NCBI GenBank assembly: GCA_963711795.1
Contig: CAVQFD010000005.1
Coordinates: 580,271-644,270, forward strand
DNA length: 64,000 bases
Source of the DNA: an uncultured Acidobacteriota bacterium
Lineage (GTDB): Bacteria > Acidobacteriota > Vicinamibacteria > Vicinamibacterales > CAVVIG01
Direction of reading: 5' to 3'
The notes beneath the pieces were generated by a model. That model was not told where the DNA came from, did not search any database, and was given only the letters and a program-made list of their open reading frames with translations. A program made the translations under genes and the position numbers. Below, one piece after another: positions 1 to 64,000 of this stretch. How positions within the stretch are numbered: position 1 is the stretch's first letter; each line of letters begins with the position of its first letter.

Positions 1-1058
1 CGCCGTACCGCCGGGCGCTCATGCATCGGCATACCGTCCTCAACAAGGGCTTGACCAGCCTGTCCAATTGGCTGACCGACTTGAGCCTCAGTGATGTCGA
101 GACCTGCTACAAGGCGATCAATACCGAGCTCCTGAAGTCGATCCCCATTCGATCGAACGACTTCCGTTTCGAGATCGAAGTGACCTTCAAGCTGGCCAAG
201 AGGCGCGCCCGGATCTTCGAAGTCCCGATTCGCTACTCTCCTCGCTCGTACGAGGAGGGCAAGAAAATCCGTGCGAAGGACGGGCTTCTCGCGATTGGCG
301 CGATGTTGAAGTATTTCCTGATCGACGACATGTATGCCGAGGACGAGTACGGCTCGCACATCCTCGCCGACCTTCAGGACGCACGCCGGTTCAACCGCTG
401 GATGGCCGACACCCTGAGGCCCTACCTCGGCGATCACGTCCTCGAAATAGGCGCCGGCATCGGCACATTGACGGCTCAGTTCATCCCGCGCGACTTGTAT
501 CTGGCGAGCGACATCAATCCGCACTACCTGCACTACCTGAGCGCCTATTCTGTTGGAAAGCCCTACTTGCGGGTCGCCAAGATCGACGCAGGGCGCCCCG
601 AGGACTTCGCCGGCCTGTCGGGCCGCTTCGACACCGTGCTGATGGTCAACGTGCTCGAGCACGTGCCGGACGAGGCGATGGCCCTCCGTCACGTCCACGA
701 GGCGCTTGCTCCAGGCGGCCGGGCGGTGATCCTGGTGCCCCAGCACCCGAAGCTGTTCAACTCACTGGATGTTGCGCTCGAGCACAGGGAGCGTTACACG
801 GCGGACGGCCTGAGGCGATCGCTCGAGCGCAGCGGCTTCGAGGTCGAACGAATCTTCGATTTCAACAGGACGTCAGTGCCCGCATGGTTCACGAGCGGGT
901 CCATCTTCAGGCGCAAGGGGTTCTCGCGCATCCAGTTGAAAGTGCTCGAAGTGGCCATGCCCGTCGTCCGCCGGTTCGACTTCCTGTGGCCCTGGACCGG
1001 GCTGAGCGTTATCGGCGTAGGGCGCAAGCCGGCGACAGCCGATCAGCCAGGCACCTGA
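1..1058 (+). CDS. Glycosyltransferase family 2 (C-terminal part) fused to a class I SAM-dependent methyltransferase; 5' end lies outside the window
   Basis: ORF 21..1058 is open back to base 3. 'FRFEIEVTFKLAKRRARIFEVPIRYSPRSYEEGKKI' matches the conserved C-terminal region of GT2 polyprenol-phosphate sugar transferases. 'VLEIGAGIGTLT' (SAM motif I) and 'DTVLMVNVLEHVPDE...LAPGGRAVILVP' are Methyltransf_11/12-type motifs. Confidence 0.75.
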   Translation, partial: PYRRALMHRHTVLNKGLTSLSNWLTDLSLSDVETCYKAINTELLKSIPIRSNDFRFEIEVTFKLAKRRARIFEVPIRYSPRSYEEGKKIRAKDGLLAIGAMLKYFLIDDMYAEDEYGSHILADLQDARRFNRWMADTLRPYLGDHVLEIGAGIGTLTAQFIPRDLYLASDINPHYLHYLSAYSVGKPYLRVAKIDAGRPEDFAGLSGRFDTVLMVNVLEHVPDEAMALRHVHEALAPGGRAVILVPQHPKLFNSLDVALEHRERYTADGLRRSLERSGFEVERIFDFNRTSVPAWFTSGSIFRRKGFSRIQLKVLEVAMPVVRRFDFLWPWTGLSVIGVGRKPATADQPGT

Positions 1059-1062
1059 TCGG

Positions 1063-1892
1063 TCAGACCGTTTCCCACGGGTCAGGCCCGGAAACGATCT
1101 CGTCGAGCCAGGAAGGGTGCCACCTCCGGAGTCGCTCGTTCCGCTGGAAGCAGTCCGTGGCTGACTGCTCGGGAAGCAGGTCTTCGCCGATCCCCTTCCG
1201 GACAAAGAACGCATTGAATCCGAGCGACTGCACGCCGATCAGGCGATAGCCCAGCGCGCGTCCCAGCCCGACGAAGGCCGGGAGCGACGCACCACATCGA
1301 TACGGCCGGACCAGAGATCCAGGCGGTAGTTCTCCTCGTACAGACCGTGTCACGCTCGCTTCCGGCCCACAGTGCGGGTTGAACTCAAGTACCACCACCC
1401 TGGGCAAGATCGTGCCGAGTGACTTCCAGATCCAGTAGTCGTTCCCGTCGAGGTCAAGTGAGAGGAGATCAATCGCTCCTCCGAATCCGTGCTTCGTCAC
1501 GAGATCGCACACGTTGTCGGTCGTGACCCACGCGGTCGCCATCTGGGGCGGTGAAACCCAGGTATTACGGTTGGCCGCGTAGAACGAATTGCCACGGGCG
1601 ACGAGGTCGGCGTCGCCGTCCACCAGGAGAGCCTGCCATCCGTGATTGATAATCAGGTTCGCGGCGTTGCACTCGATCCCATCGCTGGCGCAGATCTCGA
1701 CGGCCCGGCGGTTGGTCGTGCCGAGCAGGGAAAACAAGTACAGAGAATGCCATCCTCGCCGTTTTGCGAGTAGCAGCGAAACTCGACATCGGCCAGATCG
1801 GGGAGAGACGCTTTCCGCCGAGCGAGATCCTGATAGTGAAGCTTCAGCAGTACCTGAGCGACCTGCGAGTCCGCAGGGTTGGGCATGGACAT
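1063..1892 (-). CDS. FkbM-like methyltransferase-family protein of the polysaccharide locus (one frameshift as assembled)
   Basis: ORF pieces 1653..1892 and 1063..1737 join if one base is restored near 1738-1748: '...FRCYSQNGEDGIL|(L)FSLLGTTNRRAVEICASDGIECNAANLI...LLSLDLDGNDYWIW...VVVLEFN'. The layout resembles Methyltransf_21/FkbM-type proteins. The family call is tentative. Confidence 0.5.
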
Positions 1893-1902
1893 GATCAGAA
1901 GT

Positions 1903-2674
1903 CTAGTGGGTCGAGGCGAGCGCTGCTTCGCTCGCGATCAGCTGATCGTAAAATGCCAGGCCATCTTCGACGCCGCCGTCGAAGGTGAGCCGCCCACGGT
2001 CGAGCACGCAGACGCGGCGGCAGATTGCCCGGATCGAGGACGTCGCGTGTGACACGAACACGATGGTCTTGCCCTGCTCCATGAACTGCCGGACCGTCGC
2101 CACGCACTTCTCCTGGAAGATGATGTCGCCGACCGCGAAGATCTCGTCGAGGAGGAGGATGTCGGGGTCCAGATTGGCGGCGATTGCGAACCCCAGCCGC
2201 ATATGCATCCCCGAGGAGTAGTTCTTGATGGGGACATCCATGAAATGCTCGAGCCCGGAGTACTCCGCCACGGCCGGGTAGATCTTCTCGATCGCGGGGA
2301 TGGTCAGCCCTTGAATCGAGGCATTCAGGAACACATTCTCGCGGCCCGTCAACTCCGGGTGGAAGCCGACGCCCAGCTCGATCATGGACGCTATCCGCGC
2401 ACCACGAGCGACGAGCATCCGGCCATTGGTTGGCCGATGGATGCCGGCGATGAGCTTCAACAACGTGCTCTTGCCCGATCCGTTCCGCCCGACGAGGCCG
2501 ATCACGTCGCCATGGTTGATCTGCAGCGATACGTCTCCGCACCGCCCAGAATTCCTCCACCGACTGCCGCTTGCTCGGGTGCAGCAGGCCCAGAAAGCGG
2601 ACCTTCAGCTCGGACGACGCATTGTGACGCAGGAAGAAGCGCTTGGAAACGCCTCGAGCTTCGATGACCGGCAT
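1903..2674 (-). CDS. wzt: Polysaccharide/O-antigen export ABC transporter ATP-binding protein (one frameshift as assembled)
   Basis: ORF 1903..2505 has Walker A 'GRNGSGKST', signature 'YSSGMHMRLGFA', Walker B 'ILLLDE' and H-loop 'VSHA'. The N-terminus 'MPVIEARGVSKRFFLRHN...EEFWAV' lies in another frame (inside ORF 1895..2776) and joins near 2535. ATG 2674..2672 overlaps the restored wzm stop by 1 nt (TGATG). Confidence 0.85.
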
Positions 2675-4004
2675 CAAATCAGCTCCGCGAATCGATCCTC
2701 GAAGGTGAGGAAGAGAAGTGACCCCACGACGAATGCGCCGACGGCGTGGCCATTGCCACGAGCCACACGGTCGCATCCGGCCACTGGCGAAAGTAGAACA
2801 CCTGTTGATAGGCGACGATGTAGGGCGACATCGGGCTCAGGAGAATCAGCAGCCGGAGACGGTCGGGCACCTGCTGTAGCTCATAGATGATAGGTGTCGT
2901 CCAGAACATCACCGACAGGGCAATCTCCAGCAGGTGGCGCACATCACGGAAGAAAGCTGTTCCGGTCGAGAGAATGAGCGCGACACCGACGGTGAAGAGA
3001 ACCTGCAGCGCTAGAAACACCGGGAACAGCAGCATTGGCGCGACGAACGGCACATCGTACCAGTAGAGCATCGCCGGCAGAAACACCGCAATCGTGAGCA
3101 GATACTGCGCGAGATTGAAGAGCACCGTCGCAATGGGCAGGATGGCCCGTGGAAAGAGGACGCTCTTCAACAGCCCGCTGTTGTCCACGATTGCTCCGGT
3201 GGACATCGCGGCCGAGCCGGCAAAGAAGACCCAGGCCAGTTGCCCAAGCATCAGGTAGAAGACGAAGCCCTCGCCCTTCACGCGAAGGATGTAGGTAAAG
3301 GCCGTCGTGTAGACCACGATCATCAGGAGCGGATTGACGAGGGACCACAAGAACCCGAAGACGGACCCGCGGTATTTCAGCTTGATGTCCTTGAGCACCA
3401 GGTTCTTGAGCAACGCGCGGAATCGGTAGAGGTTGCCCACGACCCCTCGGAGCGTCGTCATCTGGTCGGCACGATCAATCAGGTCATCAGACCAGATGGC
3501 TGCCACTTGACGAGCACGCGCCCGCTCGCGAAGGACCCAGAGACCCCTCCACCCGATGGCTGAAATTGCCAGGAAGATCGCATCGGCAAGAAATGCGACG
3601 CGAGACAACCCCTCGAAGCCCACGGTCAGGCCGAGGATCGCGATCGCGGCAACAGTGCCGATTACGATCCCACTTCCCACTCGAAGGAGCCAGTCGACCT
3701 TGGCTCGTGCCGTGTAGGCCCGAAGCGCGGCAAGCGACGCCATCTGAGCGGCCACCACAACGGGCAAAGTCGCCCACGCCCTCGGAAGGAATAAATCGAG
3801 GCTGCCGTCTTGAAACCGGAGCCAGTAGGCGGTCAGGTACCGCAGAGACGGCGAGCAAGGCATCCAGCGTGGCTGCCAGCCACGCGGCCGGCCGGTGCGG
3901 GACGTGCGAGTCGCTGGCAGGCCCACCGGATTCCCTGGCCTCCACGACGGCACCTTTCGGTTCAGGCTGATCTGGAACGGACAAACCCTAGAAGAATAGC
4001 GCAC
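2674..4004 (-). CDS. wzm: ABC-2 type polysaccharide export permease with an N-terminal 4-TM extension (one frameshift near the 3' end)
   Basis: 'LVLKDIKLKYRGSVFGFLWSLVNPLLMIVVY...' and six TM segments fit the Wzm/TagG/KpsM class. The typical C-terminus 'AVGAFVVGSLLFLTFEDRFAELI*' (stop TGA 2676..2674) is reached only after a 1-nt shift near 2757-2762. A canonical-length start would be ATG 3461 (MTTLRG). The frame stays open to 4004 and encodes an extra hydrophobic domain. Confidence 0.8.
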
Positions 4005-4061
4005 CCGCCGCTTTCCGTGTGGGGGACGCGCGACTGGGGCACGGTTGTCGTTGCGGACAGC

Positions 4062-5147
4062 TCAGCGCCCCGGTACACCGTTGAGCGGAACGTCGATGCT
4101 GCCGCCCCATGTCCGAACGGAGCCGGAACCGGTCGCCGTGAGCAGGAGGTACCAGGCTCCGGTCGAAGGGCGGAGATCGCGACGTCCGTCCGGCCGTCGC
4201 CATCATAATCGGCAGGGACCGGCGTATCGTCGCCGCCACCCCAGGTGTACGACAGCCCGCTCACACTTCCCGACCGAAGGATGTACCACCCGCCTTCTGA
4301 ACGCCGAAAGACGGCGATATCGGCCTTGCCATCTCCGTCGTAGTCGGCCGGAACAGGGGTGTCGATGCTGCCGCCCCAGGTGTACGTCGCACCGCTGTTG
4401 GTTGCGGATCGCAGGATGTGCCACGAGCCGTCCGTCGGACGGAAGACCGCGACGTCAGCGCGCCCGTCACCGTCGTAGTCCGCCGGGACGGGCGTGTCAA
4501 TGCTGCCGCCCCACGTGTACTGCATGCCGGTGCCAGTTGACGACTGCAGGATGTACCGCACGCCGGTGGAAGGCCGAAACACAGCGATATCAGTCAGGCC
4601 ATCACCGTCGTAGTCTGCGGCGACGGGGACATCGATGCTCCCGCCCCAACGATGTGCCGCTTCTGTGTGCGACGCCGACCGGACGATGTGCCGGATTGCC
4701 GGTGGACGGCCGGAACACAGCGCGGTCCATCAGTCCGTCGCCGTCATAGTCGCCGATGGCCGGAACATCCTCGGCGGCGCCCCAGGGCGTATGAGTGATG
4801 CCCACGCGCGTCGTCGACGGGTCGATGAACCATGTTGCGGTGGACGGGCGAAACACCGCGATATCGGCGAGGCGGTCTCCGTCGAAGTCTCCGGGCGCCG
4901 CCTGCCCCACAGTCGTGGAAGCGTCGTAGGACGGCGCACTCTCGCCGAAGTCGTTGAGGGCCGAAACGACATAGCGGTACCGGTGGCCTCGCGTGACCGT
5001 CGTGTCAACGAATTCAGCGGCTGTGATGCCAGCGGCGACAAGTGACGTGACCCCGGCGGCATCGACGCGGCGCACATTGTAACGAGTGGCCGCCGCGCCC
5101 GCTGACCACACGATTCGAACTCCCTGCGCCTGGTTTATGGCGCGTAC
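4062..5147 (-). pseudogene. FN3 domain plus six DxDGDG (FG-GAP/VCBS-like) repeats; in frame with the upstream GloVer gene across one TGA, and has two frameshifts
   Basis: It shares the frame of 5148..7379 and is separated only by TGA 5150..5148 plus 12 sense codons. The FN3-like part is 'VRIVWSAGAAATRYNVRR...YRYVVSALNDFGESAPS'. Six ~45-aa repeats follow: 'DYDGDG(R/K)xD(I/V)AVFRPSTGxWYIL...TWGGSxDxPVP'. Frameshifts lie near 4700 and 4170. The restored end is '...WGGSIDVPLNGVPGR*' with stop 4064..4062. Confidence 0.7.
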
Positions 5148-7379
5148 TCAGCCTGGGGCTCGCGCCGCAACTCGCAGTCGAAACACCATGCCGCCGCCCA
5201 ATCGCCCCGAGCCCCAAGCCGTGCCATACATGTCGCCGTCGGCGGCTTGAACGATATCTGCGCCCCAGAGTGAAAACTCCGCGGTCGGGTGTGCGAAGAC
5301 CGTGGCCTGGCCAAGGGTTGTGAGCCGGATGAGGCGCCCCGTGACATCGGGGTAGTACAAGTTTCCGTCCGATGCCTCCAGGACTGATCCCTCGGGTGCG
5401 GCCTCCTGCCAGCTGAAGTTGGCGCGGACCGTCACCTGTCCGCCGGGCGCGATTGAGAACACGAGGCCTCGCGCTCCCTTGAAACTGGAACGCGTCGATC
5501 CGTGGATGCCATGTCGCCCCGCGCTGATCGCCGGCAGGGTCAGGCAGCTGTAGTCGCCATCGAATAGGTCAAGGGCGTACGCGGTGGTGACCAAGCCGGT
5601 CACACTCATCCGAAAGACTCGCCCGGGACACCGCCCTCCAGCCGAGCCATTGTAAAAGTCGGTTCCGGTACCGTAGAGGAAACCGTCCGCCCCGAGGACG
5701 AGCGATCCCGGATGTCCAATGTCCGCCCCTCCAGCGAAGGATCGAAGCAGGGTCAGCGTGCCACCCGCCGTCACCTGGTACAGGGTTCCCAGTCCATGAG
5801 CACCGCCTCGTTCGGTCCCTCCGAAGAACGTTCCATCCGATGTCTCCACGAGAGCGGTCGAGGGGTTAGCCCCATGACTCGGCGTTTCTCCGAACGAGTG
5901 CAGCACAACGACGTCGCCCGAGACCGACAGCCGGAAGACGGTACCGAGATCGTGAGTGCCGCCGGCATAGGTCACACCATAAAAGTGTCCGTCCCGACCA
6001 GCTGTCAGCGCAGACCTGGGAGACGCCCCGTCGAAGCCAGCGAACGAATGCAACACTTTGACGTCGCCCGACGGAGCGATCCGAAACAGGGTGCCAAGTC
6101 CGTAGTTCCCGCCCCCGGCTGTGATGCCGTAGAAGTATCCGTCAGCGCCCTGCACGAGCGGCGCCCTTGGGTGGGCGCCGCCGCGGGGGGCCTCGAATTC
6201 GCCGCGCGCCGTGAATTCGCCGGTTGCGCTCAGAACGAACACGGAGGCCTGCGGACCCTCGTCACTAGAAGAGGCCGTGCCCCAGAACGTACCGTTGTCG
6301 GCGCGGGCGAGAGAATCCGCCTTCCCCCGGGCAAACTGGTACAGCGTAGTCATGGAAGACGAATCCGTGGTCAAGTGGAACGCGAACCCGTGGCCGTAGG
6401 CTCCCCCTGTCGACGTGGTACCGACGAGTGCGTCGCCCCCAGCAGTGAGCGCCAGGGCGTCAATGCGCCCGGTCTTCTCGGGCGCGAACGTGTGGACGCG
6501 TTCGGCAACCATCGCCGGGAAGCCAACAATCCTCCGAAGCCGATACAGGGACGCGGACCCATTCTTAACCGTGGCGACGAAGAGCAATCCATTTGGCGCA
6601 GCAATCACCGCCCCGTTTGGGTTTTCTCCACTGTCGAACGTCGACACCACCTCCACCCTGCCGTTCGGGGCTAACCTGTAGACAGTGCCCACGAGGAACC
6701 CGTAGGTTGTTCCGTAGAAACTGCCATCAGGGCTCCGTGACAACGGCCCGTGCGGATAGGCGCCCGAAATGTACCCGCCCTCAAACGAGTGAACCAGTTC
6801 GATGTTCACTCCATCAGTTCTGAAAATGGTTCCGAAGTCGTACGCCCCGCCGTTTGCCGCGGAGCCGTAGAGATACCCGTCGTCACCGAGCGCCATCGCC
6901 GCTCGTGGATGAGCGCCATTGGGTCCGGAAAACGATGGACCCACGCGAACGACCTCGTCCGAGCCGAACGCGTAGATGGTTCCGAGCCCTTGAGATCCTC
7001 CGCGCTCGGTTGTGCCGTAGTAGCGGCCATCAGGCCCGAGCACGACTGCCGCCAGAGGTGTCGACCCACCCTCGCCCCCGGGGAATGAGTAGACCGGCTC
7101 CGGCGAGCCGCTGGGTCCGATCTTCAGAACCGCACCATGTCCATGGAGCCCGCCCCGCGCGGTCGTTATGTACGAGCCGCCTCCAGGGGTAGCGGTGATG
7201 CTCGACGCAGGCGCGCCGTGGTCACCGCGACCATCGAACTCGTAAAGGACGTCGAAGGGTATCTGAGCTGGTACTGGGGTTGCGAGGGTGAAGCATGCAA
7301 CCGCAGTCGCGACCGAGATTACGTACCGCAGGGCCCAATTGTAGCAGGTGGATCCCGATGGCTCGTTGACCATGTCCAA
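5148..7379 (-). CDS. Secreted GloVer tandem-repeat protein ('choice-of-anchor' repeat family)
   Basis: The hydrophobic N-terminus is 'ALRYVISVATAVACFTLATPVPAQ'. More than 10 degenerate ~45-aa repeats carry the core '(L/F/Y)YG(T/S/V)TxxGGxxxxGT(I/V/L)(F/Y)', for example 'YYGTTERGGSQGLGTIYAF', 'FYGVTYAGGTHDLGTVFRL' and 'FYGITAGGGNYGLGTLFRI'. The 2.2-kb frame is intact. Confidence 0.7.
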   Translation of the reverse strand: MDMVNEPSGSTCYNWALRYVISVATAVACFTLATPVPAQIPFDVLYEFDGRGDHGAPASSITATPGGGSYITTARGGLHGHGAVLKIGPSGSPEPVYSFPGGEGGSTPLAAVVLGPDGRYYGTTERGGSQGLGTIYAFGSDEVVRVGPSFSGPNGAHPRAAMALGDDGYLYGSAANGGAYDFGTIFRTDGVNIELVHSFEGGYISGAYPHGPLSRSPDGSFYGTTYGFLVGTVYRLAPNGRVEVVSTFDSGENPNGAVIAAPNGLLFVATVKNGSASLYRLRRIVGFPAMVAERVHTFAPEKTGRIDALALTAGGDALVGTTSTGGAYGHGFAFHLTTDSSSMTTLYQFARGKADSLARADNGTFWGTASSSDEGPQASVFVLSATGEFTARGEFEAPRGGAHPRAPLVQGADGYFYGITAGGGNYGLGTLFRIAPSGDVKVLHSFAGFDGASPRSALTAGRDGHFYGVTYAGGTHDLGTVFRLSVSGDVVVLHSFGETPSHGANPSTALVETSDGTFFGGTERGGAHGLGTLYQVTAGGTLTLLRSFAGGADIGHPGSLVLGADGFLYGTGTDFYNGSAGGRCPGRVFRMSVTGLVTTAYALDLFDGDYSCLTLPAISAGRHGIHGSTRSSFKGARGLVFSIAPGGQVTVRANFSWQEAAPEGSVLEASDGNLYYPDVTGRLIRLTTLGQATVFAHPTAEFSLWGADIVQAADGDMYGTAWGSGRLGGGMVFRLRVAARAPG

Positions 7380-7592
7380 GTGAAGCCAGAATCGCCGGCT
7401 TTTTGGCCCGGCCAGACTCCCTGGACGGCGAATTGAGCAATCCCAATACCCGGCTGCAGTCCGGTGTTCTCAACAAAACAGCGGCAATATTCGGAAAGGC
7501 CAGCTCTTGAGGAAGACTAAAGTCATCAAAATAGGTGACTTCATGTTTTAGGGACGTAACTTTTCACCTGAGGCAGCGCCGTTCCAGACGCC

Positions 7593-9961
7593 TCACGGGC
7601 TGCTGGAAGGAAGCCTGGGAAGGCCAATGTCAATGCTTCCACCCCATGCCTGCATGACGCCTGTGCCGGTGGCAGAACTCAGGATGTACCAGGCGCCTGT
7701 CGAAGGGCGAAAGACGGCGATGTCAGTGAGCAGGTCGCCGTCGTAGTCGGCGGGCACAGGCGTATCGATGCTCCCGCCCCAGGTGAATGTGGCGCCCGTT
7801 CCGGTTCTCGACCGCAGGACGTACCGCGCACCGGTTGAGGCTCTGAACACTGCGATGTCGGCCCGTCCGTCGCCATCGTAGTCGCCGGGCACAGGCCGGT
7901 CGATGCTGCCCCCCCATGTGTCCTGGATCGACCCTGAGGTCGAGCGAAGGAGATACCAGGCGCCTGTTGATGGCCGAAACACACCGATGTCGGTCCTGCC
8001 GTCTCCATCGTAGTCGGCCGGCACCGGCGTATCGATGCTCCCGCCCCAGGTGTAATGCACCGACCCCACACCCGAACCCAGGATGTACCAGGATCCCGTT
8101 GACGGGCGGAAGACGGCGATATCGGTGCGTCCGTCACCGTCGTAGTCGCCCGGCACGGGGATGTCGATGCTTCCACCCCAGGTGTAGGTTGCGCCGGAAC
8201 CTGTTGCGGAACGGAGGATGTGCCACTGGCCATTCGAAGGTCGAAACACGGCGACGTCGGTTCTGCCGTCGCCGTCGTAGTCCCCGGGAACCGGAATATC
8301 CGCGCCGCCACCCCAGGTGTGTTGAATGCCTCCCCCAAGGACAGATGAGAGGATGTACCACGCCCCGGTCGAGGGTCTGAAAACGGCGACGTCTGCCCGC
8401 ATGTCGCCGTCGAAATCCGTTCGTGTGGGGGTGACCGGGGGCCTCGGCGCAGCCGCCTGGGTGATGGTCACAAGCTGGCCCGCGATCGCAAGAGTCCCGC
8501 TCCGTTGGCTCCCGGCGTTGATTGAGACGGTGTACCCACCGTCCCGCTCGCGGTTCCATTCGATCCGCTCGTGACCGCGACAACCGACGGTTGGTTGCTG
8601 ACAGCGCTCCAGGCGCAGCCCGCCTGCGCCACGACCGACACCGTTCCGGCTCCGCCGCCTGGTCCAAAAGCCGCCGCTGTCGGACTCACGCTGTAAGTGC
8701 AGGCACTCTGTCGGAAATTCGCGACCGCGCCGGAGGTACCGTTCAGTGCCAGGGCCCCGTCCTCGGTCGCAGTCCCCGCCACCGTACCTGTGCCCGGGAA
8801 GTTCGCCAGCGGCGTCGAGAAGATGGCCCGCCGCCCACAGGCCGGTCCTGGCCCGGGGCAGGCATAGGCCATCACATCACGAGCGACTCCTGGCACCGCA
8901 TAGCCGAACGCGTAGGGGAATGAGGGCGAACCTCCCCCCGCATTCGCGCGATCGTGCTGCAGTCCCATGTTGTGGCCGATTTCGTGCGCCAAGGTGAGGT
9001 TGGCATTCGCGCAGTCCCAGTAGACGACGTTATATGCGTAGGGCGCGAACGACGCGTTGACACTGTTCTGTGACATCAACCAACCGATGCCGCAGGCATT
9101 CGTTTCGTTCGTGATAAGCGTGACGACGTCTGCCCGGAACTGATCGCGGAGCGCGGCCACTGTTTCGAGCTGACCATCCCCCGCGTAGGTCAGGTGGTCC
9201 AGGCTCGTGCCAAGGTCGCCGGTCTCGCTGTAGGGTATTTCGCCATAGTGCACGAGACGGAAGCGATGCGTCACGTTGGCATTGGCGAGCGCCAGGTTGG
9301 CGTTGTTCACGGCGCCAATCAGGTCCCCGTTCATCTGGGCAGCGCCGCCGATCGCTGCACGGGCCGCCGGGGTGTAGAGCACCATCAGATCGACGAAAGC
9401 ATTGGTATCCATCGCCGTGCTTGGCGCAGGTGCAGACAGTGCCCGGGCGACCGGTGGAATGCGGGGCAGACCTTCCGGCGGGAGCGCACTCTGATCCACT
9501 TCGGTTACAACGTGTGTTGTGGAGGCGCGGCCACGGCGCACGAGAAACACACGCCCGTCCACGACGACCCGTCCTGAAAGCGTGTCGCCCACGATGGTGA
9601 GGCTGGCCTCCCCCGCGTGACCATCGACCAGTGCGCCCGCCATGTGGGTTTGCACACGATCCCTGTCGATCAAGGAGACTGCGACACGTACAGCGAGGTT
9701 CTCTGTCAGCGGCAGGTCCAGCGTCGAGCGTCGGTCCGCAGCCTGGATTAGTTCGCCGAAGCGGATCCTGACCGACAACCCTTGCGGACTGTCGGCTGCC
9801 ACGGCGGCCGCCTCTGCCCGAACGGACTCCCAGGCAACAACCACATCGCCCCCTGGCGGCTGCTGTGCGGCCTCGGCGCGCGCGGGCACGCCAGTGGAGA
9901 CGAGCGCAAGAAAGGCGCAGACGCGACGGAATGTAAGGATTCTCACGGTTGCTCTGACCAT
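7593..9961 (-). CDS. Secreted metzincin zinc metalloprotease fused to an Ig-like (BACON-type) domain and six DxDGDG repeats (one frameshift as assembled)
   Basis: The signal-like start is 'MVRATVRILTFRRVCAFLALVSTGVPARA' and the active site is 'HEIGHNMGLQHD' (HExxHxxGxxH/D). The Ig-like part is 'CTYSVSPT...VSVVAQAGCAWSAVSN...YTVSINAGSQRSGTLAIAGQLVTITQ'. ORF 8468..9991 joins ORF 7593..8471 by a 1-nt indel at the C-run near 8535-8537. Confidence 0.8.
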
Positions 9962-10058
9962 GCGGACGCGGCAGGTGCCTTCAGCGGCCACACCCAGACT
10001 ATCGGACGCTCGGCGACGGCCTCGCAGAGGGGGAGCGGGTCGTTTGCTTGTTTTCGCC

Positions 10059-11171
10059 CTACGGGAGGGGCACGTCGCCGTTCCCGCCGAAAACCACGCT
10101 GGAACTGGAACCTGTCGAGCTCAGGATGTACCAGGTGCCGGAGGAGGGCCGGAATACCGCGACATCGACCTTGCCATCGCCGTCGAAATCAGACGGCACC
10201 GGGGTGTCGATGCTGCCACCCCACGTATACGAGACGCCTCCGGATGTGGAGGAACGCAGGATGTGCCAATCGCCGGTCGATGGCCGGAAGACCGCAACGT
10301 CCGTTTTCCCATCGCCGTCGTAGTCGGCCTGGACGGGGGTATCAATGCTCCCCCCCCAGGTGTACTCGACGCCGGTCAGGGTGTTGGACCGCAGGATGTA
10401 CCACTTGCCGGTCGAAGCGCGGAACACGGCGGGGTCAGTGCGCCCATCGCCGTCGTAGTCGCCTTGCGCCGCGGTGTCAATTGACCCGCCCCAGGTGTAC
10501 TGACTGCCCGTGCCGGTTCTCGAGTTCAGGATGTACCAGGTTCCCGTGCTAGGCCGGAACACGGCGATATCGGTTCGCCCGTCGCCGTCGTAATCGCCCG
10601 GCACGGGTGTGTCAATGCTTCCGCCCCAGGTATAGGTGACGCCCGACACGGTGCTCGACTGGAGAATGTACCAAGTCCCGGTGGTGCGCCGGAACACGGC
10701 GATATCCATCTTGCCGTCGCCGTCGTAGTCGCCCTGAACCGGCGTGTCAATCGAACCGCCCCACGTATGGCCGTTGTTCGAACCCAACACGTACCACTTT
10801 CCGGTCGAAGGCCGAAAGACGCCCACATCAGCGCGCCGATCGCCGGTGAAGTCTCCGGCAACAGAAAACGGGACCCCGACTCGCCTGGAGACCTCCATCG
10901 AGGGCGCGCTCAACACACCCGCTGTGTTGTAAGCCCGGACGACGAAGTAGTACGCCGTGCCGTCGATGAGGTTCGTGAACTGGTGCGTCGTCTGGTTGCC
11001 CACGTTGACGCTGGCGACGTACGCCCCCGACTGAGGGCCGTAGTAGAGAACGTAACCGCCAAGGTTTGGCTCGGTGTTGGCGTCCCATGCGAGACGCAGC
11101 GTCGCGGCGTCAGCCGCGCCAGCCCACAGCAACACGAGTACACTCAAACCCCATGCGGGGAAGCTCTTCAT
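10059..11171 (-). CDS. Secreted FN3 domain plus six DxDGDG (FG-GAP/VCBS-like) repeat protein
   Basis: The signal peptide is 'MKSFPAWGLSVLVLLWAGAADA' (ATG 11171). The FN3 part is 'LRLAWDANTEPNLGGYVLYYG...YYFVVRAYNTAGVLSAPS'. Six repeats of 'DYDGDGxxDxAVFRxxTGxWYILxS...YTWGGSIDTPV' follow. The frame is intact. Confidence 0.8.
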   Translation of the reverse strand: MKSFPAWGLSVLVLLWAGAADAATLRLAWDANTEPNLGGYVLYYGPQSGAYVASVNVGNQTTHQFTNLIDGTAYYFVVRAYNTAGVLSAPSMEVSRRVGVPFSVAGDFTGDRRADVGVFRPSTGKWYVLGSNNGHTWGGSIDTPVQGDYDGDGKMDIAVFRRTTGTWYILQSSTVSGVTYTWGGSIDTPVPGDYDGDGRTDIAVFRPSTGTWYILNSRTGTGSQYTWGGSIDTAAQGDYDGDGRTDPAVFRASTGKWYILRSNTLTGVEYTWGGSIDTPVQADYDGDGKTDVAVFRPSTGDWHILRSSTSGGVSYTWGGSIDTPVPSDFDGDGKVDVAVFRPSSGTWYILSSTGSSSSVVFGGNGDVPLP

Positions 11172-11351
11172 TGCGGTCATGGCCCAAGCCCAAGGCAAGG
11201 CATATGCCGCCTCGTCCGTGTGGGCTTTGGCTCGCAAGTTATTGATTTAAAGACAGTTATTTTCTAGAGCGGAGCCGGAGATATCAATGGCTCGTCCATA
11301 TCCGATACAGATTTGTGGGGTGGCTTACACGCTTGGTGCGGAACCGCACCG

Positions 11352-12344
11352 ATGACGATCGCCGTCCTCATCGTCAATTGGAACGGGGGAGGCCTGCTTG
11401 CCCGATGCCTGGCCGCCCTCGCCGCACAGCGCCGGCGACCTGATCGGATCATCGTGGTCGACAACGCCAGCACGGACGATTCGCTGGAGCGGGCGGGGGA
11501 CTTCATGGCGAGCGTTCAGCTGCTTCTCCTCCCGACCAACGCGGGGTTTGCCCGGGCGAACAACCTGGGCGCGAGCGCCGCGCGAGACGTTGACGCCCTG
11601 GCGTTGGTCAATCCCGACGCGTTCCCGGAGCCCGGCTGGCTCGAGGCACTCGAACGTGCCGCCGAGCGCGAGCCCGGCGTTGCGGCGTTCGCAAGCCAGC
11701 TGCGGCTGGACGCCGCTCCCGACTCCCTCGACGGTGCTGGCGACACGTACCACGTTTCCGGTCGAGCCTGGCGAAACGGACACGGCGCCCCGGCGGCCAG
11801 TTGGCCTGCGCGGGATGCAGAGGTCTTCGCCCCGTGTGCCGCCGCCGCTCTGTACCGCCGGTCGGCATTCGAAGAAGCCGGCGGCTTCGACGAGGACTAC
11901 TTCTGCTACTTCGAGGATGTGGACCTGGGCTTCCGGCTGCGTCTCCTCGGCCACCGGACTCTTTACGTTCACGACGCTCTCGTCCGCCATGTCAGCTCGG
12001 CCCTCGGCGGGTACCGCAGTGATTTCGCCGTGTACCACGGCGAGCGGAACATGGTTTGGACCTTCGTCAAGAACATGCCCGCGCACCTCTTCTGGCTCTA
12101 TCTGCCCCAACACATCGCCCTCAACCTCGCTGCGCTGGCCTACTACCCCTCGCGAGGCCAGGGGCGCGCCGTCCTGCGCGCCAAGTTCGACGCGCTGCGC
12201 GGCATGACGCGAGTGCTCAGGCAGCGCGCGGCGGTTCAGCGAAGCCGGCGCGCCAGCCCCCGCGCGCTTCACCTGGCGCTGAGCCACGGGTTCGCACGTC
12301 CGTACCTCGCGCGCTACGGCGGTGGATCGTTTCCCCGGCCGTAG
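11352..12344 (+). CDS. Glycosyltransferase family 2 (rhamnosyltransferase-like)
   Basis: 'IAVLIVNWNGGGLLARCLAALAAQ...IIVVDNASTDDS', 'LVNPDAF' and 'YFCYFEDVDLGFRL' are typical GT2 (WbbL-like) motifs. I chose ATG 11352 (MTIAVLIVNW). The track ORF starts at 11313. Confidence 0.8.
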   Translation: MTIAVLIVNWNGGGLLARCLAALAAQRRRPDRIIVVDNASTDDSLERAGDFMASVQLLLLPTNAGFARANNLGASAARDVDALALVNPDAFPEPGWLEALERAAEREPGVAAFASQLRLDAAPDSLDGAGDTYHVSGRAWRNGHGAPAASWPARDAEVFAPCAAAALYRRSAFEEAGGFDEDYFCYFEDVDLGFRLRLLGHRTLYVHDALVRHVSSALGGYRSDFAVYHGERNMVWTFVKNMPAHLFWLYLPQHIALNLAALAYYPSRGQGRAVLRAKFDALRGMTRVLRQRAAVQRSRRASPRALHLALSHGFARPYLARYGGGSFPRP

Positions 12345-12363
12345 GTCGCGGTACAATCCCGAC

Positions 12364-14240
12364 GTGACCTCGCTGCAGTCGACGGTCGCCGTCGTTCTCG
12401 GGCCCTTCCTGTTTGCGTTCGCCTTCTCGCTGGCGCTCGTGCCTGTTTCGCGTCTGCTCGCCCTGCGATTCGGCTACGTCGCGCACCCGCGCGAAGATCG
12501 GTGGCATCGCCGGCCAATCGCCCTCCTCGGCGGCGTGGCGATTGCCCTGACGCTTGCTGCGGGCCTGGTGCTCTTCCGCTCGACTTCAGGAATCGTCGTC
12601 CTGGTGGCGTGCGCAGGCCTGATATTCGCCATGGGCCTGGTCGACGATGTGGTCTCGCTGAAGCCGTTCACGAAGCTCGTGGGCGAGATCGCGATCGCAT
12701 CCATCCTGCTTGTACTTCGGCTACCGCCTGAACTGGACGACATCGCTCACGCTCGACACGATGCTGACGCTCGTCTGGGTGGTCGGCATGACCAACGCGT
12801 TCAACCTGCTCGACAACATGGACGGCCTCTGCGCCGGGCGTGGCGCTGATTGTCGGCGGGGCACTCCTGTTCGGCCTGGGGCCCGTGCAGCCGGCCACGC
12901 CGGCCTTCCACGAAGCGCAGTACCTGGCGCTGCTTGTCGGCGCGACCGCGGGTTTTCTCGTCTACAACATCCACCCGGCTTCAGTGTTCATGGGCGATAG
13001 CGGCGCACTGCTCCTCGGCCTGAGCTTTTCCGCGCTCACGCTGAATCACGCACAGGACGGCGCCGTGCGATCGAACCCGTTGTCGATCGTCGCGGCGCCT
13101 CTGCTCGTGCTGCTCATTCCTATCTTCGACACGACGCTCGTGACAGCGTCGCGGCTGCTGTCCGGGCGTGCCGCGTCACAGGGTGGCCGCGATCATTCGT
13201 CGCATCGCCTGGTGGCCGTCGGGCTGTCGGAGCCGGCGGCGGTGGCGCTGCTGTGGCTCCTGGCCGCCATTGGCGGCGGTTTGGGCCTGGCCGTCGACTA
13301 CCTCAACTTGAGCTGGTCGAGCCCGGCCGCCGCGCTCTTCCTGCTGGCGATGGTCATTTTTGCGGTGTACCTGTCGCGCATTCGCGTGTACGACGACGAG
13401 GTTGCGATCGATCGGGCCACGTCGACGCCGATTGCCGTGGACTTCATGTACAAGAAGCAGGTCGCGGAGGTCCTCCTCGACCTGTGCCTGGTCACGCTCG
13501 CCTACTACTCGGCCTATCGCCTTCGTTTCGAGGGCGACGAGTTCGGCCTGGGTTTCGTGACGTTCTATCAATCGCTGCCGCTGGTGCTGCCGGCACAGAT
13601 GCTGGCCCTCTTCGCGGTCGGGTTCTACCGTGGGGTCTGGCGCTACTTCGGGCTGATGGACACGGTGGTCATCGCCAAAGGCGTGGTGCTCGGCACCGGC
13701 GCGGTGATGATCATCATGCCGTTCCTGCCCGGTTTCGCGGGGTATTCCCGGACCGTGTTCGTCATCGATCTCGTGCTGCTGGCCGCGCTGCTGGTGGCGT
13801 CGCGCGTGTCGTTCCGTCTGATTGGCGAGTTCCTGCAGCGCAACCGGAAGACCGCGCGGCGGGTCGTGGTGTACGGCGCCGGTGGCGGCGGCGCGCTGGC
13901 CGTGCGCGAGTTGACGGCCGCGGAAGAGACACCCTACAGAATCCTTGGTTTTGCCGACGACGATCCGAGGAAGCAGCGGATGCGGGTCCAGGGCTACCCG
14001 GTGCTTGGCGGCTACGACTCGGTGAGGTCTCTGGTGGAAACGAGCGCCGTTGACCTGGTGGTCATCAGCGCGCGTCTCATCGACGTCGATCGGCTCCGAT
14101 CGCTCGAGGCACTCTGCGGCGATCACGGTGTTGCACTGTCGAGGCTGCGCGTCGGGCTCGAGCCGATTGTGATGAGCGACGACGATCCGACCGCAGGCAA
14201 CGCGGCGCAGGCCCCGCCCTACAGGCTGCGAAGCATGTAG
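12364..14240 (+). CDS. WecA/MraY-family polyprenyl-phosphate HexNAc-1-phosphate transferase fused to a CapD/WcaJ-type 4-TM plus Rossmann-like domain (two frameshifts as assembled)
   Basis: PNPT motifs are '[11 protein letters not shown]', '[12 protein letters not shown]', 'VFMGDSG' and 'PIFDT'. ORFs 12322..12849, 12710..13000 and 12840..14240 join by 1-nt indels near 12708 and 12838. The C-terminal half is '[10 protein letters not shown]...' (4 TM) followed by '[19 protein letters not shown]...ILGFADDDP...GYPVLG'. Confidence 0.75.
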
Positions 14241-14247
14241 CAGGATC

Positions 14248-15024
14248 TCAGTGACGGCCGACCAGGCCGTCCACGGGGCTGCTTGCCGTCGCGTACAGCT
14301 TGCGCGGAATGCGTCCGGCCAGGTAAGCCAGCCGGCCCGCTTTCACCGCCAGCTTCATCGCTTCCGCCATCGCCACCGCATCGGCTGCCCCGGCAATGGC
14401 CGTGTTCATCAGCACGCCGTCGGCGCCGAGCTCCATTGCCAGCGCCGCGTCCGATGCCGTGCCGACGCCGGCATCGACGATGACCGGCACTTTCGAGAAC
14501 TCCCGGATGATCCGGATGTTGTTGACGTTCTGAATGCCCAACCCTGAGCCAATAGGCGCTCCCAGCGGCATCACGGCCGCAGCGCCTGCGTCTTCGAGCT
14601 TGCGGCACACCACCAGATCGTCGGTCGTGTAAGGCAGGACGACGAAGCCTTCCTTGACGAGCACGCGCGTGGCCTCGACGAGCGCCTCGTTGTCGGGAAA
14701 CAGCGTCTTTTCGTCGCCGATCACCTCGAGCTTGACCCAGTTCGACAAACCGGCCTCACGGCCGAGCCTCGCGGTCCGGACAGCTTCGTCAGCCGTGTAG
14801 CAGCCCGCCGTATTCGGAAGCAGGAAGAACTTCGACGTGTCGATGTAGTCGAGGAGGCTGGGCTCCGATCGGTTGGAGATGTTGACCCGCCGTACGGCGA
14901 CTGTGACCATGTCGGCGCCCGATGCCTCGTGCGCCTGCACCATCACGGCGTTCGACGAGTATTTTCCGGTGCCGACAATCAGCCGCGAGGCAAAAGTCCG
15001 GCCGGCAATGATGAAGTTGTCCAC
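14248..15024 (-). CDS. thiG: Thiazole synthase
   Basis: The full-length ThiG pattern is present: 'IVGTGKY', 'LLPNTAGC', 'VKLEVIGD', '[14 protein letters not shown]' and '[31 protein letters not shown]'. The start is GTG 15024. Confidence 0.95.
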
Positions 15025-15029
15025 GAGTT

Positions 15030-15230
15030 TTACCCTCCGCCGACGAAGTTCACGATCTCCACTTCGTCGCCTTCGCCGACTTCGGTTGTGGCAAAGGCCA
15101 GGCGCTTGACGACGACCAGGTTGTGCTCCACGGCCACTCGCCGAGGGTCGATGTCGAGCGAAGACAATAGAGCTGCAACGCTCATCGGGCCGTCCAGCTG
15201 GAATGGCTCACCATTCAGTTTGATGTGCAC
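15030..15230 (-). CDS. thiS: Sulfur carrier protein ThiS
   Basis: About 66 aa, ending in '...VNFVGGG*' 3 nt (15027-15029) upstream of the thiG start. It begins '[10 protein letters not shown]...'. GTG 15230 is an inferred start. The longer track ORF to 15317 would overlap the upstream gene. Confidence 0.8.
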
Positions 15231-15253
15231 GACAACAGCACATTCTATCCGCG

Positions 15254-17485
15254 TCACCTGATTACCCGGTAGAGTCCGATACCCGTGTCCTCCTCGAGGA
15301 GCTCGAGCGAGTCCCACCCTTCAAGAGCGCTTCGCAACGCAGGCGGATAGGCCCCCAGATGGACAATCAAATGCGTGACGCCGATCTCTTTGATCGCCTC
15401 CATGACATCCGGACTGGGAAAGCCAGCCAGACGCTCGGCGTGCCGGCGATAGCTCGAGGGCACGAACCCGCTGTAGCCGGCAAGCTGTGGCTGCCAGTGG
15501 GCCGTGGACGTCAGCATGTAGCGTGCATTCAGGAACGCGCTTCGCGGCGAGTGAAACGGCAGTTCGAGGACCACGACCTGCGGCTGGCCCCGAAGGCGCT
15601 CGTAGATGCGGGGGATCGGCTCGGCGCGTACCAGTCCCAGAGGGGCTGCCATCGGCTCCAGGGCCGCGAGGACCAACAGGACGGGAGCCGCCACGAGATA
15701 GGCGCGAGCCGGCAGCATGCGGCCGAGTGCCACCATCCCGAAGCCCGCCGCCACGGCGATGCCGAAAATGCCGAGATAGCCGAAGCGGACCGGCGCCCGG
15801 ATCGACTGGAGAAGGGGACCCACTGCTGGGCGGTCTCGTAGCCCGGCAGATGCGCGCCGAACGACAGCACCACGCCCGCGACGGCGGCTGCCAGGCACAT
15901 CCTCGCGCGGCGATCGCGCCACGCAATCCCGGTCGCCAGCGCCAGGCCGGCGAGGACCAGCGCAATCGCCCCGGGGAACAACCCTGTGCCGCTCACCGGC
16001 AGCAACCCGCCCCACGTCGATCGGTGAAAACGGCTCGGCGTCGTGGTGTAGTCGAGCCACGAGGCGGAATACATCAGCGCGTCGGTGAACGTCCGCGTCA
16101 GCCCCTGCTCCTGCTGGACACGCCAGTACGGGAGCAGCGCCGGCGCCAGGATCACACCGGACAGCCCGGCGGCGGCCAGCAGCCAGATCGCGGTACAGAA
16201 GAAAGCGCCGGCCGCCCCAGTCCTCCGGCCTGACGATCGTCCCGACGGTGAGCGCGACCGCAGTGAAGACCAGCAGGTGGATCGAGGTGAGCGCCTGCAG
16301 CGCGAACCAGATCGCCAGCCGCCACGCCCGCCGCAGGCCCGGCTCCCTCAGCAGCGCGTCGAGCGCGAGCATCGCGAGCGGCAGAAAATACACGTGCTGT
16401 GCCTGGATGTGGGGCAGGCGGGTGAGCGTGTGCGCGTTGAAGCCGAACAGGAAGCCCGACATCAAGCCGGCCACCCAGCTGCCTGTCCAGCGCGCGACCA
16501 CGAGTGACATCGCCCACCCGGTCAGCGCGAAGCCCGCGATGAGCACCAGGTTGTAGGCCAGCACCGGCGATCCGCCAAGCCAGCGCACCGGCGCCGCGAG
16601 AGCGGCCTGCACGATGAGCGGCTCGGAATACGCGAGCGTATCGGCCTCCGGATGGAAGATGTTGGCCTGAAAGAGCCGGCCGGGGTCGTTGACGGCCTGG
16701 TGCACGACCCACGACAGGATCCATTCGTTCAGCATCGTGTCGGCGTTGTCGTTGCGCGACAAGCTGGCCGGATCGCGCGCGAGCGGCCAGGTGTGCAGCA
16801 CGGCGAGGCCCACGAAGAGCGCCAGGCACGCCGCGCGAGGCCAGCGTGCGAGAGCGTTGCTGGCAGGTTGCCGGCCGATCGTCGCCAGCACCACGAGGGC
16901 CCAGGCACCGAGCAGCAGCACGACCGCGCGTGCCGCAACGTCGAGCCCACGTGCAGTCACCAGCGCCCAGTAAGGGGCGCGGCCTGTCGTGAGCCGCCAT
17001 GCGGGCACGGCCGCGAGAGTGCCGTTCAGCGGCGCCCAGCGCCACGCGAAGCCATACAGGCCGCCGTTCTGCACATAGTCCACGACGACGAAGTGCGCGC
17101 CAGAATCGAGTTGGATCTGGCCTGTGCGCTCGACCATCTCGTGCACGCCGCCGTTGTCGACAACCGGGCGCCCATCAATCGTCAGCCACGACCCATCGTC
17201 GGACGAGGTCGCGAAGGTGTAGGTGCCGGAGACGTTGATCGTCAGGTATCCGTACCACCGGGCGCGGAACTGCGCGGGAGGGACGCTGGACCAGTCCCGC
17301 CAGATCTGGCGGGTCGAGACGTTGGGAACAACAACCGCGAGTGAGGGCTCGGTTTCAGTGCGTTCGCTGGTGAAGTACTGCGCCTGAAGGCCGCTGGGGA
17401 CCTGCAATGCCGCGCGGATGCCCGTGAGCGCCGCCCATGCGGCTACCAGAGCAACCGCGCCGGCCCAGGCGCGATGGGACGTCAC
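15254..17485 (-). CDS. PA14-domain polytopic membrane protein (GT-C-like fold suspected); two compensating frameshifts as assembled
   Basis: An N-terminal TM segment is followed by a PA14-like region 'GLQAQYF...FRARWYGYLTINVSGTYTFATSSDDGSWLTIDGRPVVDNGG...VVVDYVQNGG'. At least 10 TM helices and a C-terminal soluble domain follow. Between ~16218 and ~15815 the sensible sequence ('FFCTAIWLLAAAGLSGVILAPALLPYWRVQQEQGL...') lies in the frame of ORF 15529..16155. The indels sit in the C-run 16215-16218 and the G-run 15814-15817. Confidence 0.6.
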   Translation of the reverse strand: MTSHRAWAGAVALVAAWAALTGIRAALQVPSGLQAQYFTSERTETEPSLAVVVPNVSTRQIWRDWSSVPPAQFRARWYGYLTINVSGTYTFATSSDDGSWLTIDGRPVVDNGGVHEMVERTGQIQLDSGAHFVVVDYVQNGGLYGFAWRWAPLNGTLAAVPAWRLTTGRAPYWALVTARGLDVAARAVVLLLGAWALVVLATIGRQPASNALARWPRAACLALFVGLAVLHTWPLARDPASLSRNDNADTMLNEWILSWVVHQAVNDPGRLFQANIFHPEADTLAYSEPLIVQAALAAPVRWLGGSPVLAYNLVLIAGFALTGWAMSLVVARWTGSWVAGLMSGFLFGFNAHTLTRLPHIQAQHVYFLPLAMLALDALLREPGLRRAWRLAIWFALQALTSIHLLVFTAVALTVGTIVRPEDWGGRRFLLYRDLAAGRRRAVRCDPGAGAAPVLACPAGAGADADVHRRADVFRLVARLHHDAEPFSPIDVGRVAAGERHRVVPRGDCAGPRRPGAGDRDCVARSPREDVPGSRRRGRGAVVRRASAGLRDRPAVGPLLQSIRAPVRFGYLGIFGIAVAAGFGMVALGRMLPARAYLVAAPVLLVLAALEPMAAPLGLVRAEPIPRIYERLRGQPQVVVLELPFHSPRSAFLNARYMLTSTAHWQPQLAGYSGFVPSSYRRHAERLAGFPSPDVMEAIKEIGVTHLIVHLGAYPPALRSALEGWDSLELLEEDTGIGLYRVIR

Positions 17486-17545
17486 GGTCTCGGCGTCCCG
17501 TCCTCGTGGATCGTCGTGTCGCGAACCACTCGGCGGGACCCTCGC

Positions 17546-18352
17546 TCAGCGGACGTCGCGAAGGGCGAGGACGAAGTCTCCAACCGGAAGGCCGGCCTGC
17601 ATCTTCAGCGGGAGGCGGCGCGCGTCGTTCGAGATCCACACGGCCGCGTTGGTCGCAGCGGGCTGACCCTTGGCGTCGGTGATGGTGACCTTGACGTTCC
17701 AGGCGCCCATGTCGCCCGCAGGAACGCGGAGCCGCTCGACGGCGCCCACATCCATCGTCACGTTGTAGATCGCGCCGCCATCGGCGACGGGCATGGCGAC
17801 GCGCTGGCCCGTCTTGAGCGGGCTGGCACGGAGCGAGTAGAGCGCCGAGAGCCCATCCTGGATTTGAGCCGGCACCGGAAAGTCGACGCGCGCCGGGGTT
17901 TCGGTCTTGTCTTCGTGGACCGCTCGACGGGTCGCGCGGTCGAACGTTGTGGTGGCCAGGCGCTTGCTGCTGCCGACCTGGCTCTCGAGCGACGTACGCT
18001 GGGAAAGCAGGCTGGCGCTGTCGACCAGCGTGTCCATGCGGTAGTAGATGTTGTAGATCTTCTGGAGCAGCGCCAACGGCCGGCCCTCTGCCACGATGTC
18101 GTCCGCGTGGGTCCTGGTGGCTGAAGGCCGGCGCTCCTTGACCGTGGCCGTGGCTGAACCAGCCACCAGGTACGAAGACCAGGTCACGTCATAAGTCAAC
18201 GTTTCCCCTACTTTGAAGGGGACTGACGCGTCCGCGCGGGGAACCGCACGCTGTGCCTCGAGTGGCGGGCCAAATGCGCTCCACCCGAGCACTCCCAGGG
18301 CGGCCAGGGCGACCAGAAGAGCGGAGACCGGCCCGGGGACGTGACGTTTCAT
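17546..18352 (-). CDS. DUF3108-like secreted protein
   Basis: The signal peptide is 'MKRHVPGPVSALLVALAALGVLGWSA'. 'GETLTYDVTWSSYLVAGSATATV...' and the C-terminal 'AVWISNDARRLPLKMQ' follow the DUF3108 pattern. The family call is from memory of that pattern only. Confidence 0.5.
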   Translation of the reverse strand: MKRHVPGPVSALLVALAALGVLGWSAFGPPLEAQRAVPRADASVPFKVGETLTYDVTWSSYLVAGSATATVKERRPSATRTHADDIVAEGRPLALLQKIYNIYYRMDTLVDSASLLSQRTSLESQVGSSKRLATTTFDRATRRAVHEDKTETPARVDFPVPAQIQDGLSALYSLRASPLKTGQRVAMPVADGGAIYNVTMDVGAVERLRVPAGDMGAWNVKVTITDAKGQPAATNAAVWISNDARRLPLKMQAGLPVGDFVLALRDVR

Positions 18353-18384
18353 GTTCGTATTCTATAATCTCGTGCAGCGTATAG

Positions 18385-21300
18385 ATGACGTCTTCGTCGG
18401 CCTCCAATCTTTCTCTCGGCGTCCCTGGCTACACTTTCGCCGACCTTCACGACCCAGAACGGCTGGGATCGCTGTACGACCGCTTCTGCGAAGAGGTCGA
18501 GGCGGCTGATCCGCGGTTGTGGGCGGAATGGGACGCATACCGGCGCACCGCGGGCAGCCACGTCTCCACGCCGATGGCGCCCGTCGCGCTCTCGAACCTG
18601 CTGGTCGCGATGGCGCCTCATCTCAGCCGGTTCGTGACGCGCCTTTTCGACGTCGGCCCGGCTGCCGGGACGCTCGAGGCAGCTACGCGCGCCGAGGACG
18701 ACCTCTTCCGCTTCAAGGTCGATTTCGTGCGCCGGCGAGCCATGCCTCTGCTCAAGGGCGGCGCGCACGCCGCCCGCTCCGCCGAGGACGATGCCGTGGT
18801 GGAGGCCCTGACCGGCGGGGCTGCCGGCAATCGGGAGCGCGCGGTGGCCCGCGCCGGATGTGCGCTGCTCGATCGTGAGAAGGCCGATGCGAGCGGTGTC
18901 GCTGCCCAGATCGAGAGCCTGAAGCGTTGGTGTGCAGCCCGGCTTCACGATCCGGCGTACCGCGGCTGGGTCGTCTTCCGCTTTCCCGAGACGCTGGACT
19001 ACTGGAACCTGGTCGCCACGACGCGCCCGTTGACGGATCTGCCCGAGGCGATGCTTGGGCCCGATGCCCGGCTCAGACGGCGGGACGGGTTCGGGCTGAC
19101 CGATCCCCGGATGCAGCCCCGGGAGGTGCTGAGCGAGATCCACTACTGCGTGCTCTGCCACGAGCGGAACAAGGACTCGTGCTCGAAGGGCCTGCACGAA
19201 GCTGGAACGGCCGGGCAGCCGGTGAAGGTCAGCGTCAACCCCCTCGGCATCGAGCTGGAAGGGTGTCCGCTCGACGAGAAGATCTCGGAGATGCACACGC
19301 TGCGGAAGGCGGGCGATGCGGTCGGCGCGCTGGCGCTGGTGGTGCTCGACAACCCGATGTGTCCAGGTACCGGCCACCGGATCTGCAACGACTGCATGAA
19401 GGCCTGCATTTATCAGAAGCAGGAACCGGTCAACATTCCGCAGATCGAGACCGGCGTCCTCACCGACGTGCTGCGCCTGCCCTGGGGTGTTGAGATTTAC
19501 GGCCTGCTGACGCGCTGGAATCCGTTGAACGTTCAGCGGCCCTACGCGCTGCCCTACAACGGCCGGAACGTCCTGGTGGTCGGGCTCGGGCCCGCGGGCT
19601 ACACGCTGGCCCACTACCTGGTGAACGAGGGCTTCGGCGTCGTCGGTATCGACGGCTTGAAGATTGAGCCGCTGCCCGCGCATCTCACCGGGAGCGATTC
19701 AAGTGCGCCGGACCCGATTCGCGAGTGGGACGCGATCTACCGGAAGCTCGACGATCGCGTGCTCGAAGGCTTTGGCGGCGTCTCCGAGTACGGCATCACG
19801 GTGCGGTGGGACAAGAATTTCCTGACCTTGCTGCACCTCACGCTCGCCAGGCGGCGCGGGCTGAAGATGTACGGGGGCGTGCGGTTCGGCGGCACGATGC
19901 CGATTGAAGACGCGTGGACACTCGGGTTCGATCACGTGGCCGTGGCGACGGGCGCCGGCAAGCCGACCATCATCGACATGAAGAACAACCTGATCCGCGG
20001 GATCAGGAAAGCCAGCGACTTCCTGATGGCGCTGCAGCTGACCGGCGCGTTCAAGCGCGCGGCGCTGCCGAACCTGCAGGCGCGGCTGCCGGCCGTGGTC
20101 ATCGGCGGCGGCCTGACGGCGATTGATACGGCGACCGAGCTGATGGCGTACTACCCGCTGCAGGTCGAGAAGGTGCTCGAGCAGTACCGACGGGCTCTGC
20201 AAGTCGGTCGGCGAGGCGCGCGTGAGGGCCCAGTACGATCCCGAGGAGCTCGAGCTCGTGGACGAATTCCGTGCGCACGGGCACGCGGTTCGGGCCGAGC
20301 GCAGGCGCGCGGAGGCCGCAGGAGAGACGCCGGACTTCGTGCCGCTCGTGCGGAGCTGGGGCGGCGTGACGCTCGCCTACCGAAAGCGCATGGTTGATTC
20401 GCCCGCGTACCGCCTGAACCACGAGGAAGTGATCAAGGCGCTCGAAGAGGGGATTACGTTCGCGGAGAATCTCAATCCGCTCGAAGCCGTGCCGGACGAG
20501 CGCGGCGCTGTCGCCGCGATGCGTTTCGCTCGGGAAAGCAAGCCCGAGGTGACACTCCCCGCGCGCACGGTGCTCGTGGCGGCCGGCACGTCGCCCAACA
20601 TTACCTACGAGCGCGAGGCTGCCGGGACGTTTCAGCTGGATTCGAAGAAGAAGTTCTTCCAGCCGCACACCGTGTCGCGAGGAGCCGACGGGCAGTTTCG
20701 CCTGACGCCTGACGCTGCCGGCTTCTTCACTTCGCACACCAGCCAGGGCCGTTTCGTCACCTACTACGGCGACAACCATCCGCGCTACGCCGGGAACGTG
20801 GTGAAGGCCATGGCCTCGGCGAAGGACGGGTTTCCGAAAGTCGTGCAGCTGTTCGAAGACGACTTGCTCGCCCTGGATCCTGCGGAACAGCCGGCGCGCG
20901 ATGATGGCTGGCGCGCGCTGGTCGCCAGGCTGGACGAGGAGCTGATTGCCACGGTCGAGGATGTGGTGCGGCTGACGCCGACCATCGTGGAAGTGATCGT
21001 CAAGGCGCCGTCCGCCGCCCGGCACTTCCGGCCGGGCCAGTTCTACCGGCTGCAGAACTACGAGTCGCTCGCGCGCCGCGTTGGCGGCGTCCCGCTCCTG
21101 ATGGAGGGGATCGCGCTCACCGGGGCCTGGGTGGACAAGGAGAAGGGACTCTTGTCACTCATCGCGCTCGAGCTCGGCGTCTCGAGCCGCCTCGTGGCGT
21201 ACCTGGAGAAGGGCGAGCGGGTGGTCGTGATGGGCCCGACAGGCGCGCCCACGGAGATCCCGGAAGATCAGAACGTGCTCCTGCTCGGCGGCGGTCTCGG

Positions 21301-21916
21301 CAACGCCGTGCTGTTCTCGATCGCCAGGGCGTTGCGCGAGAACGGGAACCGCGTGCTCTATTTCGCGGGCTACAAGAAGGGCGAAGACCTGTTCAAGCGC
21401 GAGGAGATCGAGGCCGCCACCGACCAGGTGATCTGGAGCACCGATATCGGCGCCGCCATTGCTCCGGGGCGTCCGCAGGACGCGCATTTCCGCGGGAACA
21501 TCGTGCAGGCCATGCTGGCGTATCAGGCAGGGGAGCTCGGCACGCCTCTCGTGCCGCTGCCAACCGTGGATCGCATCATCGCGATTGGATCGGATCGCAT
21601 GATGGCCGCCGTGAAGGCCGCTCGCCACGGCTCGCTGGCGCCTCACCTCAAGAAGGAGCACGTCGGGATCGCCAGCATCAACTCGCCGATGCAGTGCATG
21701 ATGAAGGAGGTCTGCGCGCAGTGCCTCCAGAAGCACGTGGATCCGCAGACGGGCAAGGAGTCGATCATCTTTTCCTGCTTCAACCAGGACCAGGACATGG
21801 ATCGCGTGGACTTCCCGAACCTCGCGGCGCGCCTCCGGCAGAACACCGTCCAGGAGAAGCTCACGAACCTCTGGTTCGAGCAGCTCCTGTCCACGGCAGA
21901 CTTCCCACACGTTTGA
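18385..21916 (+). CDS. Large (~1170 aa) Fe-S/FAD-NAD(P) oxidoreductase: GltD-like module fused to a PyrK/FNR-like module (one frameshift as assembled)
   Basis: ORFs 18385..20397 and 20222..21916 join near 20183-20192 ('...VEKVLEQY|DGLCKSVGEARVRAQYDPEEL'). Cys clusters are 'HYCVLCHERNKDSC' and 'MCPGTGHRICNDCMKAC'. Dinucleotide folds are 'VLVVGLGPAGYTLA' and 'AVVIGGGLTAIDTA'. The PyrK-like part is 'HFRPGQFYRLQ...VVVMGPTGAP...LLLGGGLGNAVL' with a terminal 'CMMKEVCAQC...FSCFNQDQ'. Confidence 0.7.
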
Positions 21917-21984
21917 GAAGTCAGAACTTCGAAGTTAGAACTAAGAACTCAGTTCTTAGTTCTAAGTTCTCAGTTCTGACTTCC
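21917..21984. terminator. Imperfect ~30-bp-stem hairpin built from AGAACT-type heptamers between convergent genes (candidate bidirectional terminator)
   Basis: 'gaagtcagaacttcgaagttagaactaagaac' pairs with 'ttcttagttctaagttctcagttctgacttcc'. It starts 1 nt after the oxidoreductase stop (21914-21916). It contains the last codons and the stop (21970-21972) of glk. Confidence 0.55.
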
Positions 21985-22961
21985 CCGCTGTGCGAATGCG
22001 GCCGCGCCAAGCAGGCCGGCATCGGCGTTCAGGATGACCTTGACGGGCATGCGCGCCAGCAGCGCCTCGAACGGCGCCTTGTCGAGAAAGGCGCGCATGA
22101 AACGGCCGGAGACGATCGCGGGCAGGATCTTGGGCGCGATGCCGCCGCCGACAAACACGCCGCCGGTCGCGACCGTCCGCAGGGCCCAGTTCCCGGTTTC
22201 CGCACCGTACGCGTCGACAAACATGTCGAGTGCTTCCATGCAGTCGAGGCAACGGCGATCCAGCGCTGCCGCGGCAATGGCGGGCGGCACCGCCGGGTCG
22301 TCGTCGCTCTGGTCGTCGACCTGGACGACCGTGCACGGCACGGCGTGTGTCACGCGGTGGGTGTTTATCAGGCCTCTTCCCGCCACGATCTTCTCGACCT
22401 CTGCGCGGCCATGGCGGCTCGTCACGAGCCGGAGCAACTCGATCTCGCGTTCCGTCCTCGCCGCGTAGTCGGCGTGCCCCCCTCGGCCGGCGAGGGCACC
22501 AGGCCGAGGCCCTCCACGCGGTGCAGCAAAGCAGATCCAAGCCCGGTTCCGGCCGCGATGAGCGCGATGTTGCCATTCGGGTCGGCCTGACCGGCTTGCA
22601 GCACATGGACCTCTGCGTCTTCCAGCAGCGGCACGGCGTAAGCCATCGCCTGAAGGTCGTTGAGCAGCGACACTCGAGGAATGTCGAAGGCCGCGGCCAC
22701 TGCCGATGCATCGATCCGCCACGGGACGTTGGTCAGCGAGGCCGTCTGGCCGAGCACGGGTCCCGCTACACCGAAGCAGGCGGCCTCGACCCGAGCACCC
22801 ATGACCTCTTGATCCCTCGCAAAGTCCGATATGACGTCGGGGAGGTCCGGGTAGTCGAGCGTCGGAAACGAGCGCACGACGAGCATGCGGGGACGAAAAG
22901 ATCCCGGCTCGAAGAGGCCGAGCAGGGTCTTGGTACCACCAATGTCGCCGGCGAGAAGCAC
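21970..22961 (-). CDS. glk: Glucokinase (one frameshift as assembled)
   Basis: ORF 22422..22961 has 'LLAGDIGGTKT', 'LNDLQAMAY' and 'IAAGTGLG'. The C-terminal half ('GGHADYAARTEREIELL...GGVFVGGGIAPKIL...LLGAAAFA') is the tail of ORF 21970..23379. The two pieces join at the C6 run 22477-22482. Confidence 0.8.
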
Positions 22962-23008
22962 GCGTTACCTCACTTTGCGATTGACGTCGACGGTATTCTC
23001 TATCATCT

Positions 23009-24184
23009 TTGGTGCCGTTTCCCCTCTGGCGCCCCCTGGGAGAAGCTGTGCTGCCGACTTCGTCCGACCTGCCGCCGCGGCCTCCGCTCGATGGGGAACT
23101 CGTGGTGTTCACCGGCAAGCTGAGCTCGCTCGGCCGCAAGGACGCTCGAGCGCTGGTCGAGCGGCTGGGCGGCTCGACCGCGGATGACGTGAACGCGAAG
23201 ACCACCATGCTCGTGGTGGGCGCCGAAGGCTTCGGGCCCACACTCGATCCCGCGCGCGCGAGAAGCCAGAAGATCGTCCGCGCCGAGGAGCTCAACGCGC
23301 AGAAGGCCGCGGTGATCCAGATCCTCACCGAGGAACAGTTTTGCGTGCTGGCGGACGTCCCGACGCCGGACGCTCTCAAGCGCCAGTACCACGCGATGCG
23401 GGATCTGCTGGGCCGCTACCGCAACCTCCGCGAGGATCACCTGCGGTATCTCGTCAAGTGCGGGCTCCTGCGTCCGGTTCTGCGCACCAACGCCGACACG
23501 TTCTTTTCGTTCGCGGACGTGACCATCGTCAAGCGGGCGCACGACGAGCTGGCCGAAGGTGCCTCGTTCAAGCGCGTGGTCAGGGCCCTCCTGGCCTCCA
23601 CCATGGGCCAGCTGGCATTCGACTTCCGGCTCGATGCGGAGCCCGCCCGGATCGTCACGCTGCAGCCCAGGGCGGCCGACGCCGGATCCCGGCGGCCGTC
23701 TTCGCCCGCTGAAGCCCCGCGCGACAGGGCACGCGCGGAGGAATACTTCCGCGCCGCATCGGCACTCGACGATGGCGACGAGGGAAGGCGCGAGGAGGCT
23801 GCCTCGACGTATCGGCAGGCGCTGGAGTGGGATCCGAACCTTGTCGCGGCTCTCATCAACCTGGCGAACATCCACTACTCGCGCGATGAGCTCGCCGAGG
23901 CGCAGGCGCTTTACGAGCGCGCCATCGGCCTCGAACCGGACTTCTTCGAGGCTCACTTCAACCTCGGCAACATCTGCCACGATCTCGGGCGCTTTCCTGA
24001 GGCCGAGGCCTGCTACCTCGAGGCGCTGCGACTGAACCCCATGTACGCCGATACGCACTTCTACCTGGCGGTGACCTTCGAGAAGATGGGCCGCTCGGAC
24101 GAGGCGCGCCCTCACTGGCGCTCGTACCAGCAGCTCGAGCCCCATGGAGAGTGGGTGGAGCTGGCCAGAGAGTTCTCTGAATAA
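23009..24184 (+). CDS. BRCT domain / MerR-like HTH / TPR repeat protein
   Basis: The BRCT part is 'LDGELVVFTGKLSSLGRKDARALVERLGGSTADDVNAKTTMLVVG'. The middle part 'LRYLVKCGLLRPVLRTNADTFFSFADVTIVKRAHDEL' is MerR-HTH-like. C-terminal TPRs include 'ALINLANIHYSRDELAEAQALYERAIGLEPDFFEAHFNLG...'. Confidence 0.6.
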   Translation: MVPFPLWRPLGEAVLPTSSDLPPRPPLDGELVVFTGKLSSLGRKDARALVERLGGSTADDVNAKTTMLVVGAEGFGPTLDPARARSQKIVRAEELNAQKAAVIQILTEEQFCVLADVPTPDALKRQYHAMRDLLGRYRNLREDHLRYLVKCGLLRPVLRTNADTFFSFADVTIVKRAHDELAEGASFKRVVRALLASTMGQLAFDFRLDAEPARIVTLQPRAADAGSRRPSSPAEAPRDRARAEEYFRAASALDDGDEGRREEAASTYRQALEWDPNLVAALINLANIHYSRDELAEAQALYERAIGLEPDFFEAHFNLGNICHDLGRFPEAEACYLEALRLNPMYADTHFYLAVTFEKMGRSDEARPHWRSYQQLEPHGEWVELAREFSE

Positions 24185-24190
24185 AGACGT

Positions 24191-24226
24191 GAAATTGGGA
24201 ATTGGGAATTAGGAATTGAGAATTCG
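24191..24226. repeat. Five tandem GAATTGG-type heptamers
   Basis: 'gaaattgg gaattgg gaattag gaattga gaattcg' begins 6 nt after the BRCT-TPR stop (24182-24184). It overlaps the TTG start (24216) of the next gene. Confidence 0.7.
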
Positions 24227-25610
24227 TACCCTTCTCGACTTCGGGTTCATAGCGGGCTGCACGGCCATCGCCTGTGGGTCGGCGCCGGGGCCACAGGGAT
24301 CGGGCGCACGCGCCGGCGCGGCGACGCTTTTCGAGGGGGCGCGGCTCATCACGGGCGACGGCACGCCGCCGATCGAGGACTCGGCGTTCATCGTCGAGGG
24401 CGGGACCTTCACCGCAATCGGCCGCCGTGGAGCGTTGACTGTGCCCGTGGACGCCATCCGCGTGGATCTCGCAGGCAAGACGGTAATCCCGGGCTTGATC
24501 GATGCGCACTCGCACATCGGCTACATGAAGCATCTGACGAGCGGGCCCGAGAACTACACGCGGGAGCACATCCTCGATCACATGTATCGATTCGCCTATC
24601 ACGGCGTGGCCGCGAGCCAGGCCATGGGCTCGGACTTCGGCGACGTGTGGATGGGCCTGCGGGACGACATCGCGGCCGGCAAGTATCCGGAGGCGGCGCG
24701 GTTTCTCTCGGCCGGCCGTGGCCTCGCACCCGAGGACGAGGTCCGGCCCGACAACATGCGCCACTCGGCCTACACGATCCGGACCGAGGCCGACGCCCGC
24801 CAGGCCGTACGCGAGCTTGCCTCGCAGCGTGTCCGGATCGTCAAGACGTGGGTGGACGACAGGGGCGGGAGCGTTCGCAAGCTCACCCCGGAGCTCTATG
24901 CGGCCATCATCGACGAAGCCCACCGGCTTGGCCTGCGTGTCGCGGTGCACGCGAGCGGACTCGAGGACGCCAAGGCGTTGCTGCGCGCCGGCATCGACAT
25001 CTTTGCCCACATGATGAACGACGTGGACGACGAGCTCATCGGCCTGTTCAAGCAGCACCCCGGAACAAGCGTGCTCCTTGCGCTCGGCGGACCGAGACGG
25101 CAGGTCTCGGCGCCGTGGCTGAATCCGCCGCACCCGCTTGTCCTGGAGACCGTCCTGCCCGATCAGGTCAAGCGCCTGCAGGATCGGTTGGCGTCAGTGC
25201 CTGCGCCGGCGCGTGCCCGGGCGGAAGCCAGCTGGGAGCGCTTGGCGAGCGGGATTCGCCGGCTCGATGCGGCGGGCGTTCCGATCGGCGTCGGTACCGA
25301 CGGCGGGGGACAGACCGGCGATCAGTTCGTGGGGTGGACCATGCACACCGAGCTCGAGAACATGGTCGCGGCGGGGATGACCCAGGCCGACGTGCTCGTG
25401 GCCGCAACCCGGACAGCCGCCGCGATTCTCGAGATCGACGACCTTGGCGCGGTCGCTTCGGGTAAGAGCGCCGACTTCGTCGTGCTGAACGCAAATCCCC
25501 TCGACGACATCACCAACACACGCCGGATCGACCGCGTGTACCTGCGCGGTAAAGAGATCGATAGGTCTGCGATGCGGAGTCGATGGACGGGCGGAGGCGC
25601 AGGTCTTTAG
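24216..25610 (+). CDS. Amidohydrolase-family metallohydrolase, probable lipoprotein
   Basis: The lipobox-like N-terminus is 'LLDFGFIAGCTAIAC'. Metal ligand motifs are 'VIPGLIDAHSHIGY' (HxH), 'RVAVHA', 'DIFAHM' and 'GVGTDGGG'. The C-terminal 'VVLNANPLDDITNTRRIDRVYLRGKE' is typical of the family. Confidence 0.8.
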   Translation: MRIRTLLDFGFIAGCTAIACGSAPGPQGSGARAGAATLFEGARLITGDGTPPIEDSAFIVEGGTFTAIGRRGALTVPVDAIRVDLAGKTVIPGLIDAHSHIGYMKHLTSGPENYTREHILDHMYRFAYHGVAASQAMGSDFGDVWMGLRDDIAAGKYPEAARFLSAGRGLAPEDEVRPDNMRHSAYTIRTEADARQAVRELASQRVRIVKTWVDDRGGSVRKLTPELYAAIIDEAHRLGLRVAVHASGLEDAKALLRAGIDIFAHMMNDVDDELIGLFKQHPGTSVLLALGGPRRQVSAPWLNPPHPLVLETVLPDQVKRLQDRLASVPAPARARAEASWERLASGIRRLDAAGVPIGVGTDGGGQTGDQFVGWTMHTELENMVAAGMTQADVLVAATRTAAAILEIDDLGAVASGKSADFVVLNANPLDDITNTRRIDRVYLRGKEIDRSAMRSRWTGGGAGL

Positions 25611-25841
25611 TACCGATAGTCTTCCGGCGACCGCTTCTTCGGCGTGCGGCGGAGCTTGAAGAACTGGCAGTCCGGGCACCAGGCGTCCGGGTTGAAGCTG
25701 GTGCCGGCAATCGGCAGCACATCGCGGTGGCCGCAGCACTCCGGGCCGTCTTCGGGCGGACGCCTCCAGCGGCACGACTTGAACTTGATCGTGGCTTCGG
25801 AGATGACCGGCGTCGCCGGGGGAACTGGTAACTTCCGACAT
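25607..25841 (-). CDS. Small Cys-rich (zinc-ribbon-like) protein coupled to the helicase gene (one frameshift in a G5 run)
   Basis: ATG 25841..25839 overlaps the helicase TAA by 1 nt (TAATG). After a 1-nt correction at the G-run 25818-25822 the frame reads '...PATPVISEATIKFKSCRWRRPPEDGPECCGHRDVLPIAGTSFNPDAWCPDCQFFKLRRTPKKRSPEDYRY*'. Its stop (25609..25607) overlaps the convergent amidohydrolase stop. It is not in the ORF track as one piece. Confidence 0.45.
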
Positions 25842-26998
25842 TACGCGCTCAATTCTATGCGAACGCCGACGGACTTTTCTAGCGCGGCCAGGGCCGAGCG
25901 CTCATCCGGAGCCACGAGGGTGATCGCGTGGCCGACCACGTCCGCACGGCCCGTGCGGCCGACCCGGTGGACGTACGCGTCGGGCGAGTCGGGCAGCTCG
26001 TAGTTGATGACGGTGTGAATCCCGTCGATGTCCAGCCCGCGGGCCGCGATATCGGTGGCGACGAGCACTTTGTACTTCCCGCCGCGGAACCCTTCCACTG
26101 CCGCGCGGCGCTGTTCCTGGGTCCGGTCCGCGTGGAGCGCCACGCATCGGATGCTGGCCGCCTGCAGGCGCCTCGCCAGCCGCTCCGCGCCGATCTTGGT
26201 CCTCGAAAACACCAGCACGGGCCCTTCAGGGTTGCGCAGGTGCTCGATCAGCCAGTCGAGCTTTCCGGCGGTGTGCACGGTCGCGGCCCGGTGCGTAATG
26301 GTCTTCGCGGGCTTGCTCCGGTGCCCGACCTGCACGTACTTGGGCTCGCGCACGATCTCCAGCGCGAACCGCACGACATCATCGGGCATCGTCGCTGAGA
26401 AGAGCAGCGTCTGGCGCGTCGGGCTCGGCATCGCGGCGATGATTCGGCGGACGTCGGGCCAGAACCCCATGTCCATCATGCGATCGGCCTCGTCGAGGAC
26501 CAGGAGCTCGACGCCGCTGAGGTCGGCGTTCTGCTGCCGCATGTGATCGAGCAGCCGGCCCGGCGTCGCGACGATGATGTCGACGCCCGCCTTGAGCGCG
26601 CGTTCCTGCATGCCCATCTCGACGCCGCCGTAGACCGCGGCGCTCGTGATGGCCGTGTGGTACGACAGCCCGTGAATCTCGTCTTCGATCTGCACCGCCA
26701 GCTCGCGCGTCGGCGCGAGCACCAGCACGCGCGACCTCGTTCCCGGAGCATTCACGCCCGGCGCGCCGACGATATCGGATGGCACCGTTTCTACAGCGGG
26801 CGCTGTGAGCAGCCGCTGCAGCGTGGGGACCACGAACGCGCAGGTCTTGCCCGTGCCCGTTTCAGCGCAGGCAATGAGGTCGTGTCCCTCCAGGGCGAGC
26901 GGGATGACCGCGCTCTGGATCGGCCGGGTCTCGGTGAACCCGAGATCGCGGACGCCTTCGAGCAGCCGCGGGTCGAGGCCGAGCGATGTGAACGGCAC
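25841..26998 (-). CDS. DEAD-box ATP-dependent RNA helicase
   Basis: The motifs are Q 'GFTETRPIQ', I 'AETGTGKT', Ia 'PTRELA', II 'VLDEAD', III 'SAT', V 'ARGLD' and VI 'HRVGRTGRA'. The start is uncertain. GTG 26998 gives 'MPFTSLGLD...'. The frame is open upstream, with TTG 27151 adding an Arg/Pro-rich tail. It cannot extend past infA (27169). Confidence 0.85.
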   Translation of the reverse strand: MPFTSLGLDPRLLEGVRDLGFTETRPIQSAVIPLALEGHDLIACAETGTGKTCAFVVPTLQRLLTAPAVETVPSDIVGAPGVNAPGTRSRVLVLAPTRELAVQIEDEIHGLSYHTAITSAAVYGGVEMGMQERALKAGVDIIVATPGRLLDHMRQQNADLSGVELLVLDEADRMMDMGFWPDVRRIIAAMPSPTRQTLLFSATMPDDVVRFALEIVREPKYVQVGHRSKPAKTITHRAATVHTAGKLDWLIEHLRNPEGPVLVFSRTKIGAERLARRLQAASIRCVALHADRTQEQRRAAVEGFRGGKYKVLVATDIAARGLDIDGIHTVINYELPDSPDAYVHRVGRTGRADVVGHAITLVAPDERSALAALEKSVGVRIELSA

Positions 26999-27168
26999 CG
27001 GGGAGGTGTCGACAAGCGTCGGCTCGAGCGCGGGAGCTGACGATGTGGATGGGCGCGGTGCGGCGTAGGTCGGAGTGCGCGCGGGACCGCCGCGCGGTCC
27101 GCGCCTCGGGCGCCCGCGTGATGGTCGTCGATTGCTTGTATTGGAATTCAAACTTGTTTTGTTTCTGG

Positions 27169-27387
27169 CTAGCGCGCGCGGAAGGTAATGATGCCCCGGA
27201 CCGGATCGTAGGGCGAGACGCCGACGGTGACGCGATCCCCGGGGACGACCTTGATGCGGAAGCGGCGCATGCGGCCGCTCAGCTGGGCGAGCACTTCGTG
27301 GCCGGCGTCGCATTGCACGCGGTAAAGCCCGCCGCTGTGCACCGCCACCACGGTGCCCTGCATGTCGATGAGATCGTCCTTGCTCAA
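27169..27387 (-). CDS. infA: Translation initiation factor IF-1
   Basis: 72 aa: 'MSKDDLIDMQGTVVAVHSGGLYRVQCDAGHEVLAQLSGRMRRFRIKVVPGDRVTVGVSPYDPVRGIITFRAR', a canonical IF-1 S1 fold sequence. Confidence 0.97.
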   Translation of the reverse strand: MSKDDLIDMQGTVVAVHSGGLYRVQCDAGHEVLAQLSGRMRRFRIKVVPGDRVTVGVSPYDPVRGIITFRAR

Positions 27388-27467
27388 TCGGGCTAGCTAT
27401 CCTTTCTGTGACCGTTACCGTACAACGTCAAACAAGGATTGTGCCACATGGGGTGGCTGGCTGTCAT

Positions 27468-27799
27468 CATTCTCCACTTTGCGCCGGGGCCCCACCCCCG
27501 GCGCGAACTGACGCCGAACTCGTCGACGGTCTCGGCTCCTGTGGCCGACGCGTATTCTCCACTTTGCGCGCCCACGGCCAACTCGCCGACATCCTCGGAT
27601 CGCTTGCCGGCTCCGTGTGGCCGCAGGCGCTCGTCATTCTCCACTTTGCGCGGGGCCCCACCCCCGCGCCTGTCGCCGCTCGCCCACACTCGCGGCGATG
27701 ATTTGCGGACTTTCCGCTTAGTCACGGCTGGCACCTCTGCCTCGCCCGCTGCTAGCCCGCCCCCGCCTGCCCTGCCTGCCTTGCCAGCCCCGCCCGCCC
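27468..27799. repeat. Composite REP-like element: three 84-bp-spaced 'cattctccactttgcgc' boxes with GC hairpins, then a G/C-rich heptamer array abutting a stop codon
   Basis: The boxes are at 27468, 27552 and 27636. The hairpin cores are 'gcgccggggccccacccccggcgc' and 'gcgcggggccccacccccgcgc'. Region 27636-27799 is an inverted copy of 38047-38230 (for example 'cgcctgtcgccgctcgcccacactcgcggcg...ccgcttagtcac'). It ends directly at the stop (27800-27802) of the acyl-ligase gene. Confidence 0.8.
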
Positions 27800-30349
27800 T
27801 TAGAGTTCTCGAACAGCTCGTTCTACCCGCAGCGCCAGGGCTTCGTAGTCCTCGCCGTCAGCTCGAGCGGCGCGCCGAACGCGACGCGGACGCGGGCCGG
27901 GCGTGGCCATCTTCCAGGTGTGATGCAGCACCTTGTCGAGGCCGTCGATCCGCACCGGCACCACCGGGACGCCGAGCCGCGACGCGATCATGCCGATGCC
28001 CGGCCGGAACGGCTCGATCTCCCCGGCGTCCGATCGTCGGCCCTCCGGGAAGATCAGCACCGAGAAGCCGTCCTCCAGCAGCTCGCCGATGTAGCGGAGC
28101 GTCTGCCGCGCGCCGGCTTCGCGCTGCGGCAGCGGGAACGCGTTGAAGAAGAGCGCGGCCAGGTAGTAGTTGAGGCTGTTGGTGAGCCATGCCTCCCGGC
28201 CGTGTGCTGCTCGGGAAAGAAATGCGCCTTGAAGAACTCCTTGGCCATGGCCGGCGCGACGCGGTACCGCAGCCGCGCGGGCAGCGCCGCCAGAATCACC
28301 GGCGTGTCCATGTGGCTCTGGTGGTTCGCCGCGAAGATCACCGGCCGGTCGATTGCCTTCAGATGCTCGCGGCCCTCGACCGTAATCCGGGCAAAGACGC
28401 GGGCGAGCGGCAGGATCCACGTCGGCAGGCTGAGCCTCCGCAGAGTCGCGCGCCGGCCAGCGCCGGTTCCACGCCGGGAACTCGACCGGCTCGGCTGTGC
28501 GCCTGCGAGGCCGTTCCGGCCTGTTCGACGAGCGTCTGCAGCTGACGACACGTCGCGCGCGGCCGAGAACGCGCCTTCGTCGATCCGCGTCTGAAATGCA
28601 TCTTCGAGCGCCACCATCAGCTCGACGCGTTCGAGCGAGCTCAGGCCCAGCTCCTCGAGCGTCGTCGCCGGCGCGATGTCGGATGCGCCCGGCATGCCTC
28701 GCGACGCAGCGCGGCCAGCCGATCCTGTCCCGCGTGCACCAGCTGCGGCGTCGCCGCCGCTCTTCACCCAGTCGCGGATCGGCGCGCGTTTCAGCTTGCG
28801 CGTGCCTTCGGTGCGCGGCAGCTCCGGCTCGGGCCACGACAGCGCGCGCCGGATCTTCTGATGATCCGCGAGCTGCCGGTTCGCCTCGCCGGCCAGCGCA
28901 TCCGGGTCGACGCCGGGTTCCAGCACGACGCACCGCGTGCACTCGCTCCTCGCCGTCCGCCGGCGCCCGACGACCGCCGAGTCGCGCACGCCCGGCAGCT
29001 GCGTTCAGCACGCGCTCGACGTCCTCCGGAAAGACGTTCAGCCCTTCCGGCGTGACGATCATTTCCTTCTTGCGCCCGCGGATGAACAGCTGGCCGTCGG
29101 CGCCGATCTCGCCGATGTCGCCGGTGTGGAACCAGCCGTCCTCGAACGCTCGCGCGGTCTCCTCGGCGGCGTTGAAGTAGCCGGTCGTGACGTTCTCGCC
29201 GCGCACGAGGATCTCGCCGTCCTGCGCGATCTTCACCTTCGACGCCGGCGATCGCCTTGCCGACCGAGCCTCGTTTGGTGCCGAACGGATGATTGAGCGT
29301 GACGATCGGCGCGGTTTCGGTCAGCCCGTAGCCCTGGATGACCGCGAAGCCCAGCTCGCCCCAGAACGCCTCGAGCTCGCCTTCGAGCGGCGCCGCGCCG
29401 ACGACGAAGCCCAGAACTTGAATCCGAACGCCGATGGATCTGCCGGTAGCGCCACCAGCGCCAGGCGAAGTGCTGCTTCGGCCCCGGCGTCGGCCAGCTC
29501 CGGCGCGAGCGCGCAGCACGTGCTCGCGCAGCACGTCGAGAATCTTCGGCACCGACACCAGCACCGAGATGCGCCGGCTCTTGATCTGCGCGACGATGTC
29601 GCCCGGGTTGTAGCCGCGCATGAAGACGACGACGCCCGGCAGCATCGGCGGGATGAAGGTCGCCATCGCCTGGCCGAACATGTGGCTGAGCGGCAGCAGG
29701 TTCAGGAAGCGCAGCGGGAAGAACGGCGTGCCCCACTTGCGGTACTTCAGGACCTCGCGTTCGACCGGCACGATGTTCGCCAGCACGTTGCGGTGGGTGA
29801 TGACGACGCCCTTGGGCTCGGCGGTCGCGCCCGACGTGAAGATGATCTCGGCGACGTCGTCGCGCCCGATGGCAACCTGCGGGGCCGTGCTCGCGGCCGC
29901 GACGAGCGCCGGCCAGTCGAGCTCGTGCAGCTTCCACGATCGGCGCGCCGGCGGTGTCGTGGCACCGGCGGCACGTCCTGCCCGACGAGCACGAGCCTGC
30001 GCCTGCACGATCCGCGCGACGCGGGCGAGAAAGTCGGGCGACGCGCGGTAGTCGATCGGCACGACGACGACGCCGTTCAGCAGGCAGCCCCAGAACGCGA
30101 CGATCCACTCGGGGCGGTTCTCGGAGAAGAAGACGACCTTGTCGCCTTTGCGCAGGCCGGCGGCATGCAGGCGGCGCCGCGAATCCGCGCGCGGCGCGCG
30201 CCGACCTCCTGGTAGCTGAAGCTGCGGCTCGCGGAATCCATCGTCGTGGACGAGGAAATCGCCGCTGCGCGCGAGCGAGATCGTCGGAAGAAGTCGATGA
30301 GCGTGTCGCGCGACCACGGCTGAATTATGATGGAAAGCCAAAAGGGCAC
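27800..30349 (-). pseudogene. Acyl-CoA/acyl-ACP synthetase (AMP-binding) - carrier-protein domain - PlsC-type acyltransferase tri-domain gene, heavily frameshifted as assembled
   Basis: The pieces lie in ORFs 30077..30349, 28791..30443, 29747..29992, 27800..29236, 28054..28989 and 28359..28601. AMP-binding motifs are 'IIFTSGATAEPKGVVITHRN', 'GYGLTETAP' and 'WFHTGDIGEIGADGQLFIRGRKKEMI'. The PP-binding part is 'LEELGLSSLERVELMVALEDAF'. Acyltransferase motifs are 'FAANHQSHMDTPV' (HX4D) and 'LIFPEGRRS'. At least 8 frame changes are needed to link them. Confidence 0.7.
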
Positions 30350-30356
30350 CTAATGA

Positions 30357-31806
30357 ATGCCGATCGCCTTCCGCGTCTGTCTGCTGCTCGCCGTCGCGTT
30401 CTGGCCTCGCCGGTGCGCGCGTGGCGCTCGCGCAGCCGGCCACGCAGCCGGGGCCGGTGTGGCCGAAGCTGTCCGCCGGCCGAGCGCGATCAGGTGATGC
30501 GCTTCGGCGACGACTTCAAGCAGTTCATCGGCCGCGCAAAGAGCGCGCATGACCTTCGTGCGCGAGGCGCGGGCAGCTGGTCGAGGCCGCGGCTTCAAGC
30601 CGTGGCCCGCGGCGCCGGCAAGGCGGATGTCGGCGCCGGGCTCGCGCTGGTACGCGGTCAACCGCGACCGGACGATTGCCGCGTTCGTCATCGGCACCGA
30701 TCCCGCTGTCGGCGCGGCGCGCGCATCGTCAACACGCACAACGACTCGGTGCACCTCGAGCTCAAGCCCAGGCCGTTCCGCGAGAGCTTCGACATCGCGC
30801 TGCTCGACACGATCGACGCACGGCGGCATGAAGAACTACCAGTGGGTCAACCGGCCGCTGGCGCTCATCGGCCGCGTCATCAAGACCGACGGCACGAGCC
30901 GTGAACGTCGACATCGGCCACGCACCCGGCGATCCCGTGCTGATCATCGCCGACCTCGCGCCGCACGTGGACGCGCGACTTCCTGGAGCCGGACGCAACC
31001 GCGACGTCATCCAGACCGAGGAGCTCGATCCGATCCTGGCGCTCGACCGCGCGAGGCGGCGGCGCAGGCGCTCAAGGAGAAGTACGGCCTGACGCCGCGA
31101 CGATTTTCTGTCGGCCGATCTGCAGATCGTCCCGGCGCAGATGCCGGTCGACGTCGGGCTCGATCGGCAGCTGGTCGGCGCCTACGGCCACGACGACCGT
31201 TCGAACGGGTATGCCGCGTTCCGCGCGATCATCGAAGTGCGGGACGCCCGCGAAGACGGCGGTCGCGTACGGCGTGAACAACGAGGAAGTGAGCTCCTGG
31301 ACGACCGGCGTCGACTCGGAGTGGTTCAGGACGCTGCTGGCGGAGATCATCGCGGCGCAGGAGCCGGCGCTACAACGACCTGATGCTGCGCCACGCGCTC
31401 CGGCGTCGCAGGTGCTGGTGTCCGACTGCACGACGGCGCTCGATCCCGATCTTTCCGCAGCCGTATCTGCCGGCAGGCTCGGCGCGGCTCGGGCTGGGGG
31501 CTCGTGTTCAAGGAGTACGGACCGGGCCGCGAGGCGGACGCCGAGTACTTCGCGCGCATGCGCAGGCTGTTCAACGACGCGGGCGTGCGCTGGCAGACGC
31601 ACGCCTACCGGGCCGGCTACGGCGGCGGCACCATCGCGCAGTGGTTTGCCAACGCCAACATGGACGCGATCGACGTCGGCATCGGCATCCTGAGCATGCA
31701 CTCGCCGATGGACGTCTCGGCGAAGGTCGACGTCTGGGAGCTCTATCGGGGCTTCAAGGCGTTCCTCGGCGCTCCGATGTCGTCGCCGTCACCCTCGTCA
31801 CGCTGA
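30357..31806 (+). pseudogene. Secreted M18-family aminopeptidase-like gene, heavily frameshifted as assembled
   Basis: The signal-like start is 'MPIAFRVCLLLAVAF'. Fragments lie in three frames: 'VMRFGDDFKQFIGRAKSA', 'RWYAVNRDRTIAAFVIGTDP', 'IVNTHNDSVHLELKPRPF' and 'GGMKNYQWVNRPLALIGRVIKTDG'. The intact C-terminus (ORF 31504..31806) is 'GGGTIAQWFANANMDAIDVGIGILSMHSPMD', which fits the M18 'G.p.LSMHS' region. Confidence 0.55.
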
Positions 31807-31827
31807 CGTAGTAAGCTATCGCACCTC

Positions 31828-32749
31828 ATGCGTATCTTCCTGACTGGCGCGACGGGCTACATCGGTGGCGCCGTGCTCGACGCGCTGGTTCGCGGCGGCC
31901 ATTCAGTCACGGCGCTCGTCCGCGACGACGAGAAGGCCGCGCGGGTTGCGGCGAAGGGGGCACGCCCGGTGGTCGGCAACCTTGCCGAGCCCGAGTCGTA
32001 TCGGGCGGCGGCCGATGCGCAGGACGGCTACGTCCACACGGCGTTCGACCGCGCATCCGGACGCGGGCCCGCCATCGATCGGATCGGCCTCGACACGATG
32101 CTGGCGGCGGCCCGCCGTCCGCGCACGGCTGGTGCGACCACGCCGCGGGCACGCTTCCTCATTTACACGTCCGGCACCTGGGTGCTGGGCCCGAGCTCGG
32201 ATCCCGTTGCCGAGGATGCCCCCGTCAATCCGCTGGCGCACGTGGCGTGGCGCCCGGCGCACGAGGATCTCGTGCTGGCCGCCGCTTCCGCGACCCTTCG
32301 GACGGTGATCGTCCGGCCCGGCGTCGTGTACGGCGGCGGCCAACGGCATGGTCGGCGACCTCTTCAGTCAGCCAGCAACGGCCTCGTCCGCGTCGTCGGC
32401 GACGGCAACAACCACTGGCCGCTCGTGTACGAGCGCGATCTGGCCGACCTCTACTCGCGGCTGGTGGCGAACGAGGACGCCGCGGGCGTGTATCACGCCA
32501 ACGACGAGGGCGACGAGCGCGTCAACGACATCGTCGGCGCGATCGCGCCCTATGTGGCCGTGCGGCCCGACGTGCGCCACGTGCCGCTCGAAGAGGCGCG
32601 CGCCAAGATGGGGCCGGTGCGCCGACGCGCTGTCGCTCGACCAGGTCGTGCGCAGCCCGCGAGCGCGCGCGCTCGGCTGGACGCCTAGCCTGCGGTCGGT
32701 CGCCGGCAACGCGGCGCGCCTGCTCGAAGAGTGGCGCAACGCGTCCTGA
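31828..32749 (+). pseudogene. NAD-dependent epimerase/dehydratase (SDR) family protein, three frameshifts as assembled
   Basis: 'MRIFLTGATGYIGGAVLDAL' is the Rossmann motif. 'IYTSGTWVLG' and 'RTVIVRPGVVYGGG' follow. There are two close compensating shifts near 32340 and 32368 ('GMVGDLF' is in the other frame) and one near 32615. The restored tail is '...ADALSLDQVVRSPRARALGWTPS...LLEEWRNAS*' with the stop at 32749. Confidence 0.65.
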
Positions 32750-32770
32750 GCCGCCGACCGTCGGCCCTTT

Positions 32771-34258
32771 CTACCAGAGGCTTCCGAACGAGAGCCCGAC
32801 GAACACACCGTAGAACGCGGTCATGATCACGAGCGCCACGCGGCGCCACATCGGCGGACGCAGATGCGGGGGCAAGAGCCGCGTGTTGATGTAAAGCAGG
32901 TGCGGGGCAGCGATGATGAAGATCGCGCCGGCCACGTTGGCGCCGAGCTTCAGCAGCACGATCGGTTGTGCGAGCCGCATCGCGATGATGCCCCAAACCA
33001 CCAATGTGGCGAGGACCGTGTAGTACACGGCACGAATGTCTCCGCCGCGCCACGCGCGCACGCGTCCGCTGCCCGCCCACAAGATGTCGGTGATGGCGCG
33101 CACCATGCCTTCGAGGTTGTCGAGCTGCGTCTTGAAGAGAATCCATGCGCCCAGAAACGCGATGACTCCCGCGATGGTCGCGCCGGCCTGCGTCCCAATG
33201 GCAGAGGCGAGCGCGGCACTGATGCCCAGGCCTTGTATATCCGTCCCACGAGGCAGGAAGGTCACGTAGAGCAGAGCGGGGAGGACCATCCCGAGCAATC
33301 CTCCTGCGAAGAAGAGTCCCCACTGATCGGCCGCCACGATGCGCCACCAGCCGCGCCACCGGGCCATTTCGCTCGGGTGGTCGGAGAAGATGAAACCGGT
33401 GGGCGCCACATTTCCCTTTTGACCGGAAGCGGCGGCGGGAATGTATCCGGCCCGCGCGCCCATCCCGTAGCCACGGTCGCGCGCCCAGTTCGAAAGCACG
33501 ATGTTCACCACACCCCCCGCACCGGAGTAGGCCACGAGAGCCCCCAGCAGGAAGAAGTCCGCGCCTCTCGGCAGCGGGTCGAACACGCCGCGCTCGACGT
33601 CGAAGCCGCCGAACCCGGCAAACGCGGCGCCCCAGGTGGCGGCTGGCACAAAGAAGAGCGTCAGCAACAGAAACCCGCCCAGGATGGTCACGACGAGCAC
33701 CCAGTTCAGTAGCTCGAGTGTCCGCTCGATGCGCCGCCCAACCATGAGGATCGCGACGCACGCGAGGAACGCCACGACGCCAATGTAGTGAATAGAAGCC
33801 GCGTCCGCAGCGCCAGCCAAACGCTGCGCGAACAGGAAGAAAATGGCGGCCGCTGCAGTACCGGCCCAGGCGGGCCATCCAACCTGCAAGAAGTACAAGC
33901 CGGCATAGAGCCATGCCCACGCGGTGGACGATGGGCGAGTCCGCATGAAGCCCGTGAACGCTGGCTCCCCGGTCGCCAGCGTGTAGCGCATAACCTCAGT
34001 ATTGAAGATCGCCTGCAGGGTGATGGCGACGCCGACCACCCAGAGTAGCGAGAGACCGTGCGCGACAAACGCCGCGGGCCCCAGGAGAAACTCGCCGCTG
34101 CCGATGGAAACGCCCAGTGCGATAATGCCAGGGCCGACAGCTTTCAACCAACCGAGACCAGTCGGCCGCGGCGGTTCTGGAAGCTCGGCGCGCTGCCATG
34201 GTTCCAGTCCCGACAAGGCCTCGATCGGCCGTGGCGCGCTTGCAGCGGAGACCTGCAA
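32771..34258 (-). CDS. Nramp-superfamily-like polytopic membrane transporter (distant branch)
   Basis: About 11-12 TM segments. The N-terminal 'LGWLKAVGPGIIALGVSIGSGEFLLGPA...LLWVVGVAITLQAIFNTEVMRYTLATGE' fits the Nramp-type first repeat. The 495-aa frame is intact. Confidence 0.5.
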   Translation of the reverse strand: MQVSAASAPRPIEALSGLEPWQRAELPEPPRPTGLGWLKAVGPGIIALGVSIGSGEFLLGPAAFVAHGLSLLWVVGVAITLQAIFNTEVMRYTLATGEPAFTGFMRTRPSSTAWAWLYAGLYFLQVGWPAWAGTAAAAIFFLFAQRLAGAADAASIHYIGVVAFLACVAILMVGRRIERTLELLNWVLVVTILGGFLLLTLFFVPAATWGAAFAGFGGFDVERGVFDPLPRGADFFLLGALVAYSGAGGVVNIVLSNWARDRGYGMGARAGYIPAAASGQKGNVAPTGFIFSDHPSEMARWRGWWRIVAADQWGLFFAGGLLGMVLPALLYVTFLPRGTDIQGLGISAALASAIGTQAGATIAGVIAFLGAWILFKTQLDNLEGMVRAITDILWAGSGRVRAWRGGDIRAVYYTVLATLVVWGIIAMRLAQPIVLLKLGANVAGAIFIIAAPHLLYINTRLLPPHLRPPMWRRVALVIMTAFYGVFVGLSFGSLW

Positions 34259-34260
34259 CT

Positions 34261-34491
34261 CTAGTCTCCGAACTTCTGGAGATCGTCGTCTTCCGCCCCA
34301 GGGAGCAGGTCGAAGAACGCGTCCAGACTCCGGTCGAGCGCCCGCCGGAGCTGGGGAATCGTGCCGTCGATTGTGTGCAGCGTCACGTGCGCGGCCGTGC
34401 CATCGGCCAGCGAAATCTTCGCGTCGTCCAATGCTTTGAGGGATCCCTCAGGAACGAGCCGGACGCCGTAAACCAAGGTGTAACGGGACAT
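34261..34491 (-). CDS. Small hypothetical protein (76 aa), ends 2 nt (34259-34260) upstream of the transporter start
   Basis: ORF 'MSRYTLVYGVRLVPEGSLKALDDAKISLADGTAAHVTLHTIDGTIPQLRRALDRSLDAFFDLLPGAEDDDLQKFGD'. It has non-GC-biased, protein-like composition and tight spacing with the downstream gene. I recognised no motif. Confidence 0.4.
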   Translation of the reverse strand: MSRYTLVYGVRLVPEGSLKALDDAKISLADGTAAHVTLHTIDGTIPQLRRALDRSLDAFFDLLPGAEDDDLQKFGD

Positions 34492-34504
34492 ACGGTGATC
34501 CTAG

Positions 34505-34558
34505 CATTGAGTAATTGGGTAGTTGGGTGATTGAGTAATTGGATTGAGGAATTTGGGG
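34505..34558. repeat. AATTGGGT-type octamer array in a divergent intergenic region
   Basis: 'cattgagt aattgggt agttgggt gattgagt aattggat tgaggaat ttgggg'. It belongs to the same family as the arrays at 49715, 50347 and 50999. Confidence 0.7.
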
Positions 34559-34939
34559 ATGGCAATGTCTATACGCTTGCTGCTTGTCGCCTTGCTCCTG
34601 TCCGGATTGACCGTCGGGTCGGCGGCACAGTCCGCGCCGGCTGGCGCGAAGCCGGCGCTCTTTGCCGTGTTGTTCCGCACCGGACCGAAGTGGGATGCGG
34701 CGAAGCCGCCCAACGATCAGGCGTTCTTCCGTGAGCACTCGGCGAACCTGGCGCGACTGCGGCAGAGCGGGCTCATTCAGATGGGCGCGCGGTACTCGGA
34801 CGTCGGGCTGATCGTGGTGTCCGCCCAGGCCGAAGCGGCCGTGCGCGCGGAGATCGATCGTGATCCGGCTGTCGCGAACGGCACGTTCGTATACGAGCTA
34901 TCTCCGTTCAACGTGTTTTACGACGGCTGCCTCCGGTGA
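34544..34939 (+). CDS. YciI-like domain protein with a signal peptide
   Basis: The signal is 'MSIRLLLVALLLSGLTVGSAAQ'. 'FREHSANLARLRQSGLIQMGARYSD...AEAAVRAEIDRDPAVANGTFVYELSPF' follows the YCII pattern (H..yl..l...G, DPf). The true start may be ATG 34562. Confidence 0.5.
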   Translation: MRNLGMAMSIRLLLVALLLSGLTVGSAAQSAPAGAKPALFAVLFRTGPKWDAAKPPNDQAFFREHSANLARLRQSGLIQMGARYSDVGLIVVSAQAEAAVRAEIDRDPAVANGTFVYELSPFNVFYDGCLR

Positions 34940-35101
34940 AGGCAGGCGGGGCGGGCAAGGCTGGCAGGGCTGGCAGCTGGGCCGACAAAGTGAAGAAGGT
35001 TTGCGCCTGCGGCCATCCCGAGCCGAGGACAAGCAACTCCGAGGCGAGGGATCAGCGTCAGTTCGCGGCGGGGGTGGGGCCCCGCCGCAAAGTGAAGAAA
35101 G
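34940..35101. repeat. Composite REP-like element abutting a stop codon (G-rich heptamers + one ~100-bp unit with a GC hairpin)
   Basis: 'aggcaggcggggcgggcaaggctggcagggctggcag' follows the TGA 34937-34939 directly. The unit 'AAAGTGAAGAAGG...gcgcctgcggcc...gttcgcggcgggggtggggccccgccgcAAAGTGAAGAAAG' follows. This unit is the reverse complement of the 47.3-47.8 kb tandem unit. Confidence 0.8.
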
Positions 35102-35193
35102 TCGGGCAGACGGCTACAGCCGGGCCGGAGGGTTGGGCGTGACCTCGGGCCGGCAAACGGGGTAAGTTTTCGGAGTCGATTGAGGAGTCTTCC

Positions 35194-38046
35194 ATGACGA
35201 ATCGCACGCTGCGAACTGTTGGTCCGGGCTCGGCCCTCTTCCTCGCATTTGCGCTGCTGGCCGGCGCCTGCGGTCCTTCGACCGAGCAGGCCGCGCCGGC
35301 ATCAGCCGCGAACGATGTGCCGACCCTGACATTCGAGAAATACACCCTGCCGAACGGACTCGAAGTCATCCTCTCGGAGGATCGGCGGCTGCCGCTTGTG
35401 GCCGTGAACCTCTGGTACCACGTCGGGCCAGCCAACGAGGAGCCGGGCCGAACGGGCTTCGCGCACCTCTTCGAGCACATGATGTTCCAGGGATCGAAGC
35501 ATGTGCCTGGCGACACCCACTTCCGCTCACTCGAAGGGGCGGGGGCGAGCGACCTGAACGGCACGACGGACTTCGATCGCACGAACTACTTCGAAACGAT
35601 CCCCGCCAACCAGCTGGAGCTCGCGCTGTGGCTCGAGTCCGACCGCATGGGCTACCTGCTCGATCAGGTGGATCAGGCGAACCTTTCGAACCAGCAGGAC
35701 GTCGTGCGCAACGAGAGGCGTCAGAGCGTGGAGAACCAGCCTTACGGGATTGTCGAAGAAGCCTTGTTTCACCAGCTCTTCCCGAAAGAGCACCCCTACT
35801 ACGCGAGCGTGATCGGATCGCACACAGATATCCAGGCTGCGAAGCTCGAGGACGTCAAGAACTTCTTCAAGCTGTACTACGCGCCCAACAACGCCAGCAT
35901 CGCCATCGTCGGGGACATCGACAAGGCGGCCACGAAGGCCCTCGTCGAGAAGTACTTCGGCACGCTCAAGCAGGGGCAGCCGGTGCCAAAGCCCTCCGTG
36001 CAGACGCCGCCGATTTCCGCCGAGCGCCGCGCTGTAGTCCAGGATCGCGTCGAGCTGCCGCGAGTCTACATGGCGTGGCTCACCTCGCCGATTTTCAAGC
36101 CCGGCGACGCAGATGCGGACATCGTTTCCACCGCACTCGGCGGCGGCCGCTCGAGCCGGCTGTACAAGAAGCTGGTCTACGAGAAGCAGATCGCGCAGGA
36201 CGTAAGCGCCGCGCAGTACTCACTGATGCTCGGATCGGTGTTCCAGATCACGGCCACCGCACGGCCGGGGCACACGGCCGAGGAACTCGAGAAGGCCATC
36301 GACGAGGAGCTGGCGCTGCTCCGGCAGAACGGACCCGATCAGAGCGAAGTGGACCGCGCCCGTAACGTCATCGAGACGCGCATCGTTCAGGGACTCGAGA
36401 CGCTCGGCGGCTTTGGCGGTGTCGCCGACCGTCTGAACTCGTACAACCATTATCTTGGCGATCCGGCCTACTTGCCGCAGGACATCAAGCGGTATCGCGA
36501 CGTGACACCGGCCTCGGCGAAGACGTTTGTCGAACAGCAGCTTGGCCAGAGTGCTCGTGTCGTCGTACACGGCGTGCCCGGCACGCCCGACCTGGGAGCG
36601 CCGGTGCCGACACCGAAGGTGGCGCAGGCCGCCCCCGGGACCGGGGCCGAGTCGGCCAATCCCGACGAGCCCTGGCGCAAGGACATGCCCAAGGCGGGCG
36701 AGGCGCGTGCGCTGCAGTTGCCATCGCCGACCTCGTTCGAGCTGCCCAATGGTCTCACTGTGCTGGTCAACGAGCGGCCGGGGCTGCCCATCGTGTCGGC
36801 CGCGTTTGTCGTGAGAACGGGCAGCGGTGCGAATCCCGCGGACAAGCCAGGGCTGGCCAACTTCACGGCCGCCATGCTGGATGAAGGCACGGCCTCTCGC
36901 AACGCTCTGCAGATTGCCGACCAGGTTGCGCAGCTTGGTGCGTCGCTCAGCACGGCGTCGACGATGGATGCGTCGCAGATCTCGGCAGGCTCGCTCCGGC
37001 GGAACTTCCCGGCGCTGCTCGATCTGGTGGCCGATATCGCCAGGCGGCCCAGTTTCCCGGCCGAGGAGATCGATCGCCAGCGGGCCAGCAGGCTTGCGAG
37101 CCTGGTTCAGCAGCGCGAGAACCCGAGCGCCGTCGCGGCGGCAGCGATGGCGGGGGCGCTTTATGGACCGGGTCATCCGTACGGCTACACGGAGCTCGGC
37201 ACCGAAGCCTCGAACAAGGCACTGTCGCGCGACGACATGCAGGCGTTCTGGAAACAGAACTTCGTGCCCAACAACGCGGCCCTGATCGTCTCGGGACAGA
37301 TCACGGTGGCCGACGTGCGTCCGCTCGTCGAGAAGGCTTTCGGAGACTGGGAGAAGGGCGCACAGGTTACGGCGCCCGCCGGCGCGTCGGCGCCGGCCAC
37401 GACGGCCGCGCGCCTGGTGCTCGTGGACAAGCCCGGAGCCCCGCAGACCCAGGTGCGGGTCACGTCAATTGGCGTGCCCCGATCGACGCCCGACTACGAA
37501 GCCATCCGGGTGATGAACGAGACGCTCGGAGGCCTCTTCTCGAGCCGGATCAATCTCAACCTGCGCGAGCAGCACGGCTACACCTATGGAGCAAGCTCGC
37601 AGTTCGTGTTCCGCCGGAGCGCCGGGCCGTTCGTCGTGGCGTCGGGCGTGCGCACGGATGTGACGGCTCCCGCGGTGACCGAGATCTTCAAGGAGATTCG
37701 CCGCATGCGGGACACGGCGCTGACGCCGGAGGAGCTGACGCTGGCGAAGGACTCGATCGTGCGGTCGCTGCCCGCGGAGTTCGAGACGAGCAGCCGCGTC
37801 ACCGGCAGCACCGCGAACATCTACCTCTACGATCTCGGCCTGGATTACTTCGCCAAGGCGCCGGCGCGCCTGTCGGCGATCACCGCCGACCAGGCAAAGG
37901 CCGCAGCCGAGAAGCACATCGTGCCGGAAGCGCTCATCACGGTGGCCGTCGGCGACCGCGCGAAGATCGGCCCGGAGCTGCAGAAGCTGAAGCTCGGCGC
38001 TACAGAGATCCGCGGCGCGGATGGGGCGGTGGTTCAGGGCAGGTAG
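35194..38046 (+). CDS. M16-family (pitrilysin/insulinase-like) zinc peptidase, double-length secreted form
   Basis: The signal/lipobox-like start is 'LFLAFALLAGACG'. The inverted zinc motif is 'GFAHLFEHMMFQGS' (HxxEH) and 'NGTTDFDRTNYFE' is present. A second, inactive M16-like half follows. The 950-aa frame is intact. Confidence 0.85.
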   Translation: MTNRTLRTVGPGSALFLAFALLAGACGPSTEQAAPASAANDVPTLTFEKYTLPNGLEVILSEDRRLPLVAVNLWYHVGPANEEPGRTGFAHLFEHMMFQGSKHVPGDTHFRSLEGAGASDLNGTTDFDRTNYFETIPANQLELALWLESDRMGYLLDQVDQANLSNQQDVVRNERRQSVENQPYGIVEEALFHQLFPKEHPYYASVIGSHTDIQAAKLEDVKNFFKLYYAPNNASIAIVGDIDKAATKALVEKYFGTLKQGQPVPKPSVQTPPISAERRAVVQDRVELPRVYMAWLTSPIFKPGDADADIVSTALGGGRSSRLYKKLVYEKQIAQDVSAAQYSLMLGSVFQITATARPGHTAEELEKAIDEELALLRQNGPDQSEVDRARNVIETRIVQGLETLGGFGGVADRLNSYNHYLGDPAYLPQDIKRYRDVTPASAKTFVEQQLGQSARVVVHGVPGTPDLGAPVPTPKVAQAAPGTGAESANPDEPWRKDMPKAGEARALQLPSPTSFELPNGLTVLVNERPGLPIVSAAFVVRTGSGANPADKPGLANFTAAMLDEGTASRNALQIADQVAQLGASLSTASTMDASQISAGSLRRNFPALLDLVADIARRPSFPAEEIDRQRASRLASLVQQRENPSAVAAAAMAGALYGPGHPYGYTELGTEASNKALSRDDMQAFWKQNFVPNNAALIVSGQITVADVRPLVEKAFGDWEKGAQVTAPAGASAPATTAARLVLVDKPGAPQTQVRVTSIGVPRSTPDYEAIRVMNETLGGLFSSRINLNLREQHGYTYGASSQFVFRRSAGPFVVASGVRTDVTAPAVTEIFKEIRRMRDTALTPEELTLAKDSIVRSLPAEFETSSRVTGSTANIYLYDLGLDYFAKAPARLSAITADQAKAAAEKHIVPEALITVAVGDRAKIGPELQKLKLGATEIRGADGAVVQGR

Positions 38047-38230
38047 GGCGGGCAAGGCAGCGCGGGGCAGGCAGGGCAGACACGCGCCGCGGCGCGAGGC
38101 TGAGGCAGGCACGTCAGGCCTGGCGCCAAGTGAATGTCACTAAGCGGGGAGTCGCCGCAAGTCACCGCCGCGAGCGCGGGCGAGCGGCGACGGGCGCGGG
38201 GGTGGGGCCCCCGCGCAAGTGAGAAATGTT
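38047..38230. repeat. Composite REP-like element between two convergent stop codons
   Basis: It starts right after the TAG 38044-38046 with 'ggcgggcaaggcagcgcggggcaggcagggcag'. It ends with the hairpin and box 'gcgcgggggtggggcccccgcgcaagtgagaaatg', 7 nt before the cca stop. It is an inverted copy of 27636-27799. Confidence 0.8.
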
Positions 38231-38235
38231 GACGC

Positions 38236-39588
38236 CTAGAGCAGTCGCCGCGCAGCGGCGACCGCTTCTTCGAGACTCGTGACAGTCCCGTCCAGCTGAA
38301 GCTCGTACACGGCTTTCGTGATTTCACCGACGCGAGGGCCCGGGCGCAGGCCGAGTTCCAGGACGTGGCGGCCGAGCAGGATGGGCGCCGGCGGGCGGCG
38401 GTCCACTCCGAGCGCCCGCGCGCGTTCCAGGAACCAGTCCATCGCGTCGCAGTTGAACACGCCGGGGGCGCGACCGAGACAATCGGACTTCGCCAGCCTC
38501 GCGAGCAGTTCGAGGTCAACCTTTTGCGCGAGGCGGCGGAACGCGCCGTCGCCCACCTCGGTCCTGGCCTTGAACCACATTCCAGGCTTCAGATGCTGCG
38601 CCGTCATGCCGAGCACCTGCGCGCGCACGTCGTAGCCATCGATCGACTGCACGTTCAGCCGATCGAGAAACACGGTTGCGGGGGCCACGCCCTGCTCCTC
38701 GTGATCGATCGACCGGATCCGACCTTCGGAGAACGCGGTGGTGGCAGGCTTGCCGAAGTCATGGCAGACCGCGCCCAGCATGACGGCGATCTGCTGCGGC
38801 CGCGGCAGATCGTCCACGCGCGTCCGCGCCTGATCCACGACCTGCAGCGTGTGCACCCAGACGTCTCCCTCGGGATGCCACTCGGGCTCCTGCGGACAGC
38901 CGGCGAGCGCCTGGAGCTCCGGGAAGAGTTTTTCCACGACGCCAAGCTCCATCGCGAGGGCCAGTCCGATCGACGGGCTCGGTGCGAACAGGAGCTTCAC
39001 CATCTCACCCCAGATCCGCTCGGCTGGAAGATCGTCGAGCGGGATGGCGCGGCAAAGCTCGGCTGACGCAGGTTCGAGTGTGAGGCCAAATCGCGCCGCG
39101 AACTGCACCGCACGCAGCACCCGCAAACTGTCGTCGCCGAATGTGCGGACATCCACAACGCGCAGCACGCGGGCATCGAGATCGCGGCGGCCGTCGAATG
39201 GGTCGAGATACTCACCGGTCAGCGGATCCCACGAGATGGCGTTGACGGTGAAGTCCCGCCGACGCGCGGCATCTTCGACGCTCATCGAAGGGTCGCCCGT
39301 GACGAGAAAGCCCTTGTGACCGCGGCCGGACTTCGACTCGCGCCGCGGCAACGCGACGTCGAGCCCGCCCACCTTGAACACCTGAAAGCTTTCACCGACG
39401 GCTTCGACACGGCCAATCTCTTCGAGCAGGCGCCGCAGGCGATCGGCGGTGATGCCGAACACCTCGATGTCGATGTCCTTGGACTCTCGCTGCAGGAGCC
39501 GGTCGCGCACCCATCCGCCGACAACGAGCGCGCGCCCGCCTTCGGCGTGGACACGCTCGGCAATGTGCGTCGCGACGTCCAGGCTCAT
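38236..39588 (-). CDS. cca: CCA-adding tRNA nucleotidyltransferase with an HD domain
   Basis: 'ALVVGGWVRDRLL', 'DIDIEV' and 'RRDFTVNAI' (polymerase beta-type head), plus the HD region 'AVCHDFGKP'. ATG 39588 (MSLDVATHI) overlaps the upstream SDR stop (ATGA). The track ORF start at 39888 is spurious. Confidence 0.85.
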   Translation of the reverse strand: MSLDVATHIAERVHAEGGRALVVGGWVRDRLLQRESKDIDIEVFGITADRLRRLLEEIGRVEAVGESFQVFKVGGLDVALPRRESKSGRGHKGFLVTGDPSMSVEDAARRRDFTVNAISWDPLTGEYLDPFDGRRDLDARVLRVVDVRTFGDDSLRVLRAVQFAARFGLTLEPASAELCRAIPLDDLPAERIWGEMVKLLFAPSPSIGLALAMELGVVEKLFPELQALAGCPQEPEWHPEGDVWVHTLQVVDQARTRVDDLPRPQQIAVMLGAVCHDFGKPATTAFSEGRIRSIDHEEQGVAPATVFLDRLNVQSIDGYDVRAQVLGMTAQHLKPGMWFKARTEVGDGAFRRLAQKVDLELLARLAKSDCLGRAPGVFNCDAMDWFLERARALGVDRRPPAPILLGRHVLELGLRPGPRVGEITKAVYELQLDGTVTSLEEAVAAARRLL

Positions 39589-40373
39589 TGCGGGGCCTGA
39601 ATCGGCTTGCGGCCCCACTTCTGGACCACGGTGTCGGCAAGTCCCGGCGCGATCGCCGAGATCACAGCGAGCCACTTGGCTTTCTTGTACGGATATACCT
39701 CGGGCGTTGGACGCTCGATGGCGCGATGGATGGCCTCGGCGACGTCCTCGGGCTTCTGACGCGGGCCGGATGCGCGCGTGGCGAAACCAGATTCGGCCGT
39801 CATCACCTCGAAGAACTCGGTTTCGGTCGAGATGGGATAGACGATCGTCACGTGGATGCCGGACCCGCGAAGCTCCGCGCGCAGGCACTCGGCCAGACCA
39901 ACCTGCGCGAACTTTGTGGCGGAGTAGGCCCCCATGTAGGGCACGCCTCGGCGGCCGACGATCGAGGAGACGACGATGATGTGGCCGGTGCCCTGGCGCC
40001 TGAAGACGGGCAGCGCCGCGCTGATCGCGTTCCAGGTCCCCATGTAGTTGACGTCGTGGACCCGCCGCATGCCCTCGGAGGGGATTTGATCGATGGCGCC
40101 GTACAGGCCATACCCGGCGTTGCAGACCAGGACGTCGAGGCGGCCGAAGCGCTCGAGGGTCCGCGCGACCAGCGACTGCATGTCCGTCTCGCGCGTGACG
40201 TCCGCGGAAATGGGCAATGCCTGGCCGCCGGCGTCGCGCACTTGACCAGCAACCGTCTCCAGGCGGTCCATGCGACGGGCGGAGAGGACAACAGCCGCGC
40301 CACTTCGCGCAAAGCGCAGCGCCGTTGCCCGCCCGATGCCCGACGAAGCGCCGGTGATCGCGATGATCCGCAT
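39585..40373 (-). CDS. Short-chain dehydrogenase/reductase (SDR) family oxidoreductase
   Basis: 'IAITGASSGIGRATA' (TGxxxGxG), 'NAG' and 'YSATKFAQ' (YxxxK). The start is taken at ATG 40373 (MRIIAITG). Confidence 0.85.
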   Translation of the reverse strand: MRIIAITGASSGIGRATALRFARSGAAVVLSARRMDRLETVAGQVRDAGGQALPISADVTRETDMQSLVARTLERFGRLDVLVCNAGYGLYGAIDQIPSEGMRRVHDVNYMGTWNAISAALPVFRRQGTGHIIVVSSIVGRRGVPYMGAYSATKFAQVGLAECLRAELRGSGIHVTIVYPISTETEFFEVMTAESGFATRASGPRQKPEDVAEAIHRAIERPTPEVYPYKKAKWLAVISAIAPGLADTVVQKWGRKPIQAPQ

Positions 40374-40407
40374 CCCCGCAGGATACCCCACGAGGATCTC
40401 GGGCTCG

Positions 40408-40659
40408 TCAGGCCGCCCGGCGCGTGTCGACCAGCCGCGGCCTGGTCAGCCGATGCCGGTGGCGATCGCCACCCGCAGTGACGACTGGCTGTTTCCCGGA
40501 AACCTCCCAGCCTGGCGACTCGTGTCCGCACGAGATGCACACCAGCGACATGCGATTCTTCTCGAAGTGGAACACCTCTTCGTGACCGCTCAGCGAGCAG
40601 GTCAGTTGATGAATCCAGGTACCCATCGTGCCCGTCCTTTCTCTGACCTCAACCTCCAT
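40408..40659 (-). CDS. Small hypothetical Cys/His-containing protein
   Basis: ORF '...MGTWIHQLTCSLSGHEEVFHFEKNRMSLVCISCGHESPGW...', upstream of and co-oriented with the SDR-cca pair. It has possible zinc-ribbon spacing (C..GH ... CxxCGH). Support for it being coding is weak. Confidence 0.3.
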   Translation of the reverse strand: MEVEVRERTGTMGTWIHQLTCSLSGHEEVFHFEKNRMSLVCISCGHESPGWEVSGKQPVVTAGGDRHRHRLTRPRLVDTRRAA

Positions 40660-40744
40660 CCCGGGGGACTGCTTGTAGAGACGCCGGACGAGCCGGCGGG
40701 GTTCAGTGGCTGCAAAATATAGATGGTAAATAACTTACGGTTGA

Positions 40745-40852
40745 CACGAAGACGCGAAGACACGAAGGGCCCACGAAACCGGGCCGAAGACGCGGCTCAT
40801 GGCTCACGCCTTATGGCTTAAGGGTCTTCTTCGTGCTTTCGTGTTTTCGTGG
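40745..40852. repeat. Inverted pair of CACGAAG-type heptamer arrays (hairpin arms about 55 nt apart) just after a stop codon
   Basis: The left arm is 'cacgaagacgcgaagacacgaag'. The right arm is 'cttcgtgctttcgtgttttcgtg' (reverse complement 'cacgaaaacacgaaagcacgaag'). The right arm ends 5 nt from the proline dehydrogenase stop (40858-40860). Confidence 0.65.
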
Positions 40853-40857
40853 CGGGT

Positions 40858-41788
40858 TCAGCGCTCGCTGAGGATTCCGCGGAGGACGAACGCGACGTTG
40901 GCGGGGCGCTCGCCCAGGCGGCGCATGAAGTAGGGGAACCACTGGCGCCCGAAGGGAATGTAAATGCGCACGCGATAGCCGTCCTTGACGAGCGCCTGCT
41001 GAAGGTCGCGGCGAATCCCGTAGAGCATCTGGAACTCGAAGCGGTCCTTCCCGATGTCGAGCCGCGTTGCAAGCTGCTGCGCGGCCGAGAGGATGTCGGG
41101 GTCGTGTGTCGCGATCGCGGGATAGTGCCCTTCGCGCAGCAGCACCTCCATCATCCGGAGATACGCCGCATCCACATCGTCCTTGTTCGCGTACGCGATG
41201 GTCTTGCTCTCTTTGTACGCGCCCTTGACCAGGCGCACGCGCGCACCCAGGGCATTCACACGGCGCAAGTCTTCTTCGCTCCGGCGGAGATCCGCCTGCA
41301 GCACGACGCCCATCTGGTGATAGCCCTGATGCCAGAGCGTCTGGAAGATGTCGAGCGTCATCTCCGTGTAGGCCGAGCTTTCCATGTCGATCCGGACGAA
41401 GAAGTTCTCGGCACGCTCGAAGATGCGGCGGAGGTGATCGACGGCCGTGGCACGGTCGACATCCAGCCCGAGCTGCGTGAGCTTGATCGACAGGTTGCGC
41501 TCGACGCCCGCGGCGGCGATCGCCCCGGCCACCTTGATGTATTCGCTGGTCGCCTGCTCGGCCTCGGCCAGGCTCCGTGACGCTCTCGCCCAGGTAATCG
41601 AGCGTCACCAGGCAGCCGCGGGCTTCGACCGCACGCGCGGCTTCGATCGCCTCGGCGACGGTCTCGCCCGCAATGAAGCGGCGCGGAAAGCTCCTCGAGC
41701 TTCGCATGCCGTAGCGCGAGGACAGTGTCTTGAGGATTCGGCTCTTGGCGAGGAGGTGGAAGAATGTTTTCGAAGCGTTGTCGAGCAT
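40858..41788 (-). CDS. Proline dehydrogenase (one frameshift as assembled)
   Basis: ORF 40858..41532 has '...IKLTQLGLDV...FVRIDMESS...GVVLQADLRRS...VRLVKGAY...ATHD...FEFQMLYGIR...RVRIYIPFG..W..YFMRRLGERPAN'. The N-terminus 'MLDNASKTFF...FIAGETVAEAIEAARAVEARGCLVTLDYLGESVT' lies in the frame of ORF 40811..42919 and joins near 41568-41573. The start is ATG 41788. Confidence 0.8.
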
Positions 41789-41793
41789 CCGCC

Positions 41794-42919
41794 CTAGTGC
41801 GTGCGTCCGGGCGTGGCGAGCAGATGCTCGATCGTGCGCGCGTAGTACCTTCAGCACGGTGCGCTCCCGCACGCGGAAGCGTCCGCGCTCGTGCACGATG
41901 ATGCCGCGCGTTTCGAGAGGCTCAGCGGCCTCATCCACGGCTTCCTTCCCGCTCGAGACGCCAAGGTTGGCGTGCCTGGCTGCCAGTTCTTCGATGATCG
42001 CGTCGATCCGTTGCTCCAGGTCCCGCCGGGCGATCGACGGCCGCATCGCCGCGGCCATCACGGCCGTCGGCAGCACTTTGTACAGCGCGCCGATGCGTGC
42101 GCCGATCAGGCGCGTCAGCGCCAGCACGTCGCTCTTGGAGTGGGGGTCGTAATCGGTCGCCGGAATCGGCGCACCGAAGGTGACGAACGCGCGCGATCGA
42201 TAGCCGACCGCGTAGCGCACCATCTCGGCCAGCTCACGCGTGAAGGGCCGCTGCTGCTTCTTGATCTTCTGCCGCGACAGGATCCGGTCCTCGAGCACCA
42301 GGTCGTAGGCGATGCTCGTGGGCACGATGACCAGGTTCGGGCAGCCGGCGGTGAGCGCCGCGTGCATGAGGCCCGTCTTTGCCGGCTTGAGCTCGCCGCT
42401 GTAGCTCCGGCCGCCCTCCGGGTAGAAGAAGAGGTCGTGCTTCTTCATCATCTCCGCGACGTAGGCCTTCAGCGTGATGAGGTAAGCCGGATCCTTGGTG
42501 TTGCGCCGGATCGGAATCGCGCCCGTGACATACCGGTGAATGAGGCCGAGCGGACCGCCGAACAGGTTGATGCCTGCCGCGATGAGCGGCGGCCTGATGC
42601 CGTTGTCGTCGAGGACCAGCGGTTCGACGAGGTAGTCGGTGTGGCTCTTGTGGTTCGAGGCGTAGACCACGCGGTGCGACCTGGTCGCGGCCACGACGTG
42701 GTGCAGGTGCTCGTGCTTGCGCTCGATCTTGCGCAGAATCGGATAAAGGGGATGCTGCAGGGCACGGTACAGCTGGTGCCGCTGCGTGGTGCGCATCTCG
42801 TCGAGGTACCCCTCGACGCGCTCCCGCGCACCTTCACCCCGCTCGCCCGCGCTGAGAAATTTGATGACCTCCTCGCGGGCCAGGACGGCCTGGGCGACGT
42901 CATCGAGCATGGGACGCAC
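41794..42919 (-). CDS. PlsB/GPAT-like glycerol-3-phosphate (lysophospholipid) acyltransferase (one frameshift near the 3' end)
   Basis: 'YASNHKSHTDYLV' (HX4D), 'FFYPEGGRSYSGEL' and 'IVPTSIAYD'. The restored tail 'ERTVLKYYARTIEHLLATPGRTH*' has its stop at TAG 41796..41794, after removing one base near 41848. The next gene starts 5 nt later. Confidence 0.75.
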
Positions 42920-42928
42920 AGGACTATA

Positions 42929-43957
42929 TCACGCGATCTCGCGGCACACGGCGTCCGCGAACTCGAAAGTGGAGGCCGTCCCCCCCAGGTCCCGCGTCCT
43001 GGCCGACCCCTTTGTCAGCACCCGGCCGAGCGCGGCCATGATGCCCTCGGCCGCCGGGCCCTCGCCGATGTGCCGCAGCATCATCACCGCCGAGAGCAGC
43101 AGCGCCGTGGGGTTCGCGAAGTTCTTGCCGGCGATGTCAGGGGCGCTGCCGTGCACCGCCTCGAACACGCCGAGCTCCGTCCCCAGGTTCGCGGCGCCGA
43201 CAACCCCCAGGCCTCCGACCAGGCCCGCGCAGAGATCCGACACGATGTCGCCGTACAGGTTCGGCATCACGAGGACGTCGAACTGGCCCGGGTTCATCAC
43301 CAGGTGCATGCACGCGGCATCGACGATCTTTTCGTCGTACTTGATGTCGGGATACTTCCGGGACACCGTGCGGACGCACTCGAGAAACAGGCCGTCGCTC
43401 TGCTTCATGATGTTCGCCTTGTGGATTGCCGTGACCTTCTTGCGGCCATGGCGTCGCGCGTGGACGAACGCGAACTCGGCGATGCGCGACGAAGCGCGCT
43501 CGGTGATGATCTTGAGGCTCTCCACGACGCCGGGCACGACCTCGTGCTCCAGGCCCGCATAGAGATCCTCGGTGTTCTCGCGCACGATCACGAGGTCGAT
43601 GTCGGAGTATTTCGACGGCACCCCCGGCAGATTCCACACGGGGCGGAGGTTCGCGTAGAGATCCAGCGCCTTCCGCAGGCCCACGTTGACGCTCGTGAAC
43701 CCCTCGGCAATCGGCGTCGTCACAGGGCCCTTGAGCGCGACCTTGGTTCGCTTGATCGATTCGATGAGCTCGACCGGAAGCGCCTTGCCGGTGCGTTCGA
43801 ACGCCAGCACGCCCGCCAGATGGCGATCCCACTCAATCGAGACCCCGCTGGCCGCCAGGATCCGCAGGACCGCTTCGGTGACCTCGGGGCCGATGCCGTC
43901 GCCGGGAATGAGCGTGATCGTGTGGGTGACGGTCTGGGGCGTCCGGGGCTCGGGCAT
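42929..43957 (-). CDS. NAD-dependent isocitrate dehydrogenase (isocitrate/isopropylmalate dehydrogenase family)
   Basis: 'ITLIPGDGIGPEV', 'VIVRENTEDLYAG', 'NLYGDIVSDLCAGLVGGLG' and 'EAVHGSAPDIAGKNFANPTALLLSAVMML', with an IDH3-like length. The start is taken at ATG 43957 (MPEPRT). Confidence 0.75.
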   Translation of the reverse strand: MPEPRTPQTVTHTITLIPGDGIGPEVTEAVLRILAASGVSIEWDRHLAGVLAFERTGKALPVELIESIKRTKVALKGPVTTPIAEGFTSVNVGLRKALDLYANLRPVWNLPGVPSKYSDIDLVIVRENTEDLYAGLEHEVVPGVVESLKIITERASSRIAEFAFVHARRHGRKKVTAIHKANIMKQSDGLFLECVRTVSRKYPDIKYDEKIVDAACMHLVMNPGQFDVLVMPNLYGDIVSDLCAGLVGGLGVVGAANLGTELGVFEAVHGSAPDIAGKNFANPTALLLSAVMMLRHIGEGPAAEGIMAALGRVLTKGSARTRDLGGTASTFEFADAVCREIA

Positions 43958-43979
43958 CAGGTCATTATAATTCTCGCGC

Positions 43980-44921
43980 GTGGACAGCGCCGAACCCCGT
44001 TCTCCCGAGGAATTCGCAGACATTCTGGACAAGATCGCCGGTCAGGTGCTGGCGGCGATGGCCCGGGAGGAGCCGCTGTCGCCGGCGATGGTCCTCGTCC
44101 TCATCAGAAGTTACGTGACGACCGGGCGCGAAGAGGTGGCCGCGGGCCTTTCGGCGGCCCTCACGGTGGCCCTCGAGCACCGGCCGTCCGAAACACTGTC
44201 CGACGACCGCCCGGCGTGGCTGCTCGCATTCCTGGAGGCCGCCAACGTGTCCGACGATGAACGGGTGAGCGAGGAAGCCGCGGCGCTGACCGCGGCGCTC
44301 CGGTCCGAGTGGCCCGTGCGGAGTCCCTCGCCGCAAGCCATGCGAGGCCTGGCCTCGTGCCTCACCGCCGTCGTCTTGGCCCGGCGGGTTCCAGAGGACC
44401 CGCCCGGTGATGACGGCCTGCTGCAGGCCGCGATCGATGAGCTCGAACGGATCGTCGGCCGCGCGTACGAGCCCGGCGAGGGCCTTCTGCAGGCGCCGGG
44501 GCGTGATGTACCCGGCTCGCTCGAAGATCATGTGACGGCGGCCGCGGCGCTCCTTGCCGCGTACCGCGCGACCGCGCGCCTCCCGTACTCGATGCTGGCG
44601 GAGGAGCTGATGCGCGTCGCGCGCCGCCGCTGGTGGTCCGACGATGCAGGCCGTTTCGCCGACGCGAAGGAACGGGAGGGGATCGAGGACCATGAGCTCG
44701 TCGTGAACTGCGAGGCCGCGCGAGTGCTTGCGCAGATCTCGACCCTCCACGCCGACCCCGAATACCGTGAGGCCGTGGTCGTCGCCGAGAGCGCGCCAGG
44801 CGTGACGAACTTCGAGGACGCCGATCGGATTCTGGCGTGGCTCGTCCGCTCGTCTCCTGCCGATGGTCCCGCAAGGGCCGAGTACGCGATCGCGCTCGGA
44901 GAACGCCTGTCCTTACGGTAG
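43980..44921 (+). CDS. Hypothetical alpha-helical protein
   Basis: A 313-aa intact ORF rich in Ala/Leu/Glu, with helical-repeat-like sequence ('...LEDHVTAAAALLAAYRATARLPYSMLAEELM...VVNCEAARVLAQI...'). I recognised no catalytic motif. Confidence 0.45.
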   Translation: MDSAEPRSPEEFADILDKIAGQVLAAMAREEPLSPAMVLVLIRSYVTTGREEVAAGLSAALTVALEHRPSETLSDDRPAWLLAFLEAANVSDDERVSEEAAALTAALRSEWPVRSPSPQAMRGLASCLTAVVLARRVPEDPPGDDGLLQAAIDELERIVGRAYEPGEGLLQAPGRDVPGSLEDHVTAAAALLAAYRATARLPYSMLAEELMRVARRRWWSDDAGRFADAKEREGIEDHELVVNCEAARVLAQISTLHADPEYREAVVVAESAPGVTNFEDADRILAWLVRSSPADGPARAEYAIALGERLSLR

Positions 44922-44946
44922 AATTGCGAACTTCCCTGGAGGCCTT

Positions 44947-46842
44947 TTGGATCGATCAGTCCTTGTCCCCGCCCTGAAGAACGTCGCCACCCAGCTGAGG
45001 ATCGATTCCATTCGATCCACGTCAGAATCGGGCACGGGACATCCCTCCACCTGCATGTCGGCCGCCGATCTCGTGGCGGCGCTCTTTTTTGCCGAGATGC
45101 GCTTCGATCCCAGGGACCCGCAGCACCCGGGCAGCGACCGGTTCGTGCTGTCGAAGGGCCATGGAGCGCCGCTGCTCTACGCAGCGTGGGCCGAGGCCGG
45201 CGCGTTCGACCGATCGGAGTTGCTGAACGTGCGCGCGCTGACCTCGGACCTCGAGGGGCATCCAACGCCGCGCCTGCCGTTTGTGGACGTCGCCACCGGA
45301 TCGCTCGGCCAGGGCATCTGCGCCGCGGTCGGCTGCGCGCTGAACGCGCGTCGCATCAAGTCCGACTACCGCACCTACTGCCTGATTGGCGACGGCGAGT
45401 CAGCCGAAGGGTCGGTCTGGGAAGCGGCTGAGGTCGCGGCGAATGACGCCCTCGACAACCTCGTCGGTATCACCGACGTCAACGGCCTCGGCCAGAGCCG
45501 CGCGACGATGTGGGGGCACGACCTGGAGCAGTTCGCGCGCCGATGGCGTGCGTTTGGCTGGCATGCGGTGGTCGTCGACGGCCACGACATGTCCGCCATC
45601 CTCGACGCGTATGCCGAAGCGCGGTCCACGAAGGACCGCCCCACGATGATCGTGGCGGGAACCGTCAAGGGCAAGGGCGTGTCGTCGATCGAAGGCAAGG
45701 ACGGCTGGCACGGGAAGGCGTTCAAGAAGGGACCCGAGATGGACGCGGCCATCGCCGAGCTCGAGCGGCAGGTCGTGGCTGTCCCGTCGAGCGTAGACCT
45801 CGCGCGCAGCATTCCAAAGCCGGCATCACGCCCCTCGCCGCCTGCGGCACCCCGCGCCATGGCGGCGCCGTCGTACTCGGCAGGGGAGCAGGTCGCCACG
45901 CGCGAAGCCTATGGTGCGGCCATCGCGAAACTCGGTGAAGCGGACGCACGGGTGGTGGCCCTCGACGCCGACGTGAAGAACTCCACCTTCAGCGACAAGT
46001 TCGAGAAGGTGTTTCCGGATCGCTTCTACCAGAACTTCATCGCCGAGCAGGTGATGATCGGTTCTGCGATGGGGCTGGCGGCCCGCGGGGCGATCCCGTT
46101 CCCATCGACGTTTGCCGCCTTTCTCACACGCGCGGCTGACTTCATCCGGATGGCGGCCATCAGCGGCGTGAACATCAAGATGGCCGGTTCCCACGCGGGC
46201 GTCTCCATTGGTGAGGACGGCCCATCGCAGATGGCCCTCGAGGATCTGGCCATGTTCCGCGCGCAGCCGAACATCGCCGTGCTGTATCCATGCGACGCGG
46301 TGAGCGCAGAGCGGCTGGTCGTGGCGGCAGCGAACTTCAACGGCCCGGCCTACATCAGAACGAGCCGGCCGAAGACCCCGGTGATCTACGGTCCCGACGA
46401 GGTGTTTTCAGTCGGCGGGCTGAAGGTGCTGCGGGAGAGCGCCAACGACGTGGTCACGGTTGTGGGCGCCGGCGTGACGGTGTTCGAGGCGCTGAAGGCC
46501 TACGAGCAGCTGAAGGCCGCGGGCACGTTCATCCGCGTCATCGACCTCTACTCGGTCGCGCCCGTGGACGGCGCGGCTCTCATCAAGGCGGGGACGGCGA
46601 CGGGCGGGCAGATCATCACCGTCGAGGATCACTATCCGGCCGGCGGCATCGGCGACGCAGTGTCGGAGGCCGTTGGCGAGGCGGGCATTCGCGTGCTGCG
46701 CATTGCGGTTCGCGAGATCCCGAGGAGCGGCAAGCCAGAGGAGCTGCTCGACCGCTTCGGGATCTCGGCGAACCACATCGTCAATGCCGTGGCTGGCGTG
46801 GCGTCCCGCCGCGCGTCTCCCTCTCAGCCTGCAACTCCTTGA
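44947..46842 (+). CDS. tkt: Transketolase
   Basis: 'GHPSTCMSAADL', 'LSKGHGAPLLYA', 'GSLGQGI' and 'IGDGESAEGSVWEA' (ThDP/Mg site), plus 'FIAEQVMIGSAMGLA' and 'GEDGPSQMALEDLAMFRA'. TTG 44947 is the proposed start. The track ORF from 44863 overlaps the previous gene. Confidence 0.85.
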   Translation: MDRSVLVPALKNVATQLRIDSIRSTSESGTGHPSTCMSAADLVAALFFAEMRFDPRDPQHPGSDRFVLSKGHGAPLLYAAWAEAGAFDRSELLNVRALTSDLEGHPTPRLPFVDVATGSLGQGICAAVGCALNARRIKSDYRTYCLIGDGESAEGSVWEAAEVAANDALDNLVGITDVNGLGQSRATMWGHDLEQFARRWRAFGWHAVVVDGHDMSAILDAYAEARSTKDRPTMIVAGTVKGKGVSSIEGKDGWHGKAFKKGPEMDAAIAELERQVVAVPSSVDLARSIPKPASRPSPPAAPRAMAAPSYSAGEQVATREAYGAAIAKLGEADARVVALDADVKNSTFSDKFEKVFPDRFYQNFIAEQVMIGSAMGLAARGAIPFPSTFAAFLTRAADFIRMAAISGVNIKMAGSHAGVSIGEDGPSQMALEDLAMFRAQPNIAVLYPCDAVSAERLVVAAANFNGPAYIRTSRPKTPVIYGPDEVFSVGGLKVLRESANDVVTVVGAGVTVFEALKAYEQLKAAGTFIRVIDLYSVAPVDGAALIKAGTATGGQIITVEDHYPAGGIGDAVSEAVGEAGIRVLRIAVREIPRSGKPEELLDRFGISANHIVNAVAGVASRRASPSQPATP

Positions 46843-47290
46843 GCTTGGCCTTCTGCTCGGAGGTCAGGATCTGAAGGACGTCCGCGTGGACGCGTGCGCG
46901 TGCGACGGCCATGTCGGACTCGACGACGGCGAGGTCGGCAGCCCTCGCGCGGATGGCGCCCTCGTCAACCGTGTCGGCGGTTACGACTTTGTCGAGCGCT
47001 CGCCTCACGGTCATCGCCTTCTCGCCGAGCGTTCGCAGCTCGGTCTGGTGCGACTCCATGATGCTCTTCACCTGTTCGCGCTGGGCGTCGGTCAGGTCCA
47101 GGCGGTTGAGCGGGATGCCGATGGCTCCCATCGGACCTCCGGGCCCCCCAGGCCCGCCAGGACCACCGCGGCGCCCCGCAAACGGCGGCTGACCGCTACC
47201 CTGGCCTTGCGCCGACACCGCGGCCACTGCGCTCAGGCCGAGCACCACCGCCCCAATCCCCAACCCAATCCGTTTTGCCATTCTGCTCAT
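46781..47290 (-). CDS. Periplasmic Spy/CpxP-family (LTxxQ motif) protein
   Basis: The signal is 'MSRMAKRIGLGIGAVVLGLSAVAAVSAQG'. A Gly/Pro-rich linker 'GGPGGPGGPGGP' follows. The LTxxQ-type motifs are 'LDLTDAQREQV' and 'ILTSEQKAKL'. The start is ATG 47290. The longer track ORF runs into the repeat array. Confidence 0.7.
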   Translation of the reverse strand: MSRMAKRIGLGIGAVVLGLSAVAAVSAQGQGSGQPPFAGRRGGPGGPGGPGGPMGAIGIPLNRLDLTDAQREQVKSIMESHQTELRTLGEKAMTVRRALDKVVTADTVDEGAIRARAADLAVVESDMAVARARVHADVLQILTSEQKAKLKELQAERETRGGTPRQPRH

Positions 47291-47307
47291 GCCGTGTCTC
47301 CTTTTTT

Positions 47308-47808
47308 CACTGGCGGCGGGGCCCCACCCCCGCCGCGAACTGACGCCGACGCGCTCGCCTCGGATTCGCTCGTCCTCGGCTCGGCGTGGCCGCAGGCGCT
47401 TTTTCATCCACTGGCGGCGGGGCCCCACCCCCGCCGCGAACTGACGCCGACGCGCTCGCCTCGGAGTCGCTCGTCCTCGGCTCGGCGTGGCCGCAGGCGC
47501 TTTTTCATCCACTGGCGGCGGGGCCCCACCCCCGCCGCGAACTGACGCCGACGCCTCGCCTCGGATTCGCTCGTCCTCGGCTCGGCGTGGCCGCAGGCGC
47601 TTTTTTCATCCACTGGCGGCGGGGCCCCACCCCCGCCGCGAACTGACGCCGACGCACTCGCCTCGGATTTGCTCGTCCTCGGCTCGGCGTGGCCGCAGGC
47701 GCTTTTTTCATCCACTGGCGGCGGGATCCCACCCCCGCCGCGAACTGACGCCGACGCACTCGCCTCGGATTTGCTCGTCCTCGGCTCGGCGTGGCCGCAG
47801 GCGCTTTC
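47308..47808. repeat. Tandem array, 5 copies of a 101-bp (101/101/101/102) unit with a 9-bp GC-stem hairpin
   Basis: The unit begins 'cactggcggcggggccccacccccgccgcgaactgacgccgacgc...ggctcggcgtggccgcaggcgcttttt(t)catc'. Copies start at 47308, 47409, 47510, 47611 and 47713. Copies 1-2 and copies 4-5 share private variants ('gcgctcgcctcgga(t/g)tcgc' versus 'gcactcgcctcggatttgc'). Confidence 0.95.
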
Positions 47809-47897
47809 CAGTTCTTACTTCGCAGTTCTTCGTTCTGACTTCCCGATCCCCGATCCCCGTTCCCTGTTTTTCGTTCTCTGTTCTCTGTTCTCTGTGT
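47809..47897. repeat. Low-complexity pyrimidine-rich heptamer tract
   Basis: 'cagttcttacttcgcagttcttcgttctgacttcc cgatccc cgatccc cgttccc tgttttt cgttctc tgttctc tgttctc tgtgttg', upstream of the response regulator gene. Confidence 0.7.
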
Positions 47898-47948
47898 TGA
47901 TTGGACTGGTATCCCGTGACCGGGTGATGGACGATCTGTGACAAGTTC

Positions 47949-48692
47949 ATGGCAGTGACCAACGAACCTACGCCGCGGGTGCTGATCGTCGAGGACGAGC
48001 CCAACATCAGGGAGCTCGTGCGCTTCCACCTGAGCCACGAGCGCTATGGCTGCGAGACGACGGGCGATGGGCAGGCCGCGCTGAAGCTGGCCGAAGCCGA
48101 GCGCTTCGACCTGATGGTGATCGACCTGATGCTTCCCGGGCTGGACGGCCTGTCGCTGTGCCGCGCGGTTCGCAACGGCACGCTGAACAGCGACGTGCCC
48201 ATCCTGATGCTCACGGCCAAACGCGAGGAATCGGACAAGGTCGTGGGCCTCGAGAGCGGCGCCGACGACTACCTCACCAAGCCGTTCGGTGTCCGGGAGC
48301 TCGTGGCACGCGTCCGTGCACTGCTCAGGCGCCCGCGTGTGTCGGCTGGTGCTGCCCACGCCAAAGCGCCTGCCAGCGAGGGGATCGTCAGGATTCACGG
48401 GATCGAGATCGATGTGCCGCGGCGGCGCGTCCGCGTCGAGGGCCGGGATGTCGAGCTGACGGACCAGGAATTCCGTCTCCTGCACCTGCTGGCGTCGCAT
48501 GCCGGGATCGTGTTCAGCCGGGAGGCGCTGCTCGCGAAAGTCTGGCGGGGCGACACGTTTGTGACGGTGCGGAGCGTGGACACCCTCGTGAAGCGCCTGC
48601 GCCGCCGCATCGAGGCCGACCCGGCCGAGCCCAGGTTCCTGCTGACGGTCTGGGGGGTGGGCTACAAGTTCGCGGATGTCGTCCCCGTATAA
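47949..48692 (+). CDS. OmpR/PhoB-family response regulator
   Basis: The receiver part is 'RVLIVEDEPNIREL...DLMVIDLMLPGLDG...ILMLTAK...DDYLTKPF'. The winged helix is 'LTDQEFRLLHLLASHAGIVFSREALLAKVW...RSVDTLVKRLRRRIE...TVWGVGYKF'. No histidine kinase gene is adjacent. Confidence 0.9.
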   Translation: MAVTNEPTPRVLIVEDEPNIRELVRFHLSHERYGCETTGDGQAALKLAEAERFDLMVIDLMLPGLDGLSLCRAVRNGTLNSDVPILMLTAKREESDKVVGLESGADDYLTKPFGVRELVARVRALLRRPRVSAGAAHAKAPASEGIVRIHGIEIDVPRRRVRVEGRDVELTDQEFRLLHLLASHAGIVFSREALLAKVWRGDTFVTVRSVDTLVKRLRRRIEADPAEPRFLLTVWGVGYKFADVVPV

Positions 48693-48699
48693 TCGGTCG

Positions 48700-49704
48700 A
48701 TGTCGAAAATCCGCGTGCTGTACGTCGGCCTTGGGCCCATCGGGTCCGCGATTGCCCAGCAGATTCACCGGCGCCAGGGCTTCACGGTTGCGGGCGCCGT
48801 AGACGTGGCCGAGTCGATGGTTGGCCGTGACCTCGGCGACGTGGCGGACTTTGGCCGGCGCGTAGGCGTGCGCGTGCAGGCTGATCTCGTAAAGGCGCTC
48901 AAGTCCACCCGGCCAGACGTGGCGATTCTCTGCACGAGTTCATCGCTCAAGAAGGTCCTGCCCCAGATCGAGACCATCCTCAAGTCCAGGACGCCACTGG
49001 TGTCGACCACCGAGGAACTGACGTATCCCGGATACACGAACGTGCGCCAGGCGCGGCAGGTTGATGCATGGGCGAAGAAGGCCAAGGTGGCCGTGCTGGG
49101 CGCAGGGGTGAACCCGGGCTTTGCGATGGATGCCCTGCCAATCCTGCTGACCGCGGTGTGCGAGAAGGTGACCCGCGTCTCGGTGAGCCGCGTCCAGGAC
49201 GCGCGCATTCGGCGCCTGCCGTTCCAGCAGAAGATCGGGGCGGGGCTCACCACGGAGCAGTTTCAGCGCAAGGTGGCGGACGGTTCGGTGCGTCACGTCG
49301 GGCTGACCGAGTCCATCGCCATGATCGCCGACGCCCTCGGCTGGACGCTCGATCGCATCACCGACGACATCAGGCCGAAGCTCGCTGCCGTCACGATTTC
49401 AAGCGAGTACCTCGCCGTCGATCCGGGCTACGTCTCCGGCATCATTCAGGATGGCGTCGGCTACCGGAAGGGCGAGCCCGCCATCCGCCTGCACATGGAG
49501 GCGTACCTCGGCGCGCCGGAGAGCTACGACACCGTGGACATCGAGGGCACCCCTCCCGTATCGATGACGATCGGCGGCGGCATCCACGGCGACATCGCCA
49601 CGGCCTCACTCGTCGTCAACTCCATTCCCAAGGTGCTCGCAGCGCCGCCAGGCCTCCACACAATGCGGAGCCTGCCGCTCCCTTCATTCTTTCCAGGAAG
49701 GTAA
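48700..49704 (+). CDS. DapB-like NAD(P)-binding oxidoreductase (amine dehydrogenase / 2,4-diaminopentanoate dehydrogenase-type family)
   Basis: 'IRVLYVGLGPIGSAIA' is the Rossmann motif. 'LVSTTEELTYP', 'AVLGAGVNPGFAMD' and 'RVQDARIRRLPFQQKIG' fit this family as I remember it. The start is ATG 48700 (MSKIRV). Confidence 0.5.
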   Translation: MSKIRVLYVGLGPIGSAIAQQIHRRQGFTVAGAVDVAESMVGRDLGDVADFGRRVGVRVQADLVKALKSTRPDVAILCTSSSLKKVLPQIETILKSRTPLVSTTEELTYPGYTNVRQARQVDAWAKKAKVAVLGAGVNPGFAMDALPILLTAVCEKVTRVSVSRVQDARIRRLPFQQKIGAGLTTEQFQRKVADGSVRHVGLTESIAMIADALGWTLDRITDDIRPKLAAVTISSEYLAVDPGYVSGIIQDGVGYRKGEPAIRLHMEAYLGAPESYDTVDIEGTPPVSMTIGGGIHGDIATASLVVNSIPKVLAAPPGLHTMRSLPLPSFFPGR

Positions 49705-49714
49705 GGCAGGCTCA

Positions 49715-49875
49715 GGAATTGGGTAACCGAGTAATTGGGTGATTGGGTAATCGGCGAATCGGGTAATTTGGAAATTGAATTGTCACAATTACCGAATCAA
49801 TTCCCAGATTCCCAAATGAATCAATCGTTCAATCGCGCAATTACCAAATTACCCAACTACTCAATTACCCAATTC
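49715..49875. terminator. Long imperfect hairpin built from AATTGGGT-type octamers (candidate terminator)
   Basis: The left arm is 'ggaattgggtaaccgagtaattgggtgattgggtaatcgg...'. The right arm is '...ccaaattacccaactactcaattacccaattc'. The centre is near 49784 ('aattgtcacaatt'). It starts 10 nt after the TAA at 49702-49704. Confidence 0.55.
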
Positions 49876-49920
49876 GATTGATGCATCTTTTAGCGAAGTG
49901 TCCCGAAGTGTGATGCGAGC

Positions 49921-50346
49921 TTGCCTGTCGAGGCCGCCGATGCACCGCCGTCGATTACGTGCGGCCGCTGCGGCCAGTTGATACCGCTGAACGTGTCGGC
50001 GCCGGTACGGGCCGACCAGGCGGTCGACGCCTGTCCAGTGTGCTCGGGTGGAGACTTCTACACGCGGAAGGACTTCGATCCGAAGGTCGGCCTGGCATTC
50101 GTCGTGGCGGGCGCGGCCATCAGCGCCGTCTTCTACTGGTTCGCCATGGACCTCGTCGCATACTCGATCCTCGGAGCCGCGGCGCTCATCGATCTCGTCG
50201 TCTACGGACGGCTGAAGGACCTGACGGTCTGCTACCGCTGCCACACCGAATTCCGCGGCGCGTATCCGAGGACGGCGCCTGCCTTCGATCTCCATACGGC
50301 CGATGTGCTCGAGCAGGAGTACCAGAGGCGCATAGGGCGCAGGTGA
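49921..50346 (+). CDS. Zinc-ribbon membrane protein (hypothetical)
   Basis: 'CGRCGQ...CPVCSGGDF', then two hydrophobic helices ('VGLAFVVAGAAISAVFYWF', 'VAYSILGAAALIDLVVY'), then 'CYRCHTEF'. Confidence 0.5.
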   Translation: MPVEAADAPPSITCGRCGQLIPLNVSAPVRADQAVDACPVCSGGDFYTRKDFDPKVGLAFVVAGAAISAVFYWFAMDLVAYSILGAAALIDLVVYGRLKDLTVCYRCHTEFRGAYPRTAPAFDLHTADVLEQEYQRRIGRR

Positions 50347-50497
50347 ATCGGGTAATCGGGTGATTGGGTAATTGAGTAATCGGCGAATCGGGGAATTTGG
50401 TAATTGGGCGTTGTTGCAACGATTGCGACGATTGCGACGATTGCGACGATTTCGACGATTGCACTGATTGCGACGATTGCCGCGATTGAGACGATTG
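50347..50497. repeat. Left arm of a long inverted repeat: AATCGGGT-type octamers followed by CGACGATTG-type nonamers
   Basis: 'aatcgggt aatcgggt gattgggt aattgagt aatcggcg aatcgggg aatttggt aattgggc' is followed by 'caacgattg cgacgattg cgacgattg cgacgattt cgacgattg cactgattg cgacgattg ccgcgattg agacgattg'. It spans from 1 nt after the TGA at 50344-50346 to the stop of the four-helix-bundle gene. Confidence 0.9.
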
Positions 50498-50875
50498 CTA
50501 CGAGTCCGCTTGTCGGCGGCGGTTGCGGCGCGCGGTGCCGAGCGAGGCTGAGAAGATCGCCAGGATCTGACGCGCCTCGGCCCTCAGTAGTTGAAGGTCG
50601 GATGTGTCGGTCAGCCCGGATTCCGCAATCAGGTCGAGCCATGCGGCTGTTTCGTCCGCTTCCTCAGCAACCAGCCCAATCTTGGCCGTGAACTCGGCAT
50701 GCGACCTGGCGCGGCAGGCCGCGCGGTAGTTCATGTCGACCGAGGTGGCAGATTTTGCCAACTGTCGCTGGATCGTTGGCCCAGGCTCCGTTGAGGGCAA
50801 CCGCTGAATCAGCGCGATAATACCGAGCGCAAACCGCCGGACCCGCTGCTCGAGAAGTTCAGCCTGATCGCCCAT
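50498..50875 (-). CDS. Four-helix-bundle protein (23S rRNA intervening-sequence protein family)
   Basis: 'LEQRVRRFALGIIALIQRLPSTEPGPTIQRQLAKSATSVDMNYRAACRARSHAEFTAKIGLVAEEADETAAWLDLIAESGL' follows the family pattern (F...i..l...lP......i..Ql.rsatSi..N..Ea....S..eF..k...a..E..Et..Wl.l). The proposed start is ATG 50875. Confidence 0.75.
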   Translation of the reverse strand: MGDQAELLEQRVRRFALGIIALIQRLPSTEPGPTIQRQLAKSATSVDMNYRAACRARSHAEFTAKIGLVAEEADETAAWLDLIAESGLTDTSDLQLLRAEARQILAIFSASLGTARRNRRRQADS

Positions 50876-50943
50876 GGGGTTCTCGAGACTCCGTGCCACC
50901 ACCGAGCAATCACCAGGCCGTCGGTTTCAGGTTCTGAATCCTT

Positions 50944-51055
50944 CCAATCGCTCCAATCGTCGCAATCGATTCAATCGTCGCAATCGTTCCGATAGCAACT
51001 ACCCAATTACCCGATGGGCCGATTACCCAATCACCCAATTACGCGATTACCCAAT
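50944..51055. repeat. Right arm of the long inverted repeat (CAATCGTCG nonamers, then ACCCAATT octamers)
   Basis: 'ccaatcgct ccaatcgtcg caatcgatt caatcgtcg caatcgttc' is followed by 'ctacccaa ttacccga tgggccga ttacccaa tcacccaa ttacgcga ttacccaa tt'. Its reverse complement mirrors the architecture of 50347-50497. It abuts the restored moeA stop (51058..51056). Confidence 0.9.
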
Positions 51056-52269
51056 TCAGAAGAGCGTCACCGTGACCATCGCGCTCTCTTCCACCACGCT
51101 CTGAGTCAGAGGGAATCTCGATGTAGCCATCGGCCTGCGAGAGGCTCGTGATGTCGCCCGATGCCTTGAAGGCGGGATGCGCCACGCCGTCGCGTCACGC
51201 GCACGGTGTAGAACTGGTGCCGGCCGGCCTGGGAGACGATGCGCCGGCCGAGCGGGACGCGCGAGCGTGCGCGCGGGCGTAGATCGGCAGGCGCGCCGTG
51301 GCGCGCAGGAACGGCACGAGCAGGATGTAGGCGTTCGACAGGCATGAAGTCGGGTTGCCCGGCATGCCGAAAAACGGCGCGCCGTTGACCAGCGCGAAGC
51401 GCGTGGGCTTGCCGGGCTTGACGGCGATGCCGTGGAAGACAGCTCGACCCCGCTCGGCGATCAGGTCGACCATCAGATCGCGATCGCCGACCGAGCTTCC
51501 GCCCGAGAACACGATGATGTCCGCGTCGGCGCACGCATCGAGCGTGGCGTGCAGCGCGCGAGCGTGTCCTGGGCGGGCCGATGGGCCTCGGGGATGCCGC
51601 CGTGCGCGCGGACGACCGCGCGCGAGCGTGAAGCGGTTGACGTCGTAGATCTGGCCGGGCAGCGAGGGGCTGGCCGGGATCGATGACCTCGTTGCCCGTG
51701 GAGACGAGCGCGACGCGCGGCCGCGCGAACACGTCGACCTCGAGCGCTCCGACCGCCGCGACCGCTCCCAGGCGGCTCGCGTTCAGCGCCTGACCGGCGC
51801 GGACGACGAGATCGCCCGTCACGATGTCGGCTCCCTGCCGTCCGATGTTCTGCCCGGCCCTGGCCGTGGCCGCGATGTCCACGTGATGCTCGTCGACGCG
51901 TCGAGTCTCCTCGACCATCACCACGGCGTCGGCGCCGGCAGGAATCGGCGCGCCCGTGGCGATTTCGGCGCACGACCCTGACAGGACCGTGTAGCCCGAT
52001 GGCTGTCCCGTGAAGATCCGGTCGGCGATCCTGAGGCGCACGGGTGTGTCTGGTGCCGCCGCCGCCACGTCTGCCGCGATGACGGCGTAGCCGTCCATTG
52101 CCGATCGCGCAAACGGCGGCACGTCGACCGGCGAGGCCACGTCGGTTGCAGCCACTCGGCCGCCGGCGTCGGAGAGGACCACCCGTTCGGTTCGCGTGAT
52201 GGGGCGCAGGTGCTCGGTCAGGAGCAGGCGCGCTTCCTCGAGCGAGATCGTTGAAGCAAAAGGCCGCAT
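51056..52269 (-). pseudogene. moeA: Molybdopterin molybdotransferase MoeA, about six frameshifts as assembled
   Basis: The N-terminal 200 aa are intact ('PFARSAMDGYAV', 'IATGAPIPAGADAVVMVEE', 'GQNIGRQGADI', 'VALVSTGNEV'). After that the sensible sequence hops frames: 'PGQIYDVNRFTLAR', 'AVVRAHGGIPE', 'IIVFSGGSSVGDRDLM...GIAVKPGKPT...GMPGNPTSC', 'RHQFYTVRVT', 'DGVAHPAFKASGDITSLSQADGYIEIPSDSER' and 'VEESAMVTVTLF*'. The shifts are near 51662, 51615, 51560, 51285, 51197 and 51090. Confidence 0.75.
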
Positions 52270-52271
52270 GC

Positions 52272-52784
52272 TTACTTCGACGCCTGCTGAACGAGGTGTC
52301 CGAGCTCGGGAAGGAGCAGGCGTTCCATCGCCAGGCGGACCGCCTTCTCCGAACCCGGAAGCGACACGATGATGCGGCCGGCCGTCAGGCCCGCCGTCGC
52401 GCGGCTCAGCATCGCCGCCGGGCCGATGTCCTCGAAGCTCAACATGCGGAACAGCTCGCCGAAGCCGTCCAGGCGTTTCTCGAGCAGGCTGTCGACGGCT
52501 TCGAACGTGCTGTCGCGCGACGTGATGCCGGTGCCACCAGTGAGGATGATGACCTGGGCCCCTGTCGTGCGATCGTGGCCGAGGAGCTGACGCACGGTGT
52601 TCTGCACGCGCAGCGGATCGTCCTTGACGAGTTGGCGGCCGACGATGGTGTGTCCGGCGCCAGTCAACAGATCGACGATGGCCCGGCCGCCCGTGTCGGT
52701 GGCCTCCGTGCGGGTGTCGCTGACGGTGACAACAGCGCAGCGGACCGACGAGGGTGCCGCCGCTTTGTGCTCACGATCGCTCAC
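52272..52784 (-). CDS. moaB: Molybdenum cofactor biosynthesis protein B (MoaB/Mog domain)
   Basis: 'CAVVTVSDTR', 'VIILTGGTGITSRDSTFEAV' and 'AGLTAGRIIVSLPGSEKAV' are MoCF_biosynth domain motifs. It lies directly upstream of moeA. Confidence 0.8.
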   Translation of the reverse strand: MSDREHKAAAPSSVRCAVVTVSDTRTEATDTGGRAIVDLLTGAGHTIVGRQLVKDDPLRVQNTVRQLLGHDRTTGAQVIILTGGTGITSRDSTFEAVDSLLEKRLDGFGELFRMLSFEDIGPAAMLSRATAGLTAGRIIVSLPGSEKAVRLAMERLLLPELGHLVQQASK

Positions 52785-52871
52785 CTCGGTATTCTAAGCG
52801 CGGTCGTTCGAACCAGGCGCGAATGGGCCGGCAGCCCGGTGGTATTGTTGGGCGCGCGACCCCGCGACGCC

Positions 52872-53309
52872 ATGAACCACGCGATTGACCGCACCCGAGT
52901 TCTGCTCGCCGTGCTGCTGTTGGCCTCGCTTGGGCTGCGCGGCAGCCTCCTCTCGATCGCGACAGACCGGCAGTTCCTGGCGAAGAATCCGGGGCCGGAC
53001 GTCATAAGCCGGGAGGCGGCCCGTTATCAGGTGCTCGTGGCCTCGCTGCCGGGCAGCGGGATGGTCGGATATCTGTTGGAGGAAGCCCCGTCCAGCTATG
53101 CGAGCCTGCTGTTCATGCTCGCGCAATATGCCTTGACGCCACGCCTGGTCGTTTCGGGCACTGGTGCTGACTACGTCATTGTGCCGCCCGAGGCCGGAGT
53201 CGCCGATGACGTCGAGCATGGCAAGGTCAGCGAGGATTCGCGGCTTCGCGGCTTCATCCTGTACGAGCGATTTCCGAACGGCATGCGGGTGTTCCGGCGC
53301 TCCCAATGA
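52872..53309 (+). CDS. Hypothetical membrane-anchored protein
   Basis: ATG 52872 gives 'MNHAIDRTRVLLAVLLLASLGLRG...'. It has one N-terminal TM segment. It ends in an ATGA overlap with the next gene. The upstream part of track ORF 52251..53309 is antisense to moaB and was rejected. Confidence 0.45.
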   Translation: MNHAIDRTRVLLAVLLLASLGLRGSLLSIATDRQFLAKNPGPDVISREAARYQVLVASLPGSGMVGYLLEEAPSSYASLLFMLAQYALTPRLVVSGTGADYVIVPPEAGVADDVEHGKVSEDSRLRGFILYERFPNGMRVFRRSQ

Positions 53310-54709
53310 TCCTGCTCGTCGCATTCGCCATCGTGCTGCCTTCCATCGTCATGTACGGCGCCCTTGTGGAGTTCTGGATCCGATCGGACGGCCAACCGCG
53401 CCGGCTCCTCGCGGCGGCGGTGGCGCCGGCACTGGGGATCGGGGCCGCCTCCTGCGTGTACTTCATGCTGCTTTTGGCGTCCCGCGACGCGATGGTTCAG
53501 GCACTGGACGCTGGCCTGTGGCTCCTGGCGGGTGGCTGGTTGTTACTCGAGCGCCGGCGCCGTCCAATGGCGGCTTTGCCGACGGTCCGCACCCCGAGCG
53601 AGTGGCGGCCGCTGCTCGTGCTGACAGCGGGGGCGTGTGCCGCCGCGGTCCTGGCAGCAACCGTGGCCGCCTGGCTGAACGTGACCGTCACGCCTCACGG
53701 CCAATCGGATGCGATCGCCATCTGGAATCTGCGCGCGCGCTCCGTCCTTCGTAGTGCTCCAGACTGGGAACTGGTGTTGTCGCCGGCCATCTCCTGGTCG
53801 CAGCCCGACTACCCGCTGCTCGTCCCGTTGACGGTCGCTCGACTCTGGTCGTATGGCGGCGGCGAGAGCCTGCTCATTCCGCAATCCGTGGCAATGCTGT
53901 TCTTCCTGTCGTCGGTCGTGACCGTCGGCGTTCTGGTCGGCGAGGCTCGAGGGTGGATTGCTGGCCTGATGAGTGCCATGGCAGTCGTTGCGGCCCGAAC
54001 ATTCGTGTTTCAGACCTCCTGCCAGTGTGCCGACGTTCCGCTGGGTTTCTTCGTGCTGGTGGCCATCAGCTTCGCTGTGACGGCGTGCGAACGGACCAAC
54101 CCAGCCCCGTGGCTGGTGGTTGCCGGCGCCGCAGCCGCGCTGGGCGCGTGGACCAAGAACGAAGGGCAGCTGCTGCTGGTGGTGGTGACGCTGTTCGTCC
54201 TCGCTGGTTTCCCGAAGGCGCGGCTTCGGGCCGCCGGTCTCTTCGCGGCCGGGGCGGCATTGCCCTTCGCCGCCGTTGGGCTCTTCAAGCTGCACCTTTC
54301 TCCCCTCGGCGGCTTTTTCGCGCTTCAAACGAGCGAGGCCATCGCCGGCAAGCTCGCGGATCCGGCGAGATGGACGATGGTGCTGTCTCAGATGTGGGCC
54401 CTGACGAAGCAGTGGGGAGGCGGGTCTGTCAATGCCATCGCAGGGGTCGCCGCGGGAGTCGCCCTCGCGGCAAAGATCGACCGCGTGTCCGTTCGGAGCG
54501 CGATGCTGGGTGTGCTGCTCGTCCTCGCGGTGTTGTCTGGCTACACGATGGCCTACGTGATTACGCCGTGGCCGCTCGCCTGGCACATTGCGACGTCGTT
54601 CGAGCGTCTGATCGTTCAGCTCTGGCCGGCAACCGTCTGGGCACTGTTCCAGCTGACGGCACGCGTCGGCCAGAGACGCGACCGGTGTTTGGCGGCAGTG
54701 GCGATGTGA
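53306..54709 (+). CDS. Polytopic membrane protein (GT-C/ArnT-like glycosyltransferase fold suspected)
   Basis: 467 aa with at least 10 hydrophobic helices and an intact frame, translationally coupled (ATGA) to 52872..53309. I recognised no catalytic motif with certainty. Confidence 0.45.
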   Translation: MILLVAFAIVLPSIVMYGALVEFWIRSDGQPRRLLAAAVAPALGIGAASCVYFMLLLASRDAMVQALDAGLWLLAGGWLLLERRRRPMAALPTVRTPSEWRPLLVLTAGACAAAVLAATVAAWLNVTVTPHGQSDAIAIWNLRARSVLRSAPDWELVLSPAISWSQPDYPLLVPLTVARLWSYGGGESLLIPQSVAMLFFLSSVVTVGVLVGEARGWIAGLMSAMAVVAARTFVFQTSCQCADVPLGFFVLVAISFAVTACERTNPAPWLVVAGAAAALGAWTKNEGQLLLVVVTLFVLAGFPKARLRAAGLFAAGAALPFAAVGLFKLHLSPLGGFFALQTSEAIAGKLADPARWTMVLSQMWALTKQWGGGSVNAIAGVAAGVALAAKIDRVSVRSAMLGVLLVLAVLSGYTMAYVITPWPLAWHIATSFERLIVQLWPATVWALFQLTARVGQRRDRCLAAVAM

Positions 54710-54761
54710 GCTAGACTTGATGTTTCGCGCACACGCCGGTGCGTCACGACGGCGGCCCTAA

Positions 54762-54838
54762 GCGCCCTTAGCTCAGTTGGATAGAGCGTCTGGCTACGAA
54801 CCAGGAGGTCGCAAGTTCGAGTCTTGCAGGGCGCACCA
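54762..54838 (+). tRNA. tRNA-Arg (anticodon ACG)
   Basis: Manual cloverleaf: acceptor GCGCCCT/AGGGCGC, D-arm GCTC-AGTTGGATA-GAGC, anticodon arm TCTGG-CTACGAA-CCAGG, variable loop AGGTC, T-arm GCAAG-TTCGAGT-CTTGC, discriminator A and an encoded CCA. Confidence 0.95.
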
Positions 54839-54900
54839 GCCTTCGCTCACGCTTGCTTACGATTCGGCGTGAGCTCCGGCTTGGCAAGCCAGGCGAAGGC
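54839..54900. terminator. Y-shaped structured element immediately after the tRNA (candidate bidirectional terminator)
   Basis: An outer 8-bp stem 'gccttcgc'(54839-46)/'gcgaaggc'(54893-900) encloses the hairpins 'tcacgc...gcgtga' and 'ggct-tggca-agcc'. It lies between the tRNA (+) and the convergent VOC gene stop (54910). Confidence 0.4.
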
Positions 54901-54909
54901 GGACACCAT

Positions 54910-55488
54910 CTACAGCGTGTCGCCCAGGATCCCGGTCGCACCGCGGTAGCGGACATCCGAAATCTGAATCAGCAGGTTGTCAGGATCCCGGAAGAGCAAC
55001 TCCGCTGCAGGACCGCCCTTCCCCGGAGGCACGGACTCCTCGGCGGGCCGCATGTTCAGCGTGACGCGGTGGCCCATCGCTTCCAGCTTCTCCTTGGCAG
55101 CTGCCGGCTCGAAGCTGTCGATGCCGAAGCAGATGTGGTTGAAGTGCGGCGTGATCGTCCGGCCCTGTCTCGAGGGCAGGACCTCGGGGCCGTGCAGGAT
55201 CAGATAGTTGCCGGATGCGGCGAGGGGCAGCACGGCCGTCCCGCCGCCATGCTGCTTGGTCAGCACCGACAGGCCGAACATCTTGGTGTAGAACTCAATC
55301 GACCGCTCGGTGTTCGACACGTAAACGGTCACGTGGTTCAGCGAACGGGCGGGAAACGGCGCACTCGACTGTGCGTTGGCGGTCGCCGCCGATCCCATCA
55401 CGAGAGCCGAGAGTGTCGCCACCAGATCGCGACGCGAGATCCGCCCTGTTTCGTACCCTCCCAGCAGGTTTTCCACGATCGCATCCAT
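54910..55488 (-). CDS. VOC (glyoxalase/bleomycin-resistance/dioxygenase) family protein with a Tat-type signal
   Basis: A twin-arginine-like 'GRISRRDLVATLSALVMGSAATANA' is followed by 'LNHVTVYVSNTERSIEFYTKMFGL' and 'HICFGID', the VOC beta-alpha-beta-beta-beta modules. Confidence 0.7.
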   Translation of the reverse strand: MDAIVENLLGGYETGRISRRDLVATLSALVMGSAATANAQSSAPFPARSLNHVTVYVSNTERSIEFYTKMFGLSVLTKQHGGGTAVLPLAASGNYLILHGPEVLPSRQGRTITPHFNHICFGIDSFEPAAAKEKLEAMGHRVTLNMRPAEESVPPGKGGPAAELLFRDPDNLLIQISDVRYRGATGILGDTL

Positions 55489-55516
55489 ACGCCACCCCTT
55501 CCTGGCGACCCACCCG

Positions 55517-55990
55517 TCAGAAGCGCTTGATCTTCACTTCCTGCTTGCGCCGGAACTCCAGCGACTCGGTGAAGTCCCCGGCTGCGGTCAGTCGAATCCA
55601 CACCTGCCGATCGGTGCGGTTCTCCCAATACCAGCCATGAACGCCGGGAAACGGCGCGATGTAGTTGCCGTTGGCCCTGTCGCGCTCATCCTGCTTGTCG
55701 AAGGTTTCTGCGTACCCCTTGGGTCCTGCCGCCGGCTCACTGTGAAGCTCGTAGTGCAAGGGGGCAGTCGCTGTCCATGTGAACAGCAGGCCGGCGCCTT
55801 TCTCGAGCCGGTACCTGTATTCCATCCCCTCTTTGGGCGCGAGGACGATCACAACGGAGTCCTGCTTGAACACCATCGGCTGCGCAACGAAGGCACCTGG
55901 CGTGGGCGGGGGCGGTTGAACAGCCTGTTGCGCGGCAGGCGCCGCGGCGGCGAGGCCGAGAAGAGCCAGAAGCAAAGCCGACGTTCGCAT
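55517..55990 (-). CDS. Secreted hypothetical protein
   Basis: ATG 55990 gives 'MRTSALLLALLGLAAAAPAAQQ...', a signal peptide. About 157 aa, with no recognised motif. Confidence 0.45.
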   Translation of the reverse strand: MRTSALLLALLGLAAAAPAAQQAVQPPPPTPGAFVAQPMVFKQDSVVIVLAPKEGMEYRYRLEKGAGLLFTWTATAPLHYELHSEPAAGPKGYAETFDKQDERDRANGNYIAPFPGVHGWYWENRTDRQVWIRLTAAGDFTESLEFRRKQEVKIKRF

Positions 55991-56036
55991 GTCACATCCC
56001 TTCGGCGCCGACGTTATCACGGCGGGCACGCCATCG

Positions 56037-56051
56037 GTCACAAGTTGTGAC
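56037..56051. promoter_or_regulatory. 15-bp perfect palindrome GTCACAAGTTGTGAC in a divergent promoter region (candidate operator)
   Basis: Arms GTCACAA/TTGTGAC around a central G. It lies between the start of 55517..55990 (-) and 56121..57242 (+). A near-identical palindrome occurs at 57305-57319. Confidence 0.4.
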
Positions 56052-56120
56052 AATTCGCTCCGGGAAGGCCAGCTAGAGTGCGCGCATGCGAAGCGCATCT
56101 GATCTGCAGGGGAGAAGAGC

Positions 56121-57242
56121 ATGAGCACAGCCGCCCGGTTTCTCGTGACGCTCTGCCTCGTCTTCGCGACGGCGTCGATAGCGCCACTCGCACAACCCGC
56201 AGGCCGTTCGGCGCCAGGTTACGTGGTCGAGCCCTTCTGGCCGAAGGATATGCCCGAGGGCTGGATGTTCGGCAACGTCGTGGGCATTGCTGTCGACTCG
56301 AAGGACAACGTCTGGGTCACGCACCGTCCTCGCAGTCAACCGGGCGCGGAGAACACGCCTCCGGTGGTGGCCTTCGACTCCTCGGGCAAGCTCATCGCGA
56401 GTTGGGGCGGGCTGAAGACCATCCCTGAGTGGGGCACGCAGGAGCACGGGCTCTATATCGACGGCAAGGACAACGTGTGGGTCGGGTTTGGCGGAGGGCT
56501 GCCCTACGACGTGACCACAAAGGCCACGACCGACAATGCCCACTTCCTGAAATTGACTCCGCAGGGCAAGCTGGTCCTGAGCGTCGGCAGGTTCGGGAGA
56601 GGCACAGAAGGCAGCCTCAGCACGCAGTACCTGGGCAATCCCACCGATGTGCACGTCGATCCGAAGAGCAACGAGGCATTCATCACCGACGGCTACCTCA
56701 ATCGACGGGTCATCGTGGTCGATGCTGATACGGGCGCGTTCAAGCGGCTGTTCGGCGCCTACGGCAACAAACCGGACGATACCCAACCGCTCAACATGCA
56801 GTTCCGGCGCAGCGCGACGGGTCCTCAGCCGCAGCAGTTCAATACGCCCCACTGCATCGTCGGTTCGAACGATGGTCTGCTCTACGTCTGCGATCGGGGC
56901 AATCAACGTATCCAGGTGTTCAAGCTGGATGGCACTTTTGTGAAGGACGTTTTCGTGAAGAGGCCCGACGACCAGGGAGCCGGTCTCGCCCCTCAGGACA
57001 TCGCTTTGTCAGCCGACCCGCGCCAGCAATTCGTGTTCGTGCAAACGAGCGATCGGGTCTACGCCTTGCGGCGGGACACGATGGAGTTCGCGTCGACCTT
57101 CGGCAGGGCCGGGCGCAGCGCCGGTCAAGTGGTCGCCGGTCACAGCCTGGCCAGCGACTCCAAGGGCAACCTGTTCGTGGGCGAAACGCTTCTGGGAAGC
57201 CGCTTGCAGAAATTCGTCCCCGCTGGTCAAGCAACGCGCTGA
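56121..57242 (+). CDS. Secreted NHL-repeat six-bladed beta-propeller protein (peptidyl-alpha-hydroxyglycine lyase-like)
   Basis: The signal is 'MSTAARFLVTLCLVFATASIAPLAQP'. Repeated blade motifs include 'GIAVDSKDNVWVT', 'GLYIDGKDNVWVG', 'PTDVHVDPKSNEAFITDGYLNRRVIVVD', 'LLYVCDRGNQRIQVF' and 'SDSKGNLFVGE'. Confidence 0.6.
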   Translation: MSTAARFLVTLCLVFATASIAPLAQPAGRSAPGYVVEPFWPKDMPEGWMFGNVVGIAVDSKDNVWVTHRPRSQPGAENTPPVVAFDSSGKLIASWGGLKTIPEWGTQEHGLYIDGKDNVWVGFGGGLPYDVTTKATTDNAHFLKLTPQGKLVLSVGRFGRGTEGSLSTQYLGNPTDVHVDPKSNEAFITDGYLNRRVIVVDADTGAFKRLFGAYGNKPDDTQPLNMQFRRSATGPQPQQFNTPHCIVGSNDGLLYVCDRGNQRIQVFKLDGTFVKDVFVKRPDDQGAGLAPQDIALSADPRQQFVFVQTSDRVYALRRDTMEFASTFGRAGRSAGQVVAGHSLASDSKGNLFVGETLLGSRLQKFVPAGQATR

Positions 57243-57304
57243 TGCTGGCGACATTTCCGTCAGGCGCAGACAACTCCGTCGGGATTTCGGAATAGCTTGT
57301 AACA

Positions 57305-57319
57305 GTCACGAGTCGTGAC
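57305..57319. promoter_or_regulatory. 15-bp perfect palindrome GTCACGAGTCGTGAC upstream of the HNH gene (candidate operator)
   Basis: Arms GTCACGA/TCGTGAC around a central G, 55 nt upstream of the start at 57374. It shares GTCAC-N5-GTGAC with 56037-56051. Confidence 0.4.
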
Positions 57320-57373
57320 ATCTGCTTCGCGCTTCGATTGTTATGATGAGAATCATTCAATCATTCAGGAGGC

Positions 57374-57853
57374 GTGGACGTGATGGCGGTAAAGAAGACG
57401 TGGCTCTCATTCATGACGACGGCAGTCGTGGTCGGCGTACCGATGCTCGCAGCGGCTCAACTCCCCAACCCAATCCAGACACCAGGCGCCAAGGGCAAGG
57501 CAAACCAGGAGCGCGTGTGCGCCGAGGGCTTTGAAGCCTCCGCGGAGCCCATTGCGAAGTGGCAGCGAGACCAGGCGCTCGAGCGATACGGACGGCGCTC
57601 ATCGGAATTTACCGGGGAGCTCGATCACTTGATTCCCGTCTCGCTCGGCGGCACCAACGATCCCGATAACCTCTGGCCATTGCCGTCGAACAAAGACATG
57701 GGGCCCGCCGAAAAGAAGGCGCTGGAAGAGAAGCTTCATCAGATGGTCTGTGCCAACTCGATGAGCCTGAAGGCAGCCCAGGACGCGATCAAGAAGAACT
57801 GGGTCAAAGCATTCAACGAGTACGTGAAGGGCGGCGCCATCAACACGAAGTAG
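57374..57853 (+). CDS. Secreted HNH-motif nuclease-like protein
   Basis: A Shine-Dalgarno-like 'aggagg' lies upstream. The signal is 'MAVKKTWLSFMTTAVVVGVPMLAAAQ'. 'ELDHLIPVSLGGTNDPDNLWP' is an HNH beta-beta-alpha-Me core (D-H ... N ... N). Codon usage is visibly less GC-rich than in the neighbouring genes. Confidence 0.6.
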   Translation: MDVMAVKKTWLSFMTTAVVVGVPMLAAAQLPNPIQTPGAKGKANQERVCAEGFEASAEPIAKWQRDQALERYGRRSSEFTGELDHLIPVSLGGTNDPDNLWPLPSNKDMGPAEKKALEEKLHQMVCANSMSLKAAQDAIKKNWVKAFNEYVKGGAINTK

Positions 57854-57945
57854 GCCCGCACGCCTTGTAACACTTCGTCACACCCGAATCGCGAGGGTGC
57901 ACGCCGTGGATAATCTCTGTCGGCCAGGCGGTCTCATCCTACGGA

Positions 57946-59652
57946 GTGTCTATGTCGTGGTGGCGTGTCGCGTCAGGTGTGTGGGCTCTTTTTCTCCTGG
58001 GATGTTTCGGTCCGATATCCGCTTCAGGCCAGGGTGCCGTCGCTCGAGATGATGGAGGGGCGGGACCGTCGATTGCCGGCGAGTGGCGGAGCTACGGCGG
58101 TGACGCCGCCGAAACGCACCACAGCCCGCTCAATCAGATCACGGCCGCCAACGTCAGCCGGCTCGGCCTGGCGTGGTCGGTCGAAGTTGGTTCCGAGGCA
58201 CGGATCGAATCAACACCTCTTTTTGTCGATGGCGCGCTGTACGGCACCACGACGTGGAGCACGGTCTTCGCGATCGACGCGCGGAAGGGGACGCTCAAGT
58301 GGCGTTGGGATCCCGCCATCGTCAGGACGGGGCTGGCCGGTGATGGTCCACGGTTCTGTTGCGGCCCTGCGAACAGGGGCCTTGCCTATCACGACGGCAA
58401 GGTGTTCGCGGGTCTGCTCGATGGCCGGTTGGTGGCGCTTGATGCGGAAACGGGCAAGGTTGCCTGGGCGGTGCAGACGACCCCGCCCGGATCGGACTAC
58501 AGCATCACGGGGGCGCCCCGCGTGGTCAAGGGCAAGGTGGTCATCGGCAACAGTGGAGCTGAGTACGGCGTCCGCGGCTATGTGACGGCTTACGACGCTC
58601 AATCGGGCGCACGTGCATGGCGCTTCTACACGGTTCCCGGCGACCCGTCTCTGCCCTTCGAAAGTCCGGCCATGGAACGCGCGGCGAAGACATGGTCTGG
58701 CGCGTGGTGGACGGTCGGCGGCGGCGGCGGCAGCGTGTGGGATGGGATGGCGTACGACCCCGAGGCAGACCTGCTGTACATCGGCACGGGCAACGGATCG
58801 CCGTGGAACCAGGAGATTCGCAGCCCTGGCGGCGGTGACAACCTCTTCCTGTCTTCGATCGTGGCCCTGCGCCCGGACACAGGCGAGTACGTCTGGCACT
58901 ATCAGACAACCCCTGGAGAGAACTGGGACTTTACGTCGACGCAGCCGATGATCCTGGCCGAGCTGACGCTCAATGGGCGCGTGCGCAAGGTGCTGATGCA
59001 AGCACCCAAGAACGGATTCTTTTATGTGCTCGACCGTCTGACCGGCGAGTTCATTTCTGCAGAGCCCTACGTCGAGGTGACCTGGGCGTCACACGTAGAT
59101 TCGTCGACCGGTCGTCCCGTCGAGAACCCTAGAGCGAGGTACGGGCTCGAACCGGTGATCCTGTCCCCTGGACCGATTGGGGGGCACAACTGGCCGCCAA
59201 TGGCGTGGAACCCGGCAACCCGTCTTGTCTACTTTGCGGGGCAAGAGAGCAATGTGACGATCTCGAGGGATCCGGCGTTCACGTACGAGGTCGGGAAGGG
59301 CAACCGCGGCGTGATCAGGACGTCGAGGACGCTCAGCGGCTTCATCGCGGCCTGGGATCCCGTTGCGCAGAAGGCCCGGTGGCGCATCGAGCACACCGTC
59401 GGCGGCGGCCTGCTGTCGACAGCCGGCAACCTGGTGTTCGGTGGCAACGGCGGCGGCTTCTTCTTCGCGCTGGACGCGACGACAGGCAGGAAGCTCTGGG
59501 AGCAGCGCTTGTTCCAGGGGACTGCGACGCCGATCAGCTACGAGCTCGACGGGCAGCAGTACGTCGCGGTTCTCTCAGGGGCCATCGGCGGCCGTGTGTT
59601 CACGTTCGTGCTCGATGGGAAGGCGCCAATCCCTTCGCGAACGCAGCCCTAG
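57946..59652 (+). CDS. PQQ-dependent dehydrogenase (quinoprotein alcohol/glucose dehydrogenase family)
   Basis: A signal peptide is followed by '[19 protein letters not shown]', '[14 protein letters not shown]', the vicinal Cys pair '[10 protein letters not shown]', '[46 protein letters not shown]' and '[14 protein letters not shown]'. Confidence 0.85.
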
Positions 59653-59658
59653 CGACGC

Positions 59659-60870
59659 CTACCAACACGCAGTGCCAGCGGGGCGTTCAGCGCCGCGAGC
59701 GCGCCATTCGAGAACGATGGCGAGACAGCCCATGACCGCGCCGAGCAGCAGGAACGCGCCGGAGTAACCGACGAGGGCGCCGAGCCAGCCCATCAGAACC
59801 GGCCCGGCCGCCCGCGCAATCTGCTGCGACCGCGCCAGCTGACCGTTCAAGGCACCGGCGCGCTCCATCCCGAACAGCGTCTGCACGAGATGTGGACGCA
59901 CGATCGTCGTCAGGCCTGCCCCAACGCCGAAGGTGGCGATCGCCGCGCCAAGAATCGGAATCGACGCCGCAACGCCGAGAGCAAGGAAGCCGGCCGCCTG
60001 CAACAGCAGGCTGACCAGCGCGAGCCGGGTTGGTGCGCCTCCGAAGCGTCCGCTCATGACGAGGGCGCGGCCCGGCAGCTGCATGATGCCCAGCAGTCCC
60101 CCGAGCACCGCCGCCGTGGTCGGCGATACAGCCCGCTCGCCGAGGGCGGGAACGAGGTTGGCGGTGAACGCGGGGTTCGCGAAGGCCGCGACCGAGAACA
60201 CAACGACGATCAGCCTGAACGAGAGTACGGCGGCAGGCTGCCCGGCGCCGGATGGCGACGAGACAGGCGCCGCGAGGTGTGCCCCCGAGGCGCCTTGCAT
60301 TCCGCGAAGCGCGAAGCGTCCAGCCGAATAGGTCGAGGCCGCCATCGTGGCTGCCAGCACGCCTACCGCGGTGCGCCAACCAAAGCCTCGCACGAGGAAC
60401 GCGGTGAGCGGCAGGAACACGGTGCTCGAGAGCGCCCCGAACACGGTGATCGCGGCAATTGTCCGGAGACGTTCTGTCGGGTTGCCGATCGCGCGGCCAA
60501 CGACGGCAAACGCGGGCTCGTACAGCGCAGCCGCCATGCAGAGTCCGAGTCCGGTCCAGACGACGTAGAGCAATATGAGGCTCGGAAAGAGCGCCCACAC
60601 GGAGAGGAGCACGGCAGCGGCATATCCGCCTGCCTGTATCGCGCGGCCACCGAGTCCCCGGTCGCACCACCGGCCGACGACGGGCGCGACAGCCGCCGAC
60701 ACGAGCAGCGAAAGCGAGAACGCGCCGGTGACGATCCATTGCGCCACACCCAGATCCTCTTCGACGGGCAGGAGGAGAATCGCAAAGGCGTAGTACAGGA
60801 CTCCCCAGTTGACCAGCTGTCCGGCTCCGAGTGCGACGACGGCACGGCGGGTCATCGTGGCGGGACCCAA
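59659..60870 (-). CDS. MFS transporter
   Basis: 403 aa with 12 predicted hydrophobic helices. It has an MFS-like loop 'GRWCDRGLGGR' between TM2 and TM3. The frame is intact. Confidence 0.7.
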   Translation of the reverse strand: MGPATMTRRAVVALGAGQLVNWGVLYYAFAILLLPVEEDLGVAQWIVTGAFSLSLLVSAAVAPVVGRWCDRGLGGRAIQAGGYAAAVLLSVWALFPSLILLYVVWTGLGLCMAAALYEPAFAVVGRAIGNPTERLRTIAAITVFGALSSTVFLPLTAFLVRGFGWRTAVGVLAATMAASTYSAGRFALRGMQGASGAHLAAPVSSPSGAGQPAAVLSFRLIVVVFSVAAFANPAFTANLVPALGERAVSPTTAAVLGGLLGIMQLPGRALVMSGRFGGAPTRLALVSLLLQAAGFLALGVAASIPILGAAIATFGVGAGLTTIVRPHLVQTLFGMERAGALNGQLARSQQIARAAGPVLMGWLGALVGYSGAFLLLGAVMGCLAIVLEWRARGAERPAGTACW

Positions 60871-60889
60871 ATGGGTGCGCGCTGCTGCC

Positions 60890-63800
60890 TTACAACAATG
60901 TTCCCCGCAGGAGCACGAGCGCCACGCTGAAGTAGATCACCAGCCCCGTGACGTCCACGAGCGTGGCCACGAACGGCGCCGACGAGGTCGCCGGATCGAA
61001 GCCGAGGCGCCTCAACACGAACGGCAGAAGCGATCCGACGACCGTGCCCCACAACACGATACCTACCAGCGAGAGCCCGACGGTCCACGCCACCAGGAGC
61101 CAGTGCGGCCCGTAGATCGTGGAAAAGGCGGACCACAATGAAATACGCAGAAAACCGATCGTACCCAGGATGCCGCCAAGGGCCAGGCCCGCGGCGAGCT
61201 CCCGGCGGATCACCCGCCACCAGTCGCCGAGCGTCACTTCGCCGAGCGCCAGCGCTCGAATGACCAGCGTGGATGCCTGGGATCCCGAGTTGCCGCCGCT
61301 CGAGATGATGAGCGGCACGAACAGTGCGAGCACGACGGCCCGTTCGATCTCGGCTTCGAACGCGCCCATCGCCGTGGCCGTCAGCATCTCGCCCAGGAAG
61401 AGCGCCGTCAGCCAGCCCGCGCGCTTCTGAATCATCCGGCCGAAGGCAATCACCATGTAGGGTTCGTCGAGAGCCTCCGATCCGCCGATGCGCTGGATGT
61501 CTTCGGTGGTCTTCGCTTCGACGACGTCCAGGACGTCGTCGATCGTCACGATGCCGATGAGCATGCCCGTGCTGTCGGTCACGGGCAGCGCCGTCCTGTC
61601 GTGCGCGCGGAACTCGGTGACGGCCGCTGCCTGATCGTCGGTGGCCTTGAGCGCGACGAACCGCCGGTCCATCAGGTCCGACAGCCGGCTGCCAGGCGAC
61701 GCCAGCAGCAGCTCGCGGATCCGCACGTCGTCTATCAGGCGGCCCTGCTCGTCGACGATGTAGATGACGTTGAGGGTTTCGCTGTCCTGCCCGTGCTCGC
61801 GGACGTGATCGAGCACCTGCTGGATCGTCCAGTGTTCGCGGACAGCGACATAGGACGGCGTCATCAACCGTCCGGTCGAGCCCTCGGGGTAGCCGAGCAG
61901 CGTGCTTGCGACGGTCCGTTCTTCGGGTGTGAGAAGGGCCAGCAGCTGGCGGGTGGCGGCCGCCGGCAGCTCCTCGAGGAACATCGTGCGGTCGTCGGGG
62001 GCCATCTCGTTCAGCAGCGCCGCGACATCCTCCTGCGCCATCGCCTTCAACAACGTTTCCTGCTGCTCGAGCGACATGTACTCGAAAGTGGCGGCTGCGT
62101 CCTTTCGCGGAAGGAGCCTGAAGACGACGACCTGATCCTCAATCGTGAGATCGCCGAGCAGCTGGGCGAGATGCTCGGGAGGACGGTTGCGGATCATGTC
62201 CCGCAGCTTCGAGTAATCGCGTGTCCGCACGATGGCCGACAGCTCGTCGGCCGGCCGTGCGGCCGTCCGGATCGCCTGCAGGGCCTCGTCGCGGCCTGGG
62301 CCGTTCAGTTGTTGCGCCATTTGGATGAGTGCCGCCCGCACCACGTCGTGATGGTGTACGTGTGGCCCGACCGCCTTCGCGGCGTCGAGCCAGATGTGAT
62401 GGAGAAGATCGAGGTCGCCCGACGAGAGCTCCGGGTCGTGTGCTCCGAGGTGGAAGACGTCGGACCGGCCGCTCCGGTGATGGATGACCAGCCGGACGCC
62501 ATGGAGCTCGGACGTTTCCGCGCGTTCCCAGGCGTCGCCAAGGAGCCGCGACTGCGCATCCGCGGACAGGGTCGTCGATTCGCCCACGTAGACGTCGGAG
62601 ACCTTGAGCCTGAGCACGGCGTCGACGATCGCGTCGAAGACGTTGTACGACGGCACGATGAGCAGGCGCACCGTGCGGCCGTACCGTTCGGCCATCGCGA
62701 CGATGTTCGAGAAGAGCACGCCCTCGCTGGCTGTCGGCCGCGTGTCGCGCGGGTCCTCGAATTCACCGTCCACGCCGAGCAGGCGGGCCGTCATCACGAC
62801 GACGTCGCGCCCTCCCGCCCCATCGATCGCGCGGGCGACGTGCTCCAGCGCGTGGGGGTTGCGGACGGTGACGAGCACGCCTCCCGGCCTGACCGACACC
62901 TTGTCGAGCGACAGCTCCGTCGAGGGCAGCAGGCGGAAGGCGTCTCCTTCGTCTGGCGGCACGACAGGCGCCTTACGGGCCGACGCTGCGAAAACCGAGG
63001 CGACACCCGCCACCGCCAGGCTTGCGCCGATCGTTGGTGCATCGCCCGAGCCCATCATGGCGAGCCAGGTCGACCCCACGAAGAGGGCGATGGCCCAGAG
63101 CCCGATCGGCCACTCCCTTCCGAGGATCCACAGGTTGATTGGCACGCGGAACGGCGACTCTTCGCGCGGGCGGCGGAGACGCACCAGCACGGCCACCTTG
63201 ATCAGCAGCGTCCATGCGAGCGTCGCCGCGTAGGCATGCGCGATCCACTCGACCCGGCCCGCGCTCGAGATGATGGCCAGAGCTGCGACGCCGGCCGCCG
63301 TGTCGCTCGCGCGCGCCAGGGTGCCCAGGCGTGCGTGGGGTAGCGTCAGGGCCCTCGACACCTCACCCTGCTGCGCCAGGCGGACCAGCATGGCCTCGGC
63401 GCCGGCGATTCCGGCACGCGTGGCCTGCCCGAGCAGCAGCGTCGCACTCGCCACGACCGCGATCGTCAGGACGACGCGCAGCCAGCCGGGCCCGGCCACG
63501 TTGTGGGCGATCGCCAGAAGAGGCGCATTGAGCCAGGCAGTCTGGGTGCCGGTGTCGACCAGCATGGCAAAGAGGAAGCTGGCAGCCACCGTGACCGCGG
63601 CGCCATACACCGTGAGAATGAACATCGTGCGACGTAGCCCGCGGATACGCGGGGGCTCGAGCTCGCCCGCCGCCCGCGCGAGGCTGTCGCCGCTTGCCAC
63701 GCCCGCCGTGGCATGGCCGAAGGCGACCAGCATCGCCACGACGAGCGAACCAATAAAGGCGGCGGTCCAGCCATCACTGCCGGGCGATCCGCTGATCGTC

Positions 63801-64000
63801 AGCGGCGAGGCCAGGGCGCCTGAGCCGCCACGCACGGCGAGCGAGAGGGCGGCCCAGACGACCAGCACCACGAGGACCGCGACCGCGCTCCAGGTTCGCA
63901 CGACCGCACGATCCACGTCGGTCGCGTAGCCGAGCCGTGCTCGTGTCCAGGCAAAGCCCAGCAACCCGAGCGCGCCCAGGCCCGCGAGATCCTGGTTCGC
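60890..64000 (-). CDS. mgtE: Fusion protein: APC-type permease-like membrane domain + USP-like domain + complete MgtE magnesium transporter; 5' end outside the window
   Basis: The C-terminal ~450 aa are a full MgtE: N-domain 'PEHLAQLLGDLTIEDQVVVFRLLP', CBS pair 'LMTPSYVAVREHWTIQQVLDHV...VIYIVDEQGRLIDDV' and TM domain 'FVPLIISSGGNSGSQAS...VDVTGLVIYF'. Upstream, in the same uninterrupted frame, are membrane helices and a USP-like 'VLVTVRNPHALEHVARAIDGAGGRDVVVMTARLLG...LLIVPS'. The frame is open to the window edge. Confidence 0.7.
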   Translation of the reverse strand, partial: ANQDLAGLGALGLLGFAWTRARLGYATDVDRAVVRTWSAVAVLVVLVVWAALSLAVRGGSGALASPLTISGSPGSDGWTAAFIGSLVVAMLVAFGHATAGVASGDSLARAAGELEPPRIRGLRRTMFILTVYGAAVTVAASFLFAMLVDTGTQTAWLNAPLLAIAHNVAGPGWLRVVLTIAVVASATLLLGQATRAGIAGAEAMLVRLAQQGEVSRALTLPHARLGTLARASDTAAGVAALAIISSAGRVEWIAHAYAATLAWTLLIKVAVLVRLRRPREESPFRVPINLWILGREWPIGLWAIALFVGSTWLAMMGSGDAPTIGASLAVAGVASVFAASARKAPVVPPDEGDAFRLLPSTELSLDKVSVRPGGVLVTVRNPHALEHVARAIDGAGGRDVVVMTARLLGVDGEFEDPRDTRPTASEGVLFSNIVAMAERYGRTVRLLIVPSYNVFDAIVDAVLRLKVSDVYVGESTTLSADAQSRLLGDAWERAETSELHGVRLVIHHRSGRSDVFHLGAHDPELSSGDLDLLHHIWLDAAKAVGPHVHHHDVVRAALIQMAQQLNGPGRDEALQAIRTAARPADELSAIVRTRDYSKLRDMIRNRPPEHLAQLLGDLTIEDQVVVFRLLPRKDAAATFEYMSLEQQETLLKAMAQEDVAALLNEMAPDDRTMFLEELPAAATRQLLALLTPEERTVASTLLGYPEGSTGRLMTPSYVAVREHWTIQQVLDHVREHGQDSETLNVIYIVDEQGRLIDDVRIRELLLASPGSRLSDLMDRRFVALKATDDQAAAVTEFRAHDRTALPVTDSTGMLIGIVTIDDVLDVVEAKTTEDIQRIGGSEALDEPYMVIAFGRMIQKRAGWLTALFLGEMLTATAMGAFEAEIERAVVLALFVPLIISSGGNSGSQASTLVIRALALGEVTLGDWWRVIRRELAAGLALGGILGTIGFLRISLWSAFSTIYGPHWLLVAWTVGLSLVGIVLWGTVVGSLLPFVLRRLGFDPATSSAPFVATLVDVTGLVIYFSVALVLLRGTLL

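What the first reader, a model, noticed from the sequence alone, without database searches (positions are those of the whole stretch)
4062..11171. Three secreted proteins with different heads share one C-terminal six-repeat DxDGDG propeller module, placed directly upstream of wzm-wzt
Seen: three co-oriented genes end in the same ~270-aa module. The module is six ~45-aa repeats, 'DYDGDG(R/K)xD(I/V)AVFRPSTGxWYILxS....(Y)TWGGSxDxPVP', preceded by an Ig-like spacer (FN3 in two genes, BACON-like in one). The N-terminal parts differ:
- 10059-11171 carries only a signal peptide.
- 7593-9961 carries an HExxHxxGxxHD metzincin protease.
- 4062-7379 carries a GloVer repeat domain.

None ends in a recognisable PEP-CTERM, LPXTG or T9SS-type tail. 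The ends are '...GGNGDVPLP', '...IDIGLPRLPSSSP' and '...DVPLNGVPGR'. All three lie inside an ABC-transporter-dependent polysaccharide locus, in the same orientation as wzm-wzt.

Established: GloVer proteins are called 'choice-of-anchor' because homologues swap their C-terminal sorting or anchor domains. Six- or seven-bladed propellers are common lectin folds.

Inference: the shared module may be a surface-retention (lectin-like, Ca-dependent) domain. It could dock diverse passenger domains onto the glycan exported by the adjacent Wzm/Wzt system. That would be a non-covalent surface-display system. The repeats are also similar at the DNA level between paralogues, which would allow recombination or gene conversion.
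Basis: partly seen in the sequence, partly recalled or inferred. Interest (0 to 1): 0.7.

Follow-up and report, generated by a model that had tools for sequence, protein, structure and literature searches.

The report
Shared lectin-like propeller in glycan-export locus
Three secreted proteins of a soil acidobacterium end in the same very common six-bladed, lectin-type propeller, and a protein carrying this propeller sits upstream of this kind of polysaccharide exporter in every related locus sampled, so it may tie secreted proteins to the cell's own sugar polymer, though this is untested.

Summary
The three co-oriented minus-strand genes and their shared C-terminal module of six repeats of about 45 aa are real. 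As deposited, only gene C is an intact ORF. B has one frameshift; A has an in-frame TGA and two frameshifts. A 98.7%-identical sister contig reads through two of these four lesions, so they look like assembly noise.

The module is ordinary FG-GAP/VCBS, with 16,753 clusters at E<=1e-30. AlphaFold models it confidently (pLDDT 94). Its best solved match is the six-bladed UmbA4 lectin bound to teichuronic acid.

Linkage to wzm/wzt is asymmetric. Only 3 of 80 generic module loci have wzm/wzt nearby. But 5 of 5 independently chosen loci of this long-Wzm family carry a propeller gene within about 2 kb upstream of wzm. Gene C's orthologues (signal peptide, FN3, propeller) usually sit divergent from a GT2 inside glycan loci. 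B and A are insertions specific to the window's close relatives.

All three propellers share a rare 'WGGSID' loop, kept at the protein level through varied codons. There is no sign of gene conversion.

Best reading: a glycan-binding anchor or organiser, analogous to Vibrio Bap1/RbmC. It is a new variant of a known kind, and the function is unproven.

The parts
10059..11171 (-). Gene C: signal peptide (MKSFPAWGLSVLVLLWAGAADA), FN3 domain, then six-blade FG-GAP/VCBS propeller. It is the only one of the three that is an intact ORF in the window.
   Evidence: ORF and translation; fn3 E 2.4e-7 and FG-GAP_3 E 2.3e-25. Orthologues have the same architecture and locus position.
10062..10874 (-). Propeller module of C (271 aa, six blades).
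   Evidence: Blade parsing; AlphaFold2 pLDDT 94.1, pTM 0.90; Foldseek top hit is the UmbA4 six-bladed lectin.
7593..9961 (-). Gene B: signal peptide, reprolysin-like metzincin (HEIGHNMGLQHD), BACON-like spacer, six-blade propeller. The reading frame is broken once near 8538.
   Evidence: The gene is an intact 799 aa in sister contig L001, and the window lacks one G of a G-run.
7593..8420 (-). Propeller module of B (six blades).
   Evidence: FG-GAP_3 E 5.9e-30; blades listed.
4062..7379 (-). Gene A: signal peptide, GloVer repeat domain, FN3-like spacer, six-blade propeller. It is interrupted by a TGA at 5148-5150 and by frameshifts near 4700 and 4175.
   Evidence: TIGR03803 E 5e-110; three-frame translations. 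L001 reads GAG at the TGA and reads through into the FN3-like spacer and blade 1.
4062..4898 (-). Propeller module of A (six blades after repairing two single-base lesions).
   Evidence: FG-GAP and FG-GAP_3 hits on both fragments.
2679..4004 (-). wzm: ABC-2 permease with a conserved N-terminal membrane extension of about 180 aa ('long Wzm').
   Evidence: ABC2_membrane E 1.6e-12 over residues 199-404. The family of proteins about 425 aa long shows 63-94% identity in soil metagenomes.
1903..2690 (-). wzt: ABC ATPase, with a single-base frameshift near its 5' end in the window.
   Evidence: Three-frame translations; TagH/Wzt-like NCBIfam hits, E 1e-52 to 2e-45.
11313..12344 (+). GT2 glycosyltransferase, divergently transcribed from gene C. 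It is the most constant neighbour of C-type genes.
   Evidence: Glycos_transf_2 E 4.7e-18. A homologous divergent GT2 is present in 18 of 26 C-type metagenome loci that have enough upstream sequence.
11259..11287 (-). Promoter-like site upstream of gene C. It is the only such match in 1000-12000. No terminator-like site lies in the C-B, B-A or A-wzm gaps.
   Evidence: Consensus scan only, so this is weak evidence.

Best explanation
**What it is.** The shared module is a six-bladed beta-propeller of the FG-GAP/VCBS superfamily, with a Ca-binding-type loop in each blade. This is a lectin-type fold.

**How it sits in the locus.**
- Gene C is a secreted FN3-propeller with no enzyme head. It is the commonest occupant of this slot in the polysaccharide locus built around a long Wzm/Wzt exporter and a GT2, in this Vicinamibacteria-like acidobacterial clade.
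- In the window's close relatives, a metzincin protease (B) and a GloVer adhesin-like protein (A) have been inserted between C and wzm. Both carry the same flavour of propeller.

**Most likely mechanism.**
- Shown: the architecture, the conserved synteny, and protein-level constraint on one loop.
- Predicted: the fold.
- Inferred: the propeller binds a glycan. The most economical candidate is the polymer made and exported by this locus. C would then organise or cross-link that polymer. A and B would be held on it without a covalent bond. This is the 'double-sided tape' logic of Vibrio cholerae Bap1/RbmC.
For: - **Fold.** pLDDT 94.1, pTM 0.90. The best PDB match is 9oee_A, the UmbA4 six-bladed lectin with bound teichuronic acid (E 1e-11, TMq 0.73). 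Psathyrella lectins follow at TMq 0.61-0.62. UmbA4 is also the only PDB sequence hit of the module profile with E below 0.1 (E 1.2e-8; biology from PMC13274773).
- **Linkage from the exporter side.** Five of five long-Wzm loci, chosen only for contig length, have a propeller gene ending within about 2 kb upstream of wzm. The background is about 0.1 extra module genes per 10 kb.
- **C-type orthologues directly upstream of wzm-wzt.** Seen in L082, the P0062 contig, L093, L119, L122 and L129.
- **Divergent GT2.** Present in 18 of 26 C-type loci.
- **Same order elsewhere.** The C-B-A order recurs in JGI contig L086.
- **Shared loop.** 'WGGSID' occurs in 14 of 18 blades of A, B and C, against 4 of 419 blades in 70 other modules. 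It is encoded by varied synonymous codons, including AGC and TCG/TCA for Ser. By homology this loop lines the sugar pocket in PVL and tachylectin (PMC8023676).
- **Anchor-type partners.** Among the 120 best GloVer homologues, the accompanying Pfam domains are SLH in 8, dockerin in 4, T9SS CTD in 6 and FG-GAP_3 in 2.
- **Precedent.** The Bap1/RbmC propeller binds the cell's own VPS (PMC10102183).
Against: - No binding data exist, and the ligand is unknown.
- The module is extremely common: 16,753 clusters at E<=1e-30.
- 77 of 80 generic module loci have no wzm/wzt within 10 kb.
- Many C-type genes sit in glycan loci without wzm/wzt. Only 3 of 27 with enough downstream sequence have wzm next door.
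- The closest solved relative binds a foreign glycan, not a self glycan.
- In the related contig L086 the 'GSI' loop is much less uniform, so the signature may reflect shared ancestry rather than specificity.
- Bap1 shows no detectable sequence relation to the module.
- Whether A and B are functional in this strain is uncertain, because of the stop and frameshifts.
Confidence: 0.4

Rival explanations
1. The propeller is a lectin or CBM-like module that targets non-self material, such as competitor or prey cell walls, or plant and fungal polysaccharides. It would deliver hydrolases and adhesins to substrates. Its position next to wzm/wzt would reflect co-regulation of envelope and secretome genes, not ligand identity.
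For: - The closest solved relative, UmbA4, recognises teichuronic acid of other species (PMC13274773).
- The module is appended to proteases, GDSL lipases, EEP nucleases, phosphoesterases and PLD in thousands of proteins.
- 77 of 80 module loci are not near exporters.
Against: - All 5 long-Wzm loci sampled have a propeller gene.
- The locus-resident protein is usually head-less (FN3 plus propeller only), which is odd for substrate targeting.
- The pairing with a divergent GT2 is conserved.
Confidence: 0.25
2. Gene C's family is an assembly or export accessory of the glycan pathway, not an anchor. It could be a periplasmic or outer-face factor that receives, measures or hands on the Wzm/Wzt-exported chain. 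A and B would simply be neighbours that share a common domain.
For: - Gene C is immediately upstream of wzm and possibly co-transcribed. No terminator-like site lies between C, B, A and wzm.
- The position is conserved in L082, L168, L170, L093, L122 and L129.
- No OPX/PCP-type gene was seen in the loci inspected.
Against: - C-type genes also occur in flippase-type or transporter-less glycan loci, and in a tandem array of at least four FG-GAP module genes with no glycan genes within 10 kb.
- At the same slot, some genomes have a GloVer-propeller or other propeller proteins instead of C.
Confidence: 0.12
3. A, B and C are acceptor glycoproteins, decorated with the glycan built by the locus. This would resemble S-layer glycoprotein genes that lie next to wzm/wzt-containing slg clusters. 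The Ser/Thr-rich blade loops would be the O-glycosylation sites.
For: - Every blade has a Ser/Thr-rich loop, such as 'SSTVSG' or 'SRTGTG'.
- The related locus L082 encodes a Wzy_C (ligase or O-OTase-type) protein and PMT_2.
- The window has a PMT_2-like gene at 53210-54709.
- From my own knowledge, not checked here: slg clusters of Geobacillus and Paenibacillus lie next to the S-layer gene.
Against: - No ligase gene lies in the window's locus between 1 and 14.2 kb.
- The Ser/Thr loops are a family-wide feature of thousands of modules that are not near glycan loci.
Confidence: 0.08
4. The proteins have no functional relation to the locus. The adjacency is incidental for a very abundant domain, and A and B are decaying pseudogenes.
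For: - The family is huge, and the generic survey gave only 3 of 80.
- A has a stop and two frameshifts, and B has one frameshift.
Against: - The exporter-side survey gave 5 of 5, against a background of about 0.1 per 10 kb.
- wzt, the downstream methyltransferase-like gene and a gene at about 20188 are also frameshifted. The sister contig carries different homopolymer indels and reads through B and through A's stop. The lesions therefore look like long-read consensus errors.
Confidence: 0.1

Closest known systems
UmbA4 C-terminal six-bladed beta-propeller lectin of Streptomyces umbrella toxin particles (PDB 9oee; family 6BP-4)
   Same: - Best structural match (E 1e-11, TMq 0.73) and the only PDB sequence hit of the module profile with E below 0.1 (E 1.2e-8).
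- Six blades with conserved Dx[DN]xDG-type loops.
- C-terminal position on a secreted multidomain protein.
- Binds a cell-envelope glycopolymer.
   Different: - About 20% identity, with longer blades.
- UmbA4 sits behind a trypsin-like domain and a bulb lectin, and works inside a UmbA/B/C toxin particle against other species.
- Its pocket residues differ between blades, whereas here one loop is nearly identical in 14 of 18 blades.
- Nothing resembling the umbrella-particle context (trypsin-like domain, bulb lectin, polymorphic toxin) was found among the window ORFs scanned. umbB and umbC were not searched for specifically.
Vibrio cholerae Bap1/RbmC matrix adhesins
   Same: - Secreted proteins in which a conserved beta-propeller anchors different passenger domains to the cell's own exopolysaccharide.
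- From my own knowledge, rbmC lies inside the vps/rbm matrix gene region.
- This is the mechanism I consider most likely here.
   Different: - Eight-bladed propeller with an inserted beta-prism.
- No detectable sequence relation to the module.
- From my own knowledge, VPS is made by a Wzx/Wzy-type pathway, not by Wzm/Wzt.
- The passengers are adhesive domains, not enzymes.
FG-GAP/VCBS beta-propellers in general (Pfam PF13517 and PF01839; VCBS supercluster of Pereira and Lupas 2021), including Psathyrella PVL/PAL lectins, the TcB gate propeller and integrin alpha
   Same: - Clear HMM membership.
- Ca-binding-type loop in each blade.
- Signal peptide and Ig-like companion domains, as described for the 'VCBS core' (PMC8023676).
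   Different: - Six short blades (41-46 aa between motif starts) rather than seven blades of about 60 aa.
- Extreme C-terminal position, ending on the last strand.
SLH-domain and other 'choice-of-anchor' C-terminal modules on GloVer (TIGR03803) proteins
   Same: - Other GloVer-family proteins carry anchor-type domains (SLH, dockerin, T9SS CTD) where A carries the propeller.
- From my own knowledge, SLH is itself a non-covalent anchor to a cell-wall glycopolymer.
   Different: - Unrelated folds.
- No anchoring role has been shown for the propeller.

Membership tests
FG-GAP / VCBS beta-propeller (PF01839, PF13517) | Profile HMM score above Pfam's gathering cut-off | tested here: met
   FG-GAP_3 scores 89.4 bits (C), 104.1 bits (B), and 61.4 and 29.8 bits (A fragments), against a cut-off of 26.9.
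FG-GAP / VCBS beta-propeller (PF01839, PF13517) | Dx[DN]xDGxxD Ca-binding-type loop recurring once per blade | tested here: met
   All 18 blades have a D-x-[DT]-G-D start and a conserved D at position 9. Fourteen of 18 are fully canonical DxDGDGxxD. The exceptions are the first blade of each module and B6. Metal binding itself was not tested.
FG-GAP / VCBS beta-propeller (PF01839, PF13517) | Beta-propeller fold | tested here: met
   AlphaFold2 gives pLDDT 94.1 and pTM 0.90, with three or more strands in each of six repeats. All the top Foldseek hits are propellers. This is a prediction only, and I could not inspect ring closure in coordinates.
Six-bladed beta-propeller lectins of UmbA type | Structural and sequence similarity to a solved member | tested here: met
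   9oee_A: Foldseek E 1.2e-11, TMq 0.73; profile E 1.2e-8.
Six-bladed beta-propeller lectins of UmbA type | N-terminal trypsin-like domain and a UmbB/UmbC umbrella-particle context | tested here: not met
   The heads are FN3, a metzincin and GloVer. No trypsin-like or toxin-type domain was found in the window ORFs scanned. umbB and umbC were not searched for specifically.
Six-bladed beta-propeller lectins of UmbA type | Carbohydrate binding | not testable with these tools
   This needs glycan arrays, ITC or pull-downs with purified polymer.
Bap1/RbmC-type EPS-anchored matrix proteins | Propeller binds the producer's own exopolysaccharide | not testable with these tools
   There is only contextual support: 5 of 5 long-Wzm loci carry a propeller gene.
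Bap1/RbmC-type EPS-anchored matrix proteins | Homology: eight-bladed propeller with a beta-prism insertion | tested here: not met
   The module has six blades and no insertion. No Bap1 or RbmC chain appears among PDB sequence hits even at E<=10.
GloVer 'choice-of-anchor' repeat proteins (TIGR03803) | NCBIfam model above cut-off, with a variable accompanying anchor domain among homologues | tested here: met
   359.1 bits against a cut-off of 44, in 9 stretches. Homologues carry SLH, dockerin, Por_Secre_tail or FG-GAP_3.
Metzincin (reprolysin-like M12B) peptidase | HExxHxxGxxH(D) zinc motif and a family HMM above cut-off | tested here: met
   HEIGHNMGLQHD is present. Reprolysin_5 scores 56.8 bits against a cut-off of 27. 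The Mep72 equivalog is far below its cut-off (112 against 645). The Met-turn was not examined.
Wzm/Wzt ABC-transporter-dependent glycan export | ABC-2 permease followed by a dedicated ATPase, within a locus of glycosyltransferases | tested here: met
   - ABC2_membrane scores 47.9 bits against a cut-off of 26.9.
- The ATPase gives TagH/Wzt-like hits, E 1e-52 to 2e-45, below the equivalog cut-offs.
- A GT2 and a WecA-like/CoA_binding_3 transferase lie alongside.
- The polymer and its fate (LPS, EPS or glycoprotein) are unknown.
Known C-terminal sorting signals (PEP-CTERM, LPXTG, T9SS CTD) | Match to the corresponding models at the C-terminus | tested here: not met
   No such NCBIfam or Pfam hit for the C-terminal parts of A, B or C.
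Integrin-alpha-type seven-bladed propeller | Seven FG-GAP blades of about 60 aa | tested here: not met
   The module has six blades of 41-46 aa. Integrin alpha-M gives E 0.6 only.

The most novel reading that the evidence does not exclude
The six-bladed propeller could be a general non-covalent anchor of the acidobacterial secretome, a further member of the 'choice-of-anchor' set. Each lineage's propellers would be tuned, through the strand-D-to-strand-A loop, to the glycan exported by its long-Wzm/Wzt locus. Dozens of exo-enzymes and adhesins per genome would then be displayed on the cell's own polymer. The head-less FN3-propeller encoded in the locus would act as the organiser of that polymer.
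Probability: 0.2. Interest if true: 0.75.

Novelty: new variant of a known kind. Interest (0 to 1): 0.45.

Why it matters
Acidobacteria are abundant soil bacteria. They are thought to invest heavily in extracellular polymers and secreted hydrolases, yet almost nothing is known about how their exo-proteins are kept at the cell or in the matrix.

If this very common propeller is the retention device and the Wzm/Wzt polymer is its receptor, two things follow. The architecture of thousands of 'VCBS repeat-containing' hypothetical proteins would be explained. And a concrete pair would be available for biochemistry: recombinant gene C protein and the locus's glycan.

If instead the propeller targets foreign glycans, the same proteins become candidates for substrate or prey recognition. 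Either answer is reachable with one binding experiment.

Tried and rejected
- **Gene conversion or recombination between paralogues: rejected.** In-register module nucleotide identity is 65-67%. Blade pairs show 56-75%. The longest exact run shared between genes is 17-19 nt. The shared loop is written in different synonymous codons.\n- **Generic linkage of the module to wzm/wzt: rejected.** Only 3 of 80 GTDB-genome loci have wzm and wzt within 10 kb, and none of those are adjacent.\n- **wzm as the constant neighbour of gene C's family: rejected in favour of the GT2.** The counts are 3 of 27 against 18 of 26.\n- **Using sister contig L001 to confirm the A-wzm junction: failed.** L001 departs from the window at 4755, inside blade 2 of A, and ends 520 bp later. 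The adjacency was supported instead by orthologous loci.\n- **Naming the source organism: failed.** An exact-sequence look-up (P0121, 100% identical, on a 947-kb NCBI/ENA contig) returned no record name. Taxonomy rests on the names of homologues (Vicinamibacterales and Acidobacteriota).\n- **'Same genome, same loop' test: inconclusive.** Paired loci from five MAGs and several multi-gene loci show only a loose genome-level tendency.\n- **Kelch_2 and Vgb_lyase Pfam hits: dismissed.** I treated them as cross-matches of propeller repeats.\n- **Sequence relation to Bap1, PVL or TcB in the PDB: none found.** Only UmbA4 is found by sequence, and PVL/PAL by fold.
Full report
**1. What is in the sequence**

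All the genes in the finding lie on the minus strand.

- **Gene C** (10059-11171, or 11237 from the first TTG) is an intact ORF. It has a signal peptide (MKSFPAWGLSVLVLLWAGAADA|ATL), an FN3 domain (Pfam fn3, E 2.4e-7), and six repeats.
- **Gene B** is not one ORF in the window. A reprolysin-like metzincin (HEIGHNMGLQHD; Reprolysin_5, E 4.6e-15) runs 8468-9991 in one frame. The six repeats run 7593-8471 in another frame.
- **Gene A** is in three pieces. A GloVer domain (TIGR03803, E 5e-110, 9 stretches) ends at an in-frame TGA at 5148-5150. Two frameshifts follow, near 4700 and 4175.

After repair, each protein ends in six blades of 41-46 aa between motif starts. The consensus is DYDGDG[KR]TD[IV]AVFRPSTGxWYIL-x8/9-WGGSIDTPVP.

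No PEP-CTERM, LPXTG or T9SS model matches the C-terminal parts. The spacers are only weakly recognisable: BACON E 8e-4 in B and fn3 E 0.11 in A.

**2. Are A and B broken genes?**

An ENA contig (L001, ERZ25039504 contig_18441) matches window 4755-21158 at 98.7% nucleotide identity.

- The two sequences differ by 12 indel events. Eleven are single bases, several of them in short nucleotide runs.
- In L001, B is an intact 799-aa gene. The window lacks one G of a GGGG run at about 8538.
- The window's TGA is GAG in L001, so there the GloVer domain reads straight into the FN3-like spacer and blade 1.
- Conversely, L001 has its own frameshift in gene C and others in A.
- In the window, wzt, the gene downstream of wzt, and a gene at about 20188 are also frameshifted.

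The simplest reading is noisy long-read consensus in both assemblies, not pseudogenisation. Only accurate resequencing can settle it.

**3. What the module is**

- **Sequence family.** It is FG-GAP/VCBS by Pfam (89-104 bits against a cut-off of 26.9).
- **How common it is.** A profile of 26 modules finds 16,753 clusters (50% identity level) at E<=1e-30 and 42,231 at E<=1e-10, among 1.84 billion representatives. In 88 of the best 150, the best-matching copy ends within 20 residues of the C-terminus.
- **Where it occurs.** The named hits in the word-indexed search are mostly Acidobacteriota (Vicinamibacterales, Pyrinomonadaceae, Blastocatellia). The other domains in those proteins include reprolysin, astacin, matrixin, subtilase, GDSL lipase, EEP nuclease, PLD, lamin-tail and choice-of-anchor V.
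- **Predicted fold.** AlphaFold2 on the C module with this alignment gives pLDDT 94.1 and pTM 0.90, with three or more strands in each of six repeats.
- **Structural relatives.** Foldseek against the PDB puts 9oee_A first (E 1.2e-11, TMq 0.73). This is the six-bladed C-terminal lectin of Streptomyces UmbA4, solved with teichuronic acid bound between and on its blades (PMC13274773). The Psathyrella lectins PVL and PAL follow at TMq 0.61-0.62.
- **Sequence relatives in the PDB.** UmbA4 is the only PDB sequence with an E-value below 0.1 (E 1.2e-8).

So 'six-bladed, Ca-loop, lectin-like' is supported as a predicted fold and by analogy. It is not supported as a demonstrated activity. I could not inspect coordinates to verify ring closure.

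**4. DNA-level similarity**

- Modules A, B and C are 62-66% identical in protein and 65-67% identical in DNA.
- Individual blades are 56-75% identical in DNA.
- The longest exact run shared by two genes is 17-19 nt.

This gives no support for recent gene conversion.

One loop is strikingly uniform. 'WGGSID' occurs in 14 of the 18 blades. It occurs in only 4 of 419 blades from 70 other modules, all four in one protein, P0030. It is written with varied codons: GGC/GGG/GGA/GGT, AGC/TCG/TCA, ATC/ATT and GAC/GAT. The constraint therefore acts at the protein level.

In the blade nomenclature of Pereira and Lupas (PMC8023676), this is the loop from strand D of one blade to strand A of the next. That loop helps form the sugar pocket in tachylectin-2 and PVL.

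The related contig L086 is less uniform. The signature may therefore be young or lineage-specific.

**5. Surroundings**

- **Downstream of A.** wzm is an ABC-2 permease with an N-terminal membrane extension of about 180 aa. It is followed by wzt, a broken FkbM-like ORF, and a methyltransferase on the other strand.
- **Upstream of C.** A GT2 is divergently transcribed, followed by a WecA-like/CoA_binding_3 transferase. ThiG marks the end of the locus.
- **Transcription signals.** No terminator-like site lies in the C-B, B-A or A-wzm gaps. The only promoter-like match is upstream of C. This is weak evidence.
- **Rest of the window.** It is housekeeping and contains no further module.

**6. Is the link to wzm/wzt real?** I ran three surveys.

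**(a) Generic module.**
- The sample was 80 loci from GTDB species genomes, about 1.2 Mb in total.
- Only 3 have wzm and wzt within 10 kb, and none are adjacent.

**(b) Gene C's family (signal peptide, FN3, six blades).**

From protein look-ups:
- P0024 (62% identity, L082) and P0062 (55%) both show GT2, then FN3-propeller divergently, then a long Wzm (445 and 426 aa), then Wzt.
- P0009 lies in a flippase-type glycan locus.
- P0032 lies in a tandem array of at least four FG-GAP module genes, with no glycan genes within 10 kb.

From JGI metagenome contigs found through the FN3 part:
- A homologous divergent GT2 is present in 18 of 26 loci with at least 1.5 kb of upstream sequence.
- wzm follows directly in only 3 of 27 loci with at least 2 kb downstream. 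L119 adds a further case on a shorter contig.
- Elsewhere the downstream genes are epimerases, aminotransferases, methyltransferases, and GT1 or WbsX transferases.
- L086 has a GT2 96% identical to the window's and repeats the C-B-A order.

**(c) Exporter side.**
- The long Wzm is a large, well-conserved family, 63-94% identical to the window's.
All five have a propeller gene ending within about 2 kb upstream of wzm:
  - L168: C-type.
  - L170: C-type.
  - L167: a GloVer-propeller, that is, A-type.
  - L169: a 674-aa FG-GAP protein.
  - The P0337 contig: a 1094-aa FG-GAP/Ig protein across the GT2.

- The background, measured in the flanks of module genes and therefore biased upward, is about 0.1 further module genes per 10 kb. 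Five of five is far beyond chance.

**Conclusions from the surveys.**
- The link is real but asymmetric. Every long-Wzm locus sampled in this clade keeps a propeller protein beside it. Most propeller proteins live elsewhere.
- Gene C is the commonest resident of this slot in related loci.
- Inserting B and A between C and wzm is a feature of the window's close relatives (window, L001, L086).

**7. The 'choice-of-anchor' argument**

Among the 120 best homologues of A's GloVer head, 8 carry SLH, 4 carry dockerin, 6 carry a T9SS CTD and 2 carry FG-GAP_3. The propeller is thus one of the anchor-type domains that accompany GloVer heads. From my own knowledge, SLH is itself a non-covalent glycopolymer anchor.

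**8. Mechanism**

- **Shown:** the architecture, the synteny, and protein-level loop constraint.
- **Predicted:** a six-bladed lectin-type fold.
- **Inferred:** the propeller binds a glycan, most economically the polymer made by this locus. The head-less gene C protein would organise it. The protease B and the GloVer protein A would be held on it.

This is the 'double-sided tape' logic shown experimentally for Vibrio cholerae Bap1 and RbmC. Their shared propeller binds the cell's own VPS directly (PMC10102183; see also bioRxiv 10.64898/2026.08.03.742583).

The main rival is targeting of foreign glycans or substrates, as in UmbA4 and as in CBMs on hydrolases. The generic distribution of the module favours that rival. 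Lesser rivals are an export or assembly accessory role for C, A/B/C being acceptor glycoproteins, and incidental adjacency.

**9. Comparison and novelty**

- Membership in FG-GAP/VCBS is unambiguous.
- The module is not an umbrella-toxin component. It has no trypsin-like domain, and nothing resembling the umbrella-particle context was found in the window.
- It is not a homologue of Bap1/RbmC. It has six blades rather than eight, no beta-prism, and no detectable sequence relation.

As far as my literature searches show, two things are not described: the conserved pairing of a secreted FN3-propeller with long-Wzm/Wzt-GT2 loci in Acidobacteria, and the local recruitment of enzyme and adhesin heads carrying the same propeller flavour.

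I rate this a new variant of a known kind, of moderate interest. It becomes high interest only if self-glycan docking is shown and turns out to be general.

Noticed in passing
window 2679-4004 (-): The Wzm permease carries an N-terminal extension of about 180 aa that looks membrane-spanning, ahead of the ABC-2 domain. The extension resembles the N-terminal membrane region of WbaP/CapD-type proteins. This 'long Wzm' (about 391-476 aa) is a large conserved family in soil metagenomes, 63-94% identical to the window's. In several relatives its Wzt partner is 477-487 aa, but only about 233-271 aa in the window, L082, the P0062 contig and L170.
   Followed up: partly
window 1740, 2560, 4175, 4700, 5148-5150, 8538, 20188: Single-base indels or a stop codon interrupt at least five genes: the FkbM-like ORF, wzt, A, B and a large oxidoreductase-like gene. 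The 98.7%-identical contig L001 has a different set of single-base indels. Both assemblies therefore look like unpolished long-read consensus.
   Followed up: partly
window 4755; L001 16419-16938; L086 contig end at 10163: Sister contig L001 stops matching the window exactly inside blade 2 of gene A. It continues with unrelated, lower-GC sequence for 520 bp to its end. JGI contig L086 also ends inside A's module. Either the repeated modules break assemblies, or an insertion or rearrangement sits in gene A in that strain.
   Followed up: no
window 12344-14240 (+): The WecA-like (Glycos_transf_4) plus CoA_binding_3 transferase is 466-483 aa here and 469 aa in L001. It is 594-621 aa in L082, L083, L167 and L170. 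Its N-terminal part may be lost or frameshifted in the roughly 450-bp gap after the GT2.
   Followed up: no
window 1063-1890 (-): The ORF downstream of wzt has no Pfam or NCBIfam hit. Its translation has FkbM-methyltransferase-like motifs ('SQNGEDGIL', 'VEICASDGI'). The gene in the same position in L082 is Methyltransf_21. A homologue (62% identity) lies 8 kb from the C-type gene in L097.
   Followed up: partly
window 44800-53000 and L085 12276-21323: The window's run of genes (transketolase-like E1, LTXXQ, response regulator, DAP dehydrogenase-like, MoCF) has the same Pfam families, in a similar order, as the flank of L085. In L085 at least four FG-GAP module genes sit beside the MoeA gene. 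The window has none at that position.
   Followed up: no
window 15254-17485 (-) and 17546-18352 (-): A 743-aa PA14-domain protein and a DUF3108 protein lie just beyond ThiG. They are conserved in L001. They could be further secreted or envelope proteins next to the glycan locus.
   Followed up: no
L167 3867-5710: In another long-Wzm locus, the slot between the GT2 and wzm holds a GloVer-repeat protein fused to five or six FG-GAP blades. It has no FN3 and is split by a frameshift in that assembly. The GloVer-propeller combination has therefore arisen, or been kept, next to wzm in more than one lineage.
   Followed up: partly
L089 1411-7754: Two NHL-repeat proteins of about 1000 aa lie beyond the GT2, upstream of a C-type gene. 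One ends with an FG-GAP_3 match.
   Followed up: no

Follow-up and report, generated by a model that had tools for sequence, protein, structure and literature searches.

The question raised by this locus is why so many of its genes end in arrays of very short tandem repeats. The window, a stretch of 64,000 nt from an uncultured soil bacterium of the Vicinamibacterales (Acidobacteriota), was described in an earlier note as having at least eleven gene ends abutted by such arrays, and all eleven listed stops and arrays were recovered (11/11), with Pfam matches backing the flanking genes.

These short-period arrays are real and not an artefact. Using TRF with periods of 5-10 and at least 2.8 copies, 17 arrays are found in the window versus 2.6 in 100 dinucleotide shuffles, and at a score of at least 40 the values are 13 and 0.13. 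The octamer pattern has 19 matches against 0.01 expected. An origin in the assembly or sequencing of a long-read MAG has a practically negligible probability. MoeA, glk and the AMP-binding/acyltransferase gene of the window do contain frameshifts of the kind that nanopore indel errors typically leave, but the same array architecture turns up across many samples, in assemblies made independently with MEGAHIT, with SPAdes and from nanopore reads. Furthermore, the units are degenerate, independent genomes agree in the order of these units, and finished plasmids carry the same arrays flanking genes for the PF05635 intervening-sequence protein (IVP).

The arrays fall into several sequence types. 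A palindromic heptamer array of the AGAACT type (21917-21983) forms a 67-nt hairpin in a convergent gap; it begins directly behind the TGA of an oxidoreductase gene (21914-16, + strand), and its right arm overlaps the final codons of glk (glucokinase, identified by a Pfam match), whose stop (21970-72, - strand) lies within it. AATTGGG heptamers (4.6 copies, 24193-24224, + strand) start 8 nt after the TAA of a TPR/BRCT gene (24182-84, + strand; Pfam). CACGAAG/TTCGTG octamer-like arrays in inverted orientation (40743-40852) form a hairpin located 5 nt from the TGA of proline dehydrogenase (40858-60, - strand). Three G-rich arrays each head a composite that runs on into 101-nt REP-like units. The first (27745-27799, GGCAGGC/GGCGGGG on the - strand) directly adjoins the TAA of an acyltransferase gene (27800-02, - strand) and runs on, along the same strand, into two REP-like units that carry GGGGTGGGGCCCC hairpins, at about 27440-27740. 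The second composite (34940-35100, + strand) consists of an array at 34940-34981, abutting the TGA of the YCII gene (34937-39, + strand), and one unit at about 34990-35100. The third (38035-38225, + strand) has the TAG of an M16 peptidase gene (38044-46, + strand) inside its array (38035-79), followed by a diverged unit ending in GGGGTGGGGCCCCC plus AAGTGAGAAATG. These G-rich arrays had been read as heptamers following stop codons; the position stands, whereas the repeats prove degenerate, with a TRF period of 9.

Two arrays depart from the rule of gene ends that describes the eleven listed ones, as both lie in divergent 5'/5' gaps. One consists of ATTGGGTA-type octamers (4.6 copies, 34506-34553, + strand) just 5' of the YCII-like gene. 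The other, heptamers at 47842-95, belongs to a composite block (47304-47892, - strand) between LTXXQ and response-regulator genes, which reads on the - strand as AGAGAAC (3.3 copies), GATCGGG (3.3 copies), AGAACT-like heptamers and 4.9 copies of the 101-nt unit. The mosaic of array and REP-like unit is found at four window sites.

Sampling of 80 Vicinamibacterales loci around one gene neighbourhood, with non-independent orthologous sites included, yielded 133 arrays, from Illumina as well as nanopore MAGs. With genes called by our own codon-based caller, a stop codon lies within 12 nt of the edge, on either side, in 55 of 97 intergenic clusters, compared with about 2 under random placement. 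Gene ends lie within 12 nt of 68 of 123 cluster sides that face a 3' end and of 8 of 69 that face a 5' end, and in co-directional gaps 33 of 39 clusters are closer to the stop than to the next start. Convergent gaps, 20% of the total, contain 44% of clusters; about 15% of clusters, as well as the two window arrays, lie in divergent gaps. The arrays also keep an orientation relative to the preceding gene, as previously proposed: the sense strand has G>C in 44 of 57, and AATTGGGT is sense in every case. Their GC content is 49%, against 66% for the genome. The arrays are therefore neither randomly placed relative to stops nor confined to one contig, the two outcomes that the earlier note had named as fatal to its view. 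They form an STRR-like class of short tandem repeats, found across the lineage, that occupies the 3' sides of genes, usually no more than about 12 nt from the stop and most often between convergent genes, with the G-rich strand usually in the sense direction of the preceding gene.

The prediction that facing arrays form long hairpins was borne out by z scores of -4 to -10 for inverted arrays, including the AGAACT hairpin (-41 kcal/mol, z -9.9) and the CACGAAG/TTCGTG hairpin (-48 kcal/mol, z -4.0). Hairpin-forming clusters account for about 20% of the total; about 70% are in a single orientation and fold no better than shuffles, as does the AATTGGG array (z -1.0). An RNA-stem role consequently cannot account for most arrays. 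The lack of a U-tract in the hairpins excludes canonical terminators, and none was found at these array-bearing gene ends. The earlier note had also named G-quadruplex-prone tracts; that the GGCAGGC/GGCGGGG type forms sense-strand or RNA G-quadruplexes which pause transcription or translation termination is very improbable. The sense strand is G-rich right after the stop in all three G-rich arrays, and a relaxed motif with loops of up to 12 nt occurs in two of them, but the canonical G3+N1-7 motif (loops of 1-7 nt) occurs in none (0/3), and G-runs are common in a genome of 66% GC. Moreover, the array at the M16 stop is nearly absent in the relative L192 and absent in L193, and the remaining array types are incapable of such structures.

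At 49.7-51.1 kb an IVS-like stem-loop element has AATYGGGT octamers and CAATCGTCG nonamers as its inverted arms, and its loop holds a conserved gene for a PF05635 four-helix-bundle protein. This identity of the octamer and nonamer arrays, as stem arms around a PF05635 gene, had escaped the earlier reading. The left arm (50346-50503, + strand) comprises 7.9 copies of AATCGGGT (50346-408), abutting the TGA of a zinc-ribbon gene (50344-46, + strand), and 10 copies of TTGCGACGA (50414-503), in which the TAG of the IVP gene is embedded (50498-500, - strand). [quoted passage not shown] The right arm (50943-51056, + strand) consists of CAATCGTCG nonamers (50943-90) and 7.6 copies of CAATTACC (50996-51056), which abut the TGA of MoeA (51057-59, - strand); this stop requires frame correction, and intact orthologues in L106 and L192 have the same gene ending. 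The arms pair in a computed stem of roughly 110 bp, the whole element folding at -341 kcal/mol (z -8.3). The neighbouring copy is a gene-less solo hairpin (49717-49874, -70 kcal/mol, z -8.3) situated between the zinc-ribbon gene and a DAP-dehydrogenase-like gene, 12 nt behind the TAA of the latter (49702-04, + strand); here AATYGGGT units (49717-75) face CAATTACC units (49838-74). Base covariation carries no information on the octamer stem, since its arms are themselves repeats.

The enclosed gene is under purifying selection (dN/dS 0.08-0.29), and its syntenic position is constant across the order; its orientation is flipped in L001, L003, L093 and L107. The [array]-IVP-[array] module also occurs at a second locus, L092. 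The AATYGGGT unit is kept there and at three orthologous sites despite dS >1, which speaks for recognition of the sequence itself over pairing alone. More widely, tandem arrays flank PF05635 genes in every lineage examined, across five phyla and with a density 11-32 times that of the background, and the unit varies by paralogue: GTCGGAG and GGGTGTG in N. punctiforme, AATYGGGT or GTTTGAG in soil subgroups. No paper generalising such flanking arrays at PF05635 genes was found in the literature.

This association raises the possibility that the arrays are multivalent DNA or RNA platforms, each unit being a putative site for an oligomeric protein that binds nucleic acid. The candidate binder of the AATYGGGT type would be the pentameric PF05635 protein whose gene these arrays enclose, and solo arrays elsewhere would be further putative sites for it or its paralogues. 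The covariation of unit and paralogue and the retention of AATYGGGT are consistent with this reading, and mostly unstructured arrays suit a platform better than a stem. Avd of diversity-generating retroelements, from the same four-helix-bundle superfamily, is a pentamer that binds nucleic acid and reverse transcriptase (PMC10053308), and S23p is a toroidal pentamer (PMC4990558). Against it, a PF05635 gene in cis is missing for most arrays of the 80 loci, the AGAACT, CACGAAG and GGCAGGC types were not seen adjoining PF05635 genes, shared ancestry alone could explain the covariation, and the Coxiella protein is apparently not made (PMC4990558). A binding platform is accordingly a tentative explanation, with a chance well short of even.

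Comparison of relatives reveals fast turnover, both of the units at a site and of whole blocks, which have come or gone between genomes of about 90% identity. The same orthologous stop carries different units in different genomes, and the octamers at 34506-34553 correspond to ATTGGGTA in L192 (8424) and ATTGGGTG in L193 (2322). At the acyltransferase stop, L192 retains the G-rich array and one REP-like unit, whereas the block at 34940-35100 is wholly absent from its corresponding gap of 24 nt. The CACGAAG/TTCGTG type is conserved at the proline dehydrogenase site in L001 and L192, with differing arm content. The 590-nt block at 47304-47892 is missing from L106 (91% identical) with a clean junction, and L001 and L192 have other repeats there. 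The solo octamer hairpin is conserved in L106, L001, L081, L091 and L093.

Such presence/absence polymorphism agrees with the earlier idea of MITE-like insertions. In a fuller form of this idea, arrays and 101-nt composites would be selfish, non-autonomous mobile elements (MITE- or BIME-like), inserted by a machinery that targets gene 3' ends or existing hairpins, and would have no host function. An array hairpin in L192 separates the response-regulator gene from the DAP-dehydrogenase gene, its direct neighbour in the window, and the 101-nt unit is found on the 3' side of YCII in the window but on the 5' side in L192. The four mosaics, the second module at L092 and the long-suspected mobility of IVSs (PMC4990558) point in the same direction. 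On the other side, the block junction in L106 shows neither target-site duplication nor defined termini, and no transposase or RAYT transposase was seen near the arrays. In addition, the window and L106 match unit by unit in the vertically inherited order of the octamer hairpin, the IVP gene does not change its syntenic position, and arrays at different sites differ in unit sequence, which copies of a single element would not. Selfish mobility is therefore unlikely, at perhaps the level of a neutral origin by replication slippage.

Slippage in unconstrained AT-rich 3' intergenic DNA of a slippage-prone lineage would leave arrays at stops simply through constraint on the remaining intergenic positions. 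This would fit their depletion near starts and in divergent gaps, their many types and rapid replacement, the copy-number differences (for instance in the nonamer arm between the window and L106) and the unstructured majority. It sits poorly with the sense-strand G>C bias, with inverted pairing into very strong stems in about 20% of clusters and with the same unit persisting at orthologous sites over dS >1. The concentration at one protein family in five phyla is likewise unexpected from slippage alone.

The explanation we favour overall, and give about an even chance, is that lineage-wide STRR-like arrays on gene 3' sides serve as transcribed tails that form stems where paired. We infer that they are likely co-transcribed 3'-tail or stem modules. 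Each array would form the 3' tail of the transcript from the gene upstream, and paired arrays would yield long imperfect RNA stems that may define or protect transcript 3' ends and act as RNase III substrates, like the stems of 23S rRNA IVSs. Unpaired arrays would be half-elements or expansions. Arrays could arise and change through slippage, recombination between arms, which would also flip the enclosed gene, and insertion or deletion of blocks. Their accumulation at stops is proposed to occur because promoters and ribosome-binding sites constrain all other intergenic space.

Several known systems resemble parts of this picture. In Avd systems, template and variable repeats (TR/VR) form pairs, whereas short tandem arrays flank the window gene; no reverse transcriptase or template/variable repeats were found near it. 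REP/BIME sequences of enterobacteria are likewise extragenic mosaics of short motifs at gene 3' ends and in convergent gaps, and their hairpins can stabilise upstream mRNA. The 101-nt unit with its GGGGTGGGGCCCC hairpin behaves like a REP. However, a REP is one imperfect palindrome, about 35 nt long, whose consensus holds throughout a genome, and the window arrays consist of 7-9-nt units of many unrelated types.

The IVSs in 23S rRNA of Leptospira, Coxiella, Xanthomonas and Brucella share with the window element a long terminal inverted-repeat stem enclosing a PF05635 ORF, a sporadic distribution and suspected mobility. In Coxiella, tandem heptamers whose copy number varies among strains precede the S23p ORF; RNase III cuts the IVS stems of Coxiella and Leptospira, in Coxiella at the first heptamer (PMC4990558). 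The window element differs in lying between protein-coding genes (no rRNA genes were found in the window), in a stem made of tandem arrays and measuring roughly 110 bp instead of 28 bp in Coxiella, and in an ORF under purifying selection, while that of Coxiella is decaying.

The closest known class is that of the cyanobacterial STRR heptamer repeats, which the earlier note overlooked in recognising no described class. STRRs are intergenic 7-bp tandem repeats of several families that form hairpins; roles in transcript stability or translational coupling have been proposed for them (PMC2670836). Both sets have units of about 7 nt, several families per genome, dispersed non-coding locations and hairpins between genes. 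The window arrays differ in belonging to an Acidobacteriota genome of 66% GC, in having periods of 7-9 and in being joined, in some cases, to the 101-nt REP-like unit; the STRR units CCCCAGT, TTGGTCA and CAACAGT were looked for here and none is present. To our knowledge, quantified stop abutment and a sense-strand G>C bias have not been reported for STRRs. In Nostoc, Dolichospermum and Planktothrix, STRR-type arrays flank PF05635 genes as they do in the window. The arrangement of a small conserved protein gene within a hairpin recurs in at least five bacterial phyla.

TRF detected short-period arrays, that is, runs of 7-9-nt tandem repeats with 3-10 copies each, at every site named in the earlier note, and direct reading of the sequence confirmed every stop codon and how far it lies from the array. 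With arrays defined by a period of 5-10 and a minimum of 2.8 copies, the window (GC 61-70%) holds 17 of them, compared with 2.6 in dinucleotide shuffles; at scores of at least 40 the counts are 13 and 0.13, and an octamer pattern has 19 matches where 0.01 would be expected. A stricter first detector returned 6 arrays and proved too strict, and TRF was used in its place. At least six flavours (unit sequences) occupy at least 12 intergenic sites. Pfam supports the flanking genes, including those for glucokinase, a TPR/BRCT protein, an acyltransferase, a YCII-like protein, an M16 peptidase, proline dehydrogenase, a DAP-dehydrogenase-like protein, MoeA and a PF05635 '23S rRNA intervening sequence protein', and some genes take their stop codon and last residues from the arrays. 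Abutment to stops holds at the named sites without being universal, as the octamer array 34506-53 and the heptamers 47842-95 are found in divergent gaps on the 5' side of genes.

Two other features of the window concern coding sequence. MoeA (51057-52269), glk (21970-22961) and the AMP-binding/acyltransferase gene (27800-30443) are split over two to three reading frames, and their orthologues in the relative loci L106 and L192 are intact with the same gene ends; this comparison points to probable indel errors of a long-read MAG, not to pseudogenes. Long minus-strand ORFs contain repeats of 132-135 nt (44-45 codons; 70-75% identity) at 4235-4648, 7675-8287 and 10174-10751, which look like coding FG-GAP/VCBS-type repeats unconnected with the intergenic arrays.

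The arrays extend well beyond the window. Species-representative genomes were scanned with the DAP-dehydrogenase-like protein, giving 80 loci (1.39 Mb; closest match 90% identical) titled nearly always as Acidobacteriota, Vicinamibacterales or Vicinamibacteria MAGs, with L002 titled Betaproteobacteria and L037 Acidimicrobiia. TRF found 133 short-period arrays in these loci, whose assemblies are of varied origin (nanopore from Microflora Danica, MEGAHIT, SPAdes). The arrays are therefore neither limited to the window contig nor an assembly artefact, as the earlier note had allowed they might be.

Placement relative to genes was analyzed in the same loci with a home-made codon-usage caller trained on them, the arrays being grouped into 97 intergenic clusters. 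A gene stop lies within ±12 nt of a cluster edge in 55 of the 97, a sample in which all loci surround one gene neighbourhood and orthologous sites are non-independent; about 2 are expected if clusters are placed at random in uncalled space, a null over-generous to the finding because such space includes missed genes. The proposed non-random placement was hence also tested within gap types and between gene sides. Convergent, co-directional and divergent gaps contain 42, 39 and 15 clusters, compared with 124, 298 and 193 among all gaps of 25-1000 nt, and in co-directional gaps the stop is closer than the next start for 33 of 39 clusters. Within 12 nt fall 68 of 123 3' sides, as opposed to 8 of 69 5' sides. 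Read in the sense direction of the abutted gene, the arrays contain 24% A, 27% T, 32% G and 17% C (GC 49%), with G exceeding C in 44 of 57 arrays. The arrays are STRR-like, resembling a class of cyanobacterial repeats, and follow a placement rule: 3' of genes, G-rich in sense. Rho utilisation sites are ruled out by this G-rich, C-poor sense strand. A role as a 'frame-independent stop' was likewise set aside, three-frame stop triplets occurring in 20 of 57 arrays in sense and 13 of 57 in antisense, a weak difference.

Where arrays face each other, the predicted hairpins are very strong, as the earlier note had suggested. Folds at 21914-21986 (-41 kcal/mol, z -9.9), 40738-40857 (-48 kcal/mol, z -4.0) and, without a gene, 49717-49874 (-70 kcal/mol, z -8.3) illustrate this. 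Across the loci, only about 20 of the 97 clusters fold with z < -3, and 68 have z > -2, which indicates that most arrays are single-orientation and unstructured. The arms of the octamer hairpin are themselves repeats, so covariation carries no information there. The idea that the arrays are intrinsic terminators found no support: canonical hairpin-plus-U structures are absent from array gene ends, the array hairpins being AT-rich, long and devoid of T-runs, and an intrinsic-terminator scan of the window gave 12 sites against 9.3 expected, none at arrays. Rfam likewise gave no match at these gene ends, its sole match in the window being a tRNA gene (54762-54835). The arrays may be co-transcribed as 3' tails, in which paired arrays would form RNase III-sensitive or 3'-end-defining stems, and they may pile up at stops because this space is unconstrained.

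Each of the three G-rich arrays forms the front section of a composite that runs on into a 101-nt REP-like unit, consisting of a GGGGTGGGGCCCC hairpin (GGGGTGGGGCCCCGC hairpin) followed by (A)AGTGRAGAAWG. This unit forms a 4.9-copy tandem at 47308-47807 and also lies at 27440-27740 (-), 34990-35100 (+) and 38100-38225 (+), in one to five tandem copies that short-period arrays adjoin every time. It was found only in the window (nine cores) and in the relative locus L001 (two). G-quadruplex formation, once proposed for the G-rich flavour, is a weak candidate for its role: the canonical motif (four runs of at least three G, loops of 1-7 nt) is absent from all three arrays, and a relaxed motif with loops of 1-12 occurs in two of them.

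Arrays turn over rapidly among relatives. Directly 3' of the same orthologous stop, units differ between genomes and include AATTGGGT, AGGTTCGAA/CGAACCCAT, TAGGCTC/AGAGCCT, AGGCTCA/CCCTGAG, AACCCTG, AAAAGGG, CGCCGAT and AGGAGTT, and some genomes carry a plain REP-like hairpin in place of tandem units. A distinct REP-like palindrome, GTCCGGCTKMAGCCGGAC, was observed downstream of the DAP-dehydrogenase-like gene in L008, L009, L014, L015, L016 and L021, at positions occupied by tandem arrays in other Vicinamibacterales genomes. L106 is collinear with the window at 91.4% nucleotide identity and keeps the octamer hairpin unit by unit, and its nonamer arm is rebuilt into an 18-19-nt higher-order repeat. 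Such rebuilding belongs to the evidence on one rival explanation, that the arrays are neutral slippage products. A second rival regards them as selfish MITE/BIME-like elements. The 590-nt composite at 47304-47892 is wholly missing in L106, a presence-absence difference of the kind that bears on this explanation; the junction is clean and lacks target duplication, and comparison of the filled and empty sites did not reveal the terminal inverted repeats with target-site duplication that a MITE, an origin suggested in the earlier note, calls for. L001 carries GGGGAAC heptamers and a different 77-nt repeat at this site, and L192 carries GGAGCCT heptamers. L192 retains the G-rich array after the acyltransferase stop, lacks the block after YCII and almost all of the array at the M16 stop, and has gained an inverted-array hairpin of about 200 nt (ACGGAGA/CTCCGYT, L192 22132-22341) between the response-regulator and DAP-dehydrogenase-like genes, which adjoin or overlap in the window (48692/48676).

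One flavour builds an IVS-like stem that encloses a conserved PF05635 gene, which encodes a four-helix-bundle protein of the 23S-rRNA intervening-sequence type (IVP; 50498..50902, minus strand). On the plus strand, the order across 50346-51056 is octamers, nonamers, the gene (-), inverted nonamers and inverted octamers, and the arms, as RNA, pair over about 110 bp and enclose the ORF (-341 kcal/mol, z -8.3, minimum-free-energy fold). The protein matches PF05635 above the gathering score (E 1.2e-11) and PDB 2RLD (E 7e-9), and its dN/dS of 0.08-0.29 reflects purifying selection. The slot between the zinc-ribbon gene and MoeA is shared by many Vicinamibacterales. IVP orientation varies within it, and aligning the window with L001 shows the entire element in inverted orientation, the outcome expected from recombination between inverted arms. 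Every relative has AATYGGGT arrays flanking the IVP gene, even L092 with its gene at an unrelated locus; the adjoining hairpin at 49717-49874, a gene-less version, is kept in six genomes. Persistence of the unit despite dS of 1-2 between genomes argues for selection or ongoing homogenisation, and neutral slippage has to be weighed against it. The 1.4 Mb of Vicinamibacterales loci contain PF05635 ORFs only at the single syntenic site and in L092, so most arrays lack such a gene in cis. No IVP gene was found there beside the AGAACT, CACGAAG or GGCAGGC flavours, which makes the link between IVP and non-octamer arrays a conjecture. GGTTCGA-type units form the inner arms of some IVP modules (L093, L114) and are also common as solo arrays.

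PF05635 genes are physically coupled to arrays in Acidobacteriota, Cyanobacteriota, Chloroflexota, Bacteroidota and Spirochaetota. A tblastn search of plasmids with the window protein returned 17 records, with matches in Nostoc, Planktothrix, Gloeocapsa, Pseudanabaena, Dolichospermum, Chlorohelix, Bernardetia and Treponema. In the inspected loci, 7-8-nt tandem arrays lie beside the 'four helix bundle protein' gene (weakly in L098), those upstream and downstream being mostly inverted relative to each other, as in Gloeocapsa (GGAATTTTAGATTTTAGATTT-ATG...TAA-TCTAAAATCTAAAATCC) and Treponema ((GGAAAGN)x41 and (TCCGCTC)x6.6, then the gene, then (CTCTCCG)x11). Over 233 kb of sequence, arrays reach a density of 8.1/kb no more than 150 nt from the gene, versus 0.25/kb elsewhere (Poisson P ~1e-25). 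A metagenome scan with a seven-sequence IVP alignment added 80 soil loci (42-70% identity). In 71 of these, one or more arrays lie within 150 nt of the gene, and in 36 both sides carry them; close to the gene the density is 4.3/kb, versus 0.38/kb elsewhere (P ~1e-88). Flank similarity is inverted in 31 of the 62 soil loci with both flanks and direct in 4. Flanking units vary with protein subgroup and between paralogues of one genome; the two N. punctiforme paralogues, for instance, have GTCGGAG and GGGTGTG. In the literature covered, which left most subscription journals and the original STRR papers outside, no link between PF05635 and STRR-type arrays appeared except the Coxiella heptamers.

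Several plasmid PF05635 genes and their arrays lie between defence-operon genes (L094, L096-L098, L101, L105, L108, L111; hosts Chlorohelix, Planktothrix, Gloeocapsa, Pseudanabaena, Dolichospermum), for example DISARM drmD / IVP / MmeI, helicase / IVP / methylase and csx2 / IVP / cas1. The arrangement DUF1156 / IVP / Swt1-HEPN is shared by one cyanobacterium and one Chloroflexota. On Gloeocapsa pGLO7428.03 (L103, 9870-10088), the coding sequence annotated as DUF1156 contains three perfect heptamer arrays (AATCAAA x4.6, ATTTTAG x4.4, AATCAAA x5.0), located 2.2 kb upstream of the IVP gene.

Taken together, PF05635 genes and inverted 7-9-nt arrays might constitute a widespread, unrecognised module in which the protein acts on its own unit and orphan arrays depend on it, a tentative joint reading that we consider rather unlikely to hold in full. 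It would be an IVS-like element residing mostly outside rRNA genes, and its own repeat unit would be what the protein recognises, maintains or mobilises, AATTGGGT and ACCCAATT being the cognate candidates for the window-type protein. Orphan arrays, including cyanobacterial STRRs and the stop-abutting Vicinamibacterales arrays, would be non-autonomous derivatives or trans-acting sites. Another rival regards the arrays as a multivalent binding platform for a pentameric PF05635 protein; the variation of flanking units with protein subgroup bears on it, as does the scarcity of PF05635 genes beside most Vicinamibacterales arrays. STRRs have served for decades as cyanobacterial fingerprinting markers with no known function. 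To our knowledge they have lacked an explanation since 1990, and the proteins of 23S rRNA intervening sequences are, as far as we know, orphans. If true, the joint module would give both one shared, testable function, and the PF05635-array coupling makes both questions accessible to experiment. STRR-kind arrays also pervade a second, abundant soil phylum, where they obey a measurable rule (stop-abutting, G-rich strand in sense).

In practical terms, the arrays interfere with short-read assembly. Contigs of close homologues often stop at the borders of the gene. Many IVP-homologue contigs are only 0.5-2 kb long, and the 2926-nt contig P0121, which carries a 98%-identical M16 gene of 2853 nt, ends at the gene borders; contig ends of this kind are consistent with short-read assemblies breaking at flanking arrays.

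Comparison with known systems places the arrays closest to the cyanobacterial STRR class (PMC2670836). The earlier note had recognised no described class, which no longer stands structurally: the arrays have units of about 7 nt in several copies each, and several unit families occupy many non-coding loci in the window and the 80 relatives' loci. It does stand for taxonomy and sequence, since the host belongs to Vicinamibacterales whereas STRR hosts are heterocystous cyanobacteria, and the STRR1-3 units (CCCCAGT, TTGGTCA, CAACAGT) have no tandem copy in the window. Like REP/BIME elements, the arrays are extragenic and favour gene 3' ends and convergent gaps; a REP, in contrast, is an imperfect palindrome, conserved and about 35 nt long, found genome-wide, whereas the arrays repeat 7-9-nt units in tandem and their flavours are unrelated, and only the separate 101-nt unit is REP-like. 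The 50.3-51.1 kb element shares with 23S rRNA IVSs two of three testable features, a long stem formed by terminal inverted repeats around the insert and an ORF for an S23p/PF05635 four-helix-bundle protein. It differs in location: an IVS sits in a 23S rRNA helix (9, 25 or 45), whereas this element occupies the gap between the zinc-ribbon gene and MoeA, where Rfam finds no rRNA. The Coxiella IVS carries tandem GACAGAT heptamers of strain-variable copy number just upstream of its S23p ORF, and RNase III cuts at the first of these repeats (PMC4990558).

Follow-up and report, generated by a model that had tools for sequence, protein, structure and literature searches.

Proteins of the PF05635 type were first found encoded inside the intervening sequences (IVSs) of rRNA, and rRNA IVSs were once proposed to be mobile. 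IVSs of the 23S rRNA that carry an ORF are described in Coxiella burnetii, Leptospira, Brucella, and Xanthomonas (PMC4990558). The Coxiella burnetii 23S IVS, located at helix 45, holds an S23p ORF, has a 28-bp stem and variable tandem heptamers, and is cut in this stem by RNase III (PMC4990558). A second group of described elements consists of tandem repeats: the G-rich intergenic heptamers GGGAATC in Xanthomonas and GGGGAYT in Nostoc (Rehm et al. 2015, PMC4692102), heptanucleotide elements in Geobacter metallireducens (PMC2700814), and TAACTGA repeats in Beggiatoaceae (PMC4679880). In X. campestris, 70 heptamer pairs lie in inverted orientation (PMC4692102), and the supplement of the same paper lists, without comment in the paper, a GGGAATC array that overlaps the start of XCC0516, the family member crystallised as 2GSC.

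The function of the S23p/IVS protein and the overrepresentation of tandem heptamers beside bacterial gene ends have both been puzzles for decades. The locus analysed here, part of a 64,000-nt window (the whole stretch of DNA under analysis), unites them in one conserved structure with directly testable features: a strict arm polarity, subfamily-specific repeat flavours, a complementary pair of arrays newly grown in a single genus, an orthologous hairpin that lacks the gene at this junction, and an in-place inversion of the loop. Our literature search turned up no publication connecting inverted repeat arrays with PF05635 genes that lie outside rRNA.

The hairpin between the Zn-ribbon gene and moeA

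The first-pass annotation had placed a 23S-rRNA-IVS-type four-helix-bundle (4HB) gene between mirrored octamer and nonamer arrays, outside any rRNA and wedged between the 3′ ends of the convergent Zn-ribbon gene and moeA. This layout was borne out by our analysis. Tandem Repeats Finder (TRF) recovered the nested order octamer, nonamer, gene, nonamer′, octamer′, and the arms start at both stop codons. The features of this cassette and its surroundings are as follows:

49716–49875: neighbouring gene-less hairpin between the 2,4-diaminopentanoate dehydrogenase and Zn-ribbon genes, unit AATTGGGT, as in the cassette (TRF)
49921–50346, plus strand: conserved Zn-ribbon/2-TM gene, stop TGA at 50344–50346
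50346–50408: left outer octamer array, Zn-ribbon side, period 8, 7.9 copies, AATCGGGT (TRF)
50414–50503: left inner nonamer array, period 9, 10 copies, TTGCGACGA (unit CGACGATTG; TRF)
50498–50875, minus strand: 4HB gene, 125 amino acids, S23p/23S-rRNA-IVS-protein/Avd-like family (PF05635 and TIGR02436 profiles)
50876–50936, minus strand: leader of ~60 nt between the inner arm and the ATG
50937–50990 (TRF 50943–50990): right inner nonamer array, moeA side, period 9, ~5 copies, CAATCGTCG
50996–51058 (TRF 50996–51056): right outer octamer array, moeA side, period 8, 7.6 copies, CAATTACC (unit ACCCAATT)

The first base of the left repeat array is also the last base of the TGA stop of the Zn-ribbon gene, and the left nonamer array runs up to, and into, the 4HB stop codon. 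The right nonamer array mirrors the left one, and the right octamer array, the mirror of 50346–50408, terminates in the stop codon of moeA (TCA on the plus strand, 51056–51058). GGG runs recur every 8 nt in the octamer arm and are not found in the nonamers.

An inverted-repeat search paired the outer arms 50344–50406 and 50996–51058 over 63 nt with 84% complementarity, and the inner arms 50418–50469 and 50937–50988 over 52 nt with 81% complementarity (51–52 nt and 81–82% for the inner inverted repeats I2/I3). RNAfold gave −341.3 kcal/mol for the minus strand of 50340–51060 as compared to −268 ± 8 for shuffled sequences (z = −8.67, with 0 of 20 shuffles equally stable) and predicted 126 arm-to-arm base pairs. 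Thus, the arms are complementary as had been claimed; however, the proposed stem length of ~150 bp did not hold. The arms are unequal (left ~158 nt with 10 nonamers, right ~122 nt with 5 nonamers), and therefore the paired stem comes to ~115–126 bp. The flank inverted-repeat score of the 4HB gene is 56, the second highest among the 4,027 genes of the genome (background median 9.5; 99th percentile 15). The neighbouring gene-less hairpin, which is also present in the related genome G001, reaches −70.2 kcal/mol in RNAfold (z = −8.5). An Rfam search of the locus matched no family and returned only subthreshold miRNA-precursor matches to this neighbouring hairpin, and no sigma-70 consensus promoter was found in the 50876–50936 leader.

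The cassette and the 23S IVSs have in common an S23p/PF05635 ORF in the loop, a stem made of terminal inverted repeats, tandem repeats within that stem (in the IVSs, heptamers of varying copy number), and vertical inheritance. In contrast to the IVSs, the cassette lies outside rRNA, where it is bounded by the stop codons of a convergent pair of protein genes, and its compound stem of 8-mers and 9-mers has roughly four times the length. Its 4HB gene is clearly under purifying selection, while the Coxiella ORF is decaying (PMC4990558). RNase III cleavage is known for the Coxiella stem; for the cassette it would be expected by analogy.

The arrays also match the repeats of the type described by Rehm et al., whose tandem 7–8-nt units lie in intergenic DNA next to or across stop codons, with the G-rich sequence on the sense strand, and often occur as inverted pairs. 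The cassette likewise has tandem 7–9-nt intergenic units that begin at a stop codon, a G-rich sense strand, and inverted pairing, and its unit GGGTAATC is one base longer than GGGAATC. The difference is that the cassette arrays enclose a PF05635 gene, whereas the published accounts (PMC4692102, PMC2700814, and PMC4679880) link the repeats to no protein family.

The four-helix-bundle protein

The family assignment made by the first-pass annotation proved correct. The product of the gene matched PF05635 with 45.5 bits (cutoff 33.8) and TIGR02436 with 68 bits (cutoff 24), and profile comparison to PDB 2RLD gave E = 3.4e-24. In the AlphaFold2 model (pLDDT 94.7), helices 2–23, 32–54, 59–86, and 92–124 form a predicted up-down four-helix bundle. 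The best Foldseek matches of this model were 2RLD and 2GSC, which occupied rank 1–8 of the chains with TM scores of 0.74–0.79 (query-normalised) or 0.81–0.88 (target-normalised). Both solved relatives contain five chains, while the model of the 4HB protein represents only the monomer. The pI values of the 4HB paralogues range from 8 to 10.2, and a search with the PADLOC defence models gave no match. Purifying selection acts on the gene, as judged from a dN/dS of 0.085–0.26 with dS of at least 1.0.

In diversity-generating retroelements (DGRs), the accessory protein Avd is a pentamer that works with structured RNA. We considered whether the 4HB gene might encode such an Avd protein, as both are small and basic with, on the predicted model, the same four-helix-bundle fold (TM 0.69–0.80 to the Avd structures 4DWL and 8UB7), and among Pfam families PF05635 comes closest to Avd (PMC10053308). 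However, sequence identity to Avd is only 11–12%, no template or variable repeats (TR/VR) were found, and the neighbours are housekeeping genes. Furthermore, the PF00078 reverse transcriptase profile had no match in the whole assembly, from which 18% of the genome is missing. The DGR reading is thus effectively refuted, and we assign it a negligible probability.

Inheritance of the cassette and inversion of its loop

To follow the junction through evolution, the source genome (G000) was compared with its relatives, of which G001 belongs to the same genus (g1). The Zn-ribbon gene is kept in 20 of 31 relatives, and the cassette together with its gene is syntenic in at least five other genomes and absent from most other relatives. 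The gene order is dehydrogenase, Zn-ribbon gene, 4HB, moeA in G001 and moeA, 4HB, Zn-ribbon gene in L055 and L056; in G006 the synteny is split over two contigs, and in G015 it is seen on the Zn-ribbon side only. The outer octamer array (50346–50408) shows unit-by-unit orthology with G001, L055, and L056. The nonamer arrays are confined to G000 and G001 and absent from the L055 and L056 orthologues. These comparisons indicate that the cassette at the Zn-ribbon/moeA junction is old and vertically inherited, and that the nonamer arrays were added on both sides in genus g1 only. The arms of G000 and G001 are ~82% identical as compared to a neutral expectation of ~44% at that dS (about 1), so they are conserved above neutral expectation. 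At the same junction, G012 carries a gene-less hairpin with the same unit as the cassette.

The first-pass annotation had also suggested that the cassette might be mobile. According to this view, gene and arms together would transpose or home as a cassette into the ends of genes, with the 4HB protein as mobility factor. Such an element would account for the patchy occurrence at the junction (present in G000, G001, G006, G015, L055, and L056, absent from most other relatives), the co-inheritance of gene and arms, the homology confined to the cassette between unrelated flanks in L111/L126 and L074/L077, and the breaks in synteny found right at the cassette edges of C4:520k and C8:253k. At the locus itself, however, the claim of mobility was not supported. 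The orthologue has stayed at one site over dS > 1 with dN/dS of 0.09–0.26, no transposase was found there, and no direct target duplication is visible, the ends running straight into the TGA and TCA stops. The 4HB protein is a plain four-helix bundle without a catalytic domain. Moreover, the eight cassettes of the genome have different arms and divergent proteins, with no near-identical copies among them, and 49 of 54 syntenic cassette pairs are collinear, the other five being in-place flips (two events). What does move is the loop, as in the inversion between G000 and G001 described below. With a four-helix bundle as the only ORF, no target-site duplication, and no near-identical copies, an IS/MITE-like transposable element was rejected, and we regard an active mobile element as quite improbable.

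Between G000 and G001, two species of one genus, the loop is inverted: when the loci are compared, the flanks align reversed and the centre forward, and the ~60-nt leader flips together with the 4HB gene in G001. A second, independent flip was found in Terriglobia (L096 versus L112 and L133). Judged from these alignments, arm–arm recombination has flipped the loop in the sister species. As both strands of the element read alike, the transcript has the order G-arm, leader, gene, C-arm before and after the flip. A similar situation is presented by the plastid flip-flop inversion, in which a segment between long inverted repeats occurs in both orientations among related genomes while the flanks remain unchanged. 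In contrast, the cassette has arms of ~120 bp that are tandem arrays of short units and a loop of ~440 bp, and its flip is seen between species only, not within a population.

Among the arm pairs compared between G000 and G001, 2 changed compensatorily, 14 were broken by single changes, and 88 remained unchanged, which is weak evidence either way. In G001, the nonamers within each arm have been homogenised to the arm's own variant. Given the few compensatory changes and the homogenisation within arms, the complementarity may be maintained at the DNA level, through conversion or recombination between the arms, and not through selection acting on RNA. Mismatches of the G·U type gave no strand signal (218 in the gene-sense RNA versus 221 in the antisense), and transversions were as common as transitions among the arm mismatches.

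This symmetric mismatch pattern without an RNA wobble signature, the homogenisation within each arm, and the two independent inversions would all be expected if the arms formed a DNA switch that lets the loop invert often and so switches expression of the gene between read-through from one neighbour and from the other (phase variation), with RNA pairing being irrelevant. Flipping, however, looks rare, as only 5 of the 54 syntenic pairs are flipped over long divergence. In addition, flipping makes little difference in an element that is symmetric, no invertase gene was found among the neighbouring ORFs, and the gene-less hairpins have the same polarity as the cassettes. We thus give little credence to a switch.

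Taken with the synteny, these data favour, on balance, a resident and vertically inherited "IVS-like" hairpin cassette, that is, a functional 4HB gene in the loop of a compound 8-nt/9-nt inverted-array hairpin; we consider this reading somewhat probable. By analogy with the rRNA elements, we infer transcription of the cassette, pairing of its RNA, and cleavage in the following manner. The hairpin would fill the shared 3′ region of the two convergent genes, and the 4HB gene would be reached by read-through from its co-oriented neighbour, here moeA. Within the RNA, the two arms would form a duplex of ~115–126 bp, which RNase III may cut as it does the Coxiella and Leptospira 23S IVS stems; the rnc gene is present in the genome. 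Such a cut would free the 4HB mRNA and would terminate the converging transcripts or insulate them. The 4HB protein, which is basic and whose solved relatives are pentameric, may bind nucleic acid, perhaps that of the arrays.

Association of the 4HB family with polar inverted arrays

The first-pass annotation had pointed to other 4HB genes in the genome as a test of the cassette, and these showed that the stem-and-loop geometry is a trait of the family. All eight 4HB genes of the genome are flanked by inverted 7–9-nt arrays, although the repeat unit differs from locus to locus. The flank inverted-repeat scores of the eight paralogues range from 17 to 56, which puts each of them in the top 0.7%, beyond the 99th percentile, when set against the 4,019 other genes, and seven of the eight loci fold with 45–126 arm-to-arm pairs. 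In six of the eight, the stop codon of the upstream neighbour abuts the 5′ arm. The same layout was found at about 24 of 28 4HB loci in relatives and at 68 of 80 loci from about ten phyla (above the 95th percentile of controls). Thus, the architecture is statistically linked to the 4HB family both in this genome and across phyla. The arms are also polar, with the G/T-rich arm lying 5′ on both strands: 63 cassettes are G-arm-first as compared to 4 with the opposite order, and gene-less hairpins show the same polarity (95 versus 11). No 4HB gene was found inside rRNA in this lineage. The assembly itself contains no 23S gene; those of eight relatives are 2,978–3,009 nt long and therefore have no IVS insert.

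Arms and proteins vary together. More similar proteins tend to have more similar arms (Mantel r = 0.13, p = 5e-4), and within one order the arms of subfamily 2 have a GC content of 0.50 and 7.4 ATTG motifs per 100 nt, while those of subfamily 1 have 0.68 and 0 (p = 4e-4 for GC and p = 4e-6 for ATTG). The number of arrays is related to the family as well. In seven sampled genomes, array density rises with 4HB copy number (Spearman rho ~0.68), with the exception of G028, which has six 4HB copies and 7 arrays per 200 kb, and genomes with 0–1 4HB genes have background array counts only. Relative to G000, G001 has two extra 4HB copies; the region of one is missing from G000, and that of the other has a different array there and broken synteny.

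The genome contains ~1,031 period-7/8 arrays and 108 gene-less hairpins; the arrays are more frequent in convergent than in divergent intergenic regions (25% versus 10%), and 318 of 759 lie within 10 nt of a stop codon. The inverted arrays might therefore be general 3′-end hairpins (terminator-like, mRNA-stabilising, or G-quadruplex-forming), into whose loops 4HB genes merely drift or in which they are tolerated. The gene-less hairpin of G012 agrees with such incidental residence, as do the inverted heptamer pairs published for Xanthomonas without a named gene (PMC4692102). Other gene families are occasionally found in such loops too, namely, a secreted protein at C4:145793, a SEC-C-motif protein, and, at C3:331333, a probable GxxExxY/PD-(D/E)XK-type protein, named from its sequence rather than by a profile scan. 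Incidental residence does not explain, however, why all eight 4HB genes exceed the genome's 99th percentile, why the association persists over about ten phyla of differing GC content, why arm flavour tracks protein subfamily inside the same genomes and arm similarity tracks protein identity, or why genomes with 0–1 4HB genes have only background array counts. For these reasons, we find it rather unlikely and retain the resident cassette as the preferred reading.

Whether cassettes are the source of the stop-abutting arrays, as had been proposed, receives an answer that is correlative only: the relation of density to copy number and the match between arm flavour and subfamily speak for it, while the 108 gene-less hairpins and the G012 junction speak against it. 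A broader possibility, which we put forward tentatively, is that PF05635 4HB proteins and polar inverted 7–9-nt arrays together constitute one two-part genetic system across bacteria. Each basic pentamer would, as cognate factor, bind or maintain the repeat hairpins of its own flavour. Gene and arms would pass on together as one symmetric unit, able to flip in place and to gain inner arrays on both sides, and gene loss would leave the many "empty" stop-abutting hairpins. The 23S rRNA IVSs would then be copies that reside in rRNA. If true, such a system would explain what S23p proteins do and why heptamer repeats are in excess in bacterial genomes, as has long been noted.

The differing units of the eight cassettes are no evidence for a rule of one paralogue per repeat family. 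All eight units belong to abundant gene-less families, and according to a rough estimate from the family counts, eight abundance-weighted random draws would be all different in about a third of cases.

Architecture of the four-helix-bundle cassette

In the 4.86-Mb, 66% GC assembly of the source genome (G000; 9 contigs, the window being C5:580271-644270), about 710 nt lie between the stop codons of a conserved Zn-ribbon gene and moeA. This space is filled by a cassette, in which a four-helix-bundle (4HB) gene and its leader occupy the loop of a hairpin with arms of mirrored short-repeat arrays.

Parts of the cassette and flanking genes (window positions)
49921-50346, + strand: conserved Zn-ribbon/2-TM gene, converging on moeA
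50346-50408, Zn-ribbon side: outer octamer array, unit AATCGGGT
50414-50503, Zn-ribbon side: inner nonamer array, unit CGACGATTG
50498-50875, - strand: 4HB gene, 125 codons
Between the 4HB gene and the moeA-side nonamer array: leader, 60 nt
50937-50990, moeA side: mirror nonamer array
50996-51058, moeA side: mirror octamer array
About 51056-52269, - strand: moeA, converging on the Zn-ribbon gene

The first-pass annotation had placed the gene in the loop of an octamer-plus-nonamer inverted repeat. This was confirmed directly: complementarity between the arms reaches 84% in a 63-nt stretch and 81% in one of 52 nt, and the gene scored over the curated cut-offs for both PF05635 and TIGR02436 in a profile search. 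The computed RNA fold bore out the predicted stem: it joins the arms by 126 base pairs and reaches -341 kcal/mol as compared to -268 ± 8 in shuffled sequences (z = -8.7). Independent assemblies show the same cassette structure, which rules out an assembly artefact. The predicted protein structure is a four-helix bundle (pLDDT 94.7), with BT_0352 (2RLD) and Xcc0516 (2GSC) as its nearest solved structures and the DGR protein Avd next. Purifying selection acts on the gene, whose dN/dS is 0.085 between G000 and its sister species G001 and up to 0.26 in pairs further apart (dS ≥ 1).

We rejected an rRNA intervening sequence (IVS), as the assembly contains no 23S gene and 23S is uninterrupted in eight relatives, and a DGR Avd, as G000 has no reverse transcriptase. 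A recognisable transposon was likewise rejected for want of an enzyme, target duplication, or identical copies, which also leaves the earlier suggestion of mobility unsupported at the window locus.

The assembled moeA (window 51039-52269, - strand) carries at least two frameshifts, one about 45 nt ahead of its stop codon. The shifted frame enters the first octamers and reads LLNWVIA*, while the frame of orthologues closes with VTLF* at the TGA where the array begins. The frameshifts are probably long-read indel errors; possibly, moeA is a pseudogene.

Inverted arrays across the gene family

All 8 PF05635 genes of G000 have inverted arrays of 7-9-nt units on both sides, and the unit is unlike at each locus (GGGAACG, GGGCAGG, CTTCGGG, GGTTCAA, TGCTGATTG, AATTTACA, GGGATTCA, and the octamer/nonamer pair of the window). 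Flank inverted-repeat scores of the 8 genes were 17-56, as compared to a median of 9.5 and a 99th percentile of 15 for 4,019 other genes. At seven loci, the fold gave 45-126 pairs across the gene, while the remaining one formed a separate hairpin on each side.

The window gene ranks second in G000 by this score. The sole higher value belongs to a 180-aa ORF (C2:765828-766370) between two inverted copies of a ~100-nt sequence. These copies are related to a 101-nt unit found in 4.9 tandem copies (98% identity) at window 47308-47807, upstream of a response-regulator gene; the repeat and its relatives look like a separate dispersed element.

PF05635 genes are present in 23 of 30 relatives of the same family or order, in 1-17 copies (24 of 31 genomes with G000 included), and arrays, again with locus-specific units, bracket ~24 of the 28 relatives' loci inspected. 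Scanning species-representative genomes yielded 80 loci with a 4HB gene, from Acidobacteriota, Verrucomicrobiota, Bacteroidota, Chloroflexota, Nitrospirota, Binatia, Kiritimatiellae, Ignavibacteria, and others. Among these closest relatives of the window gene's subfamily, and with a permissive alignment score, 68 (85%) exceeded the 95th percentile of the distal-flank control (median score 19.5 versus 9); heptamer/octamer arrays were discernible by eye. Thus, the inverted-array bracket is a trait of the gene family and is not peculiar to the window locus, which supports the proposed IVS-like cassette as an architecture.

Two MAGs labelled as different phyla, L080 (Spirochaetaceae) and L089 (Acidobacteria), have about 3 kb in common at 90% identity around the cassette, with identical TGATTTT arms. 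Such likeness across phyla suggests misbinning or mislabelling, or else a recent transfer.

The arms follow rules of polarity and repeat flavour. In 63 cassettes the arm rich in G/T precedes the other, and in 4 it follows (22 ambiguous); among gene-less hairpins of G000, it leads in 95 and trails in 11. Cassettes with more similar proteins also have more similar arms (Mantel r = 0.13, p = 5e-4); the 6-mer Jaccard index of the arms is 0.19 where the proteins share at least 70% identity and 0.02-0.04 for other pairs. Arm-similar pairs are mostly syntenic orthologues; L111/L126 and L074/L077 have only the cassette in common. In Vicinamibacterales, subfamily 2, which includes the window gene, has an arm GC of 0.50 and ATTG-rich units, as compared to 0.68 and no ATTG in subfamily 1 (p = 4e-4 and 4e-6).

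Genomes with 0-1 4HB genes carry 3-12 period-7/8 arrays per 200 kb, and those with 8-13 carry 26-39; a genome with 6 genes and 7 arrays is the exception. The suggestion that the cassette is the source of the arrays agrees with this trend, which is correlative only. The approximately 1,031 arrays of G000 occupy 25% of convergent, 13% of tandem, and 10% of divergent intergenic regions. Among the 759 beside a gene 3' end, 318 lie at most 10 nt from the stop codon, and these are mostly G-rich on the sense strand of the adjoining gene (281 versus 139). Plain hairpins number 108 with a loop below 100 nt and none with a loop of 300-400 nt.

A few other small genes also occur in array-hairpin loops of G000. 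One encodes a 160-aa, putative GxxExxY/PD-(D/E)XK-type protein (C3:331083-331945; named from sequence) with a flank score of 39.5. Because it lies between inverted ACACGGAG octamer arrays, a second small-gene family uses a similar bracket.

History of the junction and inversion of the loop

The Zn-ribbon gene and moeA are convergent throughout the order, and their junction exists in several states.

States of the Zn-ribbon/moeA junction
Cassette: G000; G001 (same genus, 4HB protein 83% identical)
Cassette: L055 and L056 (4HB protein 74% and 73% identical)
Cassette: G006 (unit GGTGATG, divided between two contigs)
Cassette: G015 (L144, G015:C9; outer-arm unit AATCGGGG/AATTGGG as in G000, frameshifted 4HB gene)
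Gene-less hairpin, G000's unit AATTGGGT/AATTTGGT, loop about 70 nt: G012
Gene-less hairpin, unit other than G000's: G002
Degenerate or different arrays: G003, G004
No arrays, stop codons near each other: G007, G011, G013, G018, G027, G029
Other genes in between: G009, G014, G021, G023, G028

Across four genomes, the outer octamers align one unit to one unit; their identity is about 82% for G000 versus G001, a pair in which synonymous sites are saturated. The nonamers occur in G000 and G001 only, on both sides of the 4HB gene, which indicates that a new complementary array pair was gained inside older arms within this genus. We can only guess at fold-back copying or arm-to-arm conversion as the route.

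The flanking genes and arms have the same placement in G001 as in G000, while the 4HB gene and its leader are reversed. In blastn, the flanks align in reverse and the central roughly 700 nt forward, and the 4HB ATG of G001 adjoins the Zn-ribbon-side arm. Since L055, L056, and G006 share the G000 orientation, the flip took place on the G001 lineage. All-against-all comparison of syntenic cassettes found 49 collinear and 5 inverted pairs, the latter representing two events: the G001 flip and another, independent of it, in Terriglobia (L096 versus L112 and L133). Because an inverted repeat is identical read from either strand, the flip preserves the order of G-rich arm, leader, gene, and C-rich arm. 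The flip is arm-to-arm recombination and not transposition. It is the first rearrangement documented here for these cassettes.

G000/G001 synteny is also interrupted precisely at the boundary of a 4HB cassette or array hairpin, at C4:520123 (versus L051) and C8:253000 (versus L049), which suggests that arrays may be rearrangement hot spots. The Zn-ribbon gene encodes two CxxC pairs and two predicted membrane helices and lacks a Pfam match; it is kept in 20 of 31 related genomes at 66-82% identity, every time convergent with moeA. The G015 loop holds an additional ORF of about 135 aa, family unassigned, beside the frameshifted 4HB gene.

Proposed expression, RNA pairing, and earlier reports of arrays

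At 6 of the 8 G000 loci, the gene upstream reads in the same direction and its stop codon directly adjoins the 5' arm, and no promoter motif was seen in the leader. Thus, the 4HB gene is probably transcribed by read-through, from moeA at the window locus. The arms of such a transcript would pair into a long RNA duplex, a natural substrate of RNase III, which is encoded in G000. In Coxiella 23S rRNA, the same gene family is excised by RNase III from a stem with tandem heptamers of variable number (PMC4990558); the window cassette resembles it in gene family and in having short tandem repeats in the stem but lies outside rRNA. By this analogy, RNase III might cut the arm duplex, a reading we hold tentatively. 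Three features speak against an RNA-only view: arm mismatches show no wobble bias, compensatory changes are few, and units are homogenised within each arm. They fit maintenance at the DNA level by arm-to-arm recombination equally well. Binding of the 4HB protein to its own repeats is conceivable but rather unlikely.

Our literature searches found no described link between the 4HB family and inverted repeat arrays. Of most interest are the flip of the loop, the hairpin without a gene at the orthologous junction, the gain of arrays on both sides of the gene within one genus, and the regularities of arm polarity and repeat flavour. For Xanthomonas and Nostoc, G-rich heptamers that are inverted and abut stop codons have been reported (PMC4692102), and heptanucleotide elements in Geobacter (PMC2700814) and Beggiatoaceae (PMC4679880). 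The protein family goes unnamed in all three papers, also where the supplement of PMC4692102 lists, as repeat no. 15 of X. campestris ATCC 33913 (622956-622983), a GGGAATC array over the start codon of XCC0516, the PF05635 protein crystallised as 2GSC.
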